Virus record (IMG/VR): IMGVR_UViG_3300033463_000001
Span: 83,298 to 147,297 of that record
DNA from: a virus
Lineage: Duplodnaviria > Heunggongvirae > Uroviricota > Caudoviricetes
Length of the DNA: 64,000 nucleotides
Strand: one strand, 5' to 3'
The notes beneath the pieces are model-generated. The model was not told where the DNA came from, did no database searches, and saw only the letters and a list, made by a program, of their open reading frames with translations. This document shows positions 1 to 64,000 of this stretch, piece after piece (within the stretch, counting starts at the first letter, position 1; the number at the start of each line of letters is the position of its first letter). The position numbers and the translations under genes are program-made.

Positions 1-1374
1 TCTGTAATTGAAATTATTGTCCGCAGCGAACTTCTCAAGCTCGTTGATTGTAAAGAAGTCTTTCGTGCTTATTTTCTGGTCTTCATCACAGAAAAAATAT
101 GCTACTCGGCCGACACTCTTAATAAGATTGAAAACATGACTGCTTTCAATTTCTTTCGTCTCGTATCGTCTATTGCCTCTTTCGTCTTTTACCTCACACC
201 CGTTCTCATCGACCACAGCAGTACTAAGATATTTGTTGAGAGTTTGTGCTTCATCAAATATCATTACATCGTGGTTAACGTTTTGTAAAACAGTTGGTGT
301 TTTAATATAGCGCTTCAACTCATCGAATTTAGCGCCACTCTCATCGTTCTTACTGACATGCCCGTATTTCTCAGTAATTAGCTCACGACACGCCTTGAGC
401 ATCTGTGCGCGGCGCTCCCTGTTCTTAACATAAAAACCAACGTTCACTCCCATAGTAATAAACTCATACAAGAGAGTGTGTGCAGCCATACTCTTGCCAC
501 TTCCAGGACCGCCGGATACTGCAACGATATACCTGTTCGGGAACGTATTCTTGAGCGATGCGTAGAAACACCTCAGGAGTTTAGAGTACGTCACGCTCTG
601 CTCGTCGTTGAGTGAGTATTTGTCATGGAATGACATATCACCTGTTATTCCAAACTCGTCTTTTTTCTTCGAAAGGGCATCTTTAACCATAGCCAATGAA
701 TCCGGACTAATCGTAATATCCGTAGAAAGGAAATCGTCAGTGAATGTCGATACGTCTGTATACGTCAACACGCCGCTCAAGAAGCTAGCGAATTCCATCG
801 AGTCTTCTCTATTTCCGGAGTAGGCCATTATATTCTCGTTCGGCTGAATGAGGCTTCGTATATCAGAGACGTCAGTGGCGTTATGCATATAGATAACGCT
901 ATACAGCTTTACGTTACTCAGGCGCTTGCATAAACACTTAATAATAGCCTCGACCTGGCGTTTGTAATTTCGTATTTGCGGAAGGGGGTGAATGCGTGTA
1001 TCAGTCTGACTCAATACAGCATTCAGCATTCCATTTACTTCAACTGCTTTCCACTTCGTCCATTGTTTATTTTCTCCCAGAATCACAACAGGATAGACAG
1101 CATCTCCACCAATCAAAATCCAATCACACCTACCTCCGGCCAACTCGTATTCACACACCAAAATAACACTATCAGGTATTGAAGACATATTAATAATGTT
1201 CATCAATGCTGGTAGTGATTTCTCCCATGAACGCAACTCGGATGGATTAATACTTTCCTTAGCCGCTTTGCATTCGTCAACTATAAAACTTGCAATGCTT
1301 CTACCGGATTTCCTGATATCACCGATGGTCATAGCAAATTTGGCACGTGGTGTGCTTACAACAGTAGTCTCCAT
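1..1374 (-). CDS. DUF2075/Schlafen-group-like P-loop helicase with N-terminal PD-(D/E)xK (NERD-like) nuclease; 3' end outside window
   Basis: Absent from ORF track because it runs off the edge. Hand translation from ATG 1374: METTVV...SELRSWEKSL...EYELAGGRCDWILIG...GENKQW...HPLPQIRNY...YMHN, Walker A GGPGSGKS, Walker B IFDEAQ. Confidence 0.75.
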   Translation of the reverse strand, partial: METTVVSTPRAKFAMTIGDIRKSGRSIASFIVDECKAAKESINPSELRSWEKSLPALMNIINMSSIPDSVILVCEYELAGGRCDWILIGGDAVYPVVILGENKQWTKWKAVEVNGMLNAVLSQTDTRIHPLPQIRNYKRQVEAIIKCLCKRLSNVKLYSVIYMHNATDVSDIRSLIQPNENIMAYSGNREDSMEFASFLSGVLTYTDVSTFTDDFLSTDITISPDSLAMVKDALSKKKDEFGITGDMSFHDKYSLNDEQSVTYSKLLRCFYASLKNTFPNRYIVAVSGGPGSGKSMAAHTLLYEFITMGVNVGFYVKNRERRAQMLKACRELITEKYGHVSKNDESGAKFDELKRYIKTPTVLQNVNHDVMIFDEAQTLNKYLSTAVVDENGCEVKDERGNRRYETKEIESSHVFNLIKSVGRVAYFFCDEDQKISTKDFFTINELEKFAADNNFNYR

Positions 1375-1408
1375 TAACCTTTTAGTGTTTACATCTAATT
1401 TCTCGTTA

Positions 1409-1420
1409 CTAATATAGTCC
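1409..1420 (-). promoter_or_regulatory. GGACTATATTAG promoter-like box (putative early/middle class)
   Basis: Identical 12-mer also at 5821-5832(-), 7913-7924(-) and 61367-61378(+), each about 20-55 nt upstream of a start codon. Confidence 0.7.
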
Positions 1421-1471
1421 TTTTAACACGAATCTGCAACTATTTAAGGCTTCTTTTTCCATGCGTGCGAG

Positions 1472-1478
1472 TATTTAT
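1472..1478 (+). promoter_or_regulatory. TATTTAT putative late promoter
   Basis: One of 18 copies located upstream of, and oriented towards, a gene start. Confidence 0.7.
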
Positions 1479-1562
1479 TAGTATAGAAGGATTATGCGCG
1501 CACATCAATGCGCAGCGTTGCCATGCCGTGCATGGCCGTATTAAAAGCAATTTAATAAGATA

Positions 1563-2879
1563 ATGAATACTACTGTTACATTAGAAGAAGCTAAACGTGG
1601 CACTAACATGTTTATCTCGGCAAAGAACAACAAAACGCTATCAATCGTCGAGAGTACACTTTCACAAATTGGCAATGGCGCATATGCAAAGGATAACAAG
1701 ACTTTGTATTTGCATGTTAGCCCGGCACAAGGTAAAACTCTGAAAGAATCACTGCTGTTTGCGTTGGAACAAAATGGTGTTAACACAGCAAACGTAAAGA
1801 TTTCTAGAATGACAACGAACGAATCACCGTTGACTCGTTTCGCTCTCAAAGAGGGTGTTGTGGCTCCTTCTCGCGATAATGCTAATACGAAACGCATCCG
1901 TCTTACACGCGAAGGATTGAGTCGTCTTGTTACAAAGGCAGTGAATGAGGCATTGAGTAAGCGCGACCCGAAACTCGCGTCGCTTCCGTTTGACCAACAA
2001 GTTTCAATCTTGACCAATGAGGCAAGAAAGCACATGATACAGGAGGGTACTAGCAATTTCTTCCTTATCAACTCAGATACATACCACGCACTACCAGAGC
2101 CGGAAGACGAAAATGGTAATCGGAAAGAATGGGATGATGTGGATTATGACTTCGCTATTGAGGATGTTCGTGAAACATTCCTGAGTAACGGATGGGATAC
2201 GTGCGACAAAGATAAACGTTATTCGTACGACTCTTATTCTATAGGTGTCGACAAAACATGCGAACCGGAGAGCTTTGAGACGCCAATCTACATCATCGTG
2301 CTGGTTTGTCCGGGATACTATGAGTCTGCAACTATCGACTACGAAATCGTATGCGACTTTATGAAGCTGTCAGACTTCAACAGCATCGAGGAGTTTGCTG
2401 CTGAGTGTGTTGAATGGTGTGGTTCTTCTGAAACTGATGAGGATAAACAAAAAGAAATCGCAGAGGTTGTAGCAAGTATAAATGCAGGCATTGCTAACTT
2501 CGAAGAGGTAGTAGAAAAATGCACGGTTCCGTATGGTGTTTATGCTCGTTTTAGTAACGGTGAAACAATGTATAAAAACCTGCGCGAAGAGGATGTTGAG
2601 CATGGAGCTACCGATGAGAATGAAGATATATACAGTTACTCGTATTTTGCTAGCGAATTAGCAAAATTTGGATGGTCATTCCATGACTCATATGTTGACG
2701 ACAACGACGGTAGTGTTATCTTCGCAATCGACAAAGACAGACCCGAAGGAGTTGAGCTTGACGAATTGAAAGCTAAACTTCGCGAGATATACGGTAATAA
2801 TATAAAGTTTGGAACTCGTACAGCAGTACAGGCACCAGAACTAAAATCAACTGTTGTTAAACTGATTTATGCCGACTAA
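1563..2879 (+). CDS. Hypothetical multi-domain protein, putative internal head (cargo) protein
   Basis: 438 aa; late box upstream; internal IRLTREGLSRLVTKAVNE motif; several h-x-E sites. Confidence 0.55.
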   Translation: MNTTVTLEEAKRGTNMFISAKNNKTLSIVESTLSQIGNGAYAKDNKTLYLHVSPAQGKTLKESLLFALEQNGVNTANVKISRMTTNESPLTRFALKEGVVAPSRDNANTKRIRLTREGLSRLVTKAVNEALSKRDPKLASLPFDQQVSILTNEARKHMIQEGTSNFFLINSDTYHALPEPEDENGNRKEWDDVDYDFAIEDVRETFLSNGWDTCDKDKRYSYDSYSIGVDKTCEPESFETPIYIIVLVCPGYYESATIDYEIVCDFMKLSDFNSIEEFAAECVEWCGSSETDEDKQKEIAEVVASINAGIANFEEVVEKCTVPYGVYARFSNGETMYKNLREEDVEHGATDENEDIYSYSYFASELAKFGWSFHDSYVDDNDGSVIFAIDKDRPEGVELDELKAKLREIYGNNIKFGTRTAVQAPELKSTVVKLIYAD

Positions 2880-3849
2880 CCAATACGACATAATAAAAAG
2901 AGTTGTCGACGAGGCGCTTGTGCATGTTTTACACGAAGACTGCGGAGGTGCCACGACGACTTTCTTTGTTGGTGGAGAGGGTGGATTTGCATACGATAAA
3001 AACGCATTACCACAAACAAAAGACCCGGCATACGTCCATCGCAAAAAAGGTGGTATAGCATGTGACAGAATTGATTCCGGAAAGACAACTGTAGAGGAGT
3101 CCACAATACCACTAAAAGACGTGGTGGATAAATACTATCAAGATGCAGATGAACAGGGAATTATTGCTGCACTTGATTTAGACCCAACGTCACCAACTGG
3201 TGCACAATTTAAGCGTACTCCGGACGGAGAGATGGTACTTGACATAGAAGCATCTAAGAAAGGTAGATTTTTCGCTTGGATAATGAAAAACTACGAAATC
3301 TACTGTGACGATATGATGTGGTGGGAGGACGACCTTAAAGATGCCTTGAGTAAATTCGTAAAAGCGTGCCAGGTGAACTATGACGGTATTGACAGGGATA
3401 TTAACAAATATTCAATTCCAGGTCTCATAGACACCATGTTCGCTATCGACCCTTCTGATTTACAAACTAAGAGCGAACGCTGTGAACAGTTTAAAACGCT
3501 ATACGAGGATGACGAATGGGTTATCTACAAACCACTAACTCATGATGCAGCGCGCTTCCTTGGACACGGTTCACGTTGGTGCACTTCAGCCGGTGATAAC
3601 GGAATCCATAAAGGTACGGAATCATTCAACGCATACGCAGAACAAGGCGGTATATACATCAACATGGATAAACGGACAGATGCGCTTTATCAATTTAATT
3701 TCACATTTGGTGAATATCGCGACTCAGAAAATACAGAAATCATCCCTAACGAACGTGATTTCACAAAGATAGCGCAAAAAATAGGCATGCCAGAAGGTGC
3801 ATTCCAATGGTACATGAATAACATTACAGAACTGCAGAGTTCGAAATGA
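2869..3849 (+). CDS. Hypothetical protein with C-terminal PcfJ-like (WCT motif) domain
   Basis: WVIYKPLTHDAARFLGHGSRWCTSA...FNAY...YQFNF; N-terminal IIKRVVDEALVHVLHE. Confidence 0.5.
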   Translation: MPTNQYDIIKRVVDEALVHVLHEDCGGATTTFFVGGEGGFAYDKNALPQTKDPAYVHRKKGGIACDRIDSGKTTVEESTIPLKDVVDKYYQDADEQGIIAALDLDPTSPTGAQFKRTPDGEMVLDIEASKKGRFFAWIMKNYEIYCDDMMWWEDDLKDALSKFVKACQVNYDGIDRDINKYSIPGLIDTMFAIDPSDLQTKSERCEQFKTLYEDDEWVIYKPLTHDAARFLGHGSRWCTSAGDNGIHKGTESFNAYAEQGGIYINMDKRTDALYQFNFTFGEYRDSENTEIIPNERDFTKIAQKIGMPEGAFQWYMNNITELQSSK

Positions 3850-3881
3850 AATAACTATTAAACAAATAAACAAACAAGAAT

Positions 3882-4364
3882 ATGGAACAGACGAAAATCG
3901 TACGCCTTACTGAAGAGGAGTTTGTAGGCGTTATCAAAGAATCAGTAATGGAGATTCTTGCAGAGAATGGTGTTGCCTTGAACGAAGACTTCTTCGACAA
4001 CCTAAAGAGCGGTGCAAGGGCTTTCTTCGGAAAAGGACCTGGTGATAATAACGCCACATCCAAAGCTGCTCGCACTCAGTCTGGAGGCCTGAACCTTAAA
4101 AAGCGTTTCGACGCAGCAAAAACTGGTTTTGAGATGCGTAAACAAGGTGACGAAATTGGGCAGGTTGTTCAATTCCTGAAAGATTTGGTTGCAAAGAAAG
4201 AGCTTGACCCATCGTTCACTATCGCCCAGTTGATTGGTGGCAAGTTGAATGGTAACAAGTTTGGTGTTCTTGACGCAATGAAAAACAACCGTTCTGCGCA
4301 AGCTTCGAGGGCAATCAACAAAATCTACCCGAAAGTAGAAAAACAAGCAGCTCCTCAAGCGTAA
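3882..4364 (+). CDS. Hypothetical basic protein, putative internal head protein
   Basis: N-terminal KIVRLTEEEFVGVIKESVMEILAE motif. Confidence 0.55.
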   Translation: MEQTKIVRLTEEEFVGVIKESVMEILAENGVALNEDFFDNLKSGARAFFGKGPGDNNATSKAARTQSGGLNLKKRFDAAKTGFEMRKQGDEIGQVVQFLKDLVAKKELDPSFTIAQLIGGKLNGNKFGVLDAMKNNRSAQASRAINKIYPKVEKQAAPQA

Positions 4365-4385
4365 TCTTACGCTTACTAACGAATG

Positions 4386-4418
4386 AACCGGATGGCTGGA
4401 TTTCCAACTCATCCGGTT
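4386..4418. terminator. Hairpin between convergent genes
   Basis: aaccggatg...catccggtt stem followed by a T-run. Confidence 0.5.
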
Positions 4419-4810
4419 TTTCTTTTCTTATCTGGGAGGTATTTGATGTGTGGATACGTACTTTGGATACCCAACTTATATTTTTTATTGAGGACAGTTT
4501 TAGCTATCCAAAACAGCCCACAATGTTGGAATGAACCACCAATTGGCTCTATTGTTGAATAGACATAGTAGTGAATCATTTCATGCACAAGAACGCTACG
4601 GAATGATTCTTCATCGAAATCCACATTGTAAGCGATAAATATGGTAGCGTCATAAAGTTTATGCGTTTCCTTATCGCGCTTACATTTAAACATGCCAACA
4701 TCCTGGAACCCATCAATTAGACGGAATTTTGGCATCTCTAGTGTGTCTCTGAAATAAAGGTGATTATACTCTTTGAATTTATCCCTTAATAATCTGATTG
4801 TAACGTCCAT
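4409..4810 (-). CDS. SprT-like zinc metalloprotease
   Basis: YNHLYF...VLVHEMIH...H.GLF (HExxH plus distal His). Confidence 0.8.
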   Translation of the reverse strand: MDVTIRLLRDKFKEYNHLYFRDTLEMPKFRLIDGFQDVGMFKCKRDKETHKLYDATIFIAYNVDFDEESFRSVLVHEMIHYYVYSTIEPIGGSFQHCGLFWIAKTVLNKKYKLGIQSTYPHIKYLPDKKRKTG

Positions 4811-4840
4811 AACTACTATCCGATTTCAAGATTAAACACG

Positions 4841-5191
4841 TTAATCTTTATAGAATGCCGGGGCAGCTCCGAGGTACAACCTCTGCTTTAATGTCGTTGC
4901 ATCAGTTTTATTCATTTTGAATTCAGAAGCAACCTCACCGATAATTGTACCACTCAACGACTCTTTAATTTTATGGTCATTGAATGGGATATAATAAACA
5001 AGACCGCGATTAATGCGTTCTTCTTCTGGAAGGTGTGAATCTAGCGTAATTATTTCTTCACTACCACCACGTTTGCAGTATTTGCATGTCGTTGCAATAT
5101 ACTCGTCCAAATCCAGGCTAGGAGTTGACGCGGCGAACAATCGCCGTAATGCCTCCATCTCTGCCTCAAACCATTTCTTTCTACTTACCAT
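4841..5191 (-). CDS. Hypothetical protein
   Basis: 116 aa ORF tightly packed in a minus-strand operon. Confidence 0.55.
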   Translation of the reverse strand: MVSRKKWFEAEMEALRRLFAASTPSLDLDEYIATTCKYCKRGGSEEIITLDSHLPEEERINRGLVYYIPFNDHKIKESLSGTIIGEVASEFKMNKTDATTLKQRLYLGAAPAFYKD

Positions 5192-5403
5192 TCTATTTTA
5201 AATGTTAATGGGTCTTCTGTTATCTTATATCCATTCCATCTCGCTTGCATCCGGAGGATTGCCATATTGAGAAAATTCGTATTTTTCTTATCAATTTCTA
5301 CTTCCCTTCGGCCGGTAAACGCGAGCATTGCGATTTGGTCAGAAATAGGTAGCACTACGCCTTGGCCAGATGCAAGTGCAGATGCTGTTTGTGCACTTAT
5401 CAT
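5185..5403 (-). CDS. Hypothetical protein
   Basis: 72 aa ORF overlapping its neighbours by 4-7 nt. Confidence 0.5.
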   Translation of the reverse strand: MISAQTASALASGQGVVLPISDQIAMLAFTGRREVEIDKKNTNFLNMAILRMQARWNGYKITEDPLTFKIEW

Positions 5404-5801
5404 AACGTCTCTAAAAAATTTTGATATTCAATTTCTTTTTGTTTGTAGAAGCTACTACCGAACAATTTTTCCATGAAACGTCCGATATATCCAATCTCAT
5501 GCTTGTGGCGCTCAATTTCCAGTTTCTGTTTTTCTATAAATTCACTGATAAGCTTATCTTTCTCGTGATTTGCTTCGTAAAAATCCATTTGTATATCTCC
5601 AATGTTTGTGAACTCCTTTACGACACCACAATGCACCCAAGGGCTTTTAATATATACAAATTGTCCATGAATCTTGTCAATATAGATTGCTGTAGTGCAC
5701 TTGTCAATTAAAGCGCGAGTATTCTCGTCGAAGTCTCCATACGTCACAAACGTGACATTTTTCTTAATCGCCATGTCGGCGTTTGTTAAAATCAAAACCA
5801 T
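5400..5801 (-). CDS. Hypothetical protein
   Basis: 133 aa ORF directly downstream of a GGACTATATTAG box. Confidence 0.55.
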   Translation of the reverse strand: MVLILTNADMAIKKNVTFVTYGDFDENTRALIDKCTTAIYIDKIHGQFVYIKSPWVHCGVVKEFTNIGDIQMDFYEANHEKDKLISEFIEKQKLEIERHKHEIGYIGRFMEKLFGSSFYKQKEIEYQNFLETL

Positions 5802-5820
5802 TTCTAAATGTTTGTCTTAG

Positions 5821-5832
5821 CTAATATAGTCC
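5821..5832 (-). promoter_or_regulatory. GGACTATATTAG promoter-like box
   Basis: Exact repeat of the 12-mer, upstream of 5801. Confidence 0.7.
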
Positions 5833-5849
5833 CTTTTATCCAAACACAT

Positions 5850-5875
5850 AAAAAAAGAGCGGCACAACACCGCTC
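5850..5875 (-). terminator. Intrinsic terminator
   Basis: gagcgg/ccgctc stem with a U-run on the minus strand. Confidence 0.7.
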
Positions 5876-5880
5876 AATCT

Positions 5881-6969
5881 TCACTTTTTCATTTGCTCAA
5901 CTCTCGCATGAGCAACCTTATTCACAATCTCATTGATTTCTTTCTGAGATAGATAATAGGTTTTCTGCTCTGTTACAGGCTCAAGAACGATTGCCTTTGC
6001 CGCATTTTGGATGACATGGGACAACTCACCCCACTGGATGTACGGGAACTCTTTCACAATCTCAGTGTTAATCCATGTAACAGGTTCAACGCTACCATCC
6101 GGGTGACGTACAGTTGCAACGATGTACAGGATGTTGCTCATCAAGAACTGTTTATTAACAAGGTTCCTGTATGAGTTCAAATCGCTCATTTCTGCCTTGA
6201 ACGATGCCTCCTCCTCGGACACTTCAGCAACCGCCTTATCAACGGCCGGCTTGCCAAAGGAGCCAATCAAGAACTTCATCATTTCCTTATCAAGCTTTTC
6301 AAGCTCACCGTTTTCGTCAGCGAAATACCATTGGCTGCTCTGAAGGTTCTTACTATCTGATGCAAGATTCTGACGGGCAGCAATCTTATTTGCGTCATCT
6401 ATATTTGCATAGAATCCACCACCGAGGTAGTTCTGATATTTTGAACCATTGTTTGCATATCGAGGGTCAGTTACCCTACGCTCTCCGGTTCCACCATAGT
6501 TATGACGCCAGTCGTCGTCTTTATACTCACTAGCATCTTTGCCGAACCCATGACGGCGCCTAATGTCGAGCTCCTGATTGGTTGCGTTTTCGAAATCTTT
6601 TGCAAGACTCTTGTCGTCGCGCCAGTTAATTTTGTAGCTACCAATTTTTACAATGTGACCATCACCGATATCAAACGGAGTGGTCGCCCTTGACCCTGCT
6701 AGCGCCTGTTGGTATTTCTCGCTATCACGAACCTTGCCAAGTGCCTGGCCGAATTTCGTTTGACCATTGGCGTATGTGCCAAGTTTCTCGTCGTTGTCCT
6801 TGTTGACATACTTCTGAGTCTTAGAGCCATACTTAAACGTGTGGGATGAGAGGCTGTTAGAGTCCTCGATGTACCCAAGGTGAACGAATTGGCCGGGGAT
6901 AATTTCGTTGGTGTTGAAATTCCATTGGCCAGTCAAAATCGTGCGTTCTTTTGCTTCTTCTAGTGTCAT
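5881..6969 (-). CDS. Hypothetical protein, putative internal head protein
   Basis: 362 aa; late box at 6994-7000(-); starts MTLEEAK; C-terminal YYLSQKEINEIVNKV motif. Confidence 0.55.
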   Translation of the reverse strand: MTLEEAKERTILTGQWNFNTNEIIPGQFVHLGYIEDSNSLSSHTFKYGSKTQKYVNKDNDEKLGTYANGQTKFGQALGKVRDSEKYQQALAGSRATTPFDIGDGHIVKIGSYKINWRDDKSLAKDFENATNQELDIRRRHGFGKDASEYKDDDWRHNYGGTGERRVTDPRYANNGSKYQNYLGGGFYANIDDANKIAARQNLASDSKNLQSSQWYFADENGELEKLDKEMMKFLIGSFGKPAVDKAVAEVSEEEASFKAEMSDLNSYRNLVNKQFLMSNILYIVATVRHPDGSVEPVTWINTEIVKEFPYIQWGELSHVIQNAAKAIVLEPVTEQKTYYLSQKEINEIVNKVAHARVEQMKK

Positions 6970-7001
6970 ATATAAACAATTTTTTTACTATCAATAAATA
7001 C

Positions 7002-7892
7002 CTATTTTACTTCGATTTTCTGAAGAGCTTCGAATAAACGGTCTGTTTTGTTGCCTACCCTGATAAGTTCATAGGAACCGTCGTCTTTCAAGTGGATAAT
7101 ACGTCTGCCAAGTACAGGTATTCCAAGTCCCTTCTCAATTGGAATTTGATAAGCAGCGAGTTGCAATTCATAATGTGAAAACGCCTCATCTACCATATCA
7201 TCGAATGGAAATAACAATGTATTGTTGTTCACCCTATTATAGTCACTGTATAGAGTGTCATTCGTCTTGTAGTCCATAATAACAACACCATCTTTCCCGG
7301 ACACAGGGTCTTCATAATACATCATTAAATCGAACATGCCTGCGTACGGGTATATTCCATTTATTTTAGCAGAATACACCTTCGTTTCCACTAACATTGG
7401 ATATAAACCTGGTGTTTGCATTATATCATCCCAAAATTTAATTGCGGCCAACTCTTTACCTGAGTTCGGAACGAAAAAGCCTTTCTCAAGCTGTCGTTTA
7501 AACATCGGGAGGATTTTATCATCCTGACATGTGTAATGGTAATAACATGACTCGGCGAACTCATGCACATGTGTTCCGCTGTTCGTAGCAATAACGTTTT
7601 TCAGCGTCCACCACTTTGTTACAGTATCAACACTAACATGATTCTTCTTCGCAAAGTTCTTTTTAATCTTATCCCAGTCTGGCTGCGATTGGAACATATG
7701 AATCATGCTTGTTACGGGTACCAACTCAACACCATTCAGCAAGTATTTATGAGAACCCTCTATGAAGATGACATCCCCATATGCTTCGACGATTGCGTCT
7801 CGGTATTTGTAAAAATTCTCCGACAGTTCTTTTGTTTTATTCAACTTTCGGATTTCAGCTTCTGTCATCAGCTCTAGATTTTCCTTTGCCAT
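7002..7892 (-). CDS. PD-(D/E)xK exonuclease (RecB/Cas4-like fold)
   Basis: GTHVHEFAE, ETKV, AGMFDLM, IMDYKT, YELQLAAY. Confidence 0.8.
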   Translation of the reverse strand: MAKENLELMTEAEIRKLNKTKELSENFYKYRDAIVEAYGDVIFIEGSHKYLLNGVELVPVTSMIHMFQSQPDWDKIKKNFAKKNHVSVDTVTKWWTLKNVIATNSGTHVHEFAESCYYHYTCQDDKILPMFKRQLEKGFFVPNSGKELAAIKFWDDIMQTPGLYPMLVETKVYSAKINGIYPYAGMFDLMMYYEDPVSGKDGVVIMDYKTNDTLYSDYNRVNNNTLLFPFDDMVDEAFSHYELQLAAYQIPIEKGLGIPVLGRRIIHLKDDGSYELIRVGNKTDRLFEALQKIEVK

Positions 7893-7912
7893 GGTTGTTA
7901 CGTTTTACGTTG

Positions 7913-7969
7913 CTAATATAGTCCTTTTATTCGGAATCATATGGTTTTTACGTGTAAAAAGGTATTTAT
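7913..7969. promoter_or_regulatory. Divergent promoter pair: GGACTATATTAG (-) and TATTTAT (+)
   Basis: ctaatatagtcc at 7913-7924; tatttat at 7963-7969. Confidence 0.7.
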
Positions 7970-7992
7970 AGTTAGTAACAAAAGAACTAGAA

Positions 7993-8688
7993 ATGGCAAA
8001 TACAGCAAAATTCACACAGGAATTGTTAGATGAAATGGTAGCCCGCTCTCTGGAGAAATATCGTATCAAAGAAGGATATGGTGAACAAGATAAAAAATGG
8101 GGTGATTTAAAGAACCAGGTTGTTGGCCGTATCAAAGATGCATTCCATGGCGTAGAGCAGGAACCACAAGGCACATCACGCAACGTAGGTCAAACGCTTG
8201 GTAACTACGTAAAAGACAATTTCGGTAAAGACCAAGGATTCGGTTTGAAGAAGAAATTGCGCCAAGGTAAACGTGCATTGCAAGTTGGTGCCGGTGCCCT
8301 CGGAGCTGCAACAATTCCGGCGGCAGCTGCTGCTGGTAAAGTAACACGTGCAATCCAACAAACTCCGAATAAAGCGCGCGAAATTCTTCACAATATTATC
8401 GGCGAGGACGAAGAGAAATTGACAAACTGGACTGTTCCTACAGAGTACACACACTTTGCAATACGTAAACGCGATAACAAAATCGTAAACGGATGGGATT
8501 ATAGTGATGTAGAACCTGAACAATTGCGCCAATTCCCGCGTGATTATTTCACAGTAGACCTTGAAGATATGGGCGTCGACCCGAAACTATTTAAAATTGC
8601 AACGAAGAGAGGCTGTCTCAGCAAACTCGGCATCGACCCGTTTGACCCTGAGAACTGGAGCAACCTTTCTGCCGAAGATGTATTATAA
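7993..8688 (+). CDS. Hypothetical protein, putative internal head protein
   Basis: N-terminal AKFTQELLDEMVARSLEKYRIKE; late box upstream. Confidence 0.55.
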   Translation: MANTAKFTQELLDEMVARSLEKYRIKEGYGEQDKKWGDLKNQVVGRIKDAFHGVEQEPQGTSRNVGQTLGNYVKDNFGKDQGFGLKKKLRQGKRALQVGAGALGAATIPAAAAAGKVTRAIQQTPNKAREILHNIIGEDEEKLTNWTVPTEYTHFAIRKRDNKIVNGWDYSDVEPEQLRQFPRDYFTVDLEDMGVDPKLFKIATKRGCLSKLGIDPFDPENWSNLSAEDVL

Positions 8689-8700
8689 GTTTAAACACAG

Positions 8701-9297
8701 ATGAGTAAATATCTTGTTATCCTAGACAATGGACACGGGAAGAACACTCCAGGCAAGTGTTCGCCCAAAGATTCTGATGGTAACCAAATCTTTGAGTGGT
8801 ACTATTGCAGACTTATCGCAAATGCGGTTAAAAAAAGACTTGAGGCTAAAAACATCGCGACCTATCTCACTGTTCCGGAAGATGTAGATGTTGCACTGTC
8901 AACACGCGCAAGCCGGGCTAACAAACAGATTGCGCTTGCAAAGAACAAAGGCATGAAATCAGTTATGGTTTCAATACACCTGAACGCTGCAGGCACTGGA
9001 GATTGGAAGAAGGCTACAGGCTGGGAGGTTTGGTCTACTACGTCTAAAAACAACAGTGACAAACTTGCTGATTGTTTCTGTAACGCGTTCAAAGATATTT
9101 TCCCGAAACAAAAACTGCGCGGCGCAAAAGAGAAGAACTTCACTGTTATCTTCAAAACAAACTGCCCATGCGTATTGACGGAGAACTTCTTCATGGACAG
9201 TCAAGACGACTACAAATTACTACAATCAACCGAAGGTTTCAATCAAATTGTTGAATTACATGTACGTGCATTGCTAGATTATATGGCAAAAAACTGA
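8701..9297 (+). CDS. N-acetylmuramoyl-L-alanine amidase (Amidase_3), probable endolysin
   Basis: ILDNGHG, FEW, SIHLNA, VLTENFFMD zinc-amidase motifs. Confidence 0.9.
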   Translation: MSKYLVILDNGHGKNTPGKCSPKDSDGNQIFEWYYCRLIANAVKKRLEAKNIATYLTVPEDVDVALSTRASRANKQIALAKNKGMKSVMVSIHLNAAGTGDWKKATGWEVWSTTSKNNSDKLADCFCNAFKDIFPKQKLRGAKEKNFTVIFKTNCPCVLTENFFMDSQDDYKLLQSTEGFNQIVELHVRALLDYMAKN

Positions 9298-9300
9298 TTA

Positions 9301-9849
9301 ATGGCACAAGTTTGTTTTATTGTAGCAATGCTGACAATTGTGTTTTATTATGCATTTTTGTCAAGCAATTTTCAACTGCCGGCGTCGTTTTGCGCCGGTG
9401 GTTCTTTAATGAGGCGTAAGTTCGGTAGGTTTACATTCATACCAAACATTGTTCTTGCTATCATTACAGCGTGTATGGTACCACCTGCGTTACTTATAAT
9501 CTCGCACGTCACAACTTGTTTGCTTCTACAGTTTTTGCTATATTGCATCGCTGCAGTCACGTTTATATCATTCATGTTCGTAGCGTGTACGATAGGAGTA
9601 AATAAAGTTAGCTCAATACATGAGATTCTTGGAACAGCCGGTGAATCATTCCTATGGCTATGGGCAATTCTTGTATCGTTTTATTTCGGAACGGTGTTGA
9701 TATCTCTTGCGACGATTGGTATCATCTTTTCATTACACAGTATCCATAAGGAACAGTCTAGAAAGATGATGCGCTATCTATTCTGGAGGGAAGTAGCGGC
9801 TTATGCCGTCTATTTTGTGACAAACGCTTGCATTTTGGCTATTTTGTAG
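9301..9849 (+). CDS. Multi-pass membrane protein (possible holin or lysis accessory)
   Basis: About 5 hydrophobic segments; immediately follows the amidase. Confidence 0.5.
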   Translation: MAQVCFIVAMLTIVFYYAFLSSNFQLPASFCAGGSLMRRKFGRFTFIPNIVLAIITACMVPPALLIISHVTTCLLLQFLLYCIAAVTFISFMFVACTIGVNKVSSIHEILGTAGESFLWLWAILVSFYFGTVLISLATIGIIFSLHSIHKEQSRKMMRYLFWREVAAYAVYFVTNACILAIL

Positions 9850-9876
9850 TATTTATTGGTAGTAATTAGCACAAAA

Positions 9877-10494
9877 ATGATTTTAACAGAAAACGACTGG
9901 AAGACGATATCCGAGCGAGTGGTGAATCGAATCAACGAATCAATGAGTCGCGACGACATCATGCGTGCCGTTGAGCGTCTTAGCAGGTCACAAGGTAAAT
10001 ATGGACGCCTGCTGCAATTCTTGAACAGCGGCTCAGAGGATGCAGAACTTGTACTGCAAGACCTTGAAGACCAATGTTTCCCTGATGTTGTGTCGATGGT
10101 TATGTATATTGAAGAGAGTAAAAAGGCAACAAAAGGCCAACAGCTCACAGAAGCGAGTACCATTGATGTGAACCAAGGCATATGGGATGAGTATGATATC
10201 CCATGGAACGAAGTTGATGATGAACCGGAGAGGTACAATGGTATTTGGTATATCTCTGTAGAGTTCTTCGATTATACAGCATTCCTTGGTGAAATTGATA
10301 TCGATAGACAGTTCGGTACTCTTAAAGACTGTTTGGATTTTGCACAAACAATCGATAGAGAAATGATATTTGATATTTGCAATGAAGAAATCTCAGACGA
10401 AGGATTTACGTCAATTTCATTGAACATCAACTGTCAGGAAGAGCGCGCTACATATGAAGTAGCAAATACAAAGCTTTTCGTACCGAATAAGTAA
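9877..10494 (+). CDS. Hypothetical acidic protein, putative internal head protein
   Basis: ATG 9877 follows late box 9850-9856; MILTENDWKTISERVVNRINES. Confidence 0.55.
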   Translation: MILTENDWKTISERVVNRINESMSRDDIMRAVERLSRSQGKYGRLLQFLNSGSEDAELVLQDLEDQCFPDVVSMVMYIEESKKATKGQQLTEASTIDVNQGIWDEYDIPWNEVDDEPERYNGIWYISVEFFDYTAFLGEIDIDRQFGTLKDCLDFAQTIDREMIFDICNEEISDEGFTSISLNINCQEERATYEVANTKLFVPNK

Positions 10495-10498
10495 TGAC

Positions 10499-10533
10499 AA
10501 AAAAAAAGAGGGGTTAATTAAACCTCTCTTTTT
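10499..10533. terminator. Bidirectional intrinsic terminator
   Basis: A-run, agagg/cctct stem, T-run between convergent genes. Confidence 0.6.
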
Positions 10534-10826
10534 TCTTTCTCACTTTCTTGCGCTTTCTCAATCGACATCTTCAATTGTTCTTCCGAAACGACGCCTATCA
10601 GTTTCAATAGGACTTCATCATCGTTATCGTCCGGAAGCATAACAAGCGTAGGTATGTTCTTGATTTCGTACTTACTGACTAATTCATCAGTTTTTTCGTC
10701 GTCGATATCAAACTCTGTAAAGGATACTTTTTTGAAACCATCCCAGGAAGCTCGCAACGACTCAATACGTTTTGCCAATTCCGAACACGGCTGGCACCAT
10801 ATTGCCGAAAATTTCAGGATTCTCAT
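10518..10826 (-). CDS. Thioredoxin
   Basis: FSAIWCQPC, IKNIPTL. Confidence 0.9.
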   Translation of the reverse strand: MRILKFSAIWCQPCSELAKRIESLRASWDGFKKVSFTEFDIDDEKTDELVSKYEIKNIPTLVMLPDDNDDEVLLKLIGVVSEEQLKMSIEKAQESEKEKREV

Positions 10827-11536
10827 TGAACAAGCGAGTTTTTCTGCAAATCCGCAACCCAGTTATTCAAGAAAGCATTAAAATCTCCGGAGCGCATCTT
10901 CTCTGCTTTGAACGCATCAAACAGGTTACGCATTTCCTGGCCTTGCTTTGTGAATATCTCCTCACCATCCTTACTCTTTACAGAAATAAAGTTCTCATCG
11001 TCGTCTATGAATACACTTCCGTTCTCTAAGTCGTATTGGCCACTGATTGACTCTGCACCGATACTCTCTTTGAGGATATGCTCATACTCGCTACCAACGA
11101 CGCGTTTGAACGTACTTTCGCTGACAATCACCTCACGCGGAGTATGTTTCTTCTGAACGTTTTCGTTTTTCGTCATGTCGCAAAGGTAGATACAAACATT
11201 CAACTCATGAATGAATCCTTCAACAACACTTCGTACACCGATATACTTAGCATCAGAGATGTGACCATAGTATTGATATACGTCTTGCAAAAGTTCTGCT
11301 AAGAACTCGTTGAGCTTTATTGCCTTCGGAAGCTCTTCCTTAATATCACCCGGTTGGATTTTTCCGTATAGAGTCTGCAGCTCTTCTGCAAGAGAGTCCT
11401 CGAAACCGTATAGTTTATCTGTTACGTCATCACAGAGTTTATGCAAACTCATGTTAGAAGCATCCCAATGGAGCTCTTTAATCCTAATTTTGTAACCTGC
11501 AAGCTTATTCAAAAGCTTAGATGCGTTTTCTTCCAT
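10823..11536 (-). CDS. Ferritin/Dps-like four-helix protein with extra C-terminal domain
   Basis: ELHW...LHKLCDD...EDSLAEE; ATG 11536 follows late box 11560-11566(-). Confidence 0.65.
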   Translation of the reverse strand: MEENASKLLNKLAGYKIRIKELHWDASNMSLHKLCDDVTDKLYGFEDSLAEELQTLYGKIQPGDIKEELPKAIKLNEFLAELLQDVYQYYGHISDAKYIGVRSVVEGFIHELNVCIYLCDMTKNENVQKKHTPREVIVSESTFKRVVGSEYEHILKESIGAESISGQYDLENGSVFIDDDENFISVKSKDGEEIFTKQGQEMRNLFDAFKAEKMRSGDFNAFLNNWVADLQKNSLVQ

Positions 11537-11559
11537 TTTTTGAAATTGTTTATCTTTAA

Positions 11560-11584
11560 ATAAATAGTCTTTCGGTGTATTTAT
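11560..11584. promoter_or_regulatory. Back-to-back TATTTAT boxes driving divergent genes
   Basis: ATAAATA at 11560-11566 and TATTTAT at 11578-11584. Confidence 0.7.
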
Positions 11585-11601
11585 AGGTGACAACATTTGC
11601 T

Positions 11602-11937
11602 ATGAGAGAAGTAGTTATCACACAACATCAATATAACGCTTTGCTTAACGAGGCTGTATCTATGCTTCCGGAGCGTGTTAAACAGATAGTAGCCGCCTTA
11701 GACTCGAATTTCATGGTCAATAGAGACAAGAATTCGCAGGATTATGGGGCTGTGTATCGTATTGATTCTAGTGGACGCGCTATCGCTAAAGTTGATGATG
11801 TTGAAGTATTTTACAAACTACAGGGACTTTGTCAAACTATTGCAGATAAGGCAACCAGAGATAGCCTTCTTAAAAAAGTCATAAAGGACTGGTATGCCGG
11901 CTCAATTAAAGGCTCTCTGATGTCTGTTGCTCTTTAA
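11602..11937 (+). CDS. Hypothetical protein, putative internal head protein
   Basis: MREVVITQHQYNALLNEA. Confidence 0.55.
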   Translation: MREVVITQHQYNALLNEAVSMLPERVKQIVAALDSNFMVNRDKNSQDYGAVYRIDSSGRAIAKVDDVEVFYKLQGLCQTIADKATRDSLLKKVIKDWYAGSIKGSLMSVAL

Positions 11938-14332
11938 TAGCCTTGCGGCGCTTTGAAGCTACACGGACTTTGATTGTGTCATTGTCAATGTATGCTTCAA
12001 ATTTTTTTGCACTACCGTTAAGGAGGATTTCATCAACAAGCTTCTCTTCAACCTCAGTTTCTATTTTGCGAATAATCGGCCTTGCTCCCATTTTGCGTTC
12101 TTTCTTATCAAGCGCCGCGAGTTTTTCGATAACACCATCTCCAATTGCAAGCGTATAGCCTTTCTTCGAGATTCGCTCAATGAATTTGCTTACCTCAAGG
12201 TTAGTAATCCTCTTGATATCATCATCACTAAGACTGTTGAAGTACATAATTGAATCCAGGCGGTTTATAAACTCCGGTTTGAAGTACTTCTTCACACTAC
12301 TTTCGATAATCTCCTTATTGCGTTTCTCAACTGTATCTACGTCATTTTCATAGCCGATACCATACATTCCGTTGTTTACTGACGCGGTACCAATGTTTGA
12401 CGTTAGGATAATGAAACAATTCCTGAAGTCGACTGTACTACCAATACCATCTGTCAACCGGCCATCATCAAACACTTGAAGGAATACATCGAAAATATCT
12501 TTATGTGCTTTCTCAACTTCATCAAGTAGAATAACGCAGTTTTTCTTCTGACTTACCTTAGACGTCAACTGTCCGCCGTTGTCATATCCAACATATCCAG
12601 GAGGCGCACCAATTAGTTTTGATACAGAATGCTTTTCGCTGTACTCTGACATATCGAAGCGAACCAACGCATTCTCATCTCCATACAGTTCCCTTGCAAG
12701 TTCTTTAGCAACAAGTGTCTTTCCCACACCGGATTGGCCTATAAACAAAAGATTACCTCGCGTCCTATTCTCACTACCGAGCCCAAGTTTTGCTTTCTTT
12801 ACGACGCTTGCTATTTTATCTACAACTTCGTCTTGGCCTATAATCCTTTTCTTGAGCCTATCTCCGATGTTGTACAGATGCTCTTTGTCGTTAAGATTCA
12901 GATTCTTTACCTCAATACCAGTCGCATGTGACACAGCCGTCTTGATGTTCTCGTCCGTAATCTGTGTAGGCTCCTCGCCTTCGCCGTGTAATCTTTCAGC
13001 ATCAGCAATAGAACGTTCAATCTCATCCTCAAGAACTTTTGCTTTCTGGTATGCTGCAGTTCCTAAACGTGCTGCCTTTTTAACATCTTCGTGTATTTTG
13101 TCGCGCTTTTGGTACAACACTGCGAGTTGTTCGTCAACTTTATTGTTATACGCTGCGGCTGCAAATGTCAAGTCAAGTATATTAACAGCATCACCAGGCA
13201 TGACATAATTTGATTTATACCGCTTACACAAGTCATAAATGATATCCAGTTTTGCAGTGTTGAATTTGATTTTTGAATGACGACTCATCGACTTGGCGTG
13301 AAGCTTTAAAACAGCCTTTGTTGTTTTTTCGTCTGCGTTTTCTACGTTGATAACATCAAATAACCCGGAGAAGTTCGGTATTCTTGTGAGATATGATAGT
13401 CCTGTTGGTGTAGTTGTTGCAATTACAGGTATAGCGTCTTCGCTAAGACTCGTAAACAACCTCAAGCTTCCTGGTTCATCCAAATCAGAGAAATCATCTA
13501 GGTCATTAATAATCGTTACGATGTTTTTGTCCTTCACAGTTGCTATGAACTCCTCCATTCTGGTGTCGGGACTTGAGTGCATAACACCGTGTGTGATAAC
13601 AGACGTGTTGTCCATTAGAGTGTATTTGTACCCAACCAATTTTTGAGGAACATCACTTTTATCCAAACGATTTAATACAGCATTGATAATACTGCGTTTT
13701 CCACAACCATTCTCTCCAACCAACAATACATGTGGTTTATATTCCTTACAGAGGATTGTGATGATTTGTTTTTCAATCTCACGATTATGGATAAGCATCG
13801 ATGGTTTAAAAGACACCTCTTTTGAATGTGTGAACATTACTTGAGCACTCTTAACCTCAGGTTCCGGTTGTGCTTCATCCTTATTTCCAGCAGCCTCCTC
13901 GGCACGAATCTCCTGAAGCAGTCGAGCGCTTTTTGCGGACGAGCGTAGAACACCTGAAATTAACATGTTTGGATACTCACGCATGATTCCAGCAATAATA
14001 TCCGTAGATGTTAATTTGTGTTCTGGTTTTACAAACTGTGCCTCGCAGAATAACAATAGTCGCGAAGCCTCAGCATCGGCAATAGAATCACCAATGGAAA
14101 TTTTCTCATTAACGCTTGTAACGTATGTGTTATACAAGCGCTGATACTCGCGGTCATTGTCTGAAAGCAAATATTTTATTGCGGTATTGCCGTGCGACAT
14201 TGGTACGGACATAATGGCACCAACAAGGCGCTTAATTGTAATAGCTCCGTACTTTGCTTCGCAAACATCCAATACGGTTTGTAATTCTACGTCAGAGTTG
14301 TCTTTTATTCTCTTATATTCCTCTTGTGTCAT
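11906..14332 (-). CDS. ClpB/ClpC-family AAA+ ATPase, first NBD degenerate
   Basis: NBD2 GQSGVGKT, RFDMSEY, IGAPPGYVGY, LLDEVEKAH, FKPEFINR, GARP; NBD1 GENGCGKRS and IINDLDD. Confidence 0.9.
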   Translation of the reverse strand: MTQEEYKRIKDNSDVELQTVLDVCEAKYGAITIKRLVGAIMSVPMSHGNTAIKYLLSDNDREYQRLYNTYVTSVNEKISIGDSIADAEASRLLLFCEAQFVKPEHKLTSTDIIAGIMREYPNMLISGVLRSSAKSARLLQEIRAEEAAGNKDEAQPEPEVKSAQVMFTHSKEVSFKPSMLIHNREIEKQIITILCKEYKPHVLLVGENGCGKRSIINAVLNRLDKSDVPQKLVGYKYTLMDNTSVITHGVMHSSPDTRMEEFIATVKDKNIVTIINDLDDFSDLDEPGSLRLFTSLSEDAIPVIATTTPTGLSYLTRIPNFSGLFDVINVENADEKTTKAVLKLHAKSMSRHSKIKFNTAKLDIIYDLCKRYKSNYVMPGDAVNILDLTFAAAAYNNKVDEQLAVLYQKRDKIHEDVKKAARLGTAAYQKAKVLEDEIERSIADAERLHGEGEEPTQITDENIKTAVSHATGIEVKNLNLNDKEHLYNIGDRLKKRIIGQDEVVDKIASVVKKAKLGLGSENRTRGNLLFIGQSGVGKTLVAKELARELYGDENALVRFDMSEYSEKHSVSKLIGAPPGYVGYDNGGQLTSKVSQKKNCVILLDEVEKAHKDIFDVFLQVFDDGRLTDGIGSTVDFRNCFIILTSNIGTASVNNGMYGIGYENDVDTVEKRNKEIIESSVKKYFKPEFINRLDSIMYFNSLSDDDIKRITNLEVSKFIERISKKGYTLAIGDGVIEKLAALDKKERKMGARPIIRKIETEVEEKLVDEILLNGSAKKFEAYIDNDTIKVRVASKRRKAIKEQQTSESL

Positions 14333-14389
14333 ATCGTTGAAAAAACATCAAGCGTAATATACATTAATAGCAAACATAAATCAACAATA

Positions 14390-14905
14390 ATGTATACATT
14401 CAAACACAACGAAGATGGAATCGAGGAATGCTACTATGATAGCTCCAATGTTTTCTACTCAAAACTCATTGACACACCTAATGAGTTAAAGACACTAACT
14501 GTAGTTTTCAAAAACGGTGGCACGTACGTGTATAATAATGTAGACGTGCGTGAATATGTAAGGTTTAGGGATAGCGAAAGCACAGGAAAGGCATTCCAGG
14601 CTATTATCGCCACGAAATCACCAGATGGTGCACCAAAATATCCTTACCATCGCATAGAAGATTCATCAATTGCCGAGTTGCTTATGCGCAAACAAGATTT
14701 AGAGTTTGCCGCTGCGCAAAACAAAGAAGAAACACAAGATATAAACGAGACGGTGGAAGATAATTGCCTAGCAATAGGAGATGATAGAATAGAGCTGACC
14801 ATCTCCGGACACCATACTAAAATCACATTCCAAAAGCCAGACATGGCACCAGTAATGGAGCTCCTGCATGCGTTAAAAATTTCTTACCGTACCGCGTATG
14901 TATAA
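14390..14905 (+). CDS. KTSC-domain protein
   Basis: YDSSNV...LTVVFKNGGTYVYNNV...ESTGKAF. Confidence 0.7.
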   Translation: MYTFKHNEDGIEECYYDSSNVFYSKLIDTPNELKTLTVVFKNGGTYVYNNVDVREYVRFRDSESTGKAFQAIIATKSPDGAPKYPYHRIEDSSIAELLMRKQDLEFAAAQNKEETQDINETVEDNCLAIGDDRIELTISGHHTKITFQKPDMAPVMELLHALKISYRTAYV

Positions 14906-14946
14906 CCCATCTGTGTTAGTATTTATGGGTATACACACTTTACATA

Positions 14947-15780
14947 ATGTACGATAAAGAATTTATGCATATTGATGAAGATACTACGTGTATCACTAAG
15001 GGAGGTAAACTAAACGAAAACATAATCGACGATAGTGTTGACGTGGACGATATCAATATGTCGTCCTTCAAAATTAAAGACGGCCTAAACGGACTTATTT
15101 GGGGTAGTACTGGTATACGCCCCAAAGTTCGTATTCGTCTTTTACAAATCGCACAAGATTTCTGGGACGAAGTTGAAATCAAGTGGGTTGACCCGATAGA
15201 CGTTATCGTTACCGGTTCAATAGCAAACTACAACTGGTCTAGATTCTCAGACATAGACCTTCATCTAATAGTTGATTTCTCACAAATAGGCGAACGTGCA
15301 GACCTTGTTAAGGAACTCATGGATGCTAAGAAGAATATATGGAATAGCAAACATGACGAGCTTAAAATTAATGGTTTTAACGTAGAGTTATACGTACAGG
15401 ACATTAACGAAACGGTTGACGCGACAGGTATTTATTCTTTGTACCGCAACAAATGGCTGCGCAAGCCATCACGCTCCGTATTCCTGTCAAAGAAAGTTGA
15501 CGATGATGACGTCAGGAGAATGGCTGCTCATTTTATCAATGATATCGATGACCTTTCTGAGGATTTGAATGATGCGGTAAGCGCACTGGATATAGAGGAT
15601 GTTTCTAAACGCATCTATCTTCTTTATGATAAGATTCGTCAAATGCGCAAAAGCTACTTACAAAAAGAAGGTGAGTTTTCTCTCGGCGATAAAGTCTATA
15701 AGGTTCTAAGGCGCGCAGGCTACCTTGAAAAACTGATTGATTTGAAGTCTAAAAGCTACGACAAAGTAATGTCAATATGA
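14947..15780 (+). CDS. Pol-beta-superfamily nucleotidyltransferase
   Basis: TGSIANYNWSRFSDIDLH (GS...DxD), VELYVQD; late box at 14920-14926. Confidence 0.8.
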   Translation: MYDKEFMHIDEDTTCITKGGKLNENIIDDSVDVDDINMSSFKIKDGLNGLIWGSTGIRPKVRIRLLQIAQDFWDEVEIKWVDPIDVIVTGSIANYNWSRFSDIDLHLIVDFSQIGERADLVKELMDAKKNIWNSKHDELKINGFNVELYVQDINETVDATGIYSLYRNKWLRKPSRSVFLSKKVDDDDVRRMAAHFINDIDDLSEDLNDAVSALDIEDVSKRIYLLYDKIRQMRKSYLQKEGEFSLGDKVYKVLRRAGYLEKLIDLKSKSYDKVMSI

Positions 15781-15879
15781 CTTTTTCGTTAAAATAGAGT
15801 ATTTATTGATAGTACAGACTGTCTTTTCGTGTCATGTACACAATAGAAACATTGATTAAGCAAATAAACATTTCTAGAA

Positions 15880-17151
15880 ATGCAAATAGATGAACAAATT
15901 AAACAGATGCAACATCTGATGTATTACAAGGGCGCAGAAGCTCCTGTAAAACGCCAAACCTCTCTCGAATACATGCGTGAAGGTGTTGACGGTAAAACCT
16001 ACGGCATTTCGCACGAGGGTAATTCTTACTACATCAAGGTAAGCGAGAAGGCCGGCAAGAACCTTGTTGCTGAAGATTTCGATTACGTTGGCGGTTTTGT
16101 AAATAAGGGTCGTGTAAAGTACGCTAGCTACACAGACGCAATGAAGAACCTTGACATGAAACTTCAAGAGATTCGTACTTCTCTTGGTAAAAAGGCTACT
16201 ATCATTGAGTCAACCAACCCTGAATACAAAGAAGTACTCATCACCGAGGCTACTGGCGAGATGAGTGATTTCATCAAACGTCAGCGTCAAATCATGGCTA
16301 ACATGCGTGTTATCGAGGAAGGCGCAAACCTTCAAACGAAACCCGTTGGCCTTGAGATTGGTAAAGTAGGTGATTCAGAACCGTTTGGCGAGCAACACGC
16401 TGAGGCTAACCAATTCGCCGAGAAGAGTGGTTTCGAAGAGAAGCCGAAAGAGGCAAATGCAGACGGTGAGCCTGCTGGCGCCAAAACTCCCGGTGTTGGC
16501 AACGGTCCTGAGGCTGCAAACGACGGTCTGAAAGAAGTCCCCGGTGCAAAAGAAGGTGCGAAAGCAGCTGAGAAGCCGGTAATGAAAGAGGAAAAGGATT
16601 TCGACGAGGAAGAGACAACTCCTGCAAAGGAAGCTGACGAGACTCCTTGTGAGAAATGCGGTAAGACTCCTTGCGAGTGCGGTAAGGAAGATGGCGCTGA
16701 TGATAAACTGCAGCAAATCCTTGACCGTCTCGATGCTCTTGAGAAGAAAATTGAGGAAATCCCGTTCCAAGAGGAAGAGCCTGCAACTCCGGTAGACCCG
16801 GAAGGCGAACCTGAGGCTGGTCTTGACCTTACTCCTGCAGAGGACGAAGTTCCTGTAGACCCGGAATGTCAACTTCCTATTGACGCAACTACTGAACCTC
16901 AAATCGAAGAGGAAGGTCTTGGTATTGAGTGGGAGGATGAGAATCCTAACGGAGACCCCGACGAACAAGAGCAAATCGACGCTCTCTGGAAGAAATATCC
17001 GTGGCTCAAAGATACAGATGCAGAACTGGCAGCAATCGAGCACGGCTCAGACGCAGCTGCAGCACAGGCAGCAGCAGAGGCTGACATCAATGCAGCCACA
17101 GCAGCTGAGGAAGAGGCACGCAGGGCTGAAGAAGAGGCAGCTGGTGAATAA
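15880..17151 (+). CDS. Hypothetical very acidic protein, probably head-associated
   Basis: 423 aa; codon usage like the capsid gene; CEKCGKTPCECG; late box at 15800-15806. Confidence 0.6.
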   Translation: MQIDEQIKQMQHLMYYKGAEAPVKRQTSLEYMREGVDGKTYGISHEGNSYYIKVSEKAGKNLVAEDFDYVGGFVNKGRVKYASYTDAMKNLDMKLQEIRTSLGKKATIIESTNPEYKEVLITEATGEMSDFIKRQRQIMANMRVIEEGANLQTKPVGLEIGKVGDSEPFGEQHAEANQFAEKSGFEEKPKEANADGEPAGAKTPGVGNGPEAANDGLKEVPGAKEGAKAAEKPVMKEEKDFDEEETTPAKEADETPCEKCGKTPCECGKEDGADDKLQQILDRLDALEKKIEEIPFQEEEPATPVDPEGEPEAGLDLTPAEDEVPVDPECQLPIDATTEPQIEEEGLGIEWEDENPNGDPDEQEQIDALWKKYPWLKDTDAELAAIEHGSDAAAAQAAAEADINAATAAEEEARRAEEEAAGE

Positions 17152-17180
17152 TCGGTCTTTAACACCTCTATTCTAATTCG

Positions 17181-17215
17181 CAAAGCACAGTTTCACGCTG
17201 TGCTTTGTTGTTTAT
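17181..17215 (+). terminator. Intrinsic terminator
   Basis: caaagcacag/ctgtgctttg stem and T-rich tail. Confidence 0.65.
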
Positions 17216-17256
17216 TCTATAAACGAGTATTTATAGTTAGTAAATAGTATACTGCG

Positions 17257-17892
17257 ATGACACAGAAATCATATGTAATCACAGCCGGTGAGATACGGGA
17301 ACAAATGCAAGAAAGCCTAAATAGGATGATTGCAGAAAGAAATGTCATTAAAGTTCCTGGTGTTCAGCAACCTCCTGTGAATATACCACAAGAGCCAGCA
17401 GCTCCTGCTCCGGCCGAATCTTTACCGCAACCTGATGCTAATGCTGCAATAGACGATGCTGTGAATCAGCCTCAGTTTGATGCAGGTGTTGAGGCAGACC
17501 CGGATACCGACCACAAAAAATATCTCCAACAGTTAACTGGTAAGCTTTCAACCGAGTTGCAAAAGTTTGTTAACGAAAATCCGAATGAAGCAAAGGAGAT
17601 ATGCAAATATATCCTTGGTATGATTGTCAAACAAGCAAGCAAGCCGCTCGATGACGCCGATAAGAAAGAAATTATTAAGAAAATCAACTCAGTAGAAGCA
17701 GGTGATGAGAGCGGCGAACAAGCTGAGCCTGGCGCACAGCAGCAGGAAATAAACCTCCCTCCTGTAGGTGAATCGGTTATTAAAGAGACTTTGCTTGATA
17801 CGAATCAACCGGAGCCCAAATCTGAAAGGCAAGACCAAAAGCAGAGAACAGCACCAACTGCTAAGAATAGACCATACAAACCAAAATTTTAA
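17257..17892 (+). CDS. Hypothetical head-associated protein
   Basis: KSYVITAGEIREQMQESLNRMIAE; late box at 17228-17234. Confidence 0.55.
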   Translation: MTQKSYVITAGEIREQMQESLNRMIAERNVIKVPGVQQPPVNIPQEPAAPAPAESLPQPDANAAIDDAVNQPQFDAGVEADPDTDHKKYLQQLTGKLSTELQKFVNENPNEAKEICKYILGMIVKQASKPLDDADKKEIIKKINSVEAGDESGEQAEPGAQQQEINLPPVGESVIKETLLDTNQPEPKSERQDQKQRTAPTAKNRPYKPKF

Positions 17893-17893
17893 C

Positions 17894-18298
17894 ATGGCAC
17901 AGATAATCTTTATAAACGAAGACGATAGTACAAAAGTATCAGGCAATGTTACCTCAAATAATGGTAACCAAGCGTCTTTATGGAGTAATCTCAAAAAGAC
18001 TATGCAAAACCCGGCCGTTGATAGTGTAAAGGTAGATGGTGATTCTTTGGTGAAGCCGGCCGAAGCGCAAAAAGACGGAGCAGTACACATTCAAGCATCA
18101 AATGGTGCTGATGCAGAACAAGCTATTCGGAAAAACGTACTCGGTAATCCGGATATCAAACGTGCCGTTGAAAACGGTACTGATGTTATCGTTGATAAAA
18201 CAAACGAGTCGAAAGATACGAAGAAACGTGTGGTTAATGAAAACAACTCATTTACCATTTCTAAAGACTTATTTACAAGGTACACATTGTGGAAATAA
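17894..18298 (+). CDS. Hypothetical protein
   Basis: ATG 17894 lies 1 nt after the upstream stop; MAQIIFINE. Confidence 0.55.
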   Translation: MAQIIFINEDDSTKVSGNVTSNNGNQASLWSNLKKTMQNPAVDSVKVDGDSLVKPAEAQKDGAVHIQASNGADAEQAIRKNVLGNPDIKRAVENGTDVIVDKTNESKDTKKRVVNENNSFTISKDLFTRYTLWK

Positions 18299-19455
18299 TC
18301 ATAACTGAAGAACAAGCAAAAAGACTTGCCGGGCAATTAATTGGCAAGTGTGATGTGTTAGACAAAGTGAACGACAACGTTTTGTCTAATAGCCCATTTT
18401 TGCCAAGTGATTCAATTATTGACTTCAAGAAGAACGTCATCCGCAATCGGTACTATCAGATTTTGTCTGCTTTGTCGAAATACGAAGACTTACAAAGTAT
18501 TAAGTCACTAGACACAGCAAAGACTGCACTTTCGCAACTGACAAACAATGCGAAGAAAATCGAAGAGCCTTTACAAGAGCAACTCGAAACTGTGTGCAAA
18601 ACAGTAATGTCCGAAATTTTCAATCAAGGTGAAGAAAATGTAAACTTTACACCAACGCTCGTCGGAAAAGTTCAACCGGCTAATGGTTTTAGGGTTGAAC
18701 CACAAGACGGAGAGGAAATTGAATATCAAGACATGAGCGAGGTTGGTGAAATCGGCCGTGAGATTGAAAAGCGTCGTATCATCAATGCAATCATCGAAGG
18801 CGGTGCGCATGAGATATTTGCAAATTGCGACTCGTGGATTAGTATGGTACATCGCCTCAACAACGAACTCCCAATCCTTTATACGAAAATACTATTACTG
18901 AGAGACCTTGTTCTATTCTTGGACGATTCAAAAATAGATTCTAAGAACGTAGAATCGACTGGCATTGCTGAAGTTATTTTTAACGGCGAAGGAAACAAGC
19001 CTGATATCGACGTACAGGCAATACTATTTCCATATTTACTTGAACAGTCTATCAAAGGTTTCTTGGAATTATTTGCAAGCAACGGACTGCCTGATGATAA
19101 GAACCAGGCAATGTACGTGCTTGCACAAACTGAATGTCTCAACAGCGAACGTTGGTATCAGCGATTCGGTGTTCCTATGTGGCAACTGTTATTTGACGGT
19201 TTGACGCTTGATACTAATAACGTGCCGCATTATATAATGAACTTGTCTATGCAACCATCTAGTGAATTAGAAGGAACGCTTCAAGAAATATTCGCTCACA
19301 CAAAGGCCGGTAGGGTGGCTGCGAAAGAATTATTCGATAAAGCCGTGCATGATTCTGATTATAGTGCATTCGAGGATTCTATCATCAAACGGAATCACGA
19401 TTACGAATGTGCTGAGGAATTAAGCATCGAGGATATAGACAGGTTGTCTATTTAA
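18289..19455 (+). CDS. Hypothetical protein upstream of terminase
   Basis: 388 aa; MEIIITEEQAKRL; KRRIINAIIEGGA. Confidence 0.6.
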   Translation: MEIIITEEQAKRLAGQLIGKCDVLDKVNDNVLSNSPFLPSDSIIDFKKNVIRNRYYQILSALSKYEDLQSIKSLDTAKTALSQLTNNAKKIEEPLQEQLETVCKTVMSEIFNQGEENVNFTPTLVGKVQPANGFRVEPQDGEEIEYQDMSEVGEIGREIEKRRIINAIIEGGAHEIFANCDSWISMVHRLNNELPILYTKILLLRDLVLFLDDSKIDSKNVESTGIAEVIFNGEGNKPDIDVQAILFPYLLEQSIKGFLELFASNGLPDDKNQAMYVLAQTECLNSERWYQRFGVPMWQLLFDGLTLDTNNVPHYIMNLSMQPSSELEGTLQEIFAHTKAGRVAAKELFDKAVHDSDYSAFEDSIIKRNHDYECAEELSIEDIDRLSI

Positions 19456-19464
19456 TCAACCAAT

Positions 19465-21336
19465 ATGATTGAAGATTTAAAACAAATAGGATTTGAATAC
19501 GCTAAGTGCTATAACGACAAAAGCAGGATTTACCTTATCGAGCATTACTTCACAACGAACAATGCCGGTGTGGTAACTCCTTTCTTGTTATTCCCAAGGC
19601 AGAAAGCATTCCTACATAGCCTAGCAGAATATAACAAAACAATAGCAATCAAGCCTCGTCAGGCCGGTATTACAACTACTACTGCAGCATGGACGGCAAG
19701 TCAGATTATCATGGCAGGAATGAACGCCCCGGAGACAGTATTGTGTATTGCAAACAAGCTTGAGATGGCGCAAGATATGCTCAAGAAAATAGAAGCATTC
19801 CTAGAACAGGCTCCAAGGTGGTTGTGGGGAAATAATGAATACTACTCCACAGACCCAACTTCAGAAAAAAACAAGCAGCCAATCTTTATTCGTCAAAACA
19901 GCAAAGAGTTGCTTTTGTTTAATGGATGTCGTGTCGTTGCAAAATCTTCAAAAGAAAATGCTGCGCGTGGTGTGTCTGCAGTATCTATCCTAATTCTGGA
20001 TGAGGCAGCATTTATTGAAAACGGTAAAGATGTTTATGCTTCTGCAGTTGCTGCTACGGCATCTGTGAAAAACGCACGTATCGTCATGGTGTCAACTCCA
20101 AACGGTAAAGACGCTTTGTACTATGACACATATGAGAAAGGTCTCGATAAAGTTAACGGTTATAATGTTGTTGAATTCCGGTGGTACCAAGACCCACGTT
20201 TCAACAAATACCTTACATGGCATAAAACCAACGAGGAGACTGGCGAAGTTGAAGTTATTGCAGAGCCTACAATCGGCAACGATGGTACAATACCATATGA
20301 TGAAGAGAAGTGGCACGACCTCGTACAGGATGGTTGGAAGCCAAGTTCTCCGTGGTACGTTTCTATGTGCGAATCGTTCAATAACAACTCGATTAAAATT
20401 GCACAAGAGCTTGATGTATCATTCCTTGGTTCTAGCGCAACAGTATTGCCGTCTGACACAATAGAGATGCAACGCAACACAAACATGCGTGACCCGATTA
20501 CTGAGATGTCCGACCCGCTCGTTCCTGAGATGTGGTTCTGGAAGCCTCCAATAGAAGGTCATAAATACATTGTATGCTGCGACCCGTCTCGTGGCGACTC
20601 ATCAAGCGCCGATAACACAGCAATCGAAATTATCGACATGAATGGTGTCGATGAAAACGGTATGCCGATTATCGAGCAGGTGGCCGAATACGTAGGTAAG
20701 CGTCCTGGTGATGAAATAGGTGAGATGCTGTATACATATGGCAAACTCTACAACGATGCGTTGATAATTGTCGAGGCAATCGGTGGTGTTGGAGACCCGG
20801 CGCTTATTATGCTTCAACGTATGGGATACACCAACCTGTATTTCGACGATGAGAACCTTAAAACATATGTTTCTCAGACTGACACGTATAGGTACAAAGC
20901 TGTTGGTGGCGACCCGAATAAAGTTCCTGGTTGGCGCTCAAACTCGTATCGTATGCAGATGCTTACGAATTTTGCTACAATGGTTAAAACAAACCAGTAC
21001 AAGATACGTTCTATCCGCACGATACACGAATTAGAGACGTGGGTATTTAAGAATGGGCGCCCAGACCATATGAACGGCCAACACGACGATACAATTACAA
21101 GTACAGCAATGGGTTTATTCGTGTTGATATACTCAATCAACAAGTCTAACTCGTCAATCGAAAAGGATAAGGCCATATTGAGCGCCTATGTAACAACTAG
21201 TCATGCTACAAGCACGCAAGCGAACTACAGGACATATGTATCGAGCATAAGTGCTCGCCCGAATAATACCATCTACACGACAACATCCAGTAAGAAAAAC
21301 GGTGGAAATGTGTACGCTTGGTTATTTGCTAGGTAG
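19465..21336 (+). CDS. terL: Terminase large subunit (T4 gp17-like)
   Basis: KPRQAGITT, LILDEAAF, VSTPNG, nuclease CDPSRGD...D and HDD. Confidence 0.93.
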   Translation: MIEDLKQIGFEYAKCYNDKSRIYLIEHYFTTNNAGVVTPFLLFPRQKAFLHSLAEYNKTIAIKPRQAGITTTTAAWTASQIIMAGMNAPETVLCIANKLEMAQDMLKKIEAFLEQAPRWLWGNNEYYSTDPTSEKNKQPIFIRQNSKELLLFNGCRVVAKSSKENAARGVSAVSILILDEAAFIENGKDVYASAVAATASVKNARIVMVSTPNGKDALYYDTYEKGLDKVNGYNVVEFRWYQDPRFNKYLTWHKTNEETGEVEVIAEPTIGNDGTIPYDEEKWHDLVQDGWKPSSPWYVSMCESFNNNSIKIAQELDVSFLGSSATVLPSDTIEMQRNTNMRDPITEMSDPLVPEMWFWKPPIEGHKYIVCCDPSRGDSSSADNTAIEIIDMNGVDENGMPIIEQVAEYVGKRPGDEIGEMLYTYGKLYNDALIIVEAIGGVGDPALIMLQRMGYTNLYFDDENLKTYVSQTDTYRYKAVGGDPNKVPGWRSNSYRMQMLTNFATMVKTNQYKIRSIRTIHELETWVFKNGRPDHMNGQHDDTITSTAMGLFVLIYSINKSNSSIEKDKAILSAYVTTSHATSTQANYRTYVSSISARPNNTIYTTTSSKKNGGNVYAWLFAR

Positions 21337-21393
21337 TTTTTGTTGTTTCTAAAAATGAAACTGCTATATTAACAATTAGATAATTTTATCATT

Positions 21394-23394
21394 GTGGCAA
21401 ATAAGACTTTGACAATATATCAACGGATGGACAGAGTCCTTAACGCTGATTCTCCCGCAGACAGAAGTGAACCACGTCGCGTCAACACGTACAACATTAC
21501 ACCGAGTGTGTCAGACGATATCCTTTATCGCACAGACAACAAAGAAGAGTACGACCTTAAAAAGTTGACGATGCAGCAGGATGCATTCCTTGCTCGCCAG
21601 TGGAAAACTTCAAGTCACAACATCTCTGCTAAGCAACAGCTTAACGGACTTACGTTGCTGAACCTGATGTATCGCGACGCTGACCTCATGGATACATTCC
21701 CTGAGATTGGTGCTGCATTGACGTTATATTCAGACGAAGCAACCACACTCGACCAGCAAGGTAAGATGTTTAATATCACATCTTCTTCGCCACGAGTTAA
21801 AGCAATCCTTGAGGACTTGTTTGTTAAACGGCTCAACTTGAACGTATGGGCGCCGCGTATTATCCGTAACATGTGTAAATACGGTAACACGTATATGCTC
21901 ATGAAGATGCAAAGTAATCGAGGCGTTGAAGCATGGCGTGAGATGCCGGTATATGAGATGCAACGTAATGAAGATGGCGTATCTCCGTACTGGTACAGCA
22001 ACGATAATGCCAAGAATGATAAAAGTACTAAGGTTCCGTCGACGACATTCGTTTGGATGGGTAACACGGACGGCCAAACTCCGGCTAGTGAGTTTAAGGA
22101 TTGGCAAATAGCGCACTTCCGTATTCTCACAGATTCTGTTTTCTTACCGTACGGGCAATCCATATTAAACTGCGCGCGTAGGCATTTTAGGATGCTCTAC
22201 ATGATGGAGGACTCCATGCTCATCTACCGCCTCGACCGGTCTATTGAGCGCCGAGTATTCAAAGTATATGTTGGTGGCATCGATGATAAAGACGTTCCGG
22301 CTTACGTTGACCAAGTTATTAACCAAACAAAGCGTGGTTCTATTATTGACCCACAGACCGGACAAATCGACATTCGCAAAAACTGGGCTTCTGTTGTAGA
22401 TGATTACTACATCCCGGTTCGCGACATGAACGCACCTAACCCGATTGAGACATTGCAAGGAGCACAGAACCTTACTGCCATAGACGACATAAAGTTCATG
22501 CAAAACAAAGTGTTCACGGCACTGCGTGTACCGAGGGCATTCTTGAGCTTTGACGAGTCTACCGGAGAAGGTAAAAACCTTGCTATGATGGACGTTCGCT
22601 TCGCGCGTGCTGTCAATAGGATTCAGTTGGCATTCATCGAGGAGTTGACACGTGTTGCAATTATCCACCTCATACTTCTTGGTCTCAAGGATGAGCTCAC
22701 CAATTTCTCTATATCAATGAACAACCCGTCATCTCAGGCTGACACTCTTGCATGCGAATTGATGCAAAAGAAACTCAGCTTGGTAAGGGATGCGGTTCAA
22801 GATAACGGAAACGGCATACAAACGCTGTCACTGCAACGCGCGTTGAAGATGTTCCTTAACTTCTCCGAGGAAGATATTAAAGAAAACTTTAATGAGATAC
22901 GTCTTGAGAAAGCACTTGCCGAGGAATTGAATAAGACGCCTGAGATTATTAAACGCACACATATCTTCGACCCGGTTGATAGGCTGTATGGCGAACCAGG
23001 TGCTGAATATTCAAGCGCTGGTGGTGAAGATGGAGATGGCGGTCCTGGTGGAGCACCTGGCGGAGGAGGCGGTGGCTTCGGAGGCGGAGGTGACTTCGGT
23101 GGCGGGCTAGACGCAATCTCTGGTGATGAAGGTGCCGGTGAAGTAACAGGCGAAGAGGGCGAAGCACCAATGGGTGAAGTAACTCCTGCCGGAATGGCTC
23201 CTGAAGCACCAGCACCTGGAAATCCAGGAGAGACTACAGCTCCTGAACCTCCGGTAAATCCGAATGAGGGTAAAAAACCAAAGGGAAATGGTAAACTACT
23301 CACAGAGGATAAAGTTCTCTTAGATACCAAGAATCTCATGCAGAACGCTTTTACCGAAATGATTAGTGAAATCGACAAACAAATAGAAAGCTAA
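21394..23394 (+). CDS. Portal protein (T4 gp20-like)
   Basis: PEIGAAL, PYGQSIL, MEDSMLIYR..RSIERRVFKVYVG, DDYYIP, ALRVP; Gly/Pro/Glu-rich tail. Confidence 0.92.
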   Translation: MANKTLTIYQRMDRVLNADSPADRSEPRRVNTYNITPSVSDDILYRTDNKEEYDLKKLTMQQDAFLARQWKTSSHNISAKQQLNGLTLLNLMYRDADLMDTFPEIGAALTLYSDEATTLDQQGKMFNITSSSPRVKAILEDLFVKRLNLNVWAPRIIRNMCKYGNTYMLMKMQSNRGVEAWREMPVYEMQRNEDGVSPYWYSNDNAKNDKSTKVPSTTFVWMGNTDGQTPASEFKDWQIAHFRILTDSVFLPYGQSILNCARRHFRMLYMMEDSMLIYRLDRSIERRVFKVYVGGIDDKDVPAYVDQVINQTKRGSIIDPQTGQIDIRKNWASVVDDYYIPVRDMNAPNPIETLQGAQNLTAIDDIKFMQNKVFTALRVPRAFLSFDESTGEGKNLAMMDVRFARAVNRIQLAFIEELTRVAIIHLILLGLKDELTNFSISMNNPSSQADTLACELMQKKLSLVRDAVQDNGNGIQTLSLQRALKMFLNFSEEDIKENFNEIRLEKALAEELNKTPEIIKRTHIFDPVDRLYGEPGAEYSSAGGEDGDGGPGGAPGGGGGGFGGGGDFGGGLDAISGDEGAGEVTGEEGEAPMGEVTPAGMAPEAPAPGNPGETTAPEPPVNPNEGKKPKGNGKLLTEDKVLLDTKNLMQNAFTEMISEIDKQIES

Positions 23395-23423
23395 TACGTA
23401 TTTATTGGTATATAACGAATGCG

Positions 23424-24308
23424 ATGAAGAAGAAACAATTACAAGAGATGTGGTCTGCTAGCCTATTGAATAGCGCTAGCTGCATCACGATAGACGATTA
23501 TGCCAACGCTGAGAAATTCATGGCCGAGGCGATTAACCATCTGAATAGCATGCGTACCGAATACGAGTACTATTCACACCCGATTACAAACTTCGGAGTC
23601 CTCAATCGTCTCGTATCCGAGAATCTTGATGAACTGCAGAATAACTTCCCTGAGTTTATTAACGAGTGGACTGCGACGATTAAATCAGATAAAAACCTGC
23701 GCGCGCAATACTTGATGTACGAGGGGTTGAATGATTTCGACAAATCTTTCGATGCGCCTAAATACATCACGGAGTCTGTTCGCATTGCTTCTGAGGATAT
23801 CGACGCGGCAACGTTACTTGAAAGTAATATGAAAGCTTTTGAGCTTCTAAAAAAACACGAGCTTATCATTCCGGACACTCTCACCGAAGCTGACGAGAAA
23901 TACTATGGCGCTTGCCAATACATGCTCGAACACAAGAAAGATAATCTCACACTGTCAGAGCACTCCAAAGCGACACAAATCGCTTCTGAGTATATCAAGG
24001 AGGCAAGTGAGCACAAAGCACAAAGCGCGCTTTCGTCTCTAGCTGAAAACGTAAACCAGTTAACGAAAGATGAATATGCCATTGTTGAGGCCGCCATGGG
24101 TGATGAGGAGAAACAACAGGAAGTTTTCAACAATCTCAAGGACGAATGCTTAAAGAAGGTAAACGGCGAGATTGAGAAAGCACAAGACGATGACGAAGAT
24201 GGTAAAGCGCGTTTAGCAAACATCAAAGAGGCTTTGAGTAAAAAGCAATTTAACGCTAAAACTTTCAAAGAGGACATCGTCAAGCTGGTATCATTCGCAG
24301 AAATTTAA
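23424..24308 (+). CDS. Hypothetical helical head-assembly protein
   Basis: 294 aa following portal; late box at 23399-23405. Confidence 0.55.
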   Translation: MKKKQLQEMWSASLLNSASCITIDDYANAEKFMAEAINHLNSMRTEYEYYSHPITNFGVLNRLVSENLDELQNNFPEFINEWTATIKSDKNLRAQYLMYEGLNDFDKSFDAPKYITESVRIASEDIDAATLLESNMKAFELLKKHELIIPDTLTEADEKYYGACQYMLEHKKDNLTLSEHSKATQIASEYIKEASEHKAQSALSSLAENVNQLTKDEYAIVEAAMGDEEKQQEVFNNLKDECLKKVNGEIEKAQDDDEDGKARLANIKEALSKKQFNAKTFKEDIVKLVSFAEI

Positions 24309-24370
24309 TATTTTAGCGACCGTTTTTAACAAGAATGCACTATATTAATAGTGCATTTATTTTTTTATAC

Positions 24371-24808
24371 ATGGCAACAAAAGGAGAAATTCACTACAAC
24401 CAAGAGTTTAAGGCATATACAACTCATGGACATAAATATGCCTACGGAACAACAGACAGGTATGCTGGCGATAGCGTTTACATCTATTACAAGCCGGCCA
24501 TGCAAATCTCACAGAAAATCAACGTGACGGATGTAGAGAGGAAAATCACATCAAAACTTCGTGCACTAATGAATAAGGCGGTGTTGGAGTATCCGGAGTT
24601 TAACAAGTCTTATATCTTAGACTTCCAATTCTCTAATAAAGTTTTCACACCTGGTATTAAAAGTAAACTTTCTTTAGAGGTGTTTCTATCTACAGTAAAC
24701 AAATTCAAAAGCCCAGACGTGCATAAAAATGCACTATCTGCCATTTCAAACCTACTAATTGGCCACATAGACGAGGAAATTAAGGACTTTGCAGCTATTT
24801 ATGGATAG
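24371..24808 (+). CDS. Hypothetical protein
   Basis: ORF preceded by an ACTATATTAAT box near 24340. Confidence 0.55.
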   Translation: MATKGEIHYNQEFKAYTTHGHKYAYGTTDRYAGDSVYIYYKPAMQISQKINVTDVERKITSKLRALMNKAVLEYPEFNKSYILDFQFSNKVFTPGIKSKLSLEVFLSTVNKFKSPDVHKNALSAISNLLIGHIDEEIKDFAAIYG

Positions 24809-24829
24809 TAAATATTTGCGCAAGAAACT

Positions 24830-26503
24830 ATGAATTTACAACAACGTCGCGTCTTAACAAAAAATGCGATTGAGAATAAAATCACCCACGGTAAAAAACT
24901 ACAACTTGCCAAGGCAAAATTGTCAGCACCAAAAGTACATGTGCTATCTCTAAAAGCAGCACATGATGTTGCTATTGCACCTGAATTCGTAAACCCGATT
25001 CTTACGACGCCAGAAGCAGTTGCAAATCAACCAGCTAATATACTAGAAACCATGGAACATCAAGTTATCACTTTTGATAGAACGAACAATAAGCGTGTTT
25101 TGTGTTGTATTGTATGCCACAATGAAAACGCAAACTGCGAATACCTACTTGATTCGCTAGAGGGTGCAATGGATACTAAGGTAATAGACTGTGCAAGTGC
25201 AGTTAAAAATAACCGTTTCATCCTATGCGACAATCTGATGTTTGGAGGTGCGTACAACAAGGCTATAGAACTAATGATTGAAGGTGGATACGACTGGTTG
25301 TTATTCTTTGCCGGTGACGTCCAGATTGATAAACGTAATATGTCTGCGCTTATCAATGAGGTTAATATGGTGAAACAGTCTACAAACATCGGCGTATGGG
25401 TACCATGTACGACACAAGATAGTCATGATTGTGGTGAAAACCGATATACAGGTAGCAACATGATGTATGTAACCAAACATATCGATGGTTATGCAACGCT
25501 TGTTCGTGCTGACGTTGTTAAAAATTCACAGCCGGCAATTAAAGAGATTGTTCTTGGTTGGGGTATTGATTGGTACGAACGGTATGAAGCCCAAAAACTC
25601 GGTCTGATGACTGTTGCTGATGATAGTGTATGTGTTAAACATCCCTGGGGAACAAGCTACAACGCATCTGCTGCAGACTTGGAAGCTATTGCGGTAAAGC
25701 GCAAATATTATCCTACATTTGAGCGGGCGTCAAAAACTGGATGGACACACGTGTGTGTATATGATGGTATCACTACGAATATCTACATCTGTACACACAA
25801 AGATTTTGTACCGTCGGTTTCTAACCCTGCATATCACGTTATTAAACGCTCTGATGTCACTATAACAGACTCACATGGACTATCAGTAGTTCAGACAAAC
25901 GAAGATAATTCTGATTTCTCATTCCAGCGTTCGTATGGTGAAACATACTTCTTACTACATAATGATGTACCAAAATGCGATAACGTAGGATACTGCCATT
26001 ATCGGCGATACTTTACAGAAATGGATGATATCTATAAAATAAACGCCGAATTGATATCGCACAAAGCTATTGTATTCAACCACGCTGTCTTGTCGCCGAA
26101 TATTGCAAGGCACTACGCAATGTGCCATAACGGCAATGATATCATTGAGGTGTTCAACTATGCGAAAGAGTATTATCCAGACCGCGTTAATGAAATAGAC
26201 GATTTCTTGGTACACAACCAGGTATTCTATCCCTGCAATTCATTTATTACGAAATACGACATTTACATGGAATTAAAGAAATTCTTGCTTTACGTATTCG
26301 GCCGCTATAACGCGGTTCATAAAATACGTACACAAGATGACGTCGTGAATTATGTGCAAAACAACCTTGATAAATTCCACAATAGGGATGTACAATATCA
26401 AGCACGTCTCCATGGATTCCTAGGCGAACGACTTACCTCATTCTTCTTCAAACATGTCGTTGGGGATGTTATTGAATCAAATATGGTTTTAACAAATTCG
26501 TAA
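24830..26503 (+). CDS. Bifunctional glycosyltransferase: GT-A (GT2-like) plus DUF4422 (GT111-type galactofuranosyltransferase)
   Basis: FGGAYN...FFAGDV...GWGID in the first half; IYICTHK, YGE, GYCHYRRYF, NSFI, GFLGERL in the second half. Confidence 0.75.
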   Translation: MNLQQRRVLTKNAIENKITHGKKLQLAKAKLSAPKVHVLSLKAAHDVAIAPEFVNPILTTPEAVANQPANILETMEHQVITFDRTNNKRVLCCIVCHNENANCEYLLDSLEGAMDTKVIDCASAVKNNRFILCDNLMFGGAYNKAIELMIEGGYDWLLFFAGDVQIDKRNMSALINEVNMVKQSTNIGVWVPCTTQDSHDCGENRYTGSNMMYVTKHIDGYATLVRADVVKNSQPAIKEIVLGWGIDWYERYEAQKLGLMTVADDSVCVKHPWGTSYNASAADLEAIAVKRKYYPTFERASKTGWTHVCVYDGITTNIYICTHKDFVPSVSNPAYHVIKRSDVTITDSHGLSVVQTNEDNSDFSFQRSYGETYFLLHNDVPKCDNVGYCHYRRYFTEMDDIYKINAELISHKAIVFNHAVLSPNIARHYAMCHNGNDIIEVFNYAKEYYPDRVNEIDDFLVHNQVFYPCNSFITKYDIYMELKKFLLYVFGRYNAVHKIRTQDDVVNYVQNNLDKFHNRDVQYQARLHGFLGERLTSFFFKHVVGDVIESNMVLTNS

Positions 26504-26504
26504 T

Positions 26505-27623
26505 ATGAAACAATACGACTATGTAATAGTTGGAGCCGGAATCTACGGCTCCACATTTGCTCACTTTGCAACAAAGGCTGGTAAAAAATGCCTTGTGATA
26601 GACAAACGTCATCACGTTGGAGGTAATATATACTGTGAAAACATTGAGGGTATTAACGTGCACAAGTATGGCGCGCACATATTCCATACTAATAATAAAG
26701 AAGTGTGGGATTTTGTCAACTCGCTTGTTCCGTTCAATCGATATACGAATAGTCCAGTCGCAAATTACCATGGCGAATTGTATAATTTACCATTCAACAT
26801 GAACACATTCACAAAAATGTGGCCTGATGTTCATACGCCGGCAGAAGCTATTGCTCGCATTGAAGAACAAAAACAGGATGCAGTTAAAGCTCTTAACGGT
26901 CGGGAGCCTGGTAATCTAGAAGAACAAGCTCTTTGTCTTGTTGGAAAAGACATTTTCAAAAAACTCATCAAGGAATACACTGAAAAACAGTGGGGGCGTG
27001 ATTGCAAAGACCTACCGGCTTTCATTATTAAGCGTGTTCCAATTCGAATGACATTTGATAACAATTACTTCAACGATGCATATCAAGGAATTCCTATTGG
27101 AGGATTTAATGTTCTTATCGACAAACTCCTTGAAGGTTCAGATGTGCGTCTCGGTTATGATTTCTTCGAGCATAAAGATGAATTAAAAGAACTTGCGGAA
27201 ACAATTGTATACACCGGTCAGCTTGATGAGTATTTCGATTTCAAACTAGGTCACCTAGATTGGAGGGCGGTCTCATTCAAAACACGTGTAGAGGATACAC
27301 CGAACTATCAGGGTGTTGCTGTAATGAATTTCACATCTCACGAGCAACCGTACACGCGCGTCATCGAGCATAAGCACTTTGAAAGTTTCGGAAAAGACGT
27401 ATACGACAATCCAAAGACAGTTGTCAGCGAGGAATATAGTACAGAGTTCCATATTGGCATGGAACCGTATTACCCCGTAAATGACGATAGGAATAACGCG
27501 CTTGCTGAACAGTACAGAGAGTTAGCATCGAAAGAGAAAAACGTGATATTTGGTGGCCGGCTGGCTGAGTATAAGTATTACGACATGAATGTCATCATAG
27601 AAAACATAATGAAACAACAATGA
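26505..27623 (+). CDS. glf: UDP-galactopyranose mutase
   Basis: VIVGAGIYG, GGNIYCE, HKYGAHIFHT, YTEKQWG, YFNDAYQGIP, EPYYP, GRLAEYKYYDM. Confidence 0.96.
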   Translation: MKQYDYVIVGAGIYGSTFAHFATKAGKKCLVIDKRHHVGGNIYCENIEGINVHKYGAHIFHTNNKEVWDFVNSLVPFNRYTNSPVANYHGELYNLPFNMNTFTKMWPDVHTPAEAIARIEEQKQDAVKALNGREPGNLEEQALCLVGKDIFKKLIKEYTEKQWGRDCKDLPAFIIKRVPIRMTFDNNYFNDAYQGIPIGGFNVLIDKLLEGSDVRLGYDFFEHKDELKELAETIVYTGQLDEYFDFKLGHLDWRAVSFKTRVEDTPNYQGVAVMNFTSHEQPYTRVIEHKHFESFGKDVYDNPKTVVSEEYSTEFHIGMEPYYPVNDDRNNALAEQYRELASKEKNVIFGGRLAEYKYYDMNVIIENIMKQQ

Positions 27624-28621
27624 ATATCTTAATCACAGGTGTTGCCGGACTGATTGGCAGTCGCTTCGCCGATTATTTGCTAAAAACAACAGACAATACG
27701 GTAGTTGGTATCGACTGTCTTGAAGAGTGGGGAAACTGTAAAGAAAACATCCCTGATGGTGTAATATTTTTCAAACGCGACTTATCAAGGGATAGTGTGC
27801 GTGATATCTTTGAACAATATCACTTCGATTTGGTTTACCACTTCGCTGCATATGCTGCAGAGGGACTTTCTCCATTTATGCGAATGTTCAACTACAGCAA
27901 CAATATTGGTGCAACTGTAAACATTATCAACGAATGCATCCGTTTCTCTGTAAAGCGCCTCGTATATACGTCTTCGATGTCTGTATACGGTCACGGCGTT
28001 AAACCTGGTACGCGTTTCACTGAGGAAGACCCGTTGGCGCCAATCGACCCGTATGGAACAAGTAAGTTCGCTTGTGAGAATGATATAAAGATAGCCGGAG
28101 AACAACACGGACTTGACTGGTGTATTATTCGCCCTCATAACGTATTCGGCGCAAATCAAAACGTCAATGATAGATATCGCAACGTGCTTGGAATATGGAT
28201 GCATCAAATTTACCACGGCGAGCCAATTCTCGTTTACGGAGACGGTAATCAAACACGAGCTTTCACAGAAGTAACTAACATCTTACCGTGTTTGTTAACT
28301 GCCGGAGTAGCAGACCAATGTTCGAAGCAGATTATCAACCTTGGTGGTATCAAGGAGTTTACAATCAATGAAGCAGCGAAGATTCTGTGTGACATCACCG
28401 GATATGACAACATTATTCACCTAGAGCAAAGGCACGAGGTAAAATACGCAGTACCGACATTCCAGAAATCCATTGACCTATTAGACTACAAAGAGGATAT
28501 ATCATTCAAGGATGGTCTTGCAAATATGTGGGAGTGGGCTAAGAATGGTAGGATTCACGACTGGTTTGTCTGGAACAATTTCGAGTTAGACAAAGGAATC
28601 TATAGTTACTGGAAGAAGTGA
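27620..28621 (+). CDS. NAD-dependent epimerase/dehydratase (UDP-hexose 4-epimerase-like)
   Basis: TGVAGLIG, HFAA, TSSMSVYG, YGTSK, GDGNQTRAF. Confidence 0.88.
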   Translation: MNILITGVAGLIGSRFADYLLKTTDNTVVGIDCLEEWGNCKENIPDGVIFFKRDLSRDSVRDIFEQYHFDLVYHFAAYAAEGLSPFMRMFNYSNNIGATVNIINECIRFSVKRLVYTSSMSVYGHGVKPGTRFTEEDPLAPIDPYGTSKFACENDIKIAGEQHGLDWCIIRPHNVFGANQNVNDRYRNVLGIWMHQIYHGEPILVYGDGNQTRAFTEVTNILPCLLTAGVADQCSKQIINLGGIKEFTINEAAKILCDITGYDNIIHLEQRHEVKYAVPTFQKSIDLLDYKEDISFKDGLANMWEWAKNGRIHDWFVWNNFELDKGIYSYWKK

Positions 28622-28622
28622 T

Positions 28623-29237
28623 ATGGAAGAGGTTAAAACCTCAGAACAATATGGATGCACGATTGTAGAACACATAGACGGAAAGCGCAAACCACTATGT
28701 GTTCTTGGCGTTCTACTTACACCGAGAGGTATTGAGATTCGTGATGAGATGATATCAGTTCTTTCTCCGTATTATCACGTATACGAGGTACAGCAGCAGG
28801 AACCAGGAGTGTTGTTTGAATACCCGGCGCTTCGGTTCATGCAAGAGCTATGTCTATATCAACATCAGCCATGTCTCTATCTACACACTAAAGGTGCTGC
28901 ATCAAACGGCTCCATGCAATCTAGGGTGCGTAAAATGTGGTATCACGAGTTTCTCCATTGTATAGATTGGTACATGCAGCAAACAGACACGACATATCCT
29001 GTTGTTGCGTGTCCATTCACTGGAACTGGAAGACAGACGTGGTTCAACGGTTTTTATGCGAATGAATATGCAATGGCTAGTGTAAATATAGAACCAAATG
29101 CTGACCGATATCATTTTGAATCGTTATTCAGAGATTATCATCACGTTCGCATTGAAGCACGCATCGACAACGATGTTAGTGAAAGAAAAATACCTGACAT
29201 GTTTCACAAGGTGAGAACCATCTCACAATCTGTTTAA
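28623..29237 (+). CDS. Putative glycosyltransferase-like protein (YLHTKG motif)
   Basis: FEYPAL...LYLHTKG...WFNGFYAN...RYHFE; last gene of the sugar cassette. Confidence 0.5.
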   Translation: MEEVKTSEQYGCTIVEHIDGKRKPLCVLGVLLTPRGIEIRDEMISVLSPYYHVYEVQQQEPGVLFEYPALRFMQELCLYQHQPCLYLHTKGAASNGSMQSRVRKMWYHEFLHCIDWYMQQTDTTYPVVACPFTGTGRQTWFNGFYANEYAMASVNIEPNADRYHFESLFRDYHHVRIEARIDNDVSERKIPDMFHKVRTISQSV

Positions 29238-29255
29238 TTCTTAATATATGGAGAT

Positions 29256-29295
29256 AAGCGGGCTATTCGATGAATAGTTCGCTTGTTTTCTTTTT
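29256..29295 (+). terminator. Intrinsic terminator closing the glycan cassette
   Basis: aagcgggctattc/gaatagttcgctt stem and T-run. Confidence 0.75.
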
Positions 29296-29336
29296 GGTGA
29301 TGTATTTATAGATAGGCAATAATCTGCATATACATT

Positions 29337-29477
29337 ATGGATACGCTAAAAGATATATACAAAATCGAGGAACCGGATTTGAGATGGATGCACGGCGGGA
29401 TTTTTTATGGCCTTAACGGAGCAACTCCGGAATATGATTCTGGTTCGACAGAAGAGGAAACAGTAGAAAGTATTTAA
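29337..29477 (+). CDS. Small 46 aa ORF upstream of the prohead protease
   Basis: MDTLKDIYKIEEPDLRWMHGGIFYGLNG...ESI*; after late box 29303-29309; stop 2 nt before the protease ATG. Confidence 0.55.
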   Translation: MDTLKDIYKIEEPDLRWMHGGIFYGLNGATPEYDSGSTEEETVESI

Positions 29478-29479
29478 CA

Positions 29480-30181
29480 ATGGCTCAGAAGAAACTACAG
29501 GAAATAAAGAAAGGTGAAACCGGAACCGGTCTCTTAATTGAGAACGACGGTTATATCTCTGTTGACTTTGGTAACAACAAAGCCATTTGCGAAGGTATTA
29601 CAAAAGATGGTGGCTGGAATGTTCCAAATCCATTCATCCTGGATACTGTCTTCCAAAAGTATGACATCAAGAATGCTAATGGCCGTATATATCCGAAAGA
29701 AGTCCTGCAGCGCGAGGTTGATAAATATCAACAAAAAATTCGTGAGCGCAGGGCCACAGCAGAAGCAGACCACCCAAGCGAGACAACCATTAGCCTACGT
29801 GGAATTTGCTTAAACGTTGAGGAATTACACTGGGAAGGACAAACGCTTTGTGGAAAAATCAGACTTCTAACGAGTGAGGGATTTAGACGATACGGTGTTA
29901 TCAGTAATCAAGGCGACCAGGTAGCAAACCTCATTCTTTCTGGAATCAAAATTGGCGTATCATCGCGTGGCGTTGGTTCGGTCGAACAGAAGTACGGCCA
30001 AACAATCGTTGGTAATGATTATGAATTGATTTGTTTCGATGCCGTAACAGAACCGAGCACGCCGAATGCGTGGATTATGACTGAACCGGAAACAGAAAAG
30101 CAAGCATATGTGGAAAGTAAGCAATCCAAAGACTCTATTTTGGCAGAAAAAATCAACAAAATGGAGCTAATCCTACTTTAA
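29480..30181 (+). CDS. Prohead core protease (T4 gp21-like)
   Basis: NANGRIYP, EADHP, IGVSSRGVGS, FDAVTEPSTPNA. Confidence 0.93.
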   Translation: MAQKKLQEIKKGETGTGLLIENDGYISVDFGNNKAICEGITKDGGWNVPNPFILDTVFQKYDIKNANGRIYPKEVLQREVDKYQQKIRERRATAEADHPSETTISLRGICLNVEELHWEGQTLCGKIRLLTSEGFRRYGVISNQGDQVANLILSGIKIGVSSRGVGSVEQKYGQTIVGNDYELICFDAVTEPSTPNAWIMTEPETEKQAYVESKQSKDSILAEKINKMELILL

Positions 30182-30285
30182 TTCATAAAAATTATGCAGG
30201 AAAATTGCTTTTTTCATTGTGTTAGCATATTTATAGGTAGATAACGGTATGCCTAAGTATACCTAATTACTGAATAAGAAAGATT

Positions 30286-31614
30286 GTGACGAACATGAAT
30301 TTGAGACCGGAAGTTGTCAAAAAGTCTTTGGACGCAGTAGACAACATGAAAAAGGAAATAAACGAAAACACATCTGCTGTGCTGAAGAAGCTGCTCTCTG
30401 AGGCTGTTAAGGCAGACGTTGCTGCGGTTGACAATGAGGATACACCCTCAGATGTCAATACCGACGGCAGCAAGGTGGAAGGTACTACTGACTCCGGCAA
30501 GACAAATGATGAGCAATCGAAAGAAGAGGCTACGCAGACACCTGACGAGAATCAGGATGGCGACACCAACACAGAAGATTGGTCTGAATTTGATTCCTTT
30601 AAGGGGGAAGATGGGAAGTACGACCTTACAAATGCAAGTGACGAAGACGTCGTTAGAGTGTTTAAAAAAATGGACAATACCGATAAGCTACGCATCGTGC
30701 AGGACGGCGATAAGGTAGAAATCCATGACGGAGATACTGGAGCAGATTATATCATCGACTTGGGAGAAGAAGTAAGCAACAACCCAATTCAAAAAGAAAA
30801 CACCAATAAAAGTATGAGTAATACCAAATTACAAACTATTTATGAAGTTGCTTTGGGTTATACTGATTCATACCAAAGCAAAGATGCAATGACAACTCCT
30901 CCGAACACGGAAGTTGCACCGAACCAGCATCGCGATTTGAACGCTGGCATTCCTACCGGAAGCGAAAAGCCTTGGGCTAAACCTAACAAAACTGCAAAGC
31001 CGTTCGATAACAAGCAAAATGTAACCGAAGAGGCAAGCGGCAGTGTAATTGAGGATGAGGCTCAGGTAGAAGAAGTTGCAGCACACGCATCAGTTAAGTC
31101 AACTACGGTTGTTAAGAGCGACCCGACGAACCCGCAAGGACGTCCTCACCGTGGTACCAAACCTGCAGGTGCTGTACAGACAGAAGGTAAGAAATTCGCT
31201 GTTACAGAGGCTCAGCTCGCGAAGATTCAGAAAATCTTTGAGGAGAACGAAAGCCTGAAGAAATCGCTTGTGAAGTTCCGCAATGAACTCAATGAGGCTG
31301 TTGTTACTAACGTGGCCACCACACTTGCGCTCAAGACCATCCTTGAGAACACGACTACAGAGAATGAAAAGAAAGACATTGTCAATCGTTTCAAGACTGA
31401 AGCTAAGTCCATCGATGGCGCAAAGGCACTGTATGAGAGCATTAGCCGTGAGTTGAAAAAGACTCCTGCTGACAATCTCGCCGAGAGCATCAACCAAAAG
31501 ATTGTGGCCGGCAGTTCTGCACAACAGATTAACGAAGCCAAGGAGCAAGCACTGCAAGCAGAAAATGAAAGCATTGCTCGCATCCAGGACATGATGCACA
31601 GGGTTTGTAAGTAA
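30286..31614 (+). CDS. Prohead core/scaffold protein (gp22-like)
   Basis: Acidic coiled-coil protein between protease and MCP; late box at 30228-30234; start may be ATG 30295. Confidence 0.75.
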   Translation: MTNMNLRPEVVKKSLDAVDNMKKEINENTSAVLKKLLSEAVKADVAAVDNEDTPSDVNTDGSKVEGTTDSGKTNDEQSKEEATQTPDENQDGDTNTEDWSEFDSFKGEDGKYDLTNASDEDVVRVFKKMDNTDKLRIVQDGDKVEIHDGDTGADYIIDLGEEVSNNPIQKENTNKSMSNTKLQTIYEVALGYTDSYQSKDAMTTPPNTEVAPNQHRDLNAGIPTGSEKPWAKPNKTAKPFDNKQNVTEEASGSVIEDEAQVEEVAAHASVKSTTVVKSDPTNPQGRPHRGTKPAGAVQTEGKKFAVTEAQLAKIQKIFEENESLKKSLVKFRNELNEAVVTNVATTLALKTILENTTTENEKKDIVNRFKTEAKSIDGAKALYESISRELKKTPADNLAESINQKIVAGSSAQQINEAKEQALQAENESIARIQDMMHRVCK

Positions 31615-31652
31615 TAACCCACCTAGTAAAAGAAAAAGTAAATCTAGAGAAA

Positions 31653-33440
31653 ATGAATACATTTCTTCAATCCGGCCTGTTCGGCAACATGGAGCTCGAC
31701 CAGGCAAAGAAAATGCGTGAAGCCATCACCGAACGTTGGGACAAGTTTGGCTTCTGCGAAGGTTTGAGCGGTGTCATCAAAGAGAACATCTGCCAAATCT
31801 ATGAGAACGAGGCTAAGCACCTCATCAAGGAGGCTACTAACTCCGCTAGCTCTGGCTCATTCGAGACTGTAGTATTCCCGATGATTCGCCGTGTCTTCAG
31901 CAAGCTGTTGGCAAACGACATCGTGTCTGTACAGGCCATGAACCTGCCTATCGGTAAGGTATTCTTCATCCTTCCTGTTACATCGAAACGTGAGGAAGTT
32001 CAAGAGGGCGTATTCGAGCACGCTGGTCTTATGGGCTACAACCGTAAGGACAAAAACCAGAACGGTGCTGACACTCCCCGCTACTACCTCCCGGATGACG
32101 TTGTAAACCAGGGTGCTAAGCTCGTACAATTCTATGAGACGACTCTGTACGACCTCTACTACAATGACTTCCTTTATGACGAGTCTAAGGGTCGCGTAAC
32201 CATCGCCCTCGGTTCTGTTACTCCGGTTACTCTGGAGAAGAAACAATTCAAGCCGATTGCGAACACAGCTGACATCAAGACAGCTAACGACGGTACTGTT
32301 CACAGCCTGATGCTGGAGGTTAGTGGCTTCAATAGCTACAACGCTGGTAAGCTGACTGGTCCTGACGGTAACGAGATGGACACTGAGGAGTTCCTCGCTT
32401 CTATGAAGGTTTGGACACCGTCTGCAATCACAGCTGTTAGCGGTAGTGCAGCTTTCGAGGTTGGCGAAGAGATTCCGATGCACGTAATGACCCAGAAGTA
32501 CGGTAAGGGTATTGTTGAATACAATGCACCGGTTGACGTAAACGGTAAAATGTTTATCGAAATCGACCTTACAAAGCCTGGTAAGGGTGAGGAAGGTTAC
32601 GTAGGTGTTGACAAGGCTCAGTTGGCTAGCGTTCTCGCAGCTCTGAAGATTTCTTGGAAGCGATATGACAGCCTTGAGCTTGAGACCGAAATCGGTGAGG
32701 TTTCATTCAAACTTGACTCTATGGAGGTATCTGTTGTTCCGCGTAAGCTGCGTGCAACTTGGTCTCCGGAGCTTAGCCAGGACGTTGCTGCTTTCCACAA
32801 CATCGACGCTGAGGCTGAGTTGACCCAAATGCTTTCTGAGCAGGTAGCAGGTGAAATTGACCGTGAAATTCTTCGTGACCTCCGTAAGGTTGCTCCTTGG
32901 CAAGGTCGTTGGGATAGGAACGGTTGGAGGCGCCTTGAGGCATTCTCTACCAACTATACCCAGAAAGACTGGAATCAAGAGCTGATGACCGTTATCAACG
33001 AGATTTCTGCAATGATTCACAAAGCTACCCTGCGTGGCGGTGCGAACTACATTGTAGTATCTACAGAGGTTAGCGCTCTTCTGAACAACCTTGAGTACTT
33101 CCATGTAACTGACGCTAGCGCTGAGCAAGACCAGTACAACATGGGTATCGAGCGTATCGGTTCACTCCAGGGACGTTATCAGGTATATGTTGACCCGTAT
33201 GCACCTCACTGGTCTATCATCGTAGGTCACAAGGGTAAATCATTGCTCGACACAGGTTATATCTACGCTCCGTACGTACCTATGGCTCTGACCCCGACAA
33301 TGTATAATCCAGAGAACTTCGCTCCGGTTAAGGGCATTATGACAAGGTATGCGAAGAAGTGCGTAAACAACCGTTACTTCGGACACGTACGTGTAGACGG
33401 TCTCCGTATCTACGGTCACGGAACTCAATCGTTCCGTTAA
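31653..33440 (+). CDS. Major capsid protein (T4 gp23-like)
   Basis: FPMIRRVF, VSVQAMNLP, RKLRATWSPELSQD, AGEIDREI, YIYAPYVP, GIMTRY. Confidence 0.95.
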   Translation: MNTFLQSGLFGNMELDQAKKMREAITERWDKFGFCEGLSGVIKENICQIYENEAKHLIKEATNSASSGSFETVVFPMIRRVFSKLLANDIVSVQAMNLPIGKVFFILPVTSKREEVQEGVFEHAGLMGYNRKDKNQNGADTPRYYLPDDVVNQGAKLVQFYETTLYDLYYNDFLYDESKGRVTIALGSVTPVTLEKKQFKPIANTADIKTANDGTVHSLMLEVSGFNSYNAGKLTGPDGNEMDTEEFLASMKVWTPSAITAVSGSAAFEVGEEIPMHVMTQKYGKGIVEYNAPVDVNGKMFIEIDLTKPGKGEEGYVGVDKAQLASVLAALKISWKRYDSLELETEIGEVSFKLDSMEVSVVPRKLRATWSPELSQDVAAFHNIDAEAELTQMLSEQVAGEIDREILRDLRKVAPWQGRWDRNGWRRLEAFSTNYTQKDWNQELMTVINEISAMIHKATLRGGANYIVVSTEVSALLNNLEYFHVTDASAEQDQYNMGIERIGSLQGRYQVYVDPYAPHWSIIVGHKGKSLLDTGYIYAPYVPMALTPTMYNPENFAPVKGIMTRYAKKCVNNRYFGHVRVDGLRIYGHGTQSFR

Positions 33441-33467
33441 TCCGAAAGGATTAATCTCATAAAATTG

Positions 33468-33497
33468 GCAACTCGCAACTAGCGGGTTGCTTTTTTT
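33468..33497 (+). terminator. Intrinsic terminator after MCP
   Basis: gcaactcgc/gcgggttgc stem followed by T7. Confidence 0.8.
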
Positions 33498-33518
33498 ATT
33501 GTAAAATCGTCCAAAGGA

Positions 33519-33550
33519 TTTGCATATTTGAAAAAAATTACTTATCTTTG
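33519..33550 (+). promoter_or_regulatory. Bacteroidota housekeeping promoter (-33 TTTG, -7 TAnnTTTG)
   Basis: TTTG at 33519-33522, 20 nt spacer, TATCTTTG at 33543-33550. Confidence 0.75.
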
Positions 33551-33569
33551 TGTCATAATTTGATTTATT

Positions 33570-35234
33570 ATGCGGAAAGAACTATCCATAGACGAAAAAC
33601 AAGGAATTGTGAACGCGTACAACGCGGGTACAGGACTCGAAGCAATCGCTACAGAGTTCCACGTTGGTAAACTCAAAGTTAAAGCCGTGTTAGATGAGCT
33701 TGGTGTCAAACAGCAGGCTAAGCATCTACGTGTACCAAAACAGTACGTTGTCAAGGACGCATCCATTAAGAAATATCCGGATGTACCAGGCAAACACTAT
33801 GTCTGCACATGCAAGCTTGATGGGTTCAAAACGAACGACTACATGAATAAAGGAGGATTCCTGACGTCTCACCTGGAAAAGGAGTGTGGAATCGAGGTAC
33901 CAACTTTGTGGAAACGCAACGAGTATTACAAACTAACCGGAAACTACTGGCACGAGCAGTATTACGATATCGAATTGGTTGATGACAATTCAACCATCAA
34001 GTGTCCATATTGCGACTGGACGAGTGAGGACGTGGATAATAAATCAGGAATGTTTGAAACACACATCAAAAAGGTGCACGGAATAACTAAAATGGAGTTT
34101 CTTCACGAGCATCCGGAGTGGCGTGACTATTTCCGCTTGGTAAATAAGACGAAGGATAGAGAAATGGAAACGGACGAAAGCAAGTTCGTAACGTGTGCTA
34201 TATGTGGAAAGAAACTTGCGCGCATCGACTGGAAACACCTTCAAAATCATGGAATTACGGTAGATGAATACAAGGCGTTATATGGCGAGAAAACTATTTC
34301 AAATAGCCTACGCATGCGTTTACATGAATCTGGTGTTGAAAGCAACTTGTTAGTTCAACACAATTTCTCGTCTGTTGATGAGAACGAACTCTTGGAGTAT
34401 GTAAAACGGTTTTGCCCAGACGCGAGAAAGGATAGAACTCTATTAAATGGTCAGGAATTAGATATTTTCATTCCATCTAAACATATTGCAATTGAGTTTA
34501 ATGGATGCATGTGGCATACTGAACAATTTGGTGGTAAATCAACAGTATACCATTTGGCCAAAACTGAAATTTGTGAGTATTCCGGCGTGCGACTTATTCA
34601 TGTTTTCGAAGACGAATGGCACCTGCATCAAGAAATGGTCAAACGGAGAATCGCGCATATTCTTGGATTCAGCATGCAACCATCAATATACGCTAGGAAG
34701 TGCACTGTGCGAGAAATATCTATTGAAGAGGCAAAAACTTTCTTAGATGCTTATGATATGAGTGGTTTCTCGTATGCAAACGTTCATTTTGGCATGTTTA
34801 GTGACAACAACCTTTTAGCAGTTATGTCACTAAGAATCACTGGTGAAAACGAATGGCAGCTAAGCAGATTCGCAACTAACGACAATTATAGGCTCGTTGG
34901 TGCGTGTGGTAAACTATTAAGTTATTTCAAAGAGCGATACAACCCAAATCGAATCATATCATACGCCGATAGAAGATGGACTACGGCCGCACATAACATG
35001 TATACAGCAACAGGGTTTACATTCTCTGGATACACAAAGCCTCTGTATAGGTATTACAATCAAAAACAGGACAGATATAAACGCTGGCACGAGCGAACTG
35101 TGCGTAACATATTATTAAAGCATGGATGGAAAACATCTGGGTTAAGTAAACTAGAAATGGCTCGTAATCTAGGTTACGACCGTATCTGGGATTGTGGCCT
35201 TATCCGTTACGTATGGAGTAAAAGCAGTGATTAA
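33570..35234 (+). CDS. Free-standing Hef-like homing endonuclease (Zn fingers, Vsr/PD-(D/E)xK nuclease, GNAT-like C-terminus)
   Basis: CPYC...HIKKVH, CAIC...HLQNH, ELDIFIP...AIEFNGCMWH...FEDEW, ARKC...SYADRRW...RIWDCG. Confidence 0.75.
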   Translation: MRKELSIDEKQGIVNAYNAGTGLEAIATEFHVGKLKVKAVLDELGVKQQAKHLRVPKQYVVKDASIKKYPDVPGKHYVCTCKLDGFKTNDYMNKGGFLTSHLEKECGIEVPTLWKRNEYYKLTGNYWHEQYYDIELVDDNSTIKCPYCDWTSEDVDNKSGMFETHIKKVHGITKMEFLHEHPEWRDYFRLVNKTKDREMETDESKFVTCAICGKKLARIDWKHLQNHGITVDEYKALYGEKTISNSLRMRLHESGVESNLLVQHNFSSVDENELLEYVKRFCPDARKDRTLLNGQELDIFIPSKHIAIEFNGCMWHTEQFGGKSTVYHLAKTEICEYSGVRLIHVFEDEWHLHQEMVKRRIAHILGFSMQPSIYARKCTVREISIEEAKTFLDAYDMSGFSYANVHFGMFSDNNLLAVMSLRITGENEWQLSRFATNDNYRLVGACGKLLSYFKERYNPNRIISYADRRWTTAAHNMYTATGFTFSGYTKPLYRYYNQKQDRYKRWHERTVRNILLKHGWKTSGLSKLEMARNLGYDRIWDCGLIRYVWSKSSD

Positions 35235-35296
35235 CGCGTCTGATAGTGTTGTTATTCCGTTTCTTTAGGTATTTATTATAGAGGATATTTACGAAA

Positions 35297-36724
35297 ATGG
35301 TATATAAGACATATCTGGACAAATTCAATACTATAATGAGTGACTCGGAGGTCAGTGTAGGCTTGTCTCCGGTTGAGTTTATGTACTATGGTGGCGGTAT
35401 ATCCCGCGCATTGGTGCATTTTAGCCTATCTAAGCTCACGAATTTGGTTAATGGTAAAGTTGTACCAGATACATCAAAACTAACGCACAGACTCAAAATA
35501 TACACCTCAGGGGCGATTGAATATAACGGGAAGTGGAATACAGAGTATATCAATAACGTCTCAGACGCAGGAACAATGTTGAGAGCCGGTAATTGCTCAA
35601 TGATATTGTTTAAACTTCCGGAGCCGTTCGAGAGTGGTAATGGTTACGACTACAAAAAGCCCATCGCAGGCATATCCGCATTAGCAACGAACGGAGCAAA
35701 CTGGTATAATGCTTCAACTGGTAAAAAGTGGATTAGCGGTAACGGCGTGTACACCACAGACTATCTGAGCAGAGAGTTAGATAAGTTCATCGACGGAGAA
35801 AAGAGTATCATCATCGCCACACAGGACTTCACGGTTGGTAATGAGATACTAGACGTTGATATCACAGATTATGTAAACGCATTGTTAGCCGGTGAGGAGG
35901 AGAATAACGGAATAGGAATTGCATTTACGCCAACACTTGAGTGGATGGAGCTAGATGATACTACGCGCTACATATCTTTCTTCACTCACGAGACACACAC
36001 GTTTTTTGAACCGTACCTGGAGTCACGCTATGATGATGTTATCAACGACGACCGCAACGATTTCTACCAGGGGAAGACAAACAGACTTTATCTCTATTGC
36101 AACATCGGTGGTGAGTTGAGTAATCTTGACGAGATGCCCACGTGTTCCATTGACGGTGTAGGTGAGTTTGAAACGAAGCAAACAACGAAAGGGGTTTATT
36201 TCATTGAGGTTGACGGTAAAACATCAAAGGAACTGGCCGCAGGTGTTATGTTTTACGACACGTGGTCTAATCTGAAATTCAATGGTGCTGATTTGGATGA
36301 TGTGGAAATGGACTTTGTTGTAAAGCCGTATAAAAATTTCTTCAATTTAGGTAATGAGATTACGCACCGCGAGAAATACGTCCCGGAGCTATACGGTATC
36401 AAAGACAGTGAGATAATCAAACGTGGCGACGTGCGCAAACTGAACTTTGTTGCACGTGTTCCATTTACACGGAATCAGTTCGCGCTTATTGATAATATGG
36501 AGCTGCGCCTGTACGTTAAAGATGGCCTGCAAGAGTTTGATGTCATTCCATACGACCGTATTAACAAGGCCTTTGCTGAGAATTACTATACCATCGACAC
36601 AAACGAATTGGTGCCGGAGAAATACTACATCGATGTCAAAGTTACAACGGACGGATGCACAATCATCCATCACGACTTGGTTCACTTTAGCATCGAAAAC
36701 AATATAACAAATAAATCCATATAA
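35297..36724 (+). CDS. Virion structural protein (beta-rich)
   Basis: SRALVHF, DVDITDYVN, NNGIGIAF, FFEPYLE; late box at 35270-35276. Confidence 0.6.
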   Translation: MVYKTYLDKFNTIMSDSEVSVGLSPVEFMYYGGGISRALVHFSLSKLTNLVNGKVVPDTSKLTHRLKIYTSGAIEYNGKWNTEYINNVSDAGTMLRAGNCSMILFKLPEPFESGNGYDYKKPIAGISALATNGANWYNASTGKKWISGNGVYTTDYLSRELDKFIDGEKSIIIATQDFTVGNEILDVDITDYVNALLAGEEENNGIGIAFTPTLEWMELDDTTRYISFFTHETHTFFEPYLESRYDDVINDDRNDFYQGKTNRLYLYCNIGGELSNLDEMPTCSIDGVGEFETKQTTKGVYFIEVDGKTSKELAAGVMFYDTWSNLKFNGADLDDVEMDFVVKPYKNFFNLGNEITHREKYVPELYGIKDSEIIKRGDVRKLNFVARVPFTRNQFALIDNMELRLYVKDGLQEFDVIPYDRINKAFAENYYTIDTNELVPEKYYIDVKVTTDGCTIIHHDLVHFSIENNITNKSI

Positions 36725-36727
36725 GAC

Positions 36728-37483
36728 ATGTCTAAAACAACAAAACAAGAAGAAAAAAAGTACGAGCTCACGCACTCGCAGTTGAAAAATATTGTGAGAG
36801 AGGGTATCAAACGTTACAAACTCGCTGAGGCAAACGACCAATTCGAGCAAGAGTGTCGTGCTGAGGCTGACGAGCTCATTCAATCTTTCGAGCCGGAAGC
36901 AACGAAAATTGAGGTAGGCGATGAGTGGTTCTCTGTTCAATTGAGCAATAAGGACGAAGCACATCCGTTTAAGGTATGGATGGATATCAGCATCCGTGAC
37001 AATGACGTATATGTAGACTGGAACCAATACATCTTCCACCTTAACAACAGCGATGACGTTGTGCGCAAGATGTTCCAGGAAGACACAAGTATGTTCGAAG
37101 CCTGCGATTCAGAGGCTGTCTGGGCACTTGAGAACGGTGGATACATCTACCAAGATGACAACGCCAACTGGCACCGTACAGAGAAAAAAGACACTCCTGC
37201 TGCAGAAGGCAGTGAAACAACACCTGAGGTTAAAACCGAAGAGGTAGCAGCTGCTCCTTCAGAACCTAGCAATCCTGGCATTATGACCGGTGGCGGTGCG
37301 CCGAAGAATGAAGACCCGGCAGAGAAAGAGTTTATCCGCACAAAATGCCGCGAGTTTGCAAAACAAAACATCTGGCCACACTTCATTGCATACAACATGG
37401 AAACAGGAGAGGCTATTCCGTGTAGCAACTATGCAACAGCAGCAACATACAAAGCAAAAGGTATGAAAATTGCCGCACTGTAA
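36728..37483 (+). CDS. Hypothetical protein, putative internal head protein
   Basis: KKYELTHSQLKNIVREGIKRYKLAE. Confidence 0.55.
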   Translation: MSKTTKQEEKKYELTHSQLKNIVREGIKRYKLAEANDQFEQECRAEADELIQSFEPEATKIEVGDEWFSVQLSNKDEAHPFKVWMDISIRDNDVYVDWNQYIFHLNNSDDVVRKMFQEDTSMFEACDSEAVWALENGGYIYQDDNANWHRTEKKDTPAAEGSETTPEVKTEEVAAAPSEPSNPGIMTGGGAPKNEDPAEKEFIRTKCREFAKQNIWPHFIAYNMETGEAIPCSNYATAATYKAKGMKIAAL

Positions 37484-37505
37484 GATTTGGTTACATGCAA
37501 ACAAG

Positions 37506-37541
37506 AAAAATCCCCGTCTAGTTGTTAGGCGGGGCTTTTTT
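37506..37541. terminator. Bidirectional intrinsic terminator
   Basis: A-run, ccccgtcta/taggcgggg stem, T-run. Confidence 0.8.
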
Positions 37542-37543
37542 AT

Positions 37544-38512
37544 TTAGCTAATCCAAATATCGTTTGTTACTAGTGTGTTCAGGTCGAATGCTTGAAGGTC
37601 TTCCTGTTCCTTTTTACCAACCACACTGACAGGCTCCTGTGCCCATGAGTGCTCGTGACTAAAATATGCCTTGCGGAAGCTATCCAAGAATCGAACCAGT
37701 TTATCACCGTAAGGAAGTTGGTGTAGCGATTTGAACAATTCGTTAATCTCGTCTTTCGACATGAACTCCGGGAATTGCGACGTACCGTTCTGTGTGTAGA
37801 TGTTTGCTTTTTCATTCGAGAACAGTACAATTTTTTCAGCGCGCGTGCCAGCTAAACTATTGATACTCGTTACGTTATACGCATCTTCCTCAGACGAAGG
37901 AAGCGGCTTAGAAAGACTTACCACCATTCCGTCTGCAGCGTACTTCAAGAAATCAATAGCCGGAGTAGCTCTGTTCAATGTGACGTTACCAGGCACATTA
38001 CCATTCTGGTCTTTAATACGAATACCGCAACGAAGCATAACCTCATCATCGTGCACAAGAACGTCTTCACCTTTTCGGCCGACAATGGCTTGAGCGTCTT
38101 TTCCTGGGAACGCGCCGTTTGTCAGTTCTCGATGCTTCGTTAATACGCCATCTTTGAGCGGTTCCGAAGACCCATGAGATTTGAGCGCTGATGTAGCACT
38201 GCCTGTATTTGGAATGCCAGTAGCATCTGCATAGTCATCTTTGTAGAAGTTTTGTGGTTGAGAAATGATTGGGCCTACATACCACCTATTTGAGTCGGTA
38301 TCAGAAATTTTAGAGTTGATAACAATCACAGCCTCACCTACTTTCGGTATGGATTGAAATACCTTTGGTAGAAGAGGAAAACAATCTAATGCTTTGCTTG
38401 TATTGGTATGCCTTGTGTCAGAGTGTAGACGTACTTTAATGCGGCCTGCATCCTCATCGTCATCAATGGATACAACATACCCGATTCGTATTACATAATC
38501 GTTTGCCATCAT
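37544..38512 (-). CDS. Baseplate spike/hub protein (gp5/gpV-like OB fold)
   Basis: GYVVSIDD..DAGRIKVR, PKVGEAVIV, C-terminal HEH. Confidence 0.7.
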   Translation of the reverse strand: MMANDYVIRIGYVVSIDDDEDAGRIKVRLHSDTRHTNTSKALDCFPLLPKVFQSIPKVGEAVIVINSKISDTDSNRWYVGPIISQPQNFYKDDYADATGIPNTGSATSALKSHGSSEPLKDGVLTKHRELTNGAFPGKDAQAIVGRKGEDVLVHDDEVMLRCGIRIKDQNGNVPGNVTLNRATPAIDFLKYAADGMVVSLSKPLPSSEEDAYNVTSINSLAGTRAEKIVLFSNEKANIYTQNGTSQFPEFMSKDEINELFKSLHQLPYGDKLVRFLDSFRKAYFSHEHSWAQEPVSVVGKKEQEDLQAFDLNTLVTNDIWIS

Positions 38513-38694
38513 GCCTTATAAACGTGTCGTTTTTTCAACTCTAATGTAATCATATTGTATGCAGTATCAATATCTTCCATCTCGGAATAGAGTTTTAACA
38601 TCTCATCTTTGATAGCTGCGTGCCTCTCTTCGAGATTCTTCATCTCCTGCATCAAGGAGGCGTTATTCATTGACTTATAATCCACCTTTTCCAT
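38509..38694 (-). CDS. Small coiled-coil hypothetical protein
   Basis: 61 aa, overlapping both neighbours. Confidence 0.55.
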   Translation of the reverse strand: MEKVDYKSMNNASLMQEMKNLEERHAAIKDEMLKLYSEMEDIDTAYNMITLELKKRHVYKA

Positions 38695-39086
38695 TATTGT
38701 ATCTGCGCTACTCCATTTGGTATATTAATATTGGTACCGGTAACAACTACAGGTCCTCCAGCGTTGGCGCCACTTGCCGTAATAGCCATTGAACCAGGCC
38801 CGAAAGCAACCTGTACATTTGAATCAAACCGCAATGCCCGATAGAGCTCGTTCACAATACCGGCAACAAGTATGTTTGTCCTATTGTCAGACCCATCAGG
38901 GTTAGCACGAGTCTCTATACCCTTCTCTCCAAGGAACTTGATGATATTAGCCGTAGACACCATCACTGACAGTCCAGGCCGCTTAATAAGCGAACATACC
39001 ATGAATAATCCTGGTATTAAGTTCGCAGGCGGTCTGAGCTGCGACATGGCGTTCTTCAAACTATTTAATATGGTTTCTAGCGACAT
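38694..39086 (-). CDS. Putative baseplate-associated protein
   Basis: MSLETILNSL...GANAGGPVVVTG. Confidence 0.5.
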   Translation of the reverse strand: MSLETILNSLKNAMSQLRPPANLIPGLFMVCSLIKRPGLSVMVSTANIIKFLGEKGIETRANPDGSDNRTNILVAGIVNELYRALRFDSNVQVAFGPGSMAITASGANAGGPVVVTGTNINIPNGVAQIQ

Positions 39087-39087
39087 A

Positions 39088-41553
39088 TTAACAATTATTA
39101 TTTGACGGTTGTGTTTCCTCAGATGACTCAGGAAGAGCATCAATATCAGCGTAATCAACTTTGTCGATTTGACCGTTCTTACTCATACCAATTCTGAATC
39201 CACACTGTTCAATAATCTCTTTAATCAACTCAGTAAATACAGCAAGATACTCAGCAATGATTCCAAGCGAGAACATTGCGAATATAGTACCAAGCTTAGC
39301 CATAATCAACTGGAACAACTCCTCTAAGAACAACACGATAATCTCTTTAGCCATACTGAACAGAAGCATAAAGATACTCTTGAGCATAGCCTTGTAGTTT
39401 ACGCTAATTCTTAGATTTGATAGGTCGTTGTAGTTAACCTTTCCGTCGACACTTATAAAATTGCTTCCTCCGGTGAAGTATTGGTTAACCTGCCAAAGCA
39501 TAGCAACTTTCGGCGTCATAATGGAGTTCATGACGATTTGCAGGAGTAGTTCAATACAGAATTGCTCGAAGAATCCACTCTGCAGACCATACGTAGTCTC
39601 TGCATCTGAATACTTAATGGCAACAGACGGCGCAGTCTCAAGCAGGTTGGTAATCTGCTCTTGTTGAACAATCTTGTTAGACGACGAAGCAACGTTCTGC
39701 ATCGCCTCTTGTAGAAGCGCGCGGTCGTCATCAGCGAGGAAACCTCCCGATAAGAACTCTGAACCACCACGACGTTTATTCTCAGCCTCTTCTGTTAAGT
39801 GTTTAATCTCATCATTGGAGAATGAGAAGTAGCAATCGTCAGAAGTAGTGTCCGGAGTGTCAATAATCTTACGAACGACCTGGCGTATCTCCGCTTCCAT
39901 CTCAGCCTGCTCTGCAGTCAATTTCAAATCGACATTCAGGTTGAAAAGTGACTCCATAATTTTGGCAATCACCACATTTGCGTCAAATAGACGCATACCC
40001 ATGATATAGTCGAAATTAAACTGATATACAGTCATGCCGGCGTAGCATTCGAACATATACGCTACAAGCATCTCGTCAGGGATATTTGATACCTCTCGTG
40101 CGCCTTGATAGCGTGCTAGTTTATACTCAGCTGTTTTAGCGTTGTATTTCAACACTAGCCTATCCTCAGGAGCCGTTGATTCTGGACTTCCATATACCTC
40201 TTTTGTACGATATAACTCATAAACGTAATTGTCGTGGTCTGAGCTATTTTCTAGGAACTTTTGAACCCTTCCATTCACAACACGCGGGTATACGGTGAAT
40301 CGACCACCTTTGAGCATCTTAGTAGGCTCTCCGGCTGCGTTGAAAAGAATGCGCTTTACGTGTGTTAGTTTCTCATGGTATGCCTTATCAAGCGTAACCT
40401 CGGAACCATCCATGCACTGAATCTTGCCTTTCTTTGGAATCAAGATTGGATAGTGGAACTGCGGCTTCGGGAGAATCTTAAAGACATACTCACCATTGTC
40501 AAACGAAAGTGACAGAATTGGCTTATCCTTCTCGTAATGCCTCTCGGCGTTTTTTAGCGCTATTAGGTTATTCGAGAAAGCATCTTTTATGTTGAAGTAC
40601 CAGTTGAATGCCGGTTTGTATTGAGCACTACCGTTACTACTAGCAGGGATTACTTTGAATGCAGTTAATTGCCCTGATTTGTTACGCTCTGTGCCACAGA
40701 TTACAGAGAGTGCGCATGTGTCATTATAACGGACTCCTGTTCCATCGCTGACGCCTAATACCTTGCTGCCTACACCACTAGATACCTTTATATATTCAAG
40801 AAGGTGTGCGTCACGTTGTGTTGTAATATCTTCAATCCTGTCGGCAACAATACAATCTTTCAAATATCCACGGTTCTTAACGAACCACAAATATGCGTTG
40901 AAGTCCGTTGCGCGGGCAAGTTCATACGGTGACGTTGTTTCTTTATCGACACCGAAATACATCTTACTATAGTCAACGAAGTTTAGAAGCTGGTTCCATT
41001 CTTCAAATGGACTATGATTCAGTAAGTTGCTATAATCGATTGATGAAACAGGTATACGCAGGCCGGCTCCGTGGCGAGGTTCTGACTCGAACGAAAATTC
41101 ACCCCACTGTAACTCTACTTTAGTTTTCTTTTCTTTGTCGTCTGTATCCTTTTCGTCGTCTCCCTCGAAGAACTTACCATTAACCTTCATTGTAGGTGTA
41201 CCAAGCTTGAACGTTTCAATATAGAATAGTTCGCGCAAGTCATCCGGTATGAATGGATTAGTGCTACACGAGATACAAGACATCAAGTTAGATAGCAATA
41301 CGCCTTTTACACCTATTTCAAGCGCTGGCATTGCATAGGTTAGGTATTTTGCCAGCCACTCTTTTAAGTCATCAAGTAGACCAAGAGCGTCAACGAGAGC
41401 CAATAGGTATCCAAGGGGTGTTACCAACTCCAATTGTAGGTTATTGATATCATCCCAAAAAGGAAGAAGCTCAATTGCTTTTTTTATACCTTCAATTGAG
41501 CCACTAACTTGCCTCCTTAACGCTTCTATTTCACTAAAACCGGCTACTGCCAT
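39088..41553 (-). CDS. Large hypothetical structural protein
   Basis: 821 aa in the late operon with the spike gene; hydrophobic helices near both ends. Confidence 0.6.
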   Translation of the reverse strand: MAVAGFSEIEALRRQVSGSIEGIKKAIELLPFWDDINNLQLELVTPLGYLLALVDALGLLDDLKEWLAKYLTYAMPALEIGVKGVLLSNLMSCISCSTNPFIPDDLRELFYIETFKLGTPTMKVNGKFFEGDDEKDTDDKEKKTKVELQWGEFSFESEPRHGAGLRIPVSSIDYSNLLNHSPFEEWNQLLNFVDYSKMYFGVDKETTSPYELARATDFNAYLWFVKNRGYLKDCIVADRIEDITTQRDAHLLEYIKVSSGVGSKVLGVSDGTGVRYNDTCALSVICGTERNKSGQLTAFKVIPASSNGSAQYKPAFNWYFNIKDAFSNNLIALKNAERHYEKDKPILSLSFDNGEYVFKILPKPQFHYPILIPKKGKIQCMDGSEVTLDKAYHEKLTHVKRILFNAAGEPTKMLKGGRFTVYPRVVNGRVQKFLENSSDHDNYVYELYRTKEVYGSPESTAPEDRLVLKYNAKTAEYKLARYQGAREVSNIPDEMLVAYMFECYAGMTVYQFNFDYIMGMRLFDANVVIAKIMESLFNLNVDLKLTAEQAEMEAEIRQVVRKIIDTPDTTSDDCYFSFSNDEIKHLTEEAENKRRGGSEFLSGGFLADDDRALLQEAMQNVASSSNKIVQQEQITNLLETAPSVAIKYSDAETTYGLQSGFFEQFCIELLLQIVMNSIMTPKVAMLWQVNQYFTGGSNFISVDGKVNYNDLSNLRISVNYKAMLKSIFMLLFSMAKEIIVLFLEELFQLIMAKLGTIFAMFSLGIIAEYLAVFTELIKEIIEQCGFRIGMSKNGQIDKVDYADIDALPESSEETQPSNNNC

Positions 41554-41554
41554 T

Positions 41555-41950
41555 TTACGTTATACTGTATACTTCCTTTTTACTACCGTCGTTTCCTCCG
41601 TTGTCGATAGCATCTCTAATCGCCGTGAAATCGATGCTGCTTGCATTTTGTGAATGCTCACCATTGATAGCCTTTGATACATCACCATTGAACTCAATCA
41701 CATCCTGTAGAACTTTGCAAATATCCAATTTACGACCGATTGCTTTATCTTTAATAACTAGCAAATCGTTCATTGCCTTGTAATATTTGGCTTTCTCATC
41801 CATCGTGATATCCTTCAAAATAGTAGACGTCGCAAGCTTCGAAATCTCGTCGTTTGCATTCTTAATTTGCGCATTCGCAAGGTCGTAAGACTCCTGCAGA
41901 ATGGCCGTCAGTTTTTCTGAAGAATTCAGAACAATCGTTGTCTTTGCCAT
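41555..41950 (-). CDS. Hypothetical coiled-coil protein
   Basis: 131 aa; late box at 41965-41971(-). Confidence 0.55.
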   Translation of the reverse strand: MAKTTIVLNSSEKLTAILQESYDLANAQIKNANDEISKLATSTILKDITMDEKAKYYKAMNDLLVIKDKAIGRKLDICKVLQDVIEFNGDVSKAINGEHSQNASSIDFTAIRDAIDNGGNDGSKKEVYSIT

Positions 41951-41971
41951 GATACTCTTTTTCTATAAATA

Positions 41972-42697
41972 TCAGGTTAAAATGTTTTCCCGCAACTGTT
42001 CATATAGGGCGTTGTAGCGCTTCATCCCCTTGTGAATTTTGGGTGTAGTCAGGAGCGTGTACTCGCGTATATAATATAGGAATGTCTGGCGGTTGAACTT
42101 ATTACTCTCCTCACCGGAAAGTAATGTTTCCCAGTTCTCCAGGAAACTCAGCAACGCATTACCTGTAACATACTCAACTTCAGTGAGACCAAGCTCTTCA
42201 CGGTGGTCGACAATGTTCTTGACACCATTATAAAGTTCAGTCATCAACCTATCAAGTTGCCTTTTGTGCGTTGCACCATCTGTCTCATCGGATGCCATGT
42301 CTGTAAACTCATTCTCACCGAACTCGTTCTCTCCCATGCCATCGTACCAGACATACCTCATTTGGCTTTTATTATACGCGTTAATCCTACCGAGAAGGTA
42401 GTTTTTACACATATTTCCAAAATACGAATATGCTTTATTACCCAATTCAGGCTTAAACTTGTCGGCTTTGGATATAATAAAGGTCATCGCATCATTGAAA
42501 GTAAACTCAAAGTCCTCACCTGGAATATACAACTCATACGTCCTAATTACAGAAGATACCAACTTGACAAAGGCAGGGTAGAGGATTTTGTTAAAAATAT
42601 CCTCCCTTTCCTTGCCGGTTGTATTTAAGTATTTCACGAATGCCTCTTCTTCGGCTGTGTGAAAATACCCATTTTCTTTGCTTTTCTTCTTAGGCAT
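41972..42697 (-). CDS. Phage sigma factor (T4 gp55-like, sigma70 region 2)
   Basis: YF...EEEAFVKY...LYPAFVKLV...DAMTFIISKADKFKPELGNKAYSYFGNMCKNYL. Confidence 0.7.
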   Translation of the reverse strand: MPKKKSKENGYFHTAEEEAFVKYLNTTGKEREDIFNKILYPAFVKLVSSVIRTYELYIPGEDFEFTFNDAMTFIISKADKFKPELGNKAYSYFGNMCKNYLLGRINAYNKSQMRYVWYDGMGENEFGENEFTDMASDETDGATHKRQLDRLMTELYNGVKNIVDHREELGLTEVEYVTGNALLSFLENWETLLSGEESNKFNRQTFLYYIREYTLLTTPKIHKGMKRYNALYEQLRENILT

Positions 42698-42707
42698 TAC
42701 GTATGAG

Positions 42708-43508
42708 TTATTCTGTATATTGATATCCGGCGTCTGCCTTTTCCTTATAGGCGGTTTTAGCAATTTTGTACCAGTAGTTTACTTCACCCTCTTTCATGGT
42801 GTGTGAGTAGATATCGAATAACGAGCCTTCTCGATTGATGAAATGGATATAACCATTCTTCGGAAGCACCATGAGTTTTTGGTTGTTCTGCATGGCACGA
42901 CGCATATACTCAAGCCAGAATGTCAACTTGATGGACTCTTTCAGTTTACCAACAGCCTTGAAATCTTCTGTTTTGAATACAGCACCGGTCAGTGTGTAGT
43001 TAAAGAAATGTTCCAAAGACTCCATAGACACAACACCCAACTCCTCTGTAAATCCTTCAGCGAGCGGTGCCTCGTTAGCAAAAGCGATGAACTTAGCTTC
43101 TTTACCTTTACGCTCTGCGATATCTTCCATCGGGATAAACAGCGATACATCCGGACGGGCATTAGCAAACTCCAAAGCCGACCTAAATGCAATATTTCGC
43201 ATCCAACCGTCACGGCGTTCGTTTCCTAACTTATAGACATCATCAAACTCCATGATGGAGAAAAATTCGGTATCGACAGCATCCACAGCCTTGTTAACCA
43301 ATGCTGCAAACTCTGAGTTCTCGTTGGTAACTACTTTATCGGCAACCTTACAAAACTCCTCATTTTCAAGTGCTGGTGTAGTTGCGATGATGAGTTTCAC
43401 AAACGGAAGTTCAACGCTAGCTAGCGCACTCTTAATCATCGCATCAATCTCCTCATCATACATGTGTACAGGAAGTATGACGGTAATTTTCTTTTCTTTC
43501 TTATCCAT
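42708..43508 (-). CDS. GT2-like glycosyltransferase
   Basis: ITVILPVH, VNKAV, FSIMEFDD. Confidence 0.65.
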   Translation of the reverse strand: MDKKEKKITVILPVHMYDEEIDAMIKSALASVELPFVKLIIATTPALENEEFCKVADKVVTNENSEFAALVNKAVDAVDTEFFSIMEFDDVYKLGNERRDGWMRNIAFRSALEFANARPDVSLFIPMEDIAERKGKEAKFIAFANEAPLAEGFTEELGVVSMESLEHFFNYTLTGAVFKTEDFKAVGKLKESIKLTFWLEYMRRAMQNNQKLMVLPKNGYIHFINREGSLFDIYSHTMKEGEVNYWYKIAKTAYKEKADAGYQYTE

Positions 43509-43509
43509 A

Positions 43510-43719
43510 TTAAAACCAAGGTTCTTCTTCTCTCAAATATTCCGGCTTAACCAGCTCGCGCTCAATAAGGTTTTTAAGCGGCTTCTGGTATGCCTCAAGC
43601 AATATACCACCGTTCATTGACACAAAGCCACGGAAGTATTCAATATACGTACCTTCATGGTATGTTACACCATCAACGACGCAATCCTTTGTAAATCTAA
43701 ATAAACGTTGCTTATCCAT
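43510..43719 (-). CDS. Hypothetical protein
   Basis: 69 aa from MDKQRLF, filling the operon gap. Confidence 0.5.
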   Translation of the reverse strand: MDKQRLFRFTKDCVVDGVTYHEGTYIEYFRGFVSMNGGILLEAYQKPLKNLIERELVKPEYLREEEPWF

Positions 43720-44803
43720 TTTTCTCCATTTGGTTAATAGCGTTCGATAAATCTGTCCTTCTATCATCAACATACTTCGTGCAAACAGCAACAGCCTCAG
43801 CATCAAAGTCACGTCCACCTGCAGATGCCGGAAGATATGGTTGAACTGTTTCTTTCATATTGTCGAATAGTTCCTCCGGCAATGAATCGTGCGTCCAGCC
43901 GCGAACAACATTCATAACAACGTCACACAGTTCGCTGTACGTACGGAACCAGATTATACCATCACCCTTATCTTTCTGTACCCAAACAGGCGCATCTTCA
44001 GTTACCTTTCCAATAACAACGCTGCCACAGGCCATGGCCTCCAGTGCGGTATAGCCAAACCTTGTGTACTCGTCACACCAAATGGTAATTGCAGCCTCTT
44101 TCAGCGCATTTGCGAAATCCTCTTGTAGAATACCACCAATGTTCCTGAATGTAACCCATTTAAACTCCGGATATGCCCAGTAGAACGTCTTAATGATTTT
44201 CTTTGCGTCATCCTCCGGTGCCACGATATTGATGAGTATCTTCTTTGGTTGGTCGATAGGCACAAAACACTCCTTTATGGTAGGAACAAGCGTTTTGATT
44301 TTCGCATATCCAAACCATTTCTTGAGCAGGTCTGCGTTTTGTTGCGTATTCGTAAGTACATCCATAAGACGATAGTCGCCTATTTGTTTTCCAAGCGGCA
44401 TCAATTGACACATAAAGAAAGGATTCTGAGAAATAATGACGCGCTTGCACGGCATTTCCTGCGTACCTTCCATTACGTTGACGAAAATCTCCGGGATGAA
44501 CAAGATGTCAGCTGCGCCTACCTTGAGGTCTTGCTTTGTTGTTGAATAATGTTTGAGCTTCGCATATTTCTCGCCAAGCCAATCTTTAACACCAACAAAC
44601 GACTCCTCTTTCTCGTCGTGCATCATCAACACATTCTTACCAGCGTTTTCCAGCGCGAGTGCTATTGTATAGATATACTCAAGCATTCCACTAGGAACAC
44701 CCTTTGTGTCAACAACGTAGAACATGTACTTGTTCTCATTCTTTGCAATTTTCTCCACTTCTGATTTGAAGTATGCAAGTTTAGTTTCTTGTTCGTTATT
44801 CAT
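43712..44803 (-). CDS. GT-B (GT4-like) glycosyltransferase
   Basis: FIPEIF, FGYTALEAMACGSVVIG. Confidence 0.7.
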   Translation of the reverse strand: MNNEQETKLAYFKSEVEKIAKNENKYMFYVVDTKGVPSGMLEYIYTIALALENAGKNVLMMHDEKEESFVGVKDWLGEKYAKLKHYSTTKQDLKVGAADILFIPEIFVNVMEGTQEMPCKRVIISQNPFFMCQLMPLGKQIGDYRLMDVLTNTQQNADLLKKWFGYAKIKTLVPTIKECFVPIDQPKKILINIVAPEDDAKKIIKTFYWAYPEFKWVTFRNIGGILQEDFANALKEAAITIWCDEYTRFGYTALEAMACGSVVIGKVTEDAPVWVQKDKGDGIIWFRTYSELCDVVMNVVRGWTHDSLPEELFDNMKETVQPYLPASAGGRDFDAEAVAVCTKYVDDRRTDLSNAINQMEKNG

Positions 44804-45416
44804 GGTTCTTTATTGTATTCAGTTTATCGAAAAATTCTTGGTCGTTCATAAGTTTTGACAATGACTCGTACTCCAAGTCGGCTTGAGCATTCTTATTAAA
44901 CTCGCGCTTGATTTTCACAACAATCTTACCTTCCGGCTTCTTCTTAATAAGCTTCGGGTTTGCAGTAATGATTACATCACATTCATCCCAAATTCTTTTC
45001 TTGGTATCAATCAGGACATGGCCGATACGGAATCCTTTTGCCAGGAAGAAAAGTGTTGACATCGCAGCAATTTCATCTTCATCAGGACTAACTGCGATAA
45101 GTTCAACAGGTTCTGTCGCCTTTTCAACAACAAGGTTATATTTCCACGTGAGCAACTGTCCGGAAAGATTCCTTTGTTGCTGGCCGGCGGTACCGTAAAT
45201 CTCGTAAGCATGGTCAATAAACCTAAACTCGTTCATCGCCTCATTATTGTCGAACGGTACATACTGTTTGTTATGCCATACATCAAGATTAGCAATGAGC
45301 TTACGCGCTTTTTTCGCACGGAATGTCTTCTTAATGCCATATTCTTTATCGTACTGCCTCAAGAAACTTGAGTTTACATCGCGCAGTACATGGTTGATGT
45401 CAATGCCTATTTTCAT
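44796..45416 (-). CDS. HAD/5'(3')-nucleotidase-like protein, motif I degenerate
   Basis: MKIGIDINHVLRD, WDECDVIITANP. Confidence 0.55.
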   Translation of the reverse strand: MKIGIDINHVLRDVNSSFLRQYDKEYGIKKTFRAKKARKLIANLDVWHNKQYVPFDNNEAMNEFRFIDHAYEIYGTAGQQQRNLSGQLLTWKYNLVVEKATEPVELIAVSPDEDEIAAMSTLFFLAKGFRIGHVLIDTKKRIWDECDVIITANPKLIKKKPEGKIVVKIKREFNKNAQADLEYESLSKLMNDQEFFDKLNTIKNHE

Positions 45417-46467
45417 TTTCCAACTGTTTTTGCGTTTTAATCTCTACACGTTCTGCGCCGTGTATTACATTTTGGTCTTTCTTTATCTTTTCAAGGTCGA
45501 TTCCTTTTTCCTTCGCATAGCATTCCATACACAGACATCGTCCTAATTCGTAGTGTACGATTGAAGCAGTATAGTCGTCTACATCTTTTCCACACTTCTC
45601 ACACTTAACAACAATTTCGGTTTTGTCCTTATTATATTGAACGGTACCCATGTCGATTGTTGTCTCGCGGCGCTCTTTGTTCTTGTATTTCTCCTCAATA
45701 GTTGGGGCAGTGAATTCTTGCATGGTGTTTTCCTCGTGGTAGTTATCAAATGCAAGAGTAAACTTAATGCGCGCACCGTCGTCACGATAGTTCAGCTTAC
45801 CATCTTCGTAGTGGATTCCTGATGCCTCAACTTGTACATAGTCGTCCATTCCGATACACTTATATGTAATAAACGAGATACTGCTAATGGAAGATACGAT
45901 ATCATTCCTTGATGCGTCATATTCATTGTTGATTGTCTGCACTTTTTTGAGCGCAGTCATGAACGACGCACTTGAAGTGTAGTTTGCATCCGGCTGCGCG
46001 TTGAAAATAAATGTAATCGTTTTCTCGCGTTTGTCGATACGAACGAATTTCAGGAAACGTTCTATCTTATATCGTGCGAATGACTTATAACCAACTTTTA
46101 CATGCCAGTCCTCTTTAATCATGTTTGTCTCCAGGGCTTCCAAAACAGTTCCTACAATTGGAATGTTCTCCTGAACGATAACAGGTACATTTGTTTTCTT
46201 TGCGTGGCCTGTTTTTGCTATATAGTCGCGTTTCTTCGCCTCTTCATCAACGGCATATGTACGCCAACGAAGTTCCTCAACTTCTTGAGTAACTTCGCCT
46301 TGCATCAGAGCCTCTCCAAGGTTCTGCGCATGCTGTTTCTGTGTAATCCCAGAGTCTCCACTTCCTGATGAAGCGGATTGACCCATCATTTCCTCATTAG
46401 CCCTTTGCATGCCGAATACGGCACCAATAAGAACTTCTTTTACTTTAGTCCTTAGATTCTTTTTCAT
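45400..46467 (-). CDS. Hypothetical protein with C-terminal Zn ribbon
   Basis: CEKCG...CMEC. Confidence 0.55.
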   Translation of the reverse strand: MKKNLRTKVKEVLIGAVFGMQRANEEMMGQSASSGSGDSGITQKQHAQNLGEALMQGEVTQEVEELRWRTYAVDEEAKKRDYIAKTGHAKKTNVPVIVQENIPIVGTVLEALETNMIKEDWHVKVGYKSFARYKIERFLKFVRIDKREKTITFIFNAQPDANYTSSASFMTALKKVQTINNEYDASRNDIVSSISSISFITYKCIGMDDYVQVEASGIHYEDGKLNYRDDGARIKFTLAFDNYHEENTMQEFTAPTIEEKYKNKERRETTIDMGTVQYNKDKTEIVVKCEKCGKDVDDYTASIVHYELGRCLCMECYAKEKGIDLEKIKKDQNVIHGAERVEIKTQKQLENENRH

Positions 46468-47167
46468 TTGCTGTTTTCAGTAATTTAACAGGTAGATATT
46501 CTTTGTACATATCTACAAAAATGTCGCAATATTTTTGATATTCAGGACAGGCTGAATCACCGGCGCTCTGGTGTACGACGCGGATATCATTTGTAACGCC
46601 AACCTTACATTCTTTCGTAACAAAGGCGTTGAACGAATATGAGACGTCGTAGAAGTGAAATCCATCGAAATGAACATCGTCAAACATCTGCTTACACCTA
46701 CTTCTATCGATAGCGATAAAGAGACCGTCGATACAGCATACCTCAGCAAGATGTTTCGGCTCCGGAGTCATAAGAGTCATGAATTTCTTATTGTCTCCAA
46801 GATGATGAACAACCTCTCCGGATAAGTCGCCTTTCATCATCCACCAGCGATATGGTGCATCCATTGTCTTGGAACCGGCAACGCCAAGAATTCCATATTC
46901 TTCATTTTGTTTGAAGATATCAACCAATTTGTCACACCAATTCAACGTAAGGAATGATACGTCATCATGTACAAAGACAACATATCTAACGTTCGGGTAT
47001 TGTTTCAAGAAATCATTATAAACCTTAGTCAATGGTACACTGTTATTTCTAGCAAATGCAACTTCGAAATCAACGTGGCCGTGCGTCATTTTGATATTCT
47101 TGAAAATAGCATCCAGCTCAGTATCATTCTTGCGCGTAGATATTGCTATTAAAACTTTCTCTTCCAT
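46445..47167 (-). CDS. GT2-like glycosyltransferase
   Basis: LTKVYN, FVHDDV, GILGVAG, IDGLFIA, GFHFYD. Confidence 0.75.
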   Translation of the reverse strand: MEEKVLIAISTRKNDTELDAIFKNIKMTHGHVDFEVAFARNNSVPLTKVYNDFLKQYPNVRYVVFVHDDVSFLTLNWCDKLVDIFKQNEEYGILGVAGSKTMDAPYRWWMMKGDLSGEVVHHLGDNKKFMTLMTPEPKHLAEVCCIDGLFIAIDRSRCKQMFDDVHFDGFHFYDVSYSFNAFVTKECKVGVTNDIRVVHQSAGDSACPEYQKYCDIFVDMYKEYLPVKLLKTANEKESKD

Positions 47168-48386
47168 CACAAATACGTTTATAAAAATCAATACGTGTCT
47201 CTGTCACCTTATCGAGAGTATATTTCTCCATCACGGTATTATGTAAGTTAGTTCGCAATGCGTTACGTAGTTCTTCGTTTTGAACAACCCACGTGATGTA
47301 TTTACTCCAATTCTTGTTATTCTTTCTACTGTCAACCAGAAGCGCATTAGCTGTATAGTCAATAACGCCATTACCAGCATCAGCGTTCTTTAAGTCAACG
47401 GTGTAAGGACCAAAATTCTGAGCAATTAGGACTTTATTGAATACACCGGCCTCGATTGCTTTCAGTTGTGACTTATACTTAGCGAAGTCACATTCTACAA
47501 GCGGTGCCAGCAACACGTCTATATCGTTGTAGTGCGTTGCATACTTATCAATAGGTTTTGTCCACCGGCGCAAATAATACTCCTTATTCTCATCGCCTTG
47601 ATATGGTACATTGATGTATTGTTTCAGGTAACGCGCGTACTCAGGAGAACATAATTTATAATCATTAGTAATCACGCGCTCGTAACGTGCCCACACGCCA
47701 TCTTTCGGGTCTATCTCAACCACCTTACGTTCACCTGTTTTCTTATTGAGTAGTGTATTTCTACCATTCGTGTCGAATCCACACAACACAAACTGAATCT
47801 TCTCGCGCACCTCCGGCTTGATTTGATATGAAATACTACTAAGTAAATCCACATCATCACCATGCGTACTACCACATATCAAACCAATGCGCAGTTTATC
47901 ATGCTGTACTGGATTGGGAATAAACTGTTCCTCAGTGATATCAATTGCATTTGGTATTACAACGACATTCTTGTTGAACTGTCTAATTCTATCTGCGAAA
48001 ATAGGAGTTGTAGTAGTTACATAGTCTGCCTTTGAGATATGGTCAATTATCGGTTGGAAAGCCTTATCGCGTGCATTCACCAATCCCATCGGGTGGTGGC
48101 TACCGAGCATCCAATAATCGTCGATATCACACACAGTAATCTTACCCATATCTTTCAAAAGCTTTAGGGTAACACCTTCCGGGTCGATAACTTTGTGGAA
48201 ATGAATGATATCGTATTTTGCGTAATACGATGACAGATTCGTGTTTGGAATGACATAGTCTATGTCAATATTGAATTCATTGCCATATTTGTCAGCAATG
48301 TATGTGTGCGGTTTTAGAGAGCGGTAATACCCAACACCGCCAACTCTATCGCGAACTAATACTAAAATGTTAATAGGCCTATTCAA
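47124..48386 (-). CDS. GT-B glycosyltransferase
   Basis: GVGYYRSLKPH, DIDDYW, IPNAID, LAPL..CDFAKYKSQLKAIEAG. Confidence 0.75.
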   Translation of the reverse strand: MNRPINILVLVRDRVGGVGYYRSLKPHTYIADKYGNEFNIDIDYVIPNTNLSSYYAKYDIIHFHKVIDPEGVTLKLLKDMGKITVCDIDDYWMLGSHHPMGLVNARDKAFQPIIDHISKADYVTTTTPIFADRIRQFNKNVVVIPNAIDITEEQFIPNPVQHDKLRIGLICGSTHGDDVDLLSSISYQIKPEVREKIQFVLCGFDTNGRNTLLNKKTGERKVVEIDPKDGVWARYERVITNDYKLCSPEYARYLKQYINVPYQGDENKEYYLRRWTKPIDKYATHYNDIDVLLAPLVECDFAKYKSQLKAIEAGVFNKVLIAQNFGPYTVDLKNADAGNGVIDYTANALLVDSRKNNKNWSKYITWVVQNEELRNALRTNLHNTVMEKYTLDKVTETRIDFYKRICDGRESFNSNIYAQE

Positions 48387-48437
48387 ATTTTTAGCAATTT
48401 ATTATGTAATGTATGTCAGACGAAATATATAATCAAC

Positions 48438-48463
48438 AAAAAAGCACCGCAGATGCAGTGCTT
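48438..48463 (-). terminator. Intrinsic terminator
   Basis: aagcaccgc/gcagtgctt stem with a U-run on the minus strand. Confidence 0.65.
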
Positions 48464-48486
48464 AATCGGTTATTTCAAGTTGAAAG

Positions 48487-49329
48487 TTATTTTTTAATGT
48501 TACCAACGTGCTTCCATGACACCTCGTATATCTTACCTTCGGTAGTAACAACCTTGATATTTTGTGAACCCTTACCAATAGTTAGGTACTCGATTTCATT
48601 CGGTAAACCAATCGGTAGTTTTGTTTCCTCAATGATTGATTTCTTGAGGGCTGTAGCATAGCGTTTCAGTTGTTCATCTACGATGCGTTTGATTTGCTCG
48701 TAATCAATCTGTACGCCATATCCGGCTGCTGGTTGTTGGTACATTGCCGGCTGTGCTTGCGGTTGTTGTGTAGTTCTGTAACCGAGGCGTGCAGCGTCCT
48801 CATGCATTTTACGCTGCAATTCTTCAGGAACACCACCCATCCTATCAAATACAGACACACCCATATGTGCATCATAAGCAGAATTGCTCGGATTCAACGG
48901 GTTGCGTGCCATCTCTTCGATAATAGGACCTAGAACTGAGTTGCCGCGAGCTGCAGCAATATCTGCTTGTGTAATATTCACATCTCCGTTATAACCAACA
49001 TACCCACCGCCACCAGCTTGCATTCCTCCTGGCATCGGGGCCGGCCTTTGTGGCACGTAAGCTTCCTCATTCAGATATGCTTCTTGTGGAATTTCAAATT
49101 GAACATTAATAGGACGTCCGGCCATGTCGGTATGTTCTGTAACAACCGGGTAATCCAAGTCCGGCTGTGTGTTATTTTGTGACGCATATGTATTATTCTC
49201 CGGCATTCCCATCGGCTGTGCGTTAACGCGCGGTTGACTTACACTGCGTGGTTTACTTTCGACTTTATCCATTACGCCTTTAGCCCTACTGAAGATAGAA
49301 CTAAACTTTTTAGCTTCTTGGTCTGTCAT
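48487..49329 (-). CDS. Hypothetical Q/P-rich protein
   Basis: 280 aa ORF. Confidence 0.55.
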   Translation of the reverse strand: MTDQEAKKFSSIFSRAKGVMDKVESKPRSVSQPRVNAQPMGMPENNTYASQNNTQPDLDYPVVTEHTDMAGRPINVQFEIPQEAYLNEEAYVPQRPAPMPGGMQAGGGGYVGYNGDVNITQADIAAARGNSVLGPIIEEMARNPLNPSNSAYDAHMGVSVFDRMGGVPEELQRKMHEDAARLGYRTTQQPQAQPAMYQQPAAGYGVQIDYEQIKRIVDEQLKRYATALKKSIIEETKLPIGLPNEIEYLTIGKGSQNIKVVTTEGKIYEVSWKHVGNIKK

Positions 49330-50180
49330 TGTTTTTCGTTTTCGTTATTATAATCCTTGTTGTCATCAGATTCATCATCTTTGATAGGACCTTTTTCCGG
49401 TTCTACACTAATGGCATCAAGACTGTCATTTGCTTCTTTGGCAACTTTTTCGCGGAATTCGTCTTCCATTCCTTGTTTGAATCTAGCCTCCCAGTCTGCG
49501 CTCTCGGCGTCTTTTTCTTGATTAGTCTCCGGAGCTTTGGTTTGCTGTGGTGTAGGCTTGATTCCTGACGTATCAAGGTTATTGTAGTTGATAAACAGGT
49601 GGCCACCGGTATCTGTACGTGCAATCGTTCTACCGCCTTTGGTGTTAATGAGGCCGATGATATTCAGAACCTCACCATTTTTCATGGTATACTTACCAAT
49701 GACGCCATTATTTTGGTATTCAGGACCATGTCCTAACGCTTGCTTCTGTGCGGCTATTGACTTTGCCTCATCATCAGGAATCTCATAGTCCGGACGGAGC
49801 ACACGAAATACCTGCGACATACTCCTATCTCCACTTCTGTTGCGCAATTTCTTTTTGAGGTATGGGAACATTTCAGTGACGTCGTACGGCGTCAGCTTCA
49901 AATCAGTTATCCTGTCTAACCTAAACATTTTCCACTCTCCACTTCTGGTTGGGTGAGCGGTAGGAGAATTCGAGATTTGGAACGCACGAATTACAGGATT
50001 GCCTGCTTTAGACAATCCATATGCGAAAATTTCAATCTGCCTCCTTGTAGGTATCCCATCTTCACCTTGATAACGAATTACAACGCGCTTTTTCAAATCC
50101 ATTGCGCGCTCTATCTTATCGGCTCCGATAGCCTCAAACAGAAAGACTTCGTTTAACTTATGTTGTAACTCGTCAAACAC
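49326..50180 (-). CDS. WYL-like domain protein
   Basis: VVIRY...RRQIEIFAYG...IRAFQ...WKMFRLDRI. Confidence 0.65.
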   Translation of the reverse strand: MFDELQHKLNEVFLFEAIGADKIERAMDLKKRVVIRYQGEDGIPTRRQIEIFAYGLSKAGNPVIRAFQISNSPTAHPTRSGEWKMFRLDRITDLKLTPYDVTEMFPYLKKKLRNRSGDRSMSQVFRVLRPDYEIPDDEAKSIAAQKQALGHGPEYQNNGVIGKYTMKNGEVLNIIGLINTKGGRTIARTDTGGHLFINYNNLDTSGIKPTPQQTKAPETNQEKDAESADWEARFKQGMEDEFREKVAKEANDSLDAISVEPEKGPIKDDESDDNKDYNNENEKQ

Positions 50181-50536
50181 TAAATAGTATCTGTGCTATA
50201 TTGACCAATGTTTGCACTCATATCAATAATATCCAAACCGTAACGATAATTCTCGTTATAGATGGTACGATTTACTTGGCCGATACGTCCGGGGTGATTG
50301 CCACGTCCGTTAATATCGTCACTGCTACCACCTTGAGTTGTATCAAAGTTTGAATAGTTAATGATATGCTTGTCTAGCGAGTGGTCTGGCAAGAAATGTG
50401 TATGACCACCATTACCGGTGCCTTTTCCAATCGGAGTTTTTTCTCCGCTGTACTCTTTGACATCATCAATGTAGTCGTTTTTCTTTTCGAGTTCATCACG
50501 CCTTACAATGGCCTCTTGTTCTAGGTATGTTTGCAT
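50180..50536 (-). CDS. Hypothetical (likely virion) protein
   Basis: GKGTG...GGSSDDING; in a late operon. Confidence 0.55.
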   Translation of the reverse strand: MQTYLEQEAIVRRDELEKKNDYIDDVKEYSGEKTPIGKGTGNGGHTHFLPDHSLDKHIINYSNFDTTQGGSSDDINGRGNHPGRIGQVNRTIYNENYRYGLDIIDMSANIGQYSTDTI

Positions 50537-50555
50537 AATTTGACTATGTTTATTC

Positions 50556-51392
50556 TTATTGTTTCTCGCAGTACTGCTTTGTTATCAACGATAACTTATC
50601 CTGCACATTGTGTAGTTCTTCTCTAATCCTATCAGGCTCTTTCCAACCGTCAATCCAATCCTCCTGTCTGAGCAACCATGCAATTCTGTCTCGCGCTAAA
50701 CCAACAGCTGAGTCTGCAAGGCTTGAATTGGTGAATAATTCTTCTTTTAAATTTTCGACAAATAAAATCAAATTGCCGATTGCATAGTACACATTAGAAG
50801 GGTCTTCTCCGGAAATCCTATTGCACAGTGCACGTAATAGCTCTGTAACCAGTTCATATTTTAAGTCAAAGGCTCCGTCGCTATCCATTGGCTTATATCC
50901 AGCAGTGCCTTCACTCATAATATTGTTTAATGCGCGCAATGATTCTGTGTTAATCTGTTTTCCGTTTACACCGACAACGCGAGACGGTGATTTGCTTACA
51001 TGGACACCGTTATTTTTTACACGTGTGTCAGTTTTAATTTTATTGAGTTCGTCATGCACGCTACTACGCATTGTAGCAAGTGTCGTATCAACCCAATTCT
51101 TCATCGGAAGGCCGCCGTTCAAGATAAATTCAATATCATTTTGTTTTCCGGTATATGTGTCAAAAAAGTTTTTGATGCGCTTCAACTCATTGTATTTGAC
51201 ACAAGGCCTGCCGATTTCTTTCTGATTATTGATGTTGTTATACTCCGGGTATAGGATATGTTTAATCCTCTTATAACCATCCGATGTTTTGTATTGGTCA
51301 TAAGAAAGCAGCACCTGGGAAAGGTGTTTCACAAGTTCCGTTGGCAAAAACACCACCAGGCCGTTTAACAGTTGGTTTTCAATAATCAGCAT
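50556..51392 (-). CDS. Two-domain hypothetical protein, C-terminus DUF4259-like
   Basis: YNELKRIKNFFD...LNGG.PMKNWV; then IMSE-GTAGYKPMDSDGAFD. Confidence 0.5.
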   Translation of the reverse strand: MLIIENQLLNGLVVFLPTELVKHLSQVLLSYDQYKTSDGYKRIKHILYPEYNNINNQKEIGRPCVKYNELKRIKNFFDTYTGKQNDIEFILNGGLPMKNWVDTTLATMRSSVHDELNKIKTDTRVKNNGVHVSKSPSRVVGVNGKQINTESLRALNNIMSEGTAGYKPMDSDGAFDLKYELVTELLRALCNRISGEDPSNVYYAIGNLILFVENLKEELFTNSSLADSAVGLARDRIAWLLRQEDWIDGWKEPDRIREELHNVQDKLSLITKQYCEKQ

Positions 51393-51649
51393 TACTTAAC
51401 TGTACCTCTAAAGTTTCTACCTCTCATAAAATCAAACGGTTGCGGAACCATGTTCTTAGCAATATCATCCGTGGTAGGACCTGCCTCTATCTCAGCATTG
51501 CCATCTTTACCGGTTGTTTGTTGAGTGGTTCGAACGTCAGCATTTCCAGGATACTCCTTTTGGTCGCCATCCAGTTCAATAGACTCGGCACGCAAAGTAT
51601 CAAGCATCCTATTATATTGCGATTCTGTGATAAGTACCGTAATTTCCAT
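51392..51649 (-). CDS. Small hypothetical protein, putative internal head protein
   Basis: MEITVLITESQYNRMLDTLRAE; late box at 51670-51676(-). Confidence 0.55.
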   Translation of the reverse strand: MEITVLITESQYNRMLDTLRAESIELDGDQKEYPGNADVRTTQQTTGKDGNAEIEAGPTTDDIAKNMVPQPFDFMRGRNFRGTVK

Positions 51650-51669
51650 TTTATATCGTATATCTAGCA

Positions 51670-51705
51670 ATAAATACTTTGTAACAGCGAAAACGAGGTA
51701 TTTAT
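51670..51705. promoter_or_regulatory. Back-to-back TATTTAT boxes driving divergent operons
   Basis: ATAAATA at 51670-51676 and TATTTAT at 51699-51705. Confidence 0.7.
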
Positions 51706-51723
51706 AGTTGTAAAAGACTATAC

Positions 51724-53271
51724 ATGGCACATTTGAATACACATGGGTATATTGAACCTACGTTAATTCTATATAACAACGAGTATTGGGACTTTAATCT
51801 TCTCAATACCAATATTCCATGTGGAGACACGGGTAAAGACACAAATTTAATAGCACTTATTGATGCAACTGACAGTGCAAGCACTGCTTCTGAAGTATGC
51901 ATAGCAGGCGTCCCTGAGTATACCTGGGAGAAAGCTGTAACAACATCTGCTTACACACTATACAACGTCGGTAGGACTATGACTGATAACGGTCTTATTG
52001 AATTTGATAAAAACGATATAACAGACGATGAATTTTTGTCTGTTGTGTCTGGCTCCGCCCTGGAGGTGTCTGATGAGGCTGTGTTACATTTGTGTCCTGT
52101 TAGCGCTAATACACAGGAATATGTAATGGATGTCGCCGTAAACACAGATAGCGGCACATTCGAATTCAACGGCGGATTCTACCAGGGATTCTTTATGACG
52201 GAGTGTGGCGTTTACCAAATACTACCGATTGACCTATCTAAAAAACTTGGTTTTGCATTTGAATTAAAATCCGGACTAACAGAATTTTCCGGAGCCTCCG
52301 GTGAAACAAGCGGAATGACATACCTAAATGAGAAATATCCGAACAACTCAGGTATATTTTTCTACATAGGTACAATGGCAGAGAATAAATGGTGGAAATA
52401 CTACTCGATTGACGAAACTCTTTATGAACGCGGGGACATTGAAAAACTACACGACGAATCAAGCGGACTATCTGGGTACACATTCGAGACAAATGAAGGT
52501 TATCCGTTAAAGAATAGTTCTGTTGTTAAATTTGATTCTAATAACAAATACCTAACATACAACCGAACGCGCTCCGGATTAACAGCACAGGATGGGAACG
52601 TTGATGAAGTAACGACATTCTGGTACGACGGACGCGAGTATAACGAGAACTTATATCTAATGATGAATAGAACGCCATCAGGATATACAGTAGAAAAATT
52701 ATTACAGCACGAAGACGAGGTAAAAAATGGGGGTAATAGTAATGATTATAATGTTATTGGCGATTTGTATAGCAACGCGCTAGCATTTCGTATCACAGAA
52801 GATGGTAGGATTGGATTTAGGTATCTAATCCACGCTTGCGATAACGAAAAATCAGTATTGGAGTCCCACGAAGAATATTCGAAGCCTGGTCTTATAGATG
52901 ACCAATGGCACTTCGTTTACTATTCTCTAAACAGGATATCTACAATGTACATGCAGGTATACATTTACGTCGACAATAACCTCGTATATGTATCAAAGAT
53001 TCTGCCAATCCTCAATTTACGCCAGCTCAACGATATCTACGAAAAACAGGAGGGTGTTCCATTCGTCATTTCTCTCGGAGGTGGCACACTTGGATTAGGC
53101 GCTGCTATATACGACAACTACACAGACACGCCTGCTTACCGATTGCCGCTAGAAAGAAACTTTGCTGGTACATTCATAGGCCAGATAAAACGATTTGGAA
53201 TTACTAGCGGTGATGGAGAATACTCCAATGTAATGGCTGTTAAGGATATGTTTGAAAAAGACCTCAGTTAG
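51724..53271 (+). CDS. Virion structural protein with LamG/concanavalin-like beta-sandwich features
   Basis: GGFYQGFF, GIFFYIGT.AENK, WHFV, YIYVDN, ISLGGG, FIGQI. Confidence 0.6.
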   Translation: MAHLNTHGYIEPTLILYNNEYWDFNLLNTNIPCGDTGKDTNLIALIDATDSASTASEVCIAGVPEYTWEKAVTTSAYTLYNVGRTMTDNGLIEFDKNDITDDEFLSVVSGSALEVSDEAVLHLCPVSANTQEYVMDVAVNTDSGTFEFNGGFYQGFFMTECGVYQILPIDLSKKLGFAFELKSGLTEFSGASGETSGMTYLNEKYPNNSGIFFYIGTMAENKWWKYYSIDETLYERGDIEKLHDESSGLSGYTFETNEGYPLKNSSVVKFDSNNKYLTYNRTRSGLTAQDGNVDEVTTFWYDGREYNENLYLMMNRTPSGYTVEKLLQHEDEVKNGGNSNDYNVIGDLYSNALAFRITEDGRIGFRYLIHACDNEKSVLESHEEYSKPGLIDDQWHFVYYSLNRISTMYMQVYIYVDNNLVYVSKILPILNLRQLNDIYEKQEGVPFVISLGGGTLGLGAAIYDNYTDTPAYRLPLERNFAGTFIGQIKRFGITSGDGEYSNVMAVKDMFEKDLS

Positions 53272-55291
53272 AGGTCTTTTCTGTTTCTGTTCGTATCACG
53301 CCGTCAAACACTTCTTGCTTGCTCTTGATGATATCGAGGATATGTTCGTATATTGTATCCTTGAAGTACTGCACGTATATCTTCACGTCTGTCGTGGAGC
53401 CTATTCTGTGTATTCTGTCGCATACCTGAGCGAAGTCAGCATACGAGAAGTTTGGGCTTTGGAACAGGGCAATGTGACATGACTTATGCAGGTTTATACC
53501 GGTTGAAGCAGCGTTGATATTACCGAGGAATACCATTACATTCGGGTCGTTGTTGAACGCATTGACAGCAAAATCTTTTTGCTTTGCTGTTATTTTTCCG
53601 TTAAACAGCACACTCTTGTCACCAAAATAATCCTTCAGTGCGTATATCTCCTCATCGAATGCGCAAACGACAAACACCTTTTTGCCTTGTGAAATCAACT
53701 TAGACACAGCATATTTGGTTTTCTCAGTCATGATGCGAGAGATATATTGCCTGTACACACTCACCTCAATCAGTTGTTTCACATCTGATAAGTCAATACC
53801 TTCGGCAAGCTTCTGAGCTTCATATTCTTTCCAAAGACGCATGTATTCAAATCGCTGGTCTGGAGTCAACGTATAAGCTATTGGTATAACCTCTTTTTGC
53901 ACCATGTGTGGCAGCTCGTCCTTTGTTACGCGGAAATACAAGTGTTGGATGCGTTCAGCAAGTTCTGCTAGGTTGGTTGATTCATTCATCACCATGGCGT
54001 GCTTACCGTACTTATCTACATAGTCTTTAAACACCTGTTTTTCCTCATCGGTCATTGACCTGTAATCTGTATACATTGGCTTACCGAACAAGTCTTTATG
54101 TTTAGCAGACCATTCTTGCCATAGTCTATCCCATTCGCCCTTTCGGAGAGTTTTTCTTGCGCCGGCATAGCGTTCCATATATCGTGTATAATCGCCTGTG
54201 ATATCACTTTCAATCAACCGGAGTACACTATATAAGTTAACAGGATTATTGGTGACCATCGTACCAGTTAACAACCAAACGTACTCATTGTGCGCCTGCC
54301 GGAGATAATCGTAAACTATCGCAGAGCGATTGGACTTCTTATTTGACAGGTTGTGTGCCTCGTCTATAATGATAATATCAAATTTTGATTGTAATAGCTG
54401 ACTTGCAGCATTGCTTGCCTCGCGGTCAACAATACTTCTAGAAGCAGGAAGTTGATGGAAATCGCCTATAATATCGAAATTGATAATTGTGTACTTCTTA
54501 CCAAGCTTCCATTTACCGTGTGCCCTTGCGTATTTTTTTAGGTCGTTGACATTGAGACCGGATGCATCTTTCAATTCCAAAAACTCAATCAGCTCGGAAC
54601 GGCTCATTTCATCTATACCGCGTATAAGTGATACTTCATCTTCCGGAACAAACTGTATAAGCTCTCTTTGCCAGTTTGTCTTAATTGACTCAGGACAAAT
54701 AATAAGGACTCGTTTATCTTTTAGAATCTCAGATGCGACAATTGATGTCATCGTCTTTCCTGTTCCTTGGTCTAACGCTAGAATACACTTCTTTCGAGTA
54801 AGAAGGAACTTGACTGCGCGCTCTTGATGCGGCATTAGCGAGAATGCCGGGTTAATTTGCTTTAGTTTGTTATTGAATGGAGTAAAATCGATTTTCATCG
54901 CGTCAAAATCCTCAACTTTCAACGGCGTAATGAAGCCTGTTTTAGGTAAGAAAGTTAACACTGGTTTTTCTTGATATTTTGAGTAGACGACGTCGCAGAC
55001 AAAACTATCTGCAGTTTCGCCATATAACGTTGCAACAACAATCTTCTCCGGGAGGAAATCTATCTGCCACTTATCTTGTTTTTGCTTTGCAACCCACTCT
55101 TGAATCTTAACCAACTTGTTTAAAGTTTCAGGTGTGCGATTGTAGTTAGTCAGGATATACTCATAATCAAGCGAAGTTAACGGTTCGCTTGTCTTAGATT
55201 TCTTCTTTAATATCCAAAAATACGGGTCTTTACCGTTATACTCTGATAACAGTCTCAACGCCTTGACAATATCTGCTGCTTTTACTCTCAA
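53264..55291 (-). CDS. SNF2/SWI2-family helicase/ATPase
   Basis: LALDQGTGKT, IIDEAH, LTGT, STGINL, QVCDRIHRIG. Confidence 0.9.
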   Translation of the reverse strand: MRVKAADIVKALRLLSEYNGKDPYFWILKKKSKTSEPLTSLDYEYILTNYNRTPETLNKLVKIQEWVAKQKQDKWQIDFLPEKIVVATLYGETADSFVCDVVYSKYQEKPVLTFLPKTGFITPLKVEDFDAMKIDFTPFNNKLKQINPAFSLMPHQERAVKFLLTRKKCILALDQGTGKTMTSIVASEILKDKRVLIICPESIKTNWQRELIQFVPEDEVSLIRGIDEMSRSELIEFLELKDASGLNVNDLKKYARAHGKWKLGKKYTIINFDIIGDFHQLPASRSIVDREASNAASQLLQSKFDIIIIDEAHNLSNKKSNRSAIVYDYLRQAHNEYVWLLTGTMVTNNPVNLYSVLRLIESDITGDYTRYMERYAGARKTLRKGEWDRLWQEWSAKHKDLFGKPMYTDYRSMTDEEKQVFKDYVDKYGKHAMVMNESTNLAELAERIQHLYFRVTKDELPHMVQKEVIPIAYTLTPDQRFEYMRLWKEYEAQKLAEGIDLSDVKQLIEVSVYRQYISRIMTEKTKYAVSKLISQGKKVFVVCAFDEEIYALKDYFGDKSVLFNGKITAKQKDFAVNAFNNDPNVMVFLGNINAASTGINLHKSCHIALFQSPNFSYADFAQVCDRIHRIGSTTDVKIYVQYFKDTIYEHILDIIKSKQEVFDGVIRTETEKTSN

Positions 55292-55367
55292 AACTTAACG
55301 CTTTCTGCGTTAATTTAGCGGTTACAAACTCGATATTCAACTATTTATTGATATATAAGTGCGCATA

Positions 55368-55904
55368 ATGAAGCATACGAACGAAAATACGTATAAATTT
55401 CCTATCGTACGGAACAGTCTCTTCTTCTCAGACGAATCGTTTGAGGTGGAGGAAGATATCGCAATGGAATACCTAATGGAAGACATCCATCAAAGTGTGA
55501 TATGGTATGCCGTCGACATGGAGCGTAGCAACATCAACAAAACATACAATGAATCAAGAGACGGAGGAATTGTGTTTAAGCAGCCTGTGGAGGTACCGTG
55601 TCTGTATAAAATAGACCCACCTGACTTAAAAGCATATGACCAACACAAGAATCTTGGTCTTTATAGCCAGACTGGTATATTGCGAGTGAATGTAATGAAT
55701 AAGACGATTGAAGAACTCAACGCCGACATTAAAAGGGGTGATTACATCGGCGTTATCGTGTCTGAACACCAAATCAAAATGTTCTCAGTTGTTGATGACG
55801 GTCGTGTTAATAACGACAACAGGCATTCAATGTATGGGTTGAAGCCGTACTACCGCACAATTCTAGCTGCTGAGGTTGATAAAAACGAATTCGACGGAAA
55901 ATAA
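55368..55904 (+). CDS. Putative neck/head-completion protein (gp14-like)
   Basis: YNES...FKQPVEV...DIKRGDYI; late box at 55342-55348. Confidence 0.55.
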   Translation: MKHTNENTYKFPIVRNSLFFSDESFEVEEDIAMEYLMEDIHQSVIWYAVDMERSNINKTYNESRDGGIVFKQPVEVPCLYKIDPPDLKAYDQHKNLGLYSQTGILRVNVMNKTIEELNADIKRGDYIGVIVSEHQIKMFSVVDDGRVNNDNRHSMYGLKPYYRTILAAEVDKNEFDGK

Positions 55905-55914
55905 TAAATGGAGG

Positions 55915-56766
55915 TTAGACGACCTCCATTTCTTTTAGTTTATTGAAATAGTCAGAAAGTTTTGTAACGCATGTGTTTGCGTATGATTCAAAGAACTTTC
56001 TCTGCTCTTCGTTATTTGATTGGTTAGCTTTATACGATGCTACGTTAAACCATTGATACACCTGAACAAAGCGCCACATGTAGTACCTAGCAAGAAAACC
56101 TTTGTACTCTTTCGTACCTTGCGCATAGCGATATCTGTCATCTAATAGGCGCAGACCATCATTATCGTTGATATTGCCAAAACAAGCGATATCATAAATT
56201 GGGTCGCAAATGCAAGCAAATTCAAAATCAATAAAAGCAATAGTTCCATACTCGCCATATAAAATATTAGAAGGCATCATGTCACCATGGCATAGTACGT
56301 ATTCAGATGTTCCGGCTTCTTCTATTTTCTCTTTTATTTTGTTGAAGGTGTCAATATGCCAATGGTAAGCATAGTTTTTCTTCTGAACAGAATTGATTAT
56401 CCGCTCTATCCTCGCAAATACGTCCATGTGTTTATTATGGACGAGTTTTTTTACGACGTCATGTGAAACTGAATGCAGCATTTCCATGCACATTCCGACG
56501 GACATAATCTGCCAATCTGTTATACTTTCAACGGTGTCAAGTGGCGTACAGTCAAAATAGCGTCTTAACGCGACTCCGTTTGGAAGCATGACTTTTTGGA
56601 ATTTAGCGATAGGGCATTCTTTAGCAAGCAGCTTAGCGATGCGTTCGCTTTGCCGGTCTACTATACCGTTATATTGAGCAAATGGGATACGCAACACATA
56701 TTTCCCAAATAATAGGTAATTTGTGTTCGACATCCCATTCTGTCCTATTCTTTCGATAAGTTTCAT
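55915..56766 (-). CDS. Choline/ethanolamine kinase-like phosphotransferase (LicA/APH family)
   Basis: GMSNTNY, YVLRIP, CHGDMMPSNIL, IDFEFA...DPIYDIA. Confidence 0.8.
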   Translation of the reverse strand: MKLIERIGQNGMSNTNYLLFGKYVLRIPFAQYNGIVDRQSERIAKLLAKECPIAKFQKVMLPNGVALRRYFDCTPLDTVESITDWQIMSVGMCMEMLHSVSHDVVKKLVHNKHMDVFARIERIINSVQKKNYAYHWHIDTFNKIKEKIEEAGTSEYVLCHGDMMPSNILYGEYGTIAFIDFEFACICDPIYDIACFGNINDNDGLRLLDDRYRYAQGTKEYKGFLARYYMWRFVQVYQWFNVASYKANQSNNEEQRKFFESYANTCVTKLSDYFNKLKEMEVV

Positions 56767-57152
56767 TCTTCGAACGAAAATCCTTTTTGTACTAAATCAT
56801 GTTCAACTTCTTCTATAGGTTCGCCGTATTGGAAAATCAATCGCAACTCAGGATATTTTTTATCTGCAACATCCTCATACGCCAAACAAGTACAGTGGTC
56901 AATAGCATCTTGAACAGAGAACTGTGTGCTCTCCGGGATTGTTATCATCCTAAAATCTGTTTTGAGGCGCTTGATGCAATCGTATGTATCATCATACGGA
57001 ACCAATTCGGCTGCGCACGATGCGGGTAACTCGCCAAAATCATCACCCCATACGTTATCTTTATCGTGGGTGAAGAATAACTCGTATACGTATCGTTTAT
57101 CAGCCTCCTGGCCAACATATCGTACGAAACCTAAGAATAGTTGTTCATCCAT
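56763..57152 (-). CDS. Hypothetical protein
   Basis: YELFF...VWGDDF...DAID..LAYE...LIFQYGE. Confidence 0.6.
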   Translation of the reverse strand: MDEQLFLGFVRYVGQEADKRYVYELFFTHDKDNVWGDDFGELPASCAAELVPYDDTYDCIKRLKTDFRMITIPESTQFSVQDAIDHCTCLAYEDVADKKYPELRLIFQYGEPIEEVEHDLVQKGFSFEE

Positions 57153-57153
57153 T

Positions 57154-57825
57154 TTAATGCAAATAAATTTCTAGCTGTTTGAACAAAGATGTGAGCTGTT
57201 TGTTACATACAACTACGTTATTTAATGCGTCATAGGCTGCTGTAACAAGTCCATCCAGTTCGCTTTTCTTTTTGTAAAGCTCTGTGAATGTTTTCATTAC
57301 GTTGATTGCAATCGCATCTTCATTTGAGATGTGTTCTTTTGCCTCTTGCTGTGCGAAATTGCTTTGATATGAGCCAGCAAGGAAAGAGTTAATCCTACCC
57401 ATCGGAGCGGCAAACACTGCCTTTTGCTCGTCAATAGAGAAGGACTTCACAATCGTGCTAAGAACAAGCGAATAGAAATCAAGCTCATTGTTAGTGCGGC
57501 CGGCAAAATCACTACTCTTCAATGACCACAATAGACTTGCTACGTCTTCGAGTGGGATGGTATTGCTATCGAAGTGATTTTCAACCAATTCGTTGTATTT
57601 GTTAATCAACATTTCCATTGCAACAGACCGCTCCGGAACGGGCTCGCCTTTTCCAATTGGACAAATCGGTTTCTCCTGGTCTTTATGTGATGCTTTTGCT
57701 TTTGCTTTCTTGCATGCATCGAAAGCAGATACTTCATTTTTGAGTTCAGGAATCCATCCTACTGGGAGCTTACGAAGCTTACACTTGCTAACTGGTTGCT
57801 CGGTCTTATTGTCTTTTTTCTGCAT
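57154..57825 (-). CDS. Hypothetical protein
   Basis: ORF from MQKKDNK; start uncertain. Confidence 0.55.
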   Translation of the reverse strand: MQKKDNKTEQPVSKCKLRKLPVGWIPELKNEVSAFDACKKAKAKASHKDQEKPICPIGKGEPVPERSVAMEMLINKYNELVENHFDSNTIPLEDVASLLWSLKSSDFAGRTNNELDFYSLVLSTIVKSFSIDEQKAVFAAPMGRINSFLAGSYQSNFAQQEAKEHISNEDAIAINVMKTFTELYKKKSELDGLVTAAYDALNNVVVCNKQLTSLFKQLEIYLH

Positions 57826-57957
57826 AAGAATAAGGTTTTTCCATAATGTATTCGGACACAGAATACGTTTCAATAAGTTCGTTAACAAACCCAATTTTGG
57901 TACACATGCGCACCAATACGCACGGAAGCTGTATTTATTGTTAGTAACACATACACA

Positions 57958-58887
57958 ATGATTAATATATCATCAATAATATCAGAGAGTATTAACACTT
58001 ACTTGATAGAGCACGAAAAAGACTTTGTCAAGGGTGGTGTTCAATATACATACCAACAGCCTGCCGTTCCTCATAGTGAGGTTCAAAACTTTACCCCGAA
58101 GGTGAAGCCGATTATTGTGTATAAGCAATTTAAGATGCGCCTTGACAAAAAAACGGGTAAAAACCTGGCTCCTGGCTATGTATTCCCGTTGTATGTGAAT
58201 ACGGATGGAACAGGTACTAATCAAGGCCTGCAGGTTGGCAAATGGTACAAATCCGGTGCTGGTGAGTGCTGGCTTAACACTAAGAATGGCAAGCTCTACA
58301 CTCGCGGTAACGGATACGGTACTGACGGACAAAAGATTGACTTATTGGCAATGCGTTCCGGGTGGCATACAACCAATACGCCATTTGGTAACCAGCGAGG
58401 AGCCAATAAAGTGACCGGCGGAAAAGAAGGTACAGGTAACAACTACCAAAACACATGGGATTCAGAAGTGTGGGCTAAGGTTGAGATATGTGTTGATGTA
58501 GACGCAACAGAACGTACGCTTGAACGCGCTAAACAGGCTGGCTCAACTAAACAAGCCGACCAATACCTTGAGCGAATCGGAAACGACGAGTTCTATAAGT
58601 TCAAAACTAATTCCAACGCAACAGACGACCAGTCATGGTACATTGTCGACAAAATGCGCATCGTTGAAATCCTGGATGATGACACGGTAGATTCGACCAA
58701 TCAAGAATACTACGACAAACTCTCAAAAGAGACAGGTAGGAAAATCAACAACAACCCGCGAGAGTATACAAGCGACAGTGGTGATATTCCATACTGGAAG
58801 ATGCCGCGCGTTAACGGAAAACGTTATTCAAAAGAGGAGCTTCTTGCAATGGGATATACTCCGGCACAAGCGACTAATGTAAACTAA
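57958..58887 (+). CDS. Hypothetical protein resembling a polyvalent-protein-associated domain; putative head cargo
   Basis: YKQF...FPLYVN...VGKWY...LAMRSGWH...VWAKVE; N-terminal ISSIISESINTYLIE; late box at 57932-57938. Confidence 0.5.
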   Translation: MINISSIISESINTYLIEHEKDFVKGGVQYTYQQPAVPHSEVQNFTPKVKPIIVYKQFKMRLDKKTGKNLAPGYVFPLYVNTDGTGTNQGLQVGKWYKSGAGECWLNTKNGKLYTRGNGYGTDGQKIDLLAMRSGWHTTNTPFGNQRGANKVTGGKEGTGNNYQNTWDSEVWAKVEICVDVDATERTLERAKQAGSTKQADQYLERIGNDEFYKFKTNSNATDDQSWYIVDKMRIVEILDDDTVDSTNQEYYDKLSKETGRKINNNPREYTSDSGDIPYWKMPRVNGKRYSKEELLAMGYTPAQATNVN

Positions 58888-58901
58888 AAACACGAATCTC
58901 A

Positions 58902-60035
58902 ATGATTTCAGAAGAAGTACAAGCTTTATTTCAACAGACGCTATCTACGCTAGGAGCGCCTATCCGCAAGATACAACTAACGGAAGAGCAGATGTGTGAT
59001 TTGCTCAAGAATGCTATTGGCCTTTACTCAAAAGCTGTAAACAGTTGGGTTGTTAAGTCTCAATGGATGAATCTTTACGGAAAAGACCTCACAGCGAACG
59101 ATATCACATATCTTCTGACGGCAAGAACGTTGGATATGGCTGATGATTATGCATTCTGGTTCTCTAAAGAGATTGGATTGCAGCAACGTGGTAAGGGTTA
59201 TTGGGAGCTCAAAAAAGACTTCTTCAAGGTAGAAGCTGGTAAACAGAACTATGTCATTCCTGCAGGCCGTGAAATCAACCGTCTTATGTACGTAACGCCT
59301 ACAACGTCTAATGTTGCCCTAATGGGTAACTTAGGTGGCCTTGATGGTGGTTTTGCATATGGTCTCGGACAGTTTGGTAACATGGGTATGGGAATGGGTT
59401 TAACCGGTTTCTATATCGGTAGCATGGCTGATTCAGTTATGATGTCCATGGACTTGAAGATGAAAAACCAAATGCTGCGCGGTGACTTGTGTTACAAAAT
59501 AACGGCAGGACCCGACGGAACACATATTGTTCACCTATTAAGTACCCCTGGCAGTCACAAGACATTCGGAGGAATATCGCTAGACGATAGGTACGGATGG
59601 GGTAAACTTATTGATTCGTATGTGTGGTATTCATACTATGATGTAAATGCTGATAACGTTGATGAGTGCCGTCGCCTCAATAAGAACATTATAATTAGTC
59701 CAGACCAGGTTCCGCTGGAGCAAATGAAGTTTGAACTGCTAAATGACCCGGCAAAGCAAACAGTCAGACAGTTATTCCTAGCAGAGTGTATGCGTACTTT
59801 GGCATTTGTAAGGGGTACGTATAGCGGTAAAGTTTCCATCATGGAGGCAGAAGCTAACATGGACTATAACATGTTCATGAATAGCGCGGAGAAGGAGCGT
59901 GATAATGCATTGGAAGAACTCAAAACATGGCTTGAAGATATGTCTCCGGATGTCATTATGCGCAAACAGGCCGAGATGACAGAGAATATGATTAAAATAC
60001 AAACAGCGAAACCAATGGGTTTCTATTTGAAGTAA
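58902..60035 (+). CDS. Neck/head-tail adaptor protein (gp13-like)
   Basis: LGAPIRKIQLTEEQM, GKQNYVIP, VRGTYSG, KPMGFY. Confidence 0.7.
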   Translation: MISEEVQALFQQTLSTLGAPIRKIQLTEEQMCDLLKNAIGLYSKAVNSWVVKSQWMNLYGKDLTANDITYLLTARTLDMADDYAFWFSKEIGLQQRGKGYWELKKDFFKVEAGKQNYVIPAGREINRLMYVTPTTSNVALMGNLGGLDGGFAYGLGQFGNMGMGMGLTGFYIGSMADSVMMSMDLKMKNQMLRGDLCYKITAGPDGTHIVHLLSTPGSHKTFGGISLDDRYGWGKLIDSYVWYSYYDVNADNVDECRRLNKNIIISPDQVPLEQMKFELLNDPAKQTVRQLFLAECMRTLAFVRGTYSGKVSIMEAEANMDYNMFMNSAEKERDNALEELKTWLEDMSPDVIMRKQAEMTENMIKIQTAKPMGFYLK

Positions 60036-60036
60036 T

Positions 60037-60420
60037 ATGCAGACATTCCATATCAATCAAAATAGCACACTACCTTACCTCATCGTCGCACTCATCGATG
60101 ATGGCCGGTATGATTTTGGGCGCTTTAACGAATGCATCCAAGACGCGACAATTACCTTCGACATGTCACGATTGGATAACGGTAATGTGCGAGTAGCAAA
60201 GGCCACTTGTGAAATACGACGTATAAGCGATAAAACCTGCAACGAGAACTACTGCATCGTTTACAAGTGGAAAGAGCGCGATACGCGAGAGAAAGGTGCA
60301 TACATTGGTGTATTCACTATTAACTTCCACGGCAATATAACAAATGGAGATGGTGTTGAGTATCCTGTCGGAAAACTCATAGCACCAATCAAGGAAAAAA
60401 TTGTAATCAACATCGACTAA
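60037..60420 (+). CDS. BppU-like Ig-fold structural protein
   Basis: FHINQNSTLP, YKWKERDT..KGAYIGVF. Confidence 0.55.
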   Translation: MQTFHINQNSTLPYLIVALIDDGRYDFGRFNECIQDATITFDMSRLDNGNVRVAKATCEIRRISDKTCNENYCIVYKWKERDTREKGAYIGVFTINFHGNITNGDGVEYPVGKLIAPIKEKIVINID

Positions 60421-60421
60421 A

Positions 60422-61138
60422 ATGGATAACGAGAAACGAAAAATCACAGCTAAGGAGCTGAATGAAATGATTGAACAACGCACAAAAGAGCTTGTTGCGG
60501 AAAATAACAAAGCACGTGCGCCAAAAAGTATTGAAGAGGCACACGTTGAGTTTATGGTAGAGAAGGCATTGCGTAAATTGTCGGTTGAACAACCTAAGAA
60601 GACCACTATCGAGGAGATTGTACGTCGTAAACTCGAAGAGAAAGCAAATGCTGAACGTACTCTCAACAGGCATGAGGATACAGGCTATGTAATCGTTAGT
60701 GCCGAGAGGAAAGATGCAACTCCGGAAGAAAACAAAGCTAACACAAACAAGTTGGCAAGTGAGATTCAATCCAACAATTTATCCTTCAAAAAGGTATATG
60801 GTGGCTACGTAAATGACTTTGGTACAGGTCAGCAGACCCAAGAGGAATCGTTTATGATTTTCCCGTTCACAACAACCGGTGCTCAGTTTGATTTTGAGTC
60901 ATTGAAACAATTCGCAATTCAACTCTGCGGTAAATATGGTCAAGAATGCGTTTTGGCAAAGATACCAGATGGTGACGTTGTATACTACAAAGCTGACGGA
61001 ACAATCGACATGAATCTTGGCAAAGACGTTAAATTCAACGATAAAGACCAGGAATATTTCACGAATTTCCACAAGTTGAGTAATCCTGATAAGGTCAAAC
61101 CTGATGGAAGGCCAACAAGGTTTACTTACGGAGGTTAA
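60422..61138 (+). CDS. Hypothetical protein (DUF3293-like C-terminal domain), putative head cargo
   Basis: KRKITAKELNEMIEQRTKELVAE; IVSAER...EENKAN..L...VYGGY...EESF...KYGQECVL. Confidence 0.55.
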   Translation: MDNEKRKITAKELNEMIEQRTKELVAENNKARAPKSIEEAHVEFMVEKALRKLSVEQPKKTTIEEIVRRKLEEKANAERTLNRHEDTGYVIVSAERKDATPEENKANTNKLASEIQSNNLSFKKVYGGYVNDFGTGQQTQEESFMIFPFTTTGAQFDFESLKQFAIQLCGKYGQECVLAKIPDGDVVYYKADGTIDMNLGKDVKFNDKDQEYFTNFHKLSNPDKVKPDGRPTRFTYGG

Positions 61139-61144
61139 ACGAAG

Positions 61145-61175
61145 GCGGTGCAGATTGCATCGCTTTTTTCTTTTT
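61145..61175 (+). terminator. Intrinsic terminator
   Basis: gcggtgca/tgcatcgc stem and T-run. Confidence 0.75.
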
Positions 61176-61366
61176 ATAAATTTTTCTTTTAGTTTAATTA
61201 TTATATCTTAATATATATTATGATATATATTTTTATTAATTTTATTATAGTTTATTCGGTCCACATGGCTACATAATACTCAGTTCAAGGACCTTTTGCG
61301 TGCATGCGCGCGAAGTAAAGAATTTAAGAAAAAACGTTAATAGACGTAACCAATATTCGCAGAATC

Positions 61367-61378
61367 GGACTATATTAG
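61367..61378 (+). promoter_or_regulatory. GGACTATATTAG promoter-like box upstream of DNA polymerase
   Basis: Fourth exact copy of the 12-mer. Confidence 0.7.
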
Positions 61379-61432
61379 CAATGAGTTTAATAATTGATGT
61401 GCCCTTGTGGTACTTAAACACAGTAACCAATA

Positions 61433-64000
61433 ATGATTAAAGAAGTTACAACTGAGGTTATAGACAAGTTTTTAAACGGTCGTGACCCAATGGAGCGTAT
61501 TGTAAATATCGAGTGCGGTTATAACGATGATACCGTCAGTATAATTTACAGAGATGAGGATGGCATCAAGCGCATAAAGAAAGAACCATTCTACCCGTTT
61601 GTTTGGTGTAAAGCAAGTATTGCACGTGAAATGTTTAGCCGTTTCGGTAGCTCATCAAAGGTAATGCTATCAAAGGAAATGGCAAGGAGGCATATTGGAT
61701 GTAAGGGACTGGAGACAAAGAACAGAAACGGGGAAACTATAGACCGAATGGAAAACGGATATCGCATTATGTTCTACGCAAAAGAACCAATGTCGTTTTC
61801 TGATTTTCAATCCTTTTTTACAGATGCCGGTACTCCCATCTATGTCAAGTACCTCACAAAGGCGATGCAAAATAAGGGATTTGACGGTAAAGAGTTCTTA
61901 TCAGTATCTCCCGTAGAACAGCACATGATGCGTACGGGGCAACGTTTATTCAAAGGATACGAAAACTACGATGACCTTGTTCGTCTTATCTTCGATATCG
62001 AGTCTCAGGGTCTTAACCCGGAGACATGTGGTATCACGCAGATGGGTGTTCGTACCAACAAGGGTTTTCAAAAACTATATTCAGTAGAAGGCGAAGGAAA
62101 AGCACGTCAAATCAGTGAGGTAGCGGTTATCAACGGATTATACGAAGCAATCGAAAGCGAAAAGCCGGATATCATCACAGGACACAATATAGAGAACTTC
62201 GATATTCCATTCCAAGATGTGCGTCTGCAAAAAGCTGGGACATCTATGAAAATAGAGTCAAGCAAGCACATGCGCGGAGGAATGTACAAAGAGAAGAAAC
62301 AGTCCGTACTGAAACTCGGTGGTGAGACAGAGTATTACTATCGAACAAGGGCTTTCGGCATTAGTATTGTTGACTCAATTCACGCTGTACGCCGCGCTCG
62401 TGCCACTGACAGTAACATGAAAAGCGTAAACTTGAAGTATGTTACTCAGTATTCCGGTATAGCAAAACCAAACCGCGTTTACGTTCCTGGTAACAAAATT
62501 CAAGCTACTTGGGATGATGTAGATAATCAGTACGCATTCAACGATACTGATGGAGATTGGTATATCTATGACCCTACGCGTGAAATAGGCGAAGTTCACC
62601 TCGACAAAGATATTCACTATTTCGAGGGTGTATTAGCTGCCGATAAACAGGTAGCTACAAAAACAGATTTCATTAACTATCTAGTTGGCCTTACTTTCTT
62701 TGAAAACAAAGAAGGTTTGTCCGGTGATGTCTTGTTTAAAACGTATTCATCTCTATACGATGACGCAAAGCGAAGTGCTGACGCGGAAATGCGCGCTAAA
62801 ATCAAGCAAGCGTACGAAACATTTAAGACAGAATGGAATAACTCACACAATCAATATCCAGAAGGAACGACTGCTGAGTCTCTATTGAATGAATACAAGC
62901 TAGAAGCGCTCGAACAGCAAGGATTGTTCCGTAAAGGCTTAGAAGGCGACAAATTCCGCATTCGCCACTATGGCTTTGTAGCTCCTGGCTACGAACTTGT
63001 TACCGGAAGGTATATTGTTCAAAGATATTTGATGGATGACTTATGGGAAACTGATAAAATCGAATGCCGCTATAACGAGTGTAACTTCTTGCTTTCAAAG
63101 TTCCTTCCTACGCAGTTCAGTCGCGTATGTACAATGGGAACTGCAGGACTATGGAAACTGATTATGATGGCATGGTCATATGAGAACGACCTTGCAATCC
63201 CGGCATTCGGTATTAAGACACGTTACACAGGTGGTCTTTCTCGGCTGTTACGTGTCGGCCGTGTTACAGACTGTTGGAAAGAAGACTATAACTCTCTATA
63301 TCCATCGGAAATCATCACAAACAATATCAAGACAGTGCTGGATATCAGTGATGGTATGATTCTCATGCTTGAGCATATGCTTAGCGAGCGTGAGAAATAC
63401 AAAAACCTCAAGAATGCAGCCGGTGCGATTGTTGACTCAATGGAGGAAGAGATTAAGAGTGTTAATGATAAGGAGAAGCTTGCAGTCATGAAGGCCGAGA
63501 TACTCAAACAGAAGGGTATCAAAAACAAAAACGACAAAAAGCAGTTACCTATTAAGATATTCTGTAACAGTTTCTTCGGTGCATATGGTAACCCGGCTCT
63601 ATATCCATGGGGCGATATTGATTGTGCAGAAGAGACAACATGCCGTGGTCGACAACTGCTGCGACACATGATTCACTTCTTTACACAACGCGGTTACACT
63701 GCTATCGTTGGTGATACTGATGGTTTCAACCTGTCGGCACCTGCAGAGTTTAGGTACACAGAGGAACATCCGTACATTGGTCAAGGCTTGAATCGAAATG
63801 TGGAGAAAGGAAAGGCATACATAGGTCCTTATGGTGACACTGCGGAGTTCAACGACCTATACCTGCGTGGCAAACAAGGTCTTGACTGTGAGGAAAATAT
63901 TCCAATCAGCTGTAATATCTCTCGCAAGAACTACATCGACTACTTCGGAACGAAGAAGGATGGAACTGATAAGCTTAAACTAGTTGGCAACACCCTGAAG
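61433..64000 (+). CDS. Family B DNA polymerase, 3' end outside window
   Basis: Absent from ORF track because it runs off the edge. Hand translation from ATG 61433: ExoI FDIE, ExoII GHNIENFD, ExoIII YLMDD, motif A DYNSLYPS, motif B KIFCNSFFG, motif C GDTDG. Confidence 0.93.
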   Translation, partial: MIKEVTTEVIDKFLNGRDPMERIVNIECGYNDDTVSIIYRDEDGIKRIKKEPFYPFVWCKASIAREMFSRFGSSSKVMLSKEMARRHIGCKGLETKNRNGETIDRMENGYRIMFYAKEPMSFSDFQSFFTDAGTPIYVKYLTKAMQNKGFDGKEFLSVSPVEQHMMRTGQRLFKGYENYDDLVRLIFDIESQGLNPETCGITQMGVRTNKGFQKLYSVEGEGKARQISEVAVINGLYEAIESEKPDIITGHNIENFDIPFQDVRLQKAGTSMKIESSKHMRGGMYKEKKQSVLKLGGETEYYYRTRAFGISIVDSIHAVRRARATDSNMKSVNLKYVTQYSGIAKPNRVYVPGNKIQATWDDVDNQYAFNDTDGDWYIYDPTREIGEVHLDKDIHYFEGVLAADKQVATKTDFINYLVGLTFFENKEGLSGDVLFKTYSSLYDDAKRSADAEMRAKIKQAYETFKTEWNNSHNQYPEGTTAESLLNEYKLEALEQQGLFRKGLEGDKFRIRHYGFVAPGYELVTGRYIVQRYLMDDLWETDKIECRYNECNFLLSKFLPTQFSRVCTMGTAGLWKLIMMAWSYENDLAIPAFGIKTRYTGGLSRLLRVGRVTDCWKEDYNSLYPSEIITNNIKTVLDISDGMILMLEHMLSEREKYKNLKNAAGAIVDSMEEEIKSVNDKEKLAVMKAEILKQKGIKNKNDKKQLPIKIFCNSFFGAYGNPALYPWGDIDCAEETTCRGRQLLRHMIHFFTQRGYTAIVGDTDGFNLSAPAEFRYTEEHPYIGQGLNRNVEKGKAYIGPYGDTAEFNDLYLRGKQGLDCEENIPISCNISRKNYIDYFGTKKDGTDKLKLVGNTLK

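What the first reader, a model, noticed from the sequence alone, without database searches (positions are those of the whole stretch)
1563..61138. Candidate capsid-cargo targeting system: about 15 unrelated late proteins share one amphipathic tag ending in a prohead-protease-type site
Seen: proteins with unrelated bodies carry the same short strand+helix peptide. N-terminal copies: 3882 KIVRLTEEEFVGVIKESVMEILAE, 7993 KFTQELLDEMVARSLEKYRIKE, 9877 MILTENDWKTISERVVNRINE, 11602 EVVITQHQYNALLNE, 17257 YVITAGEIREQMQESLNRMIAE, 18289 IIITEEQAKRL, 36728 YELTHSQLKNIVREGIKRYKLAE, 51649 VLITESQYNRMLDTLRAE, 60422 KITAKELNEMIEQRTKELVAE. Internal copies: 1563 IRLTREGLSRLVTKAVNE and the ferritin-like gene VIVSESTFKRVV...ILKE. 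C-terminal copy: 5881-6969 YYLSQKEINEIVNKV. Partial copies: 2869, 50180, 57958. The scaffold has FAVTEAQLAKIQKIFEE. All these genes lie behind a TATTTAT box or in such an operon, and I saw no copy in the polymerase, helicases or glycosyltransferases. Known: T4 internal proteins use a 10-aa capsid-targeting sequence removed by gp21 after L/I-x-E. Inference: this is a different, position-independent tag that co-assembles with the scaffold and loads many effectors into the head for injection.
Basis: partly seen in the sequence, partly recalled or inferred. Interest (0 to 1): 0.9.

Follow-up and report, generated by a model that had tools for sequence, protein, structure and literature searches.

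The report
Capsid-loading tag on jumbo-phage proteins
A 327-kb uncultured T4-like jumbo phage and its relatives put the same ~25-residue leader, ending in a head-protease-type cut site, on many unrelated proteins (one is an ArdA anti-restriction protein), most likely to load them into the capsid as phage T4 does with its internal proteins, but this is untested.

Summary
The shared peptide is real, but fewer copies hold up than the ~15 claimed. A profile built only from related phages finds four copies in the window that no shuffled proteome matches: genes 3882, 9877, 36728, and one internal copy in 1563. It finds two more elsewhere in the genome. Three to four further copies (11602, 51649, 60422, perhaps 17257) form a diverged sub-variant. 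The copies claimed in 7993, 2869, 50180, 57958, 5881, the ferritin-like gene and scaffold residue 304 score no better than chance.

The tag is clade-wide. It heads 110 ORFs from 54 unrelated body families near the capsid gene of 52 related phages. Complete relatives carry 8-17 copies per genome. It occurs in 5,696 protein clusters of a 1.84-billion-protein library. No Pfam family, source name or paper covers it.

All 92 non-redundant tags end in hydrophobic-x-Glu, mostly [IV][IL][KNR]E. The capsid protein's predicted maturation site has the same signature. The phage has a gp21-type protease and a scaffold. Conservation is at the protein level.

My best reading (about 0.65) is a new, longer, sequence-unrelated analogue of T4's capsid targeting sequence. 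Loading, cleavage and injection are inferred, not shown. Unchecked first-reader notes of this scan report the same tag on other DNA.

The parts
3882..4364 (+). 160-aa orphan protein with the strongest tag in the window. The tag is residues 5-29 (nt 3894-3968) and ends in ILAE.
   Evidence: 24.5 bits with the relatives-only profile, none in shuffles. Six-frame E = 6.2e-6. No Pfam or PHROG family.
9877..10494 (+). 205-aa orphan protein whose tag starts at the Met (nt 9877-9939) and ends in INE. The longer TTG-9856 ORF call overlaps the promoter box, so ATG 9877 is the likelier start.
   Evidence: 16.7 bits. E = 0.0011 in six frames. Box at 9850.
36728..37483 (+). 251-aa orphan protein, two genes downstream of the capsid gene. 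The tag is residues 10-34 (nt 36755-36829) and ends in LAE.
   Evidence: 15.1 bits. E = 2e-4. No family and no Atlas lead.
1563..2879 (+). 438-aa orphan protein with a genuine internal tag at residues 109-129 (nt 1887-1949), ending in VNE. There is no in-frame Met just before it.
   Evidence: 13.6 bits. E = 1.1e-4 in six frames. Only itself among 5.8 billion proteins.
11602..11937 (+). Small protein with a plausible diverged, short-form tag at nt 11602-11652, ending in LNE.
   Evidence: Relatives' profile about 0 bits. Leave-one-out among weak copies 10.3 bits, none in shuffles. Box directly upstream.
51392..51652 (-). 86-aa protein, read from the internal Met, with a plausible diverged tag at nt 51652-51587, ending in RAE.
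   Evidence: 4.2 bits with the relatives' profile. 11.3 bits leave-one-out. Box about 25 nt upstream of this Met.
60422..61138 (+). 238-aa protein with a plausible diverged tag at residues 7-27 (nt 60440-60502, ending in VAE), followed by an S-adenosylmethionine lyase domain at residues 90-215.
   Evidence: PF23780, 6.6e-14, 52 bits, above the cutoff of 28. Tag 1.2 bits with the relatives' profile, 10.6-10.8 bits leave-one-out. The one homologue found in a relative has no tag.
17257..17892 (+). 211-aa conserved head-module protein with a weak tag-like N-terminus at nt 17272-17337, ending in IAE.
   Evidence: 7.5 bits leave-one-out among weak copies. 1.9 bits or less otherwise. Its homologues in L033 and L034 lack the tag.
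29480..30181 (+). gp21-type prohead protease, the presumed enzyme that removes the tag. It carries LLIE at residues 18-21 and ILAE at residues 220-223, which are candidate autoprocessing sites.
   Evidence: phrog_207 head maturation protease, 1.1e-41. Motif positions. The N-terminal site is conserved in relatives.
30286..31614 (+). Scaffold (gp22-position) protein. Its N-terminal ~55-residue domain ends in a conserved h-h-x-E followed by an acidic tract in relatives.
   Evidence: Synteny and 77 homologues. Alignment A3. No significant profile similarity to the tag. The claimed copy at residue 304 is not supported.
31653..33440 (+). T4 gp23-type major capsid protein. It has conserved VIKE (residues 41-44, nt 31773-31784) and LIKE (residues 57-60, nt 31821-31832) just before the mature N-arm. 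These are the predicted maturation sites and have the same signature as the tag ends.
   Evidence: tblastn to capsid genes. Residue 70 aligns with residue 26 of mature T4 gp23*. The sites are conserved in relatives.
30228..30241 (+). Example of the extended TATTTAT promoter-like box, here in front of the scaffold gene. Further + strand copies start at 1472, 7963, 9850, 14920, 17228, 23399 and 57932.
   Evidence: Intergenic enrichment and association with tagged genes.

Best explanation
The peptide is a capsid (prohead-core) targeting propeptide. It is built from a basic start (Met-Lys-Lys), a three-residue beta-strand, a Thr/Glu helix cap and an amphipathic helix of about 18 residues. In a shorter form the helix has 10-14 residues. 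The helix stops at [IV][IL]-x-Glu and is followed by a Gly/Asp/Asn/Ser-rich linker.

Tagged proteins are made from late, TATTTAT-type promoters. The tag is proposed to dock them onto the scaffold core, or onto the inner capsid surface, while the prohead assembles. The gp21-type protease (29480-30181) is proposed to cut after the Glu, as it cuts the capsid protein at LIKE/VIKE. The freed bodies would stay in the head and enter the cell with the DNA. Cargo would include an ArdA anti-restriction protein and probably a SAM lyase, so they would act before any phage gene is expressed.

Shown here: the tag, its spread, its protein-level conservation, its invariable h-x-E end, the matching capsid site, the protease and scaffold genes, and the cargo domains.

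Inferred: docking, cleavage, retention in the head, and injection.
For: 1. A relatives-only profile finds 117 ORFs at 8 bits or more in 80 capsid loci, against 0 in shuffles. 110 are N-terminal. They fall into 54 body families that BLAST does not link.
2. Copies per genome: 5 robust in this phage, 8-17 in complete relatives.
3. 5,696 clusters at E <= 1e-3 in 1.84 billion representatives.
4. 92 of 92 non-redundant tags have h-x-E at T+10, T+14 or T+18, against 38% at control positions. The commonest endings are IIKE, ILKE and ILRE.
5. The capsid protein keeps L-[IL]-x-E about 10 residues before the segment that aligns with residue 26 of mature T4 gp23*.
6. The protease is phrog_207 at 1e-41.
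7. In relatives the tagged genes pile up 3-8 kb upstream of the capsid gene, inside the head module. From memory of the T4 gene map, that is where T4 has gp67 and gp68.
8. Selection is on the peptide. 52% of identical residues use different codons, and the conserved Leu uses all six codons.
9. Cargo: ArdA (PF07275, 1.1e-31) starts 10 residues after the tag's Glu. A SAM lyase follows a plausible tag.
10. Precedent: T-even internal proteins are diverse defence proteins that share only a CTS (PMC3012670). T4-type and giant-phage proteases all cut after Glu (PMC5694885).
Against: - There are no proteomic, expression or cleavage data for any of these uncultured phages.
- The h-h-x-E end could simply be part of the amphipathic helix pattern.
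- The tag shows no significant similarity to the scaffold, so the docking partner is unknown.
- The SAM-lyase homologue in a relative has no tag.
- The tagged bodies have no charge bias, unlike T4's basic internal proteins.
- Nearly all bodies have no known function, so 'effectors' rests on two proteins.
- The AlphaFold model of the ArdA protein is of low confidence, with mean pLDDT 42.
- An earlier case in this scan (e1-127136) showed that a shared leader can be an enzyme recognition site instead of a capsid signal.
Confidence: 0.65

Rival explanations
1. The tagged proteins are head-assembly parts, not delivered cargo. In this reading they are small prohead-core proteins like T4 gp67 and gp68. 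They are built into the core through the tag and then degraded or expelled by the protease.
For: Most tagged ORFs are small, with a median body of about 105 residues. In relatives they sit in the head module just upstream of the protease gene. Nearly all have no enzymatic domain.
Against: There are 54 unrelated, rapidly changing body families, and the bodies in this phage are orphans. That does not fit conserved assembly parts. ArdA and SAM-lyase bodies have no assembly role. Tagged genes are also scattered far from the head module.
Confidence: 0.15
2. The peptide is a shared handle for some partner other than the capsid. It could be a recognition leader for a modifying enzyme or chaperone, a common oligomerisation or beta-strand-plus-helix docking piece, or a sorting signal for another compartment or for the tail.
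For: Shared leaders on unrelated phage proteins have other explanations elsewhere (scan note e1-127136). Strand-plus-helix starts resemble ribbon-helix-helix N-termini (my own knowledge). No partner has been identified here.
Against: The tag always ends in the protease-type motif that also marks the capsid protein's maturation site. Tagged genes cluster inside the head module. After the tag comes an unconserved linker rather than a second helix, so it is not a ribbon-helix-helix domain. The peptide is charged and amphipathic, so it is not a secretion signal.
Confidence: 0.15
3. The resemblance is a chance or generic similarity of amphipathic N-terminal helices.
For: The loose pattern is hardly enriched.
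Against: Zero hits in shuffled or reversed proteomes at the scores of the robust copies. 5,696 database clusters carry it. Column conservation reaches 83-90% at the Leu-Thr-Glu core.
Confidence: 0.03

Closest known systems
Phage T4 capsid targeting sequence (CTS) of internal proteins IPI-III and Alt, removed by prohead protease gp21 (Mullaney and Black 1996, as cited in PMC5694885, PMC9958956 and PMC3012670)
   Same: A short N-terminal peptide is shared by otherwise unrelated, fast-evolving proteins. It ends in a hydrophobic-x-Glu protease site. The phage has a gp21-type protease, a gp22-position scaffold and a gp23-type capsid protein. Some cargo counters restriction.
   Different: There is no sequence similarity to T4's tag. 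This tag is about 25 residues (or about 17-21 in the short form) against about 10. It has a defined strand plus capped helix. Copies number up to 17 per genome, against a handful in T4. Internal, tandem and C-terminal copies exist. The hosts are uncultured rumen/gut-type jumbo phages. Nothing is tested experimentally.
Propeptides of ejection and inner-head proteins of giant phages phiKZ, 201phi2-1 and SPN3US (PMC5694885, PMC7411985, PMC10052503)
   Same: Jumbo phages load many proteins into the head, and a gp21-related protease trims them after Glu.
   Different: Those propeptides are mostly over 100 residues, share no common sequence and are cut at A/S/G-x-E. Here there is one short, conserved, portable tag with [IV][IL]-x-E.
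Phage P1 Dar antirestriction system and the N-terminal capsid targeting signal of DarB (PMC9024508)
   Same: Anti-restriction proteins are pre-packed in the capsid through an N-terminal signal and delivered with the DNA.
   Different: P1 uses stepwise protein-protein loading of a few large proteins. It has no separate scaffold and no shared cleavable tag on many proteins.

Membership tests
T4-type capsid targeting sequence system | One short peptide is shared by proteins with unrelated bodies. | tested here: met
   54 body families among 110 tagged ORFs. The window's own bodies are alike only in the tag.
T4-type capsid targeting sequence system | The peptide ends in the prohead protease's cleavage motif (hydrophobic-x-Glu). 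| tested here: met
   92 of 92 tags, against 38% at control positions. The same signature sits at the capsid protein's predicted maturation site.
T4-type capsid targeting sequence system | The phage encodes a gp21-family protease, a scaffold core and a gp23-type capsid protein. | tested here: met
   phrog_207 at 1.1e-41. Scaffold by synteny and homologues. Capsid protein matches T4 gp23 structures at 3e-27.
T4-type capsid targeting sequence system | Sequence homology to the T4 CTS itself. | tested here: not met
   The consensus shares nothing with T4's 10-residue tag beyond the h-x-E end. The T4 sequence is recalled from my own knowledge. A 35-residue tag query finds no GenBank phage record.
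T4-type capsid targeting sequence system | The peptide is sufficient for encapsidation and is removed in the head. | not testable with these tools
   This needs virion proteomics or reporter fusions in a cultured member.
Giant-phage (phiKZ/SPN3US) ejection-protein propeptides | Long (>100 aa), non-shared propeptides cut at A/S/G-x-E. | tested here: not met
   The tag is about 25 residues, shared, and ends mostly in [IV][IL][KNR]E. Family features are taken from PMC5694885.
Ribbon-helix-helix DNA-binding domains (considered as a rival) | A strand, helix A, a turn and helix B of about 45 residues, conserved as one domain. | tested here: not met
   Conservation stops at the Glu, about 18 residues after the Thr. 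A variable Gly/Asp/Asn-rich linker follows. No Pfam family hits the tag.

The most novel reading that the evidence does not exclude
A sequence-defined, portable capsid-loading tag marks thousands of protein families in uncultured gut and rumen jumbo phages. A simple profile would then list the proteins these phages inject with their DNA. That list would include pre-packed anti-restriction proteins (ArdA, SAM lyase) and multi-tag chains that the head protease cuts into separate cargo.
Probability: 0.5. Interest if true: 0.75.

Novelty: new variant of a known kind. Interest (0 to 1): 0.64.

Why it matters
If the tag does load proteins into the head, one 30-position profile would identify the injected proteome of a large, uncultured phage clade. 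The tag occurs in 5,696 clusters, nearly all of unknown function. This set is a likely reservoir of anti-defence and host-takeover proteins that act before transcription starts. An ArdA carried in the virion would be a new delivery route for a classical anti-restriction protein. A well-defined cleavable tag could also serve for loading foreign proteins into phages of Bacteroidota-type hosts, as the T4 CTS has for E. coli. The host assignment comes from earlier scan notes and was not checked here.

Tried and rejected
1. The loose regular expression for the motif is not informative: 62 hits against 49 in shuffles.
2. Megablast of 23 kb against GenBank phages found no match. tblastn of a 35-residue tag against GenBank phages also found none. 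The query was short and the low-complexity filter was on, so that result is weak.
3. I tested the idea that the tag copies part of the scaffold. Weak profile hits (2-6.6 bits) fall at scaffold residues 30-55. hhalign of tag alignment A1 against scaffold N-terminus alignment A3 gives 5% probability. The idea is rejected as unsupported. Only the terminal h-h-x-E is shared.
4. I tested whether an upstream cut site flanks internal tags. 49 of 111 have one, against 34% in controls, which is not convincing.
5. I looked for homologues that would show a tag on the SAM lyase or ArdA in relatives. One untagged SAM-lyase homologue was found, and no ArdA.
6. Body function of 36728 and 9877 by ESM Atlas gave no usable hit. 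For 1563, a locus scan and a protein search found only the protein itself.
7. The single-sequence AlphaFold model of the ArdA protein has mean pLDDT 42. Its strand 9-11 and helix 13-34 agree with the strand-plus-helix reading but carry little weight.
8. The bodies show no charge bias.
I repeated it from the files.
11. The cultured Flavobacterium phage immuto has no tag at E <= 0.1.
Full report
CONTEXT. The window is bases 83298-147297 of a 327,393-bp virus record. It holds a T4-type head module:
- large terminase, 19465-21336, and portal, 21394-23394;
- a gp21-type prohead protease, 29480-30181 (phrog_207, 1.1e-41);
- a scaffold-position gene, 30286-31614;
- a gp23-type major capsid protein, 31653-33440. 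tblastn finds capsid genes of T4-like phages, and phmmer matches T4 gp23 structures at 3e-27.

Megablast against GenBank phages finds no close relative. IMG/VR holds 315 related capsid loci. I kept 80 of them, with 50-66% capsid identity and many from contigs of 200-410 kb.

It found 97 N-terminal hits at 4 bits or more, against 0.4 in shuffles.

From those hits I built a relatives-only profile of 43 non-redundant tags (alignment A1). In the relatives it hits 117 ORFs at 8 bits or more, with none in shuffles. Of these, 110 lie in the first 45 residues.

Run back on this phage, the relatives-only profile gives six hits at 10 bits or more. None at 8 bits or more appeared in 20 shuffled or one reversed proteome. 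The six are window genes 3882, 9877, 36728, the internal copy in 1563, and two genes outside the window. A six-frame search that does not depend on my gene calls gives the same four window sites plus one outside at E <= 0.0012.

Genes 11602, 51649 and 60422 are not recognised by the relatives' profile. They do predict one another in leave-one-out tests, at over 10 bits, with nothing comparable in shuffles or in other proteins. Gene 17257 reaches 7.5 bits. Their bodies are unrelated.

The copies in 7993, 2869, 50180, 57958, the 5881 C-terminus, the ferritin-like gene and scaffold residue 304 are at chance level. The look-alike in 58902 belongs to a conserved structural body.

ANATOMY OF THE TAG (92 non-redundant copies):
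- Met, then Lys-Lys.
- A hydrophobic strand (I/V, I, R/K, L).
- Thr (86%) and Glu (90%), which read as a helix N-cap.
- Hydrophobic residues at +4, +7/+8, +11/+12 and +15/+16, which form one face of a helix.
- Glu at +18 (48% of copies), +14 (21%) or +10 (10%), always preceded by a hydrophobic residue two positions earlier.
- A Gly/Asp/Asn/Ser/Pro-rich stretch with no conservation.

All 92 tags have h-x-E in that interval, against 38% at control positions. The commonest endings are IIKE, ILKE, ILRE and IINE.

Conservation is at the protein level. The conserved Leu uses all six codons, the Ser uses both codon families, and 52% of identical residues are encoded by different codons. This argues against an RNA or recombination signal.

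SPREAD. The 110 N-terminally tagged ORFs fall into 54 body families that BLAST cannot link. Six-frame counts per genome are 5 robust copies here and 8, 16 and 17 in three complete relatives. There are weaker matches in a 484-kb uncultured phage in GenBank, and none in the cultured Flavobacterium phage immuto.

Against 1.84 billion cluster representatives, the 30-position profile finds 5,696 proteins at E <= 1e-3 and 75 at E <= 1e-10.

Many of the best hits carry two tags. In the 150 listed, 138 tags are N-terminal and 111 are internal or C-terminal, but this list is biased towards multi-tag proteins. Examples are chains of tag, body, tag, body, often with the second tag still preceded by a Met. 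Two C-terminal copies occur near relatives' capsid genes.

So the tag is overwhelmingly N-terminal but not exclusively so, and the internal copy in 1563 has precedents.

No Pfam family covers the tag. The sources name these proteins 'hypothetical' or not at all. No paper in the library contains four characteristic strings of the tag.

LINK TO THE HEAD AND THE PROTEASE.

First, the capsid protein keeps two conserved sites, VIKE (residues 41-44) and LIKE (residues 57-60). Relatives have L-[IL]-x-E at the second site. Residue 70 aligns with residue 26 of the mature T4 gp23* chain. The sites therefore lie where T4 removes its propeptide, and the second has the same signature as the tag ends.

Second, the protease itself carries LLIE near its N-terminus (conserved) and ILAE ten residues from its C-terminus. 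Related proteases autoprocess (PMC5694885). T4-type, phiKZ-type and SPN3US proteases all cut after Glu (PMC5694885).

Third, in relatives the tagged genes concentrate 3-8 kb upstream of the capsid gene, inside the head module and just before the protease gene. From memory of the T4 gene map, gp67 and gp68 sit in that position in T4.

Fourth, the genes lie behind a promoter-like box. TATTTAT is strongly intergenic: 48 of 99 copies fall in 11% of the sequence. Its extended form sits 25-30 nt before starts, including those of the scaffold gene and of genes next to the portal. It lies directly upstream of 6 of 12 tagged genes against 37 of 369 others, p = 8e-4. Most other tagged genes are downstream in such operons. 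That the box is a late promoter is an inference from the genes it precedes.

CARGO. Most bodies are dark matter. Two are informative.
- The robustly tagged protein at genome 285963-286751 is an ArdA anti-restriction protein (PF07275, 1.1e-31). Its domain begins ten residues after the tag's Glu.
- Window gene 60422 joins a plausible tag to an S-adenosylmethionine lyase domain (PF23780, 6.6e-14). From my own knowledge this is the T3 SAMase type of anti-restriction enzyme. Its only homologue found in relatives lacks the tag, although it follows a TATTTAT box.

Another tagged protein carries DUF6926.

[quoted passage not shown] It also fits P1, which packs anti-restriction proteins through an N-terminal signal (PMC9024508).

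MECHANISM AND ITS STATUS. I read the tag as a T4-like capsid targeting propeptide. It would dock on the assembling core, be cut after the terminal Glu by the gp21-type protease, and leave its body in the head to enter the cell with the DNA.

Shown: the tag, its statistics, its end motif, the matching capsid site, the enzymes present, the synteny and the cargo domains.

Inferred: docking, cleavage, retention and injection.

The docking partner is unknown. The attractive idea that the tag copies the scaffold's N-terminal helix failed a profile-profile test.

RIVALS.
- The proteins are disposable core parts rather than cargo (0.15).
- The tag is a handle for another partner (0.15). An earlier case in this scan turned out that way (e1-127136).
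- Chance, which is refuted for the robust copies but is the best reading of the unsupported ones.

COMPARISON AND NOVELTY. This works like the T4 CTS and meets three of its defining features. It is not homologous to it: it is longer, structured, far more numerous per genome, and also occurs internally and in tandem. It differs from the long, non-shared propeptides of phiKZ-like phages. I found it in no family database and no paper. I class it as a new variant of a known kind.

Earlier notes of this scan report comparable tag systems in other T4-like phages. They also report this very tag on another genome, as an unchecked first-reader note. Those notes served as leads, not as evidence.

Noticed in passing
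G000:C1:285963-286751 (outside the window; locus L091:64-852:+): A 262-aa protein joins a robust tag (residues 7-30) to an ArdA anti-restriction domain (residues 40-197). An ArdA apparently meant for the virion is unusual.
   Followed up: partly
window 60422-61138 (+): An S-adenosylmethionine lyase domain (PF23780) is the last gene of an operon of structural-looking genes (57958, 58902, 60037). It is a candidate anti-restriction or anti-BREX enzyme.
   Followed up: partly
window + strand at 1472, 7963, 9850, 14920, 17228, 23399, 30228, 57932, and genome-wide: An extended promoter-like box (G-TATTTAT-w-G-k-TAG) lies 25-30 nt before start codons. It differs from the host-type early promoters noted earlier for this genome and is probably the late promoter.
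   Followed up: partly
database proteins P0001-P0150, for example P0003, P0017, P0084: These are chains with two to four tags. The internal tags are often still preceded by Met-Asn-Lys-Lys, as if neighbouring tagged genes had fused. A recurrent ~170-residue body of unknown function occurs in P0010, P0024, P0047 and P0084.
   Followed up: partly
window 14947-19455 (+): Four genes (14947, 15880, 17257, 18289) keep their order in relatives, where they lie directly upstream of the protease. They are conserved head-module proteins of unknown role. Some orthologues carry tag-like starts.
   Followed up: partly
window 33570-35234 (+): A homing or HNH endonuclease gene (phrog_3339, 2.5e-85) sits directly after the major capsid gene.
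   Followed up: no
window 30286-30450 (+) and alignment A3: The scaffold's N-terminal ~55-residue domain ends in a conserved h-h-x-E, followed by a long acidic tract in all relatives. This is probably a protease site that frees the domain.
   Followed up: partly
G000:C1:154605-155006, 155756-156142, 260463-260822: Three small proteins share a different N-terminal motif (N-N-F/Y-T-T-x-E-Q-x-K-R-L-L-E-L-G). They form a separate paralogue family, not the tag.
   Followed up: no
window 10823-11596 (-): A Dps/ferritin-like protein (weak PHROG hits) has a ~120-residue C-terminal extension that its homologue in a relative lacks. The tag claimed in the extension is not supported.
   Followed up: partly

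Follow-up and report, generated by a model that had tools for sequence, protein, structure and literature searches.

Several described systems combine the enzymes discussed here. WbbM of Klebsiella pneumoniae O2a (PDB 6u4b) is a bifunctional GT111 + GT8 galactan polymerase whose GT111 half transfers galactofuranose (Galf) and whose acceptor is an Und-PP-linked sugar. In Kingella kingae, pamABC encodes a GT111 enzyme (PamA), a Glf (PamB) and a GT2 enzyme (PamC) for a Galf glycan with LPS as acceptor, the role of PamA itself being undefined (PMC12269835). Viruses provide further examples. Mycobacteriophages Che8, Corndog and Myrna carry glycosyltransferases (GTs) among or near their structural genes and bear glycans on virion proteins, including capsid and tail tube (Freeman et al. 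2023, as reported in PMC12619734). Chloroviruses and mimivirus build capsid or fibril glycans in the cytoplasm with virus-encoded sugar-nucleotide enzymes and GT-A transferases (PMC9614988, PMC5408694). In Rhizobium phage RL38J1, a phage Glf is linked to phage GTs (PMC13326640).

The locus described here lies in a window of 64,000 nt (positions 83,298 to 147,297 of IMG/VR record IMGVR_UViG_3300033463_000001), to which coordinates refer unless given in kb. The source is a 327-kb giant phage from the herbivore gut, represented by a 93%-complete genome. Four tightly coupled + strand genes (24830-29237) stand amid head-assembly genes, with a T4-type portal (21394-23394; PF07230, 247 bits) on one side and an S77 prohead protease (29480-30181) on the other. 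They encode a GT-A + DUF4422 fusion (gene 1; 24830-26503, 557 aa), a UDP-galactopyranose mutase (gene 2, glf; 26505-27623, 372 aa), an extended-SDR 4-epimerase-like protein (gene 3; 27620-28621, 333 aa) and a small GT-A-fold protein (gene 4, o204; 28623-29237, 204 aa). Genes 1 and 2, like genes 3 and 4, are separated by a single nucleotide, and genes 2 and 3 overlap by 4 nt (ATGA). Between portal and cassette lie o294 (23424-24308) and o145 (24371-24808, + strand), the latter a small protein without assigned function that matched no Pfam or PHROG family. The start of o145 is probably the ATG at 24371, preceded by a terminator-like hairpin (24333-24358). A homologue occupies the same position in the sister lineage, L218 (27% identity, E 6e-19), and this position is that of T4 gp67/gp68 (T4 order gp20-67-68-21-22-23).

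A promoter-like box of the TATTTAT class, TATTTATGGATAG (24796-24808, + strand), is found 34 nt upstream of the gene 1 ATG. Of the 48 genomic copies of TATTTAT[ATG]G, 33 stand 80 nt or less ahead of an ORF start in the same orientation (background 4.6%). The box also precedes o294 (23399), o442 (30228), o475 (35270) and the protease unit (29303), the last being the next one after the cassette terminator. This terminator, an intrinsic-terminator-like hairpin with a T-run (29250-29290, + strand; 19 pairs, 6 of them G-C), is the strongest such site in a scan of 19000-37600. ORFs, junctions and hairpin all agree with the first-pass annotation, which described four coupled genes closed by their own terminator between portal and protease. 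A box of the head-gene class, the four genes and the terminator make the cassette its own transcription unit. Its expression probably begins at the same time as that of the structural genes, the "late" status of the box being taken from the identity of the genes downstream of it.

Donor supply falls to genes 2 and 3. The Glf scores 389.7 bits against TIGR00031, above the equivalog cut-off of 303.75, and 256 bits against PF03275, which secures the original glf call; homology identifies it as the enzyme that interconverts UDP-galactopyranose and UDP-galactofuranose. It is 70-78% identical to Glf proteins of Paludibacteraceae, Ca. Limimorpha, Prevotella and other herbivore-gut Bacteroidales and appears to be host-derived. 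Gene 3 matches PF01370 (1e-43) and stays under all NCBIfam equivalog cut-offs. Its best solved relatives (4zrm, 6dnt, 6wjb, MoeE5, 6zl6 and WbgU) are 4-epimerases that act on UDP-hexose, UDP-HexNAc or UDP-uronic acid. The gene 3 sequence contains the motifs GVAGLIG, SSMSVYG and YGTSK and lacks the TDE motif of dehydratases. Candidate substrates are UDP-Glc/Gal, N-acetylated sugars or uronic acids. The earlier proposal of an epimerase supplying UDP-Galp therefore stands as far as a 4-epimerase-like SDR is concerned, while neither relatives nor cut-offs single out UDP-Glc/Gal.

Transfer is predicted to involve three domains, two of them in gene 1. The first (residues 86-307; 25085-25750, + strand) is a GT-A-fold glycosyltransferase of an unnamed family, with 197 homologues that occur stand-alone (~215-250 aa) or within multi-domain proteins. 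No Pfam family matched it, nor any of 37 stand-alone members. The AF2 model of residues 90-295 (pLDDT ~95) has a GT-A fold, with VIA Z of 13-14.7 to B4GALNT1, PcManGT, WrtF and GlfT2 (Foldseek probability 1.0), and N96, D120, S123, D163, D247, D264 and H271 are near-invariant. Its initial "GT2" label is thus apt for the modeled fold, but not as a Pfam family assignment. The second domain (residues 318-542; 25781-26455, + strand) is a DUF4422/GT111-type putative galactofuranosyltransferase. It scores 54.8 bits against PF14393 (cut-off 25) and keeps 22/22 invariant columns of a 23-member alignment, including ICTHK, HYRRY, CHN..D and YQ.R..ER. [quoted passage not shown] The AF2 model is poor over this half, with pLDDT below 50 at residues 299-429; the two profile matches uphold the DUF4422/GT111 identity first assigned to it. 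Homology thus shows that gene 1 fuses a GT-A domain with a GT111-type one, a member of the family to which WbbM's Galf-transferring half belongs.

The third domain is o204, a member of the "LYLHTKGA" family (70 homologues) that matches no Pfam family. Its AF2 model (pLDDT 94.6) has a GT-A fold, with VIA Z of 9.6, spanning 150 residues, to the heparosan synthase GlcNAc-T domain and 9.3 to KfiA. Viruses supply 86-100% of its Atlas neighbours, some of which have DUF8361, and its homologues adjoin other GTs on phage contigs and in one bacterial polysaccharide locus (GT2s, LicD, GT8). On the model, o204 is a putative accessory or priming glycosyltransferase. As originally proposed, donor synthesis (Glf, 4-epimerase-like SDR) and transfer (GT111-type DUF4422, two GT-A-fold domains) are both covered, and the self-contained unit has what it takes to make UDP-galactofuranose and attach the sugar.

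The reading we favor, with a probability of about 45%, is that the cassette assembles a Galf-containing glycan that is put on one or more virion proteins late in infection. The SDR would make more of a 4-epimerised UDP-sugar available, most economically UDP-Gal for use by Glf. The two domains of gene 1 may alternate, as in WbbM, to give a glycan of Galf and a second sugar, and o204 may add a priming or capping sugar. The acceptors, the least certain step, would be virus-particle proteins glycosylated in the cytoplasm. TM segments and amphipathic anchors are absent from all cassette proteins, which are predicted to be soluble. The mycobacteriophage capsid and tail-tube glycans offer a precedent (Freeman et al. 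2023, via PMC12619734). Counting against a virion target, WbbM is the only characterised GT111 enzyme and its acceptor is lipid-linked (PMC12269835).

Enzymes of the WbbM-type GT111, GlfT2-like and GT2 kinds normally use lipid-linked acceptors (PMC12269835), and the cassette may instead remodel the host envelope. Here the enzymes would act on undecaprenyl-linked intermediates at the cytoplasmic face of the host membrane, adding a Galf-containing chain to LPS, capsule or another surface glycan that host machinery exports. Masked receptors would then block superinfection or keep progeny off debris. The nearly host-like Glf is what an auxiliary gene feeding a host pathway would show, and the o204 homologue in a bacterial polysaccharide locus and the varied, non-structural sites of DUF4422 genes in relatives are in keeping with this. 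However, the o204 family is mostly viral, the cassette proteins lack a membrane helix, and no initiating phosphoglycosyl transferase, flippase or transporter is present in or beside the unit. A structural-gene-type box would also leave little time for export before lysis. We consider envelope remodeling unlikely, though worth serious attention.

Candidate acceptors for virion glycosylation were suggested by the motif S-[GA]-x-T, which is 2.6-fold enriched genome-wide (permuted controls 0.75-1.46) and 4.5-fold enriched at 200-280 kb, a stretch of fibre-like late proteins that includes a tail fibre ending in Peptidase_S74. For comparison, T4 structural proteins give a ratio of 0.72. One late protein with a lectin-like domain (51724-53271, + strand; PF07953 jelly-roll, 25 bits) has its own TATTTAT box at 51699 and nine copies against 0.37 expected (p 2e-10). 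Its orthologue in G005 has five against 0.31 expected and lies 4 kb from that genome's Glf/DUF4422 cassette. The motif is a candidate sequon, tied to the cassette enzymes by correlation only. Since it is enriched in fibre-like late proteins and present in 0-1 copies in head proteins, including those adjoining the cassette, a virion target would more likely mean fibre- or adhesin-like proteins than the major capsid protein.

Nothing, accordingly, points to the capsid decoration first suggested. The basic leader of ~80 aa noted on gene 1 does exist, as ~85 non-catalytic residues (1-85; 24830-25084, + strand) outside all homologue coverage; no homologue among 1.84 billion representatives covers them. 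AF2 predicts a basic helix at residues 3-31 and a disordered linker at residues 32-81 (pLDDT below 50), and the leader is not amphipathic (muH at most 0.23). The idea that it docks on proheads found no support: no similar ORF occurs elsewhere in the genome and the sister lineage has no counterpart.

DNA was a further proposed target, with Galf put on hydroxylated bases, as suggested for RL38J1, whose Glf sits within a DNA glycosylation gene cluster (PMC13326640). In other phages 5hmC is glycosylated by epimerase-GT pairs (bioRxiv 10.1101/2023.12.21.572611). This is very improbable here because the 93%-complete genome lacks genes for a thymidylate-synthase-like enzyme (5hm/5ho-pyrimidine synthase) or a C5-methyltransferase and yielded no TET/JBP gene (a search without positive control), and the unit lies within the head module, downstream of a structural-type box and away from replication genes. 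GT111 and the cassette's two GT-A families also differ from known DNA GT families.

Comparison with relatives suggests that the module is exchangeable. In the sister lineage a GT92-GT2 fusion and an o204 homologue fill the same slot, whose flanks carry the o145 homologue as well as a protease and an MCP that are 75-77% identical; this bears out the suggested exchange of the cassette between related phages. All six complete relatives have a GT32-, GT8-, GT92- or GT4-type domain fused to a C-terminal DUF4422, and one has its own Glf. Relatives retain a GT set and exchange its components, a pattern that points to selection for diversity in surface glycans. A second glycosyltransferase operon (41972-48386, - strand; Glyco_tranf_2_5 at 103 bits, weak GT4 and GT1 matches), whose Glyco_tranf_2_5 gene is conserved in four of five complete relatives, probably belongs to the same glycosylation capacity.

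The DUF4422 genes of relatives lie at varied, non-head positions, so chance insertion at a hypervariable slot may account for the position of the cassette among head genes. The cassette could even be recently captured, moron-like cargo in the o294-protease hot spot, serving another cytoplasmic or metabolic end or no lasting function. This slot ranges from 0.8 to 5.5 kb across 30 relatives and holds unrelated cargo (DUF723 endonuclease-like genes, BspA LRR proteins, DUF4114 proteins), the cassette is absent from 80/80 IMG/VR and 29/29 metagenome relatives, and its G+C is 39-40% against 44-47% in the flanking head genes. Yet the genes recur, intact and coupled, at 97-99% conservation in a second sample (L005). 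Despite 45% divergence, the sister lineage has retained a GT module and o204 at this site, and every complete relative has a DUF4422 fusion. A mere passenger is thus improbable.

Set beside the known systems, gene 1 resembles WbbM in fusing DUF4422/GT111 to a second GT domain in one polypeptide and in being paired with a Glf. It differs in its opposite domain order (GT111 is C-terminal), an unnamed GT-A family in place of GT8, its 85-aa leader, a phage head module in place of an O-antigen locus, and acceptors that are candidates only. Kingella pamABC has the same gene set as separate, bacterial genes. RL38J1, unlike the phage described here, encodes a 5-hydroxy-dCMP synthase (ThyA homologue) together with DNA-type GTs. 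The GT domain of chlorovirus PBCV-1 A64R and o204 share a GT-A fold (VIA Z 7.7), a likeness at the fold level only, and chloroviruses and mimivirus have eukaryotic hosts and other sugars and enzyme families. Che8, Corndog and Myrna, small actinophages without a known Glf, have glycans at capsid and tail-tube C-termini; here glycosylation is predicted, at candidate internal S-[GA]-x-T sites of fibre-like proteins, in a 327-kb Bacteroidales-type jumbo phage with GT111 and its own UDP-Galf supply.

The virus record (327,393 bp, with a CheckV completeness of 93%; the window spans its bases 83298-147297) carries among its head genes a four-gene cassette which, as read from its sequence, probably makes UDP-galactofuranose (UDP-Galf) and transfers galactofuranose (Galf); the enzymology proposed in the first-pass annotation appears sound. 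The cassette consists of four plus-strand ORFs, gene 1 (24830-26503), glf (26505-27623), an SDR gene (27620-28621) and o204 (28623-29237), whose junctions are a 1-nt spacer, an ATGA overlap and a second 1-nt spacer. On its 3′ side lies a terminator-like hairpin (29250-29290), the strongest in a scan of 19-37.6 kb. The surrounding T4-type head module comprises the large terminase (19465-21336), the portal (21394-23394), the S77 prohead protease (29480-30181), a scaffold-like gene (30286-31614) and a Gp23-type major capsid protein (MCP; 31653-33440; PF07068, 248 bits). Two genes separate the portal from the cassette, o294 (23424-24308), which encodes a 294-aa acidic protein and has its own hairpin at 24333-24358, and o145 (24371-24808), which encodes a 145-aa protein; T4 has gp67/gp68 in that place. 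The coordinates, the tight coupling and the closing hairpin agree with the earlier description of four coupled, terminated genes between portal and protease. The portal is only ~34% identical to those of the nearest cultured phages and 48-57% identical to those of ~80 uncultured relatives, among which complete genomes span 348-412 kb. Its C-terminus (23000-23394) is a long Gly-rich low-complexity tail, as is that of a relative's portal (locus L002). Directly after the MCP gene is a 554-aa gene (33570-35234) with weak zinc-finger/ROS_MUCR-type matches (24 bits), which are unexpected in a head module; this gene is kept in relatives at 37-49% identity.

The cassette appears to be regulated in the manner of its neighbours. 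A box of the form TATTTAT[A/T/G]G, often extended to ...TAG, occurs in 48 copies genome-wide, 33 of which are followed within 80 nt by the start of a co-oriented ORF (expected, 4.6%). The 33 boxes so placed sit 6-80 nt, mostly 25-30 nt, ahead of ORF starts in the form TATTTAT[A/T/G]G(N)TAG. Copies are found upstream of o294 (23399), the protease unit (29303), the scaffold-like gene (30228) and the ORF o475 (35270), and a further copy, TATTTATGGATAG, at 24796 lies 34 nt upstream of the gene 1 ATG. With this box at one end and the terminator at 29250-29290 at the other, the cassette is therefore a unit of its own, with the same box class as the head genes beside it. The box is probably a structural or late promoter class, the late timing being suggested by the genes that it precedes.

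For donor supply, gene 2 encodes a genuine Glf that scores 389.7 bits against TIGR00031 (equivalog cut-off, 303.75) over residues 3-370, together with 256 bits for PF03275 and 80 bits for NAD_binding_8. Its N-terminal FAD-binding Rossmann motif, GxGxxG, reads VGAGIYG at residues 9-15. The protein shares 70-78% identity with the Glf enzymes of herbivore-gut Bacteroidales, Paludibacteraceae, Ca. Limimorpha and Prevotella among them, and was therefore acquired fairly recently from the probable host group. Capture of the whole cassette as a block from a bacterium was considered by inspecting the surroundings of the closest Glf genes in 80 loci, from Bacteroidales and others, and was rejected: no close homologue of the SDR, of the first GT domain or of o204 stood beside glf in these 80 loci, and weak DUF4422 matches occurred in only three. 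Phage-borne Glf is already represented in databases (PHROG 9677), for instance in phages of S. suis, Lactobacillus and Enterococcus. In GenBank phages, blastn matches were limited to glf (64-70% identity), and gene 1 had no tblastn match.

Gene 3 belongs to the extended SDR epimerase/dehydratase family (PF01370, 1e-43). Its sequence shows the GxxGxxG motif and the S...YxxxK triad, and no TDE motif of the kind that 4,6-dehydratases carry. Its top PDB matches are 4zrm, 6dnt, 6wjb, 2p5u, MoeE5, 6zl6 and WbgU, with 6bwl (Pal, 1.9e-30) in third place, and most of the best solved relatives are enzymes that epimerise UDP-hexoses, UDP-HexNAc or UDP-uronic acids at C4. These motifs and relatives point to a nucleotide-sugar 4-epimerase in the broad sense, in keeping with the epimerase assignment of the first pass; gene 3 falls under every NCBIfam equivalog cut-off (GalE TIGR01179, 102.4 bits vs 262.3). 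Since its gene is coupled to glf through the ATGA overlap, the economical reading is that the enzyme converts UDP-Glc to UDP-Gal, though the product could instead supply the other GT domain.

A putative transferase function is carried by gene 1, a 557-aa protein in which an 85-aa leader precedes a GT-A-fold domain and a C-terminal DUF4422/GT111 domain. The C-terminal segment (residues 318-542) matches PF14393 at 54.8 bits, above the gathering cut-off of 25, over profile positions 2-218 of 220, and keeps 22 of the 22 invariant columns of a 23-member alignment. A profile of that alignment matches the N-terminal Galf-transferase domain of WbbM, the Klebsiella bifunctional galactan polymerase (PDB 6u4b), with an E-value of 5.9e-22; the single gene 1 sequence gave no WbbM match with phmmer. 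At the sequence level, the profile matches bear out the DUF4422/GT111 assignment. WbbM is the sole GT111 enzyme characterised (PMC12269835). The AF2 model has pLDDT <50 over residues 299-429 because the alignment was shallow.

The first GT domain (residues 86-307) belongs to an unnamed family of ~200-aa domains with 197 matches. Its model is confident (pLDDT ~95) and has a GT-A fold (Foldseek probability 1.0). Aligned over 190-210 residues (rmsd 3.3-4.4), it reaches VIA Z scores of 13-14.7 with many GT2-type enzymes, among them GlfT2 at 13.6. A near-invariant Asp of this family, D163 in AGDVQID, would occupy the DXD site of the fold. Neither this segment nor 37 stand-alone homologues matched any Pfam family at an E-value of 0.01 or better, so the original GT2 label is correct as a fold class and wrong as a Pfam family.

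The leader (residues 1-85) has no homologue among 1.84 billion representatives and is modelled as a basic helix (residues 3-31) followed by a disordered stretch. A shared tag was rejected, as residues 1-95 gave only chance matches when compared by BLAST with the full set of 1677 ORFs in the genome, and so was a membrane anchor, the hydrophobic moment being at most 0.23 with no TM segment. In a sister lineage (loci L180, L181 and L218), the o145 homologue is followed by a small basic ORF of ~56-69 aa (L218 4371-4580; L180 ~415-585) and then by the GT fusion; this ORF takes the position held here by gene 1's basic leader. Kinship between the two was not supported: BLASTP was null, and the Smith-Waterman score of 22 for the L218 ORF equals the shuffle mean (p 0.47). 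Docking on proheads, which had been suggested for the leader, finds no support in a homologue, a genome relative, a membrane anchor or a sister-lineage counterpart.

Gene 4 encodes o204 (204 aa), a member of a family of at least 70 proteins without a Pfam model. Its invariant residues are the motif LYLHTKGA, E66, W140, N142 and R162. The predicted structure is a small GT-A fold (pLDDT 94.6), with Z scores to several GT-A enzymes of 9.6-9.1 over 138-153 residues, which barely exceed the tool's noise band of 7-8; the heparosan synthase GlcNAc-T domain scores 9.6, KfiA 9.3 and chlorovirus A64R 7.7. The family has no conserved DXD motif, so o204, should it prove to be a GT at all, would need to belong to a metal-independent or non-canonical type; by secondary-structure order, HTK would lie on the strand where DXD would fall. 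A relative among solved structures was sought and not established, sequence searches being null even at E 10 and Foldseek matches weak (best E 8e-3). The family is DUF8361-like, and its Atlas neighbours are 86-100% viral. Homologues of o204 adjoin other GTs in phage-like contigs (GT92/GT2, Stealth+TOD1, hexapeptide+TOD1), and one is found in a bacterial polysaccharide locus. The family was not found in five complete relatives, in a search run without a positive control.

Comparison with relatives agrees with the suggestion that the cassette is swapped among related phages. A 4.2-kb contig from another sample, L005, has this same cassette, 97-99% identical. The sister lineage, whose protease and MCP are 75% and 77% identical to those of this phage, has a different GT module in the identical slot: its order is portal, o294, an o145 homologue (E 6e-19), the GT module, an o204 homologue (45%) and protease. 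This module is a 767-aa GT92-GT2 fusion accompanied by neither glf nor SDR. It is one 767-aa ORF in L218 (4600-6903) and two ORFs of 275 and 488 aa in L180/L181 (L180 600-2898), either through a natural split or through an assembly frameshift.

In 30 more distant relatives, a slot of 0.8-5.5 kb separates o294 from the protease gene, which usually runs opposite to that of the portal. The slot is occupied by unrelated cargo, including DUF723 endonuclease-like genes, LRR proteins of the BspA type and a protein with DUF4114. The cassette was found in this slot in none of 80 IMG/VR loci and none of 29 JGI metagenome loci, the cassette-type modules that were found being those of L005 (the same) and L180/L181/L218 (a different one). 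A proposed kinship between o145 and slot ORFs of the wider relatives was dropped as not significant (E 0.12 and 6.8). The BspA-type LRR_5 proteins of the variable slot (L103 15080-16441, L106 16094-17311 and L175 5081-6775; up to 337 bits) may be particle adhesins, and one BspA-type LRR protein adjoins the Galf cassette of G005, a complete relative genome. In several relatives (L002 17952-19718, minus strand; L093; L134; L135), the prohead protease gene is ~1.8 kb long and contains an intein/HINT-like insert that matches PF14890 and PF07591 weakly.

DUF4422 genes are present in six of six complete relatives, at differing genome positions. In five of these genomes (G002-G006), the proteins have two domains, of which DUF4422 is the C-terminal one; its partners on the N-terminal side include GT32-like, GT8, GT92/GT2_4 and GT4/GT1 domains, and one has no Pfam match. 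Thus glycan synthesis by a constant GT111 domain with a variable partner is a clade-wide trait. This lineage is distinguished by the placement in the head module and by a donor supply of its own. G005 has two DUF4422 fusions adjoining its own Glf, which is only 41% identical. A Glyco_tranf_2_5 gene in a second GT operon of this phage (41972-48386) is kept in four of five relatives. A box lies upstream of the first gene of the DUF4422 unit in three of five relatives and directly ahead of the GT genes in none, and these boxes are therefore not counted as evidence. The DUF4422 fusion of G002 and its neighbours (L178 6246-10066) are inserted between genes that are adjacent here (genome 166160-167245), which shows that these GT genes move as cargo. 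That the present cassette is itself passenger cargo is improbable.

The acceptor of the glycan is most plausibly sought among virion proteins, a reading given a probability of about 0.45 and indirectly supported by promoter class, position and a sequon-like motif. The motif S-[GA]-x-T occurs 120 times genome-wide against 46.8 expected (2.6-fold; SG.T, 3.5-fold), while seven permuted or related control motifs give ratios of 0.75-1.46 and T4 structural proteins a ratio of 0.72. The excess rises to 4.5-fold at genome 200-280 kb, outside the window (73 vs 16.2 expected). One protein (51724-53271) has nine motifs against 0.37 expected (p 2e-10); its orthologue in G005, encoded 4 kb from the Glf cassette there, has five against 0.31 expected, two of them in matching alignment columns. 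Among the motif-rich proteins are a tail fibre that ends in a Peptidase_S74 chaperone (an S74-ended fibre lies at genome 269548-271518), a CHB_HEX_C/Fn3-associated-domain protein and a lectin-like jelly-roll protein. The flanks of the motifs differ, and the motifs are therefore not copies of a single repeat. S-[GA]-x-T is thus a possible glycosylation sequon, tied to the cassette enzymes by correlation. If it is one, the targets would be fibres and adhesins, not the capsid shell: the portal, the scaffold-like protein, the MCP and other head proteins have 0-1 motifs each, and the late proteins of fibre-, adhesin- and lectin-like type are enriched. Decoration of the capsid, as originally proposed, is thereby disfavoured.

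Two other acceptors can be weighed against virion proteins. A host envelope glycan would make the cassette a means of altering the bacterial surface; this is less likely, since the cassette proteins all look soluble and neither the cassette nor its immediate surroundings contain an initiating transferase, a flippase or a transporter. Phage DNA, also named in the first-pass annotation, is a far weaker candidate. Known phage DNA glycosylation routes, including a proposed phage-Glf route, need enzymes that equip a base with a hydroxyl acceptor, either a ThyA homologue or TET/JBP with a C5-methyltransferase (PMC13326640; bioRxiv 10.1101/2023.12.21.572611). Thymidylate-synthase-like (PF00303) and C5-methyltransferase (PF00145) genes were not found in the 327-kb genome, nor was TET/JBP (PF12851) in a search of it run without a positive control, and DNA is for this reason a very improbable target.

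The cassette represents what would be a complete, compact and testable Galf pathway behind an apparent structural-gene promoter, with parts exchanged between close lineages and GT111 fusions throughout the clade. If its product is placed on virions, it would affect host range, gut stability and recognition by antibodies and Galf-binding lectins; S-[GA]-x-T would be gained as a candidate protein sequon, and natural domain-swap variants would become available for the enzymology of the poorly understood GT111 family. Delivery of the product to the host surface would instead make this a rare lytic jumbo phage that rewrites a host glycan late in infection. A broader and rather doubtful proposal is that an entire clade of 270-410-kb herbivore-gut jumbo phages coat their fibres and adhesins with Galf-containing glycans, using modular "[variable GT]-[GT111]" synthases and S-[GA]-x-T as the sequon. 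Exchange like that of O-antigen genes would affect the partner domain and, in this lineage, the donor-supply genes as well, producing phage "serotypes". Were this true, it would be the first case of cytoplasmic protein glycosylation with Galf, and phages of Gram-negative gut bacteria would have their first example of a virion surface with variable glycans. No printed description of Galf modules in jumbo phages of gut Bacteroidales was found in the literature examined. To our knowledge, particle glycosylation is not established for large phages of these hosts. Virus-encoded particle glycosylation is established in chloroviruses and giant viruses. Among phages, glycosylation of the virion is known in some mycobacteriophages, according to a citation of Freeman et al. 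2023 in PMC12619734.
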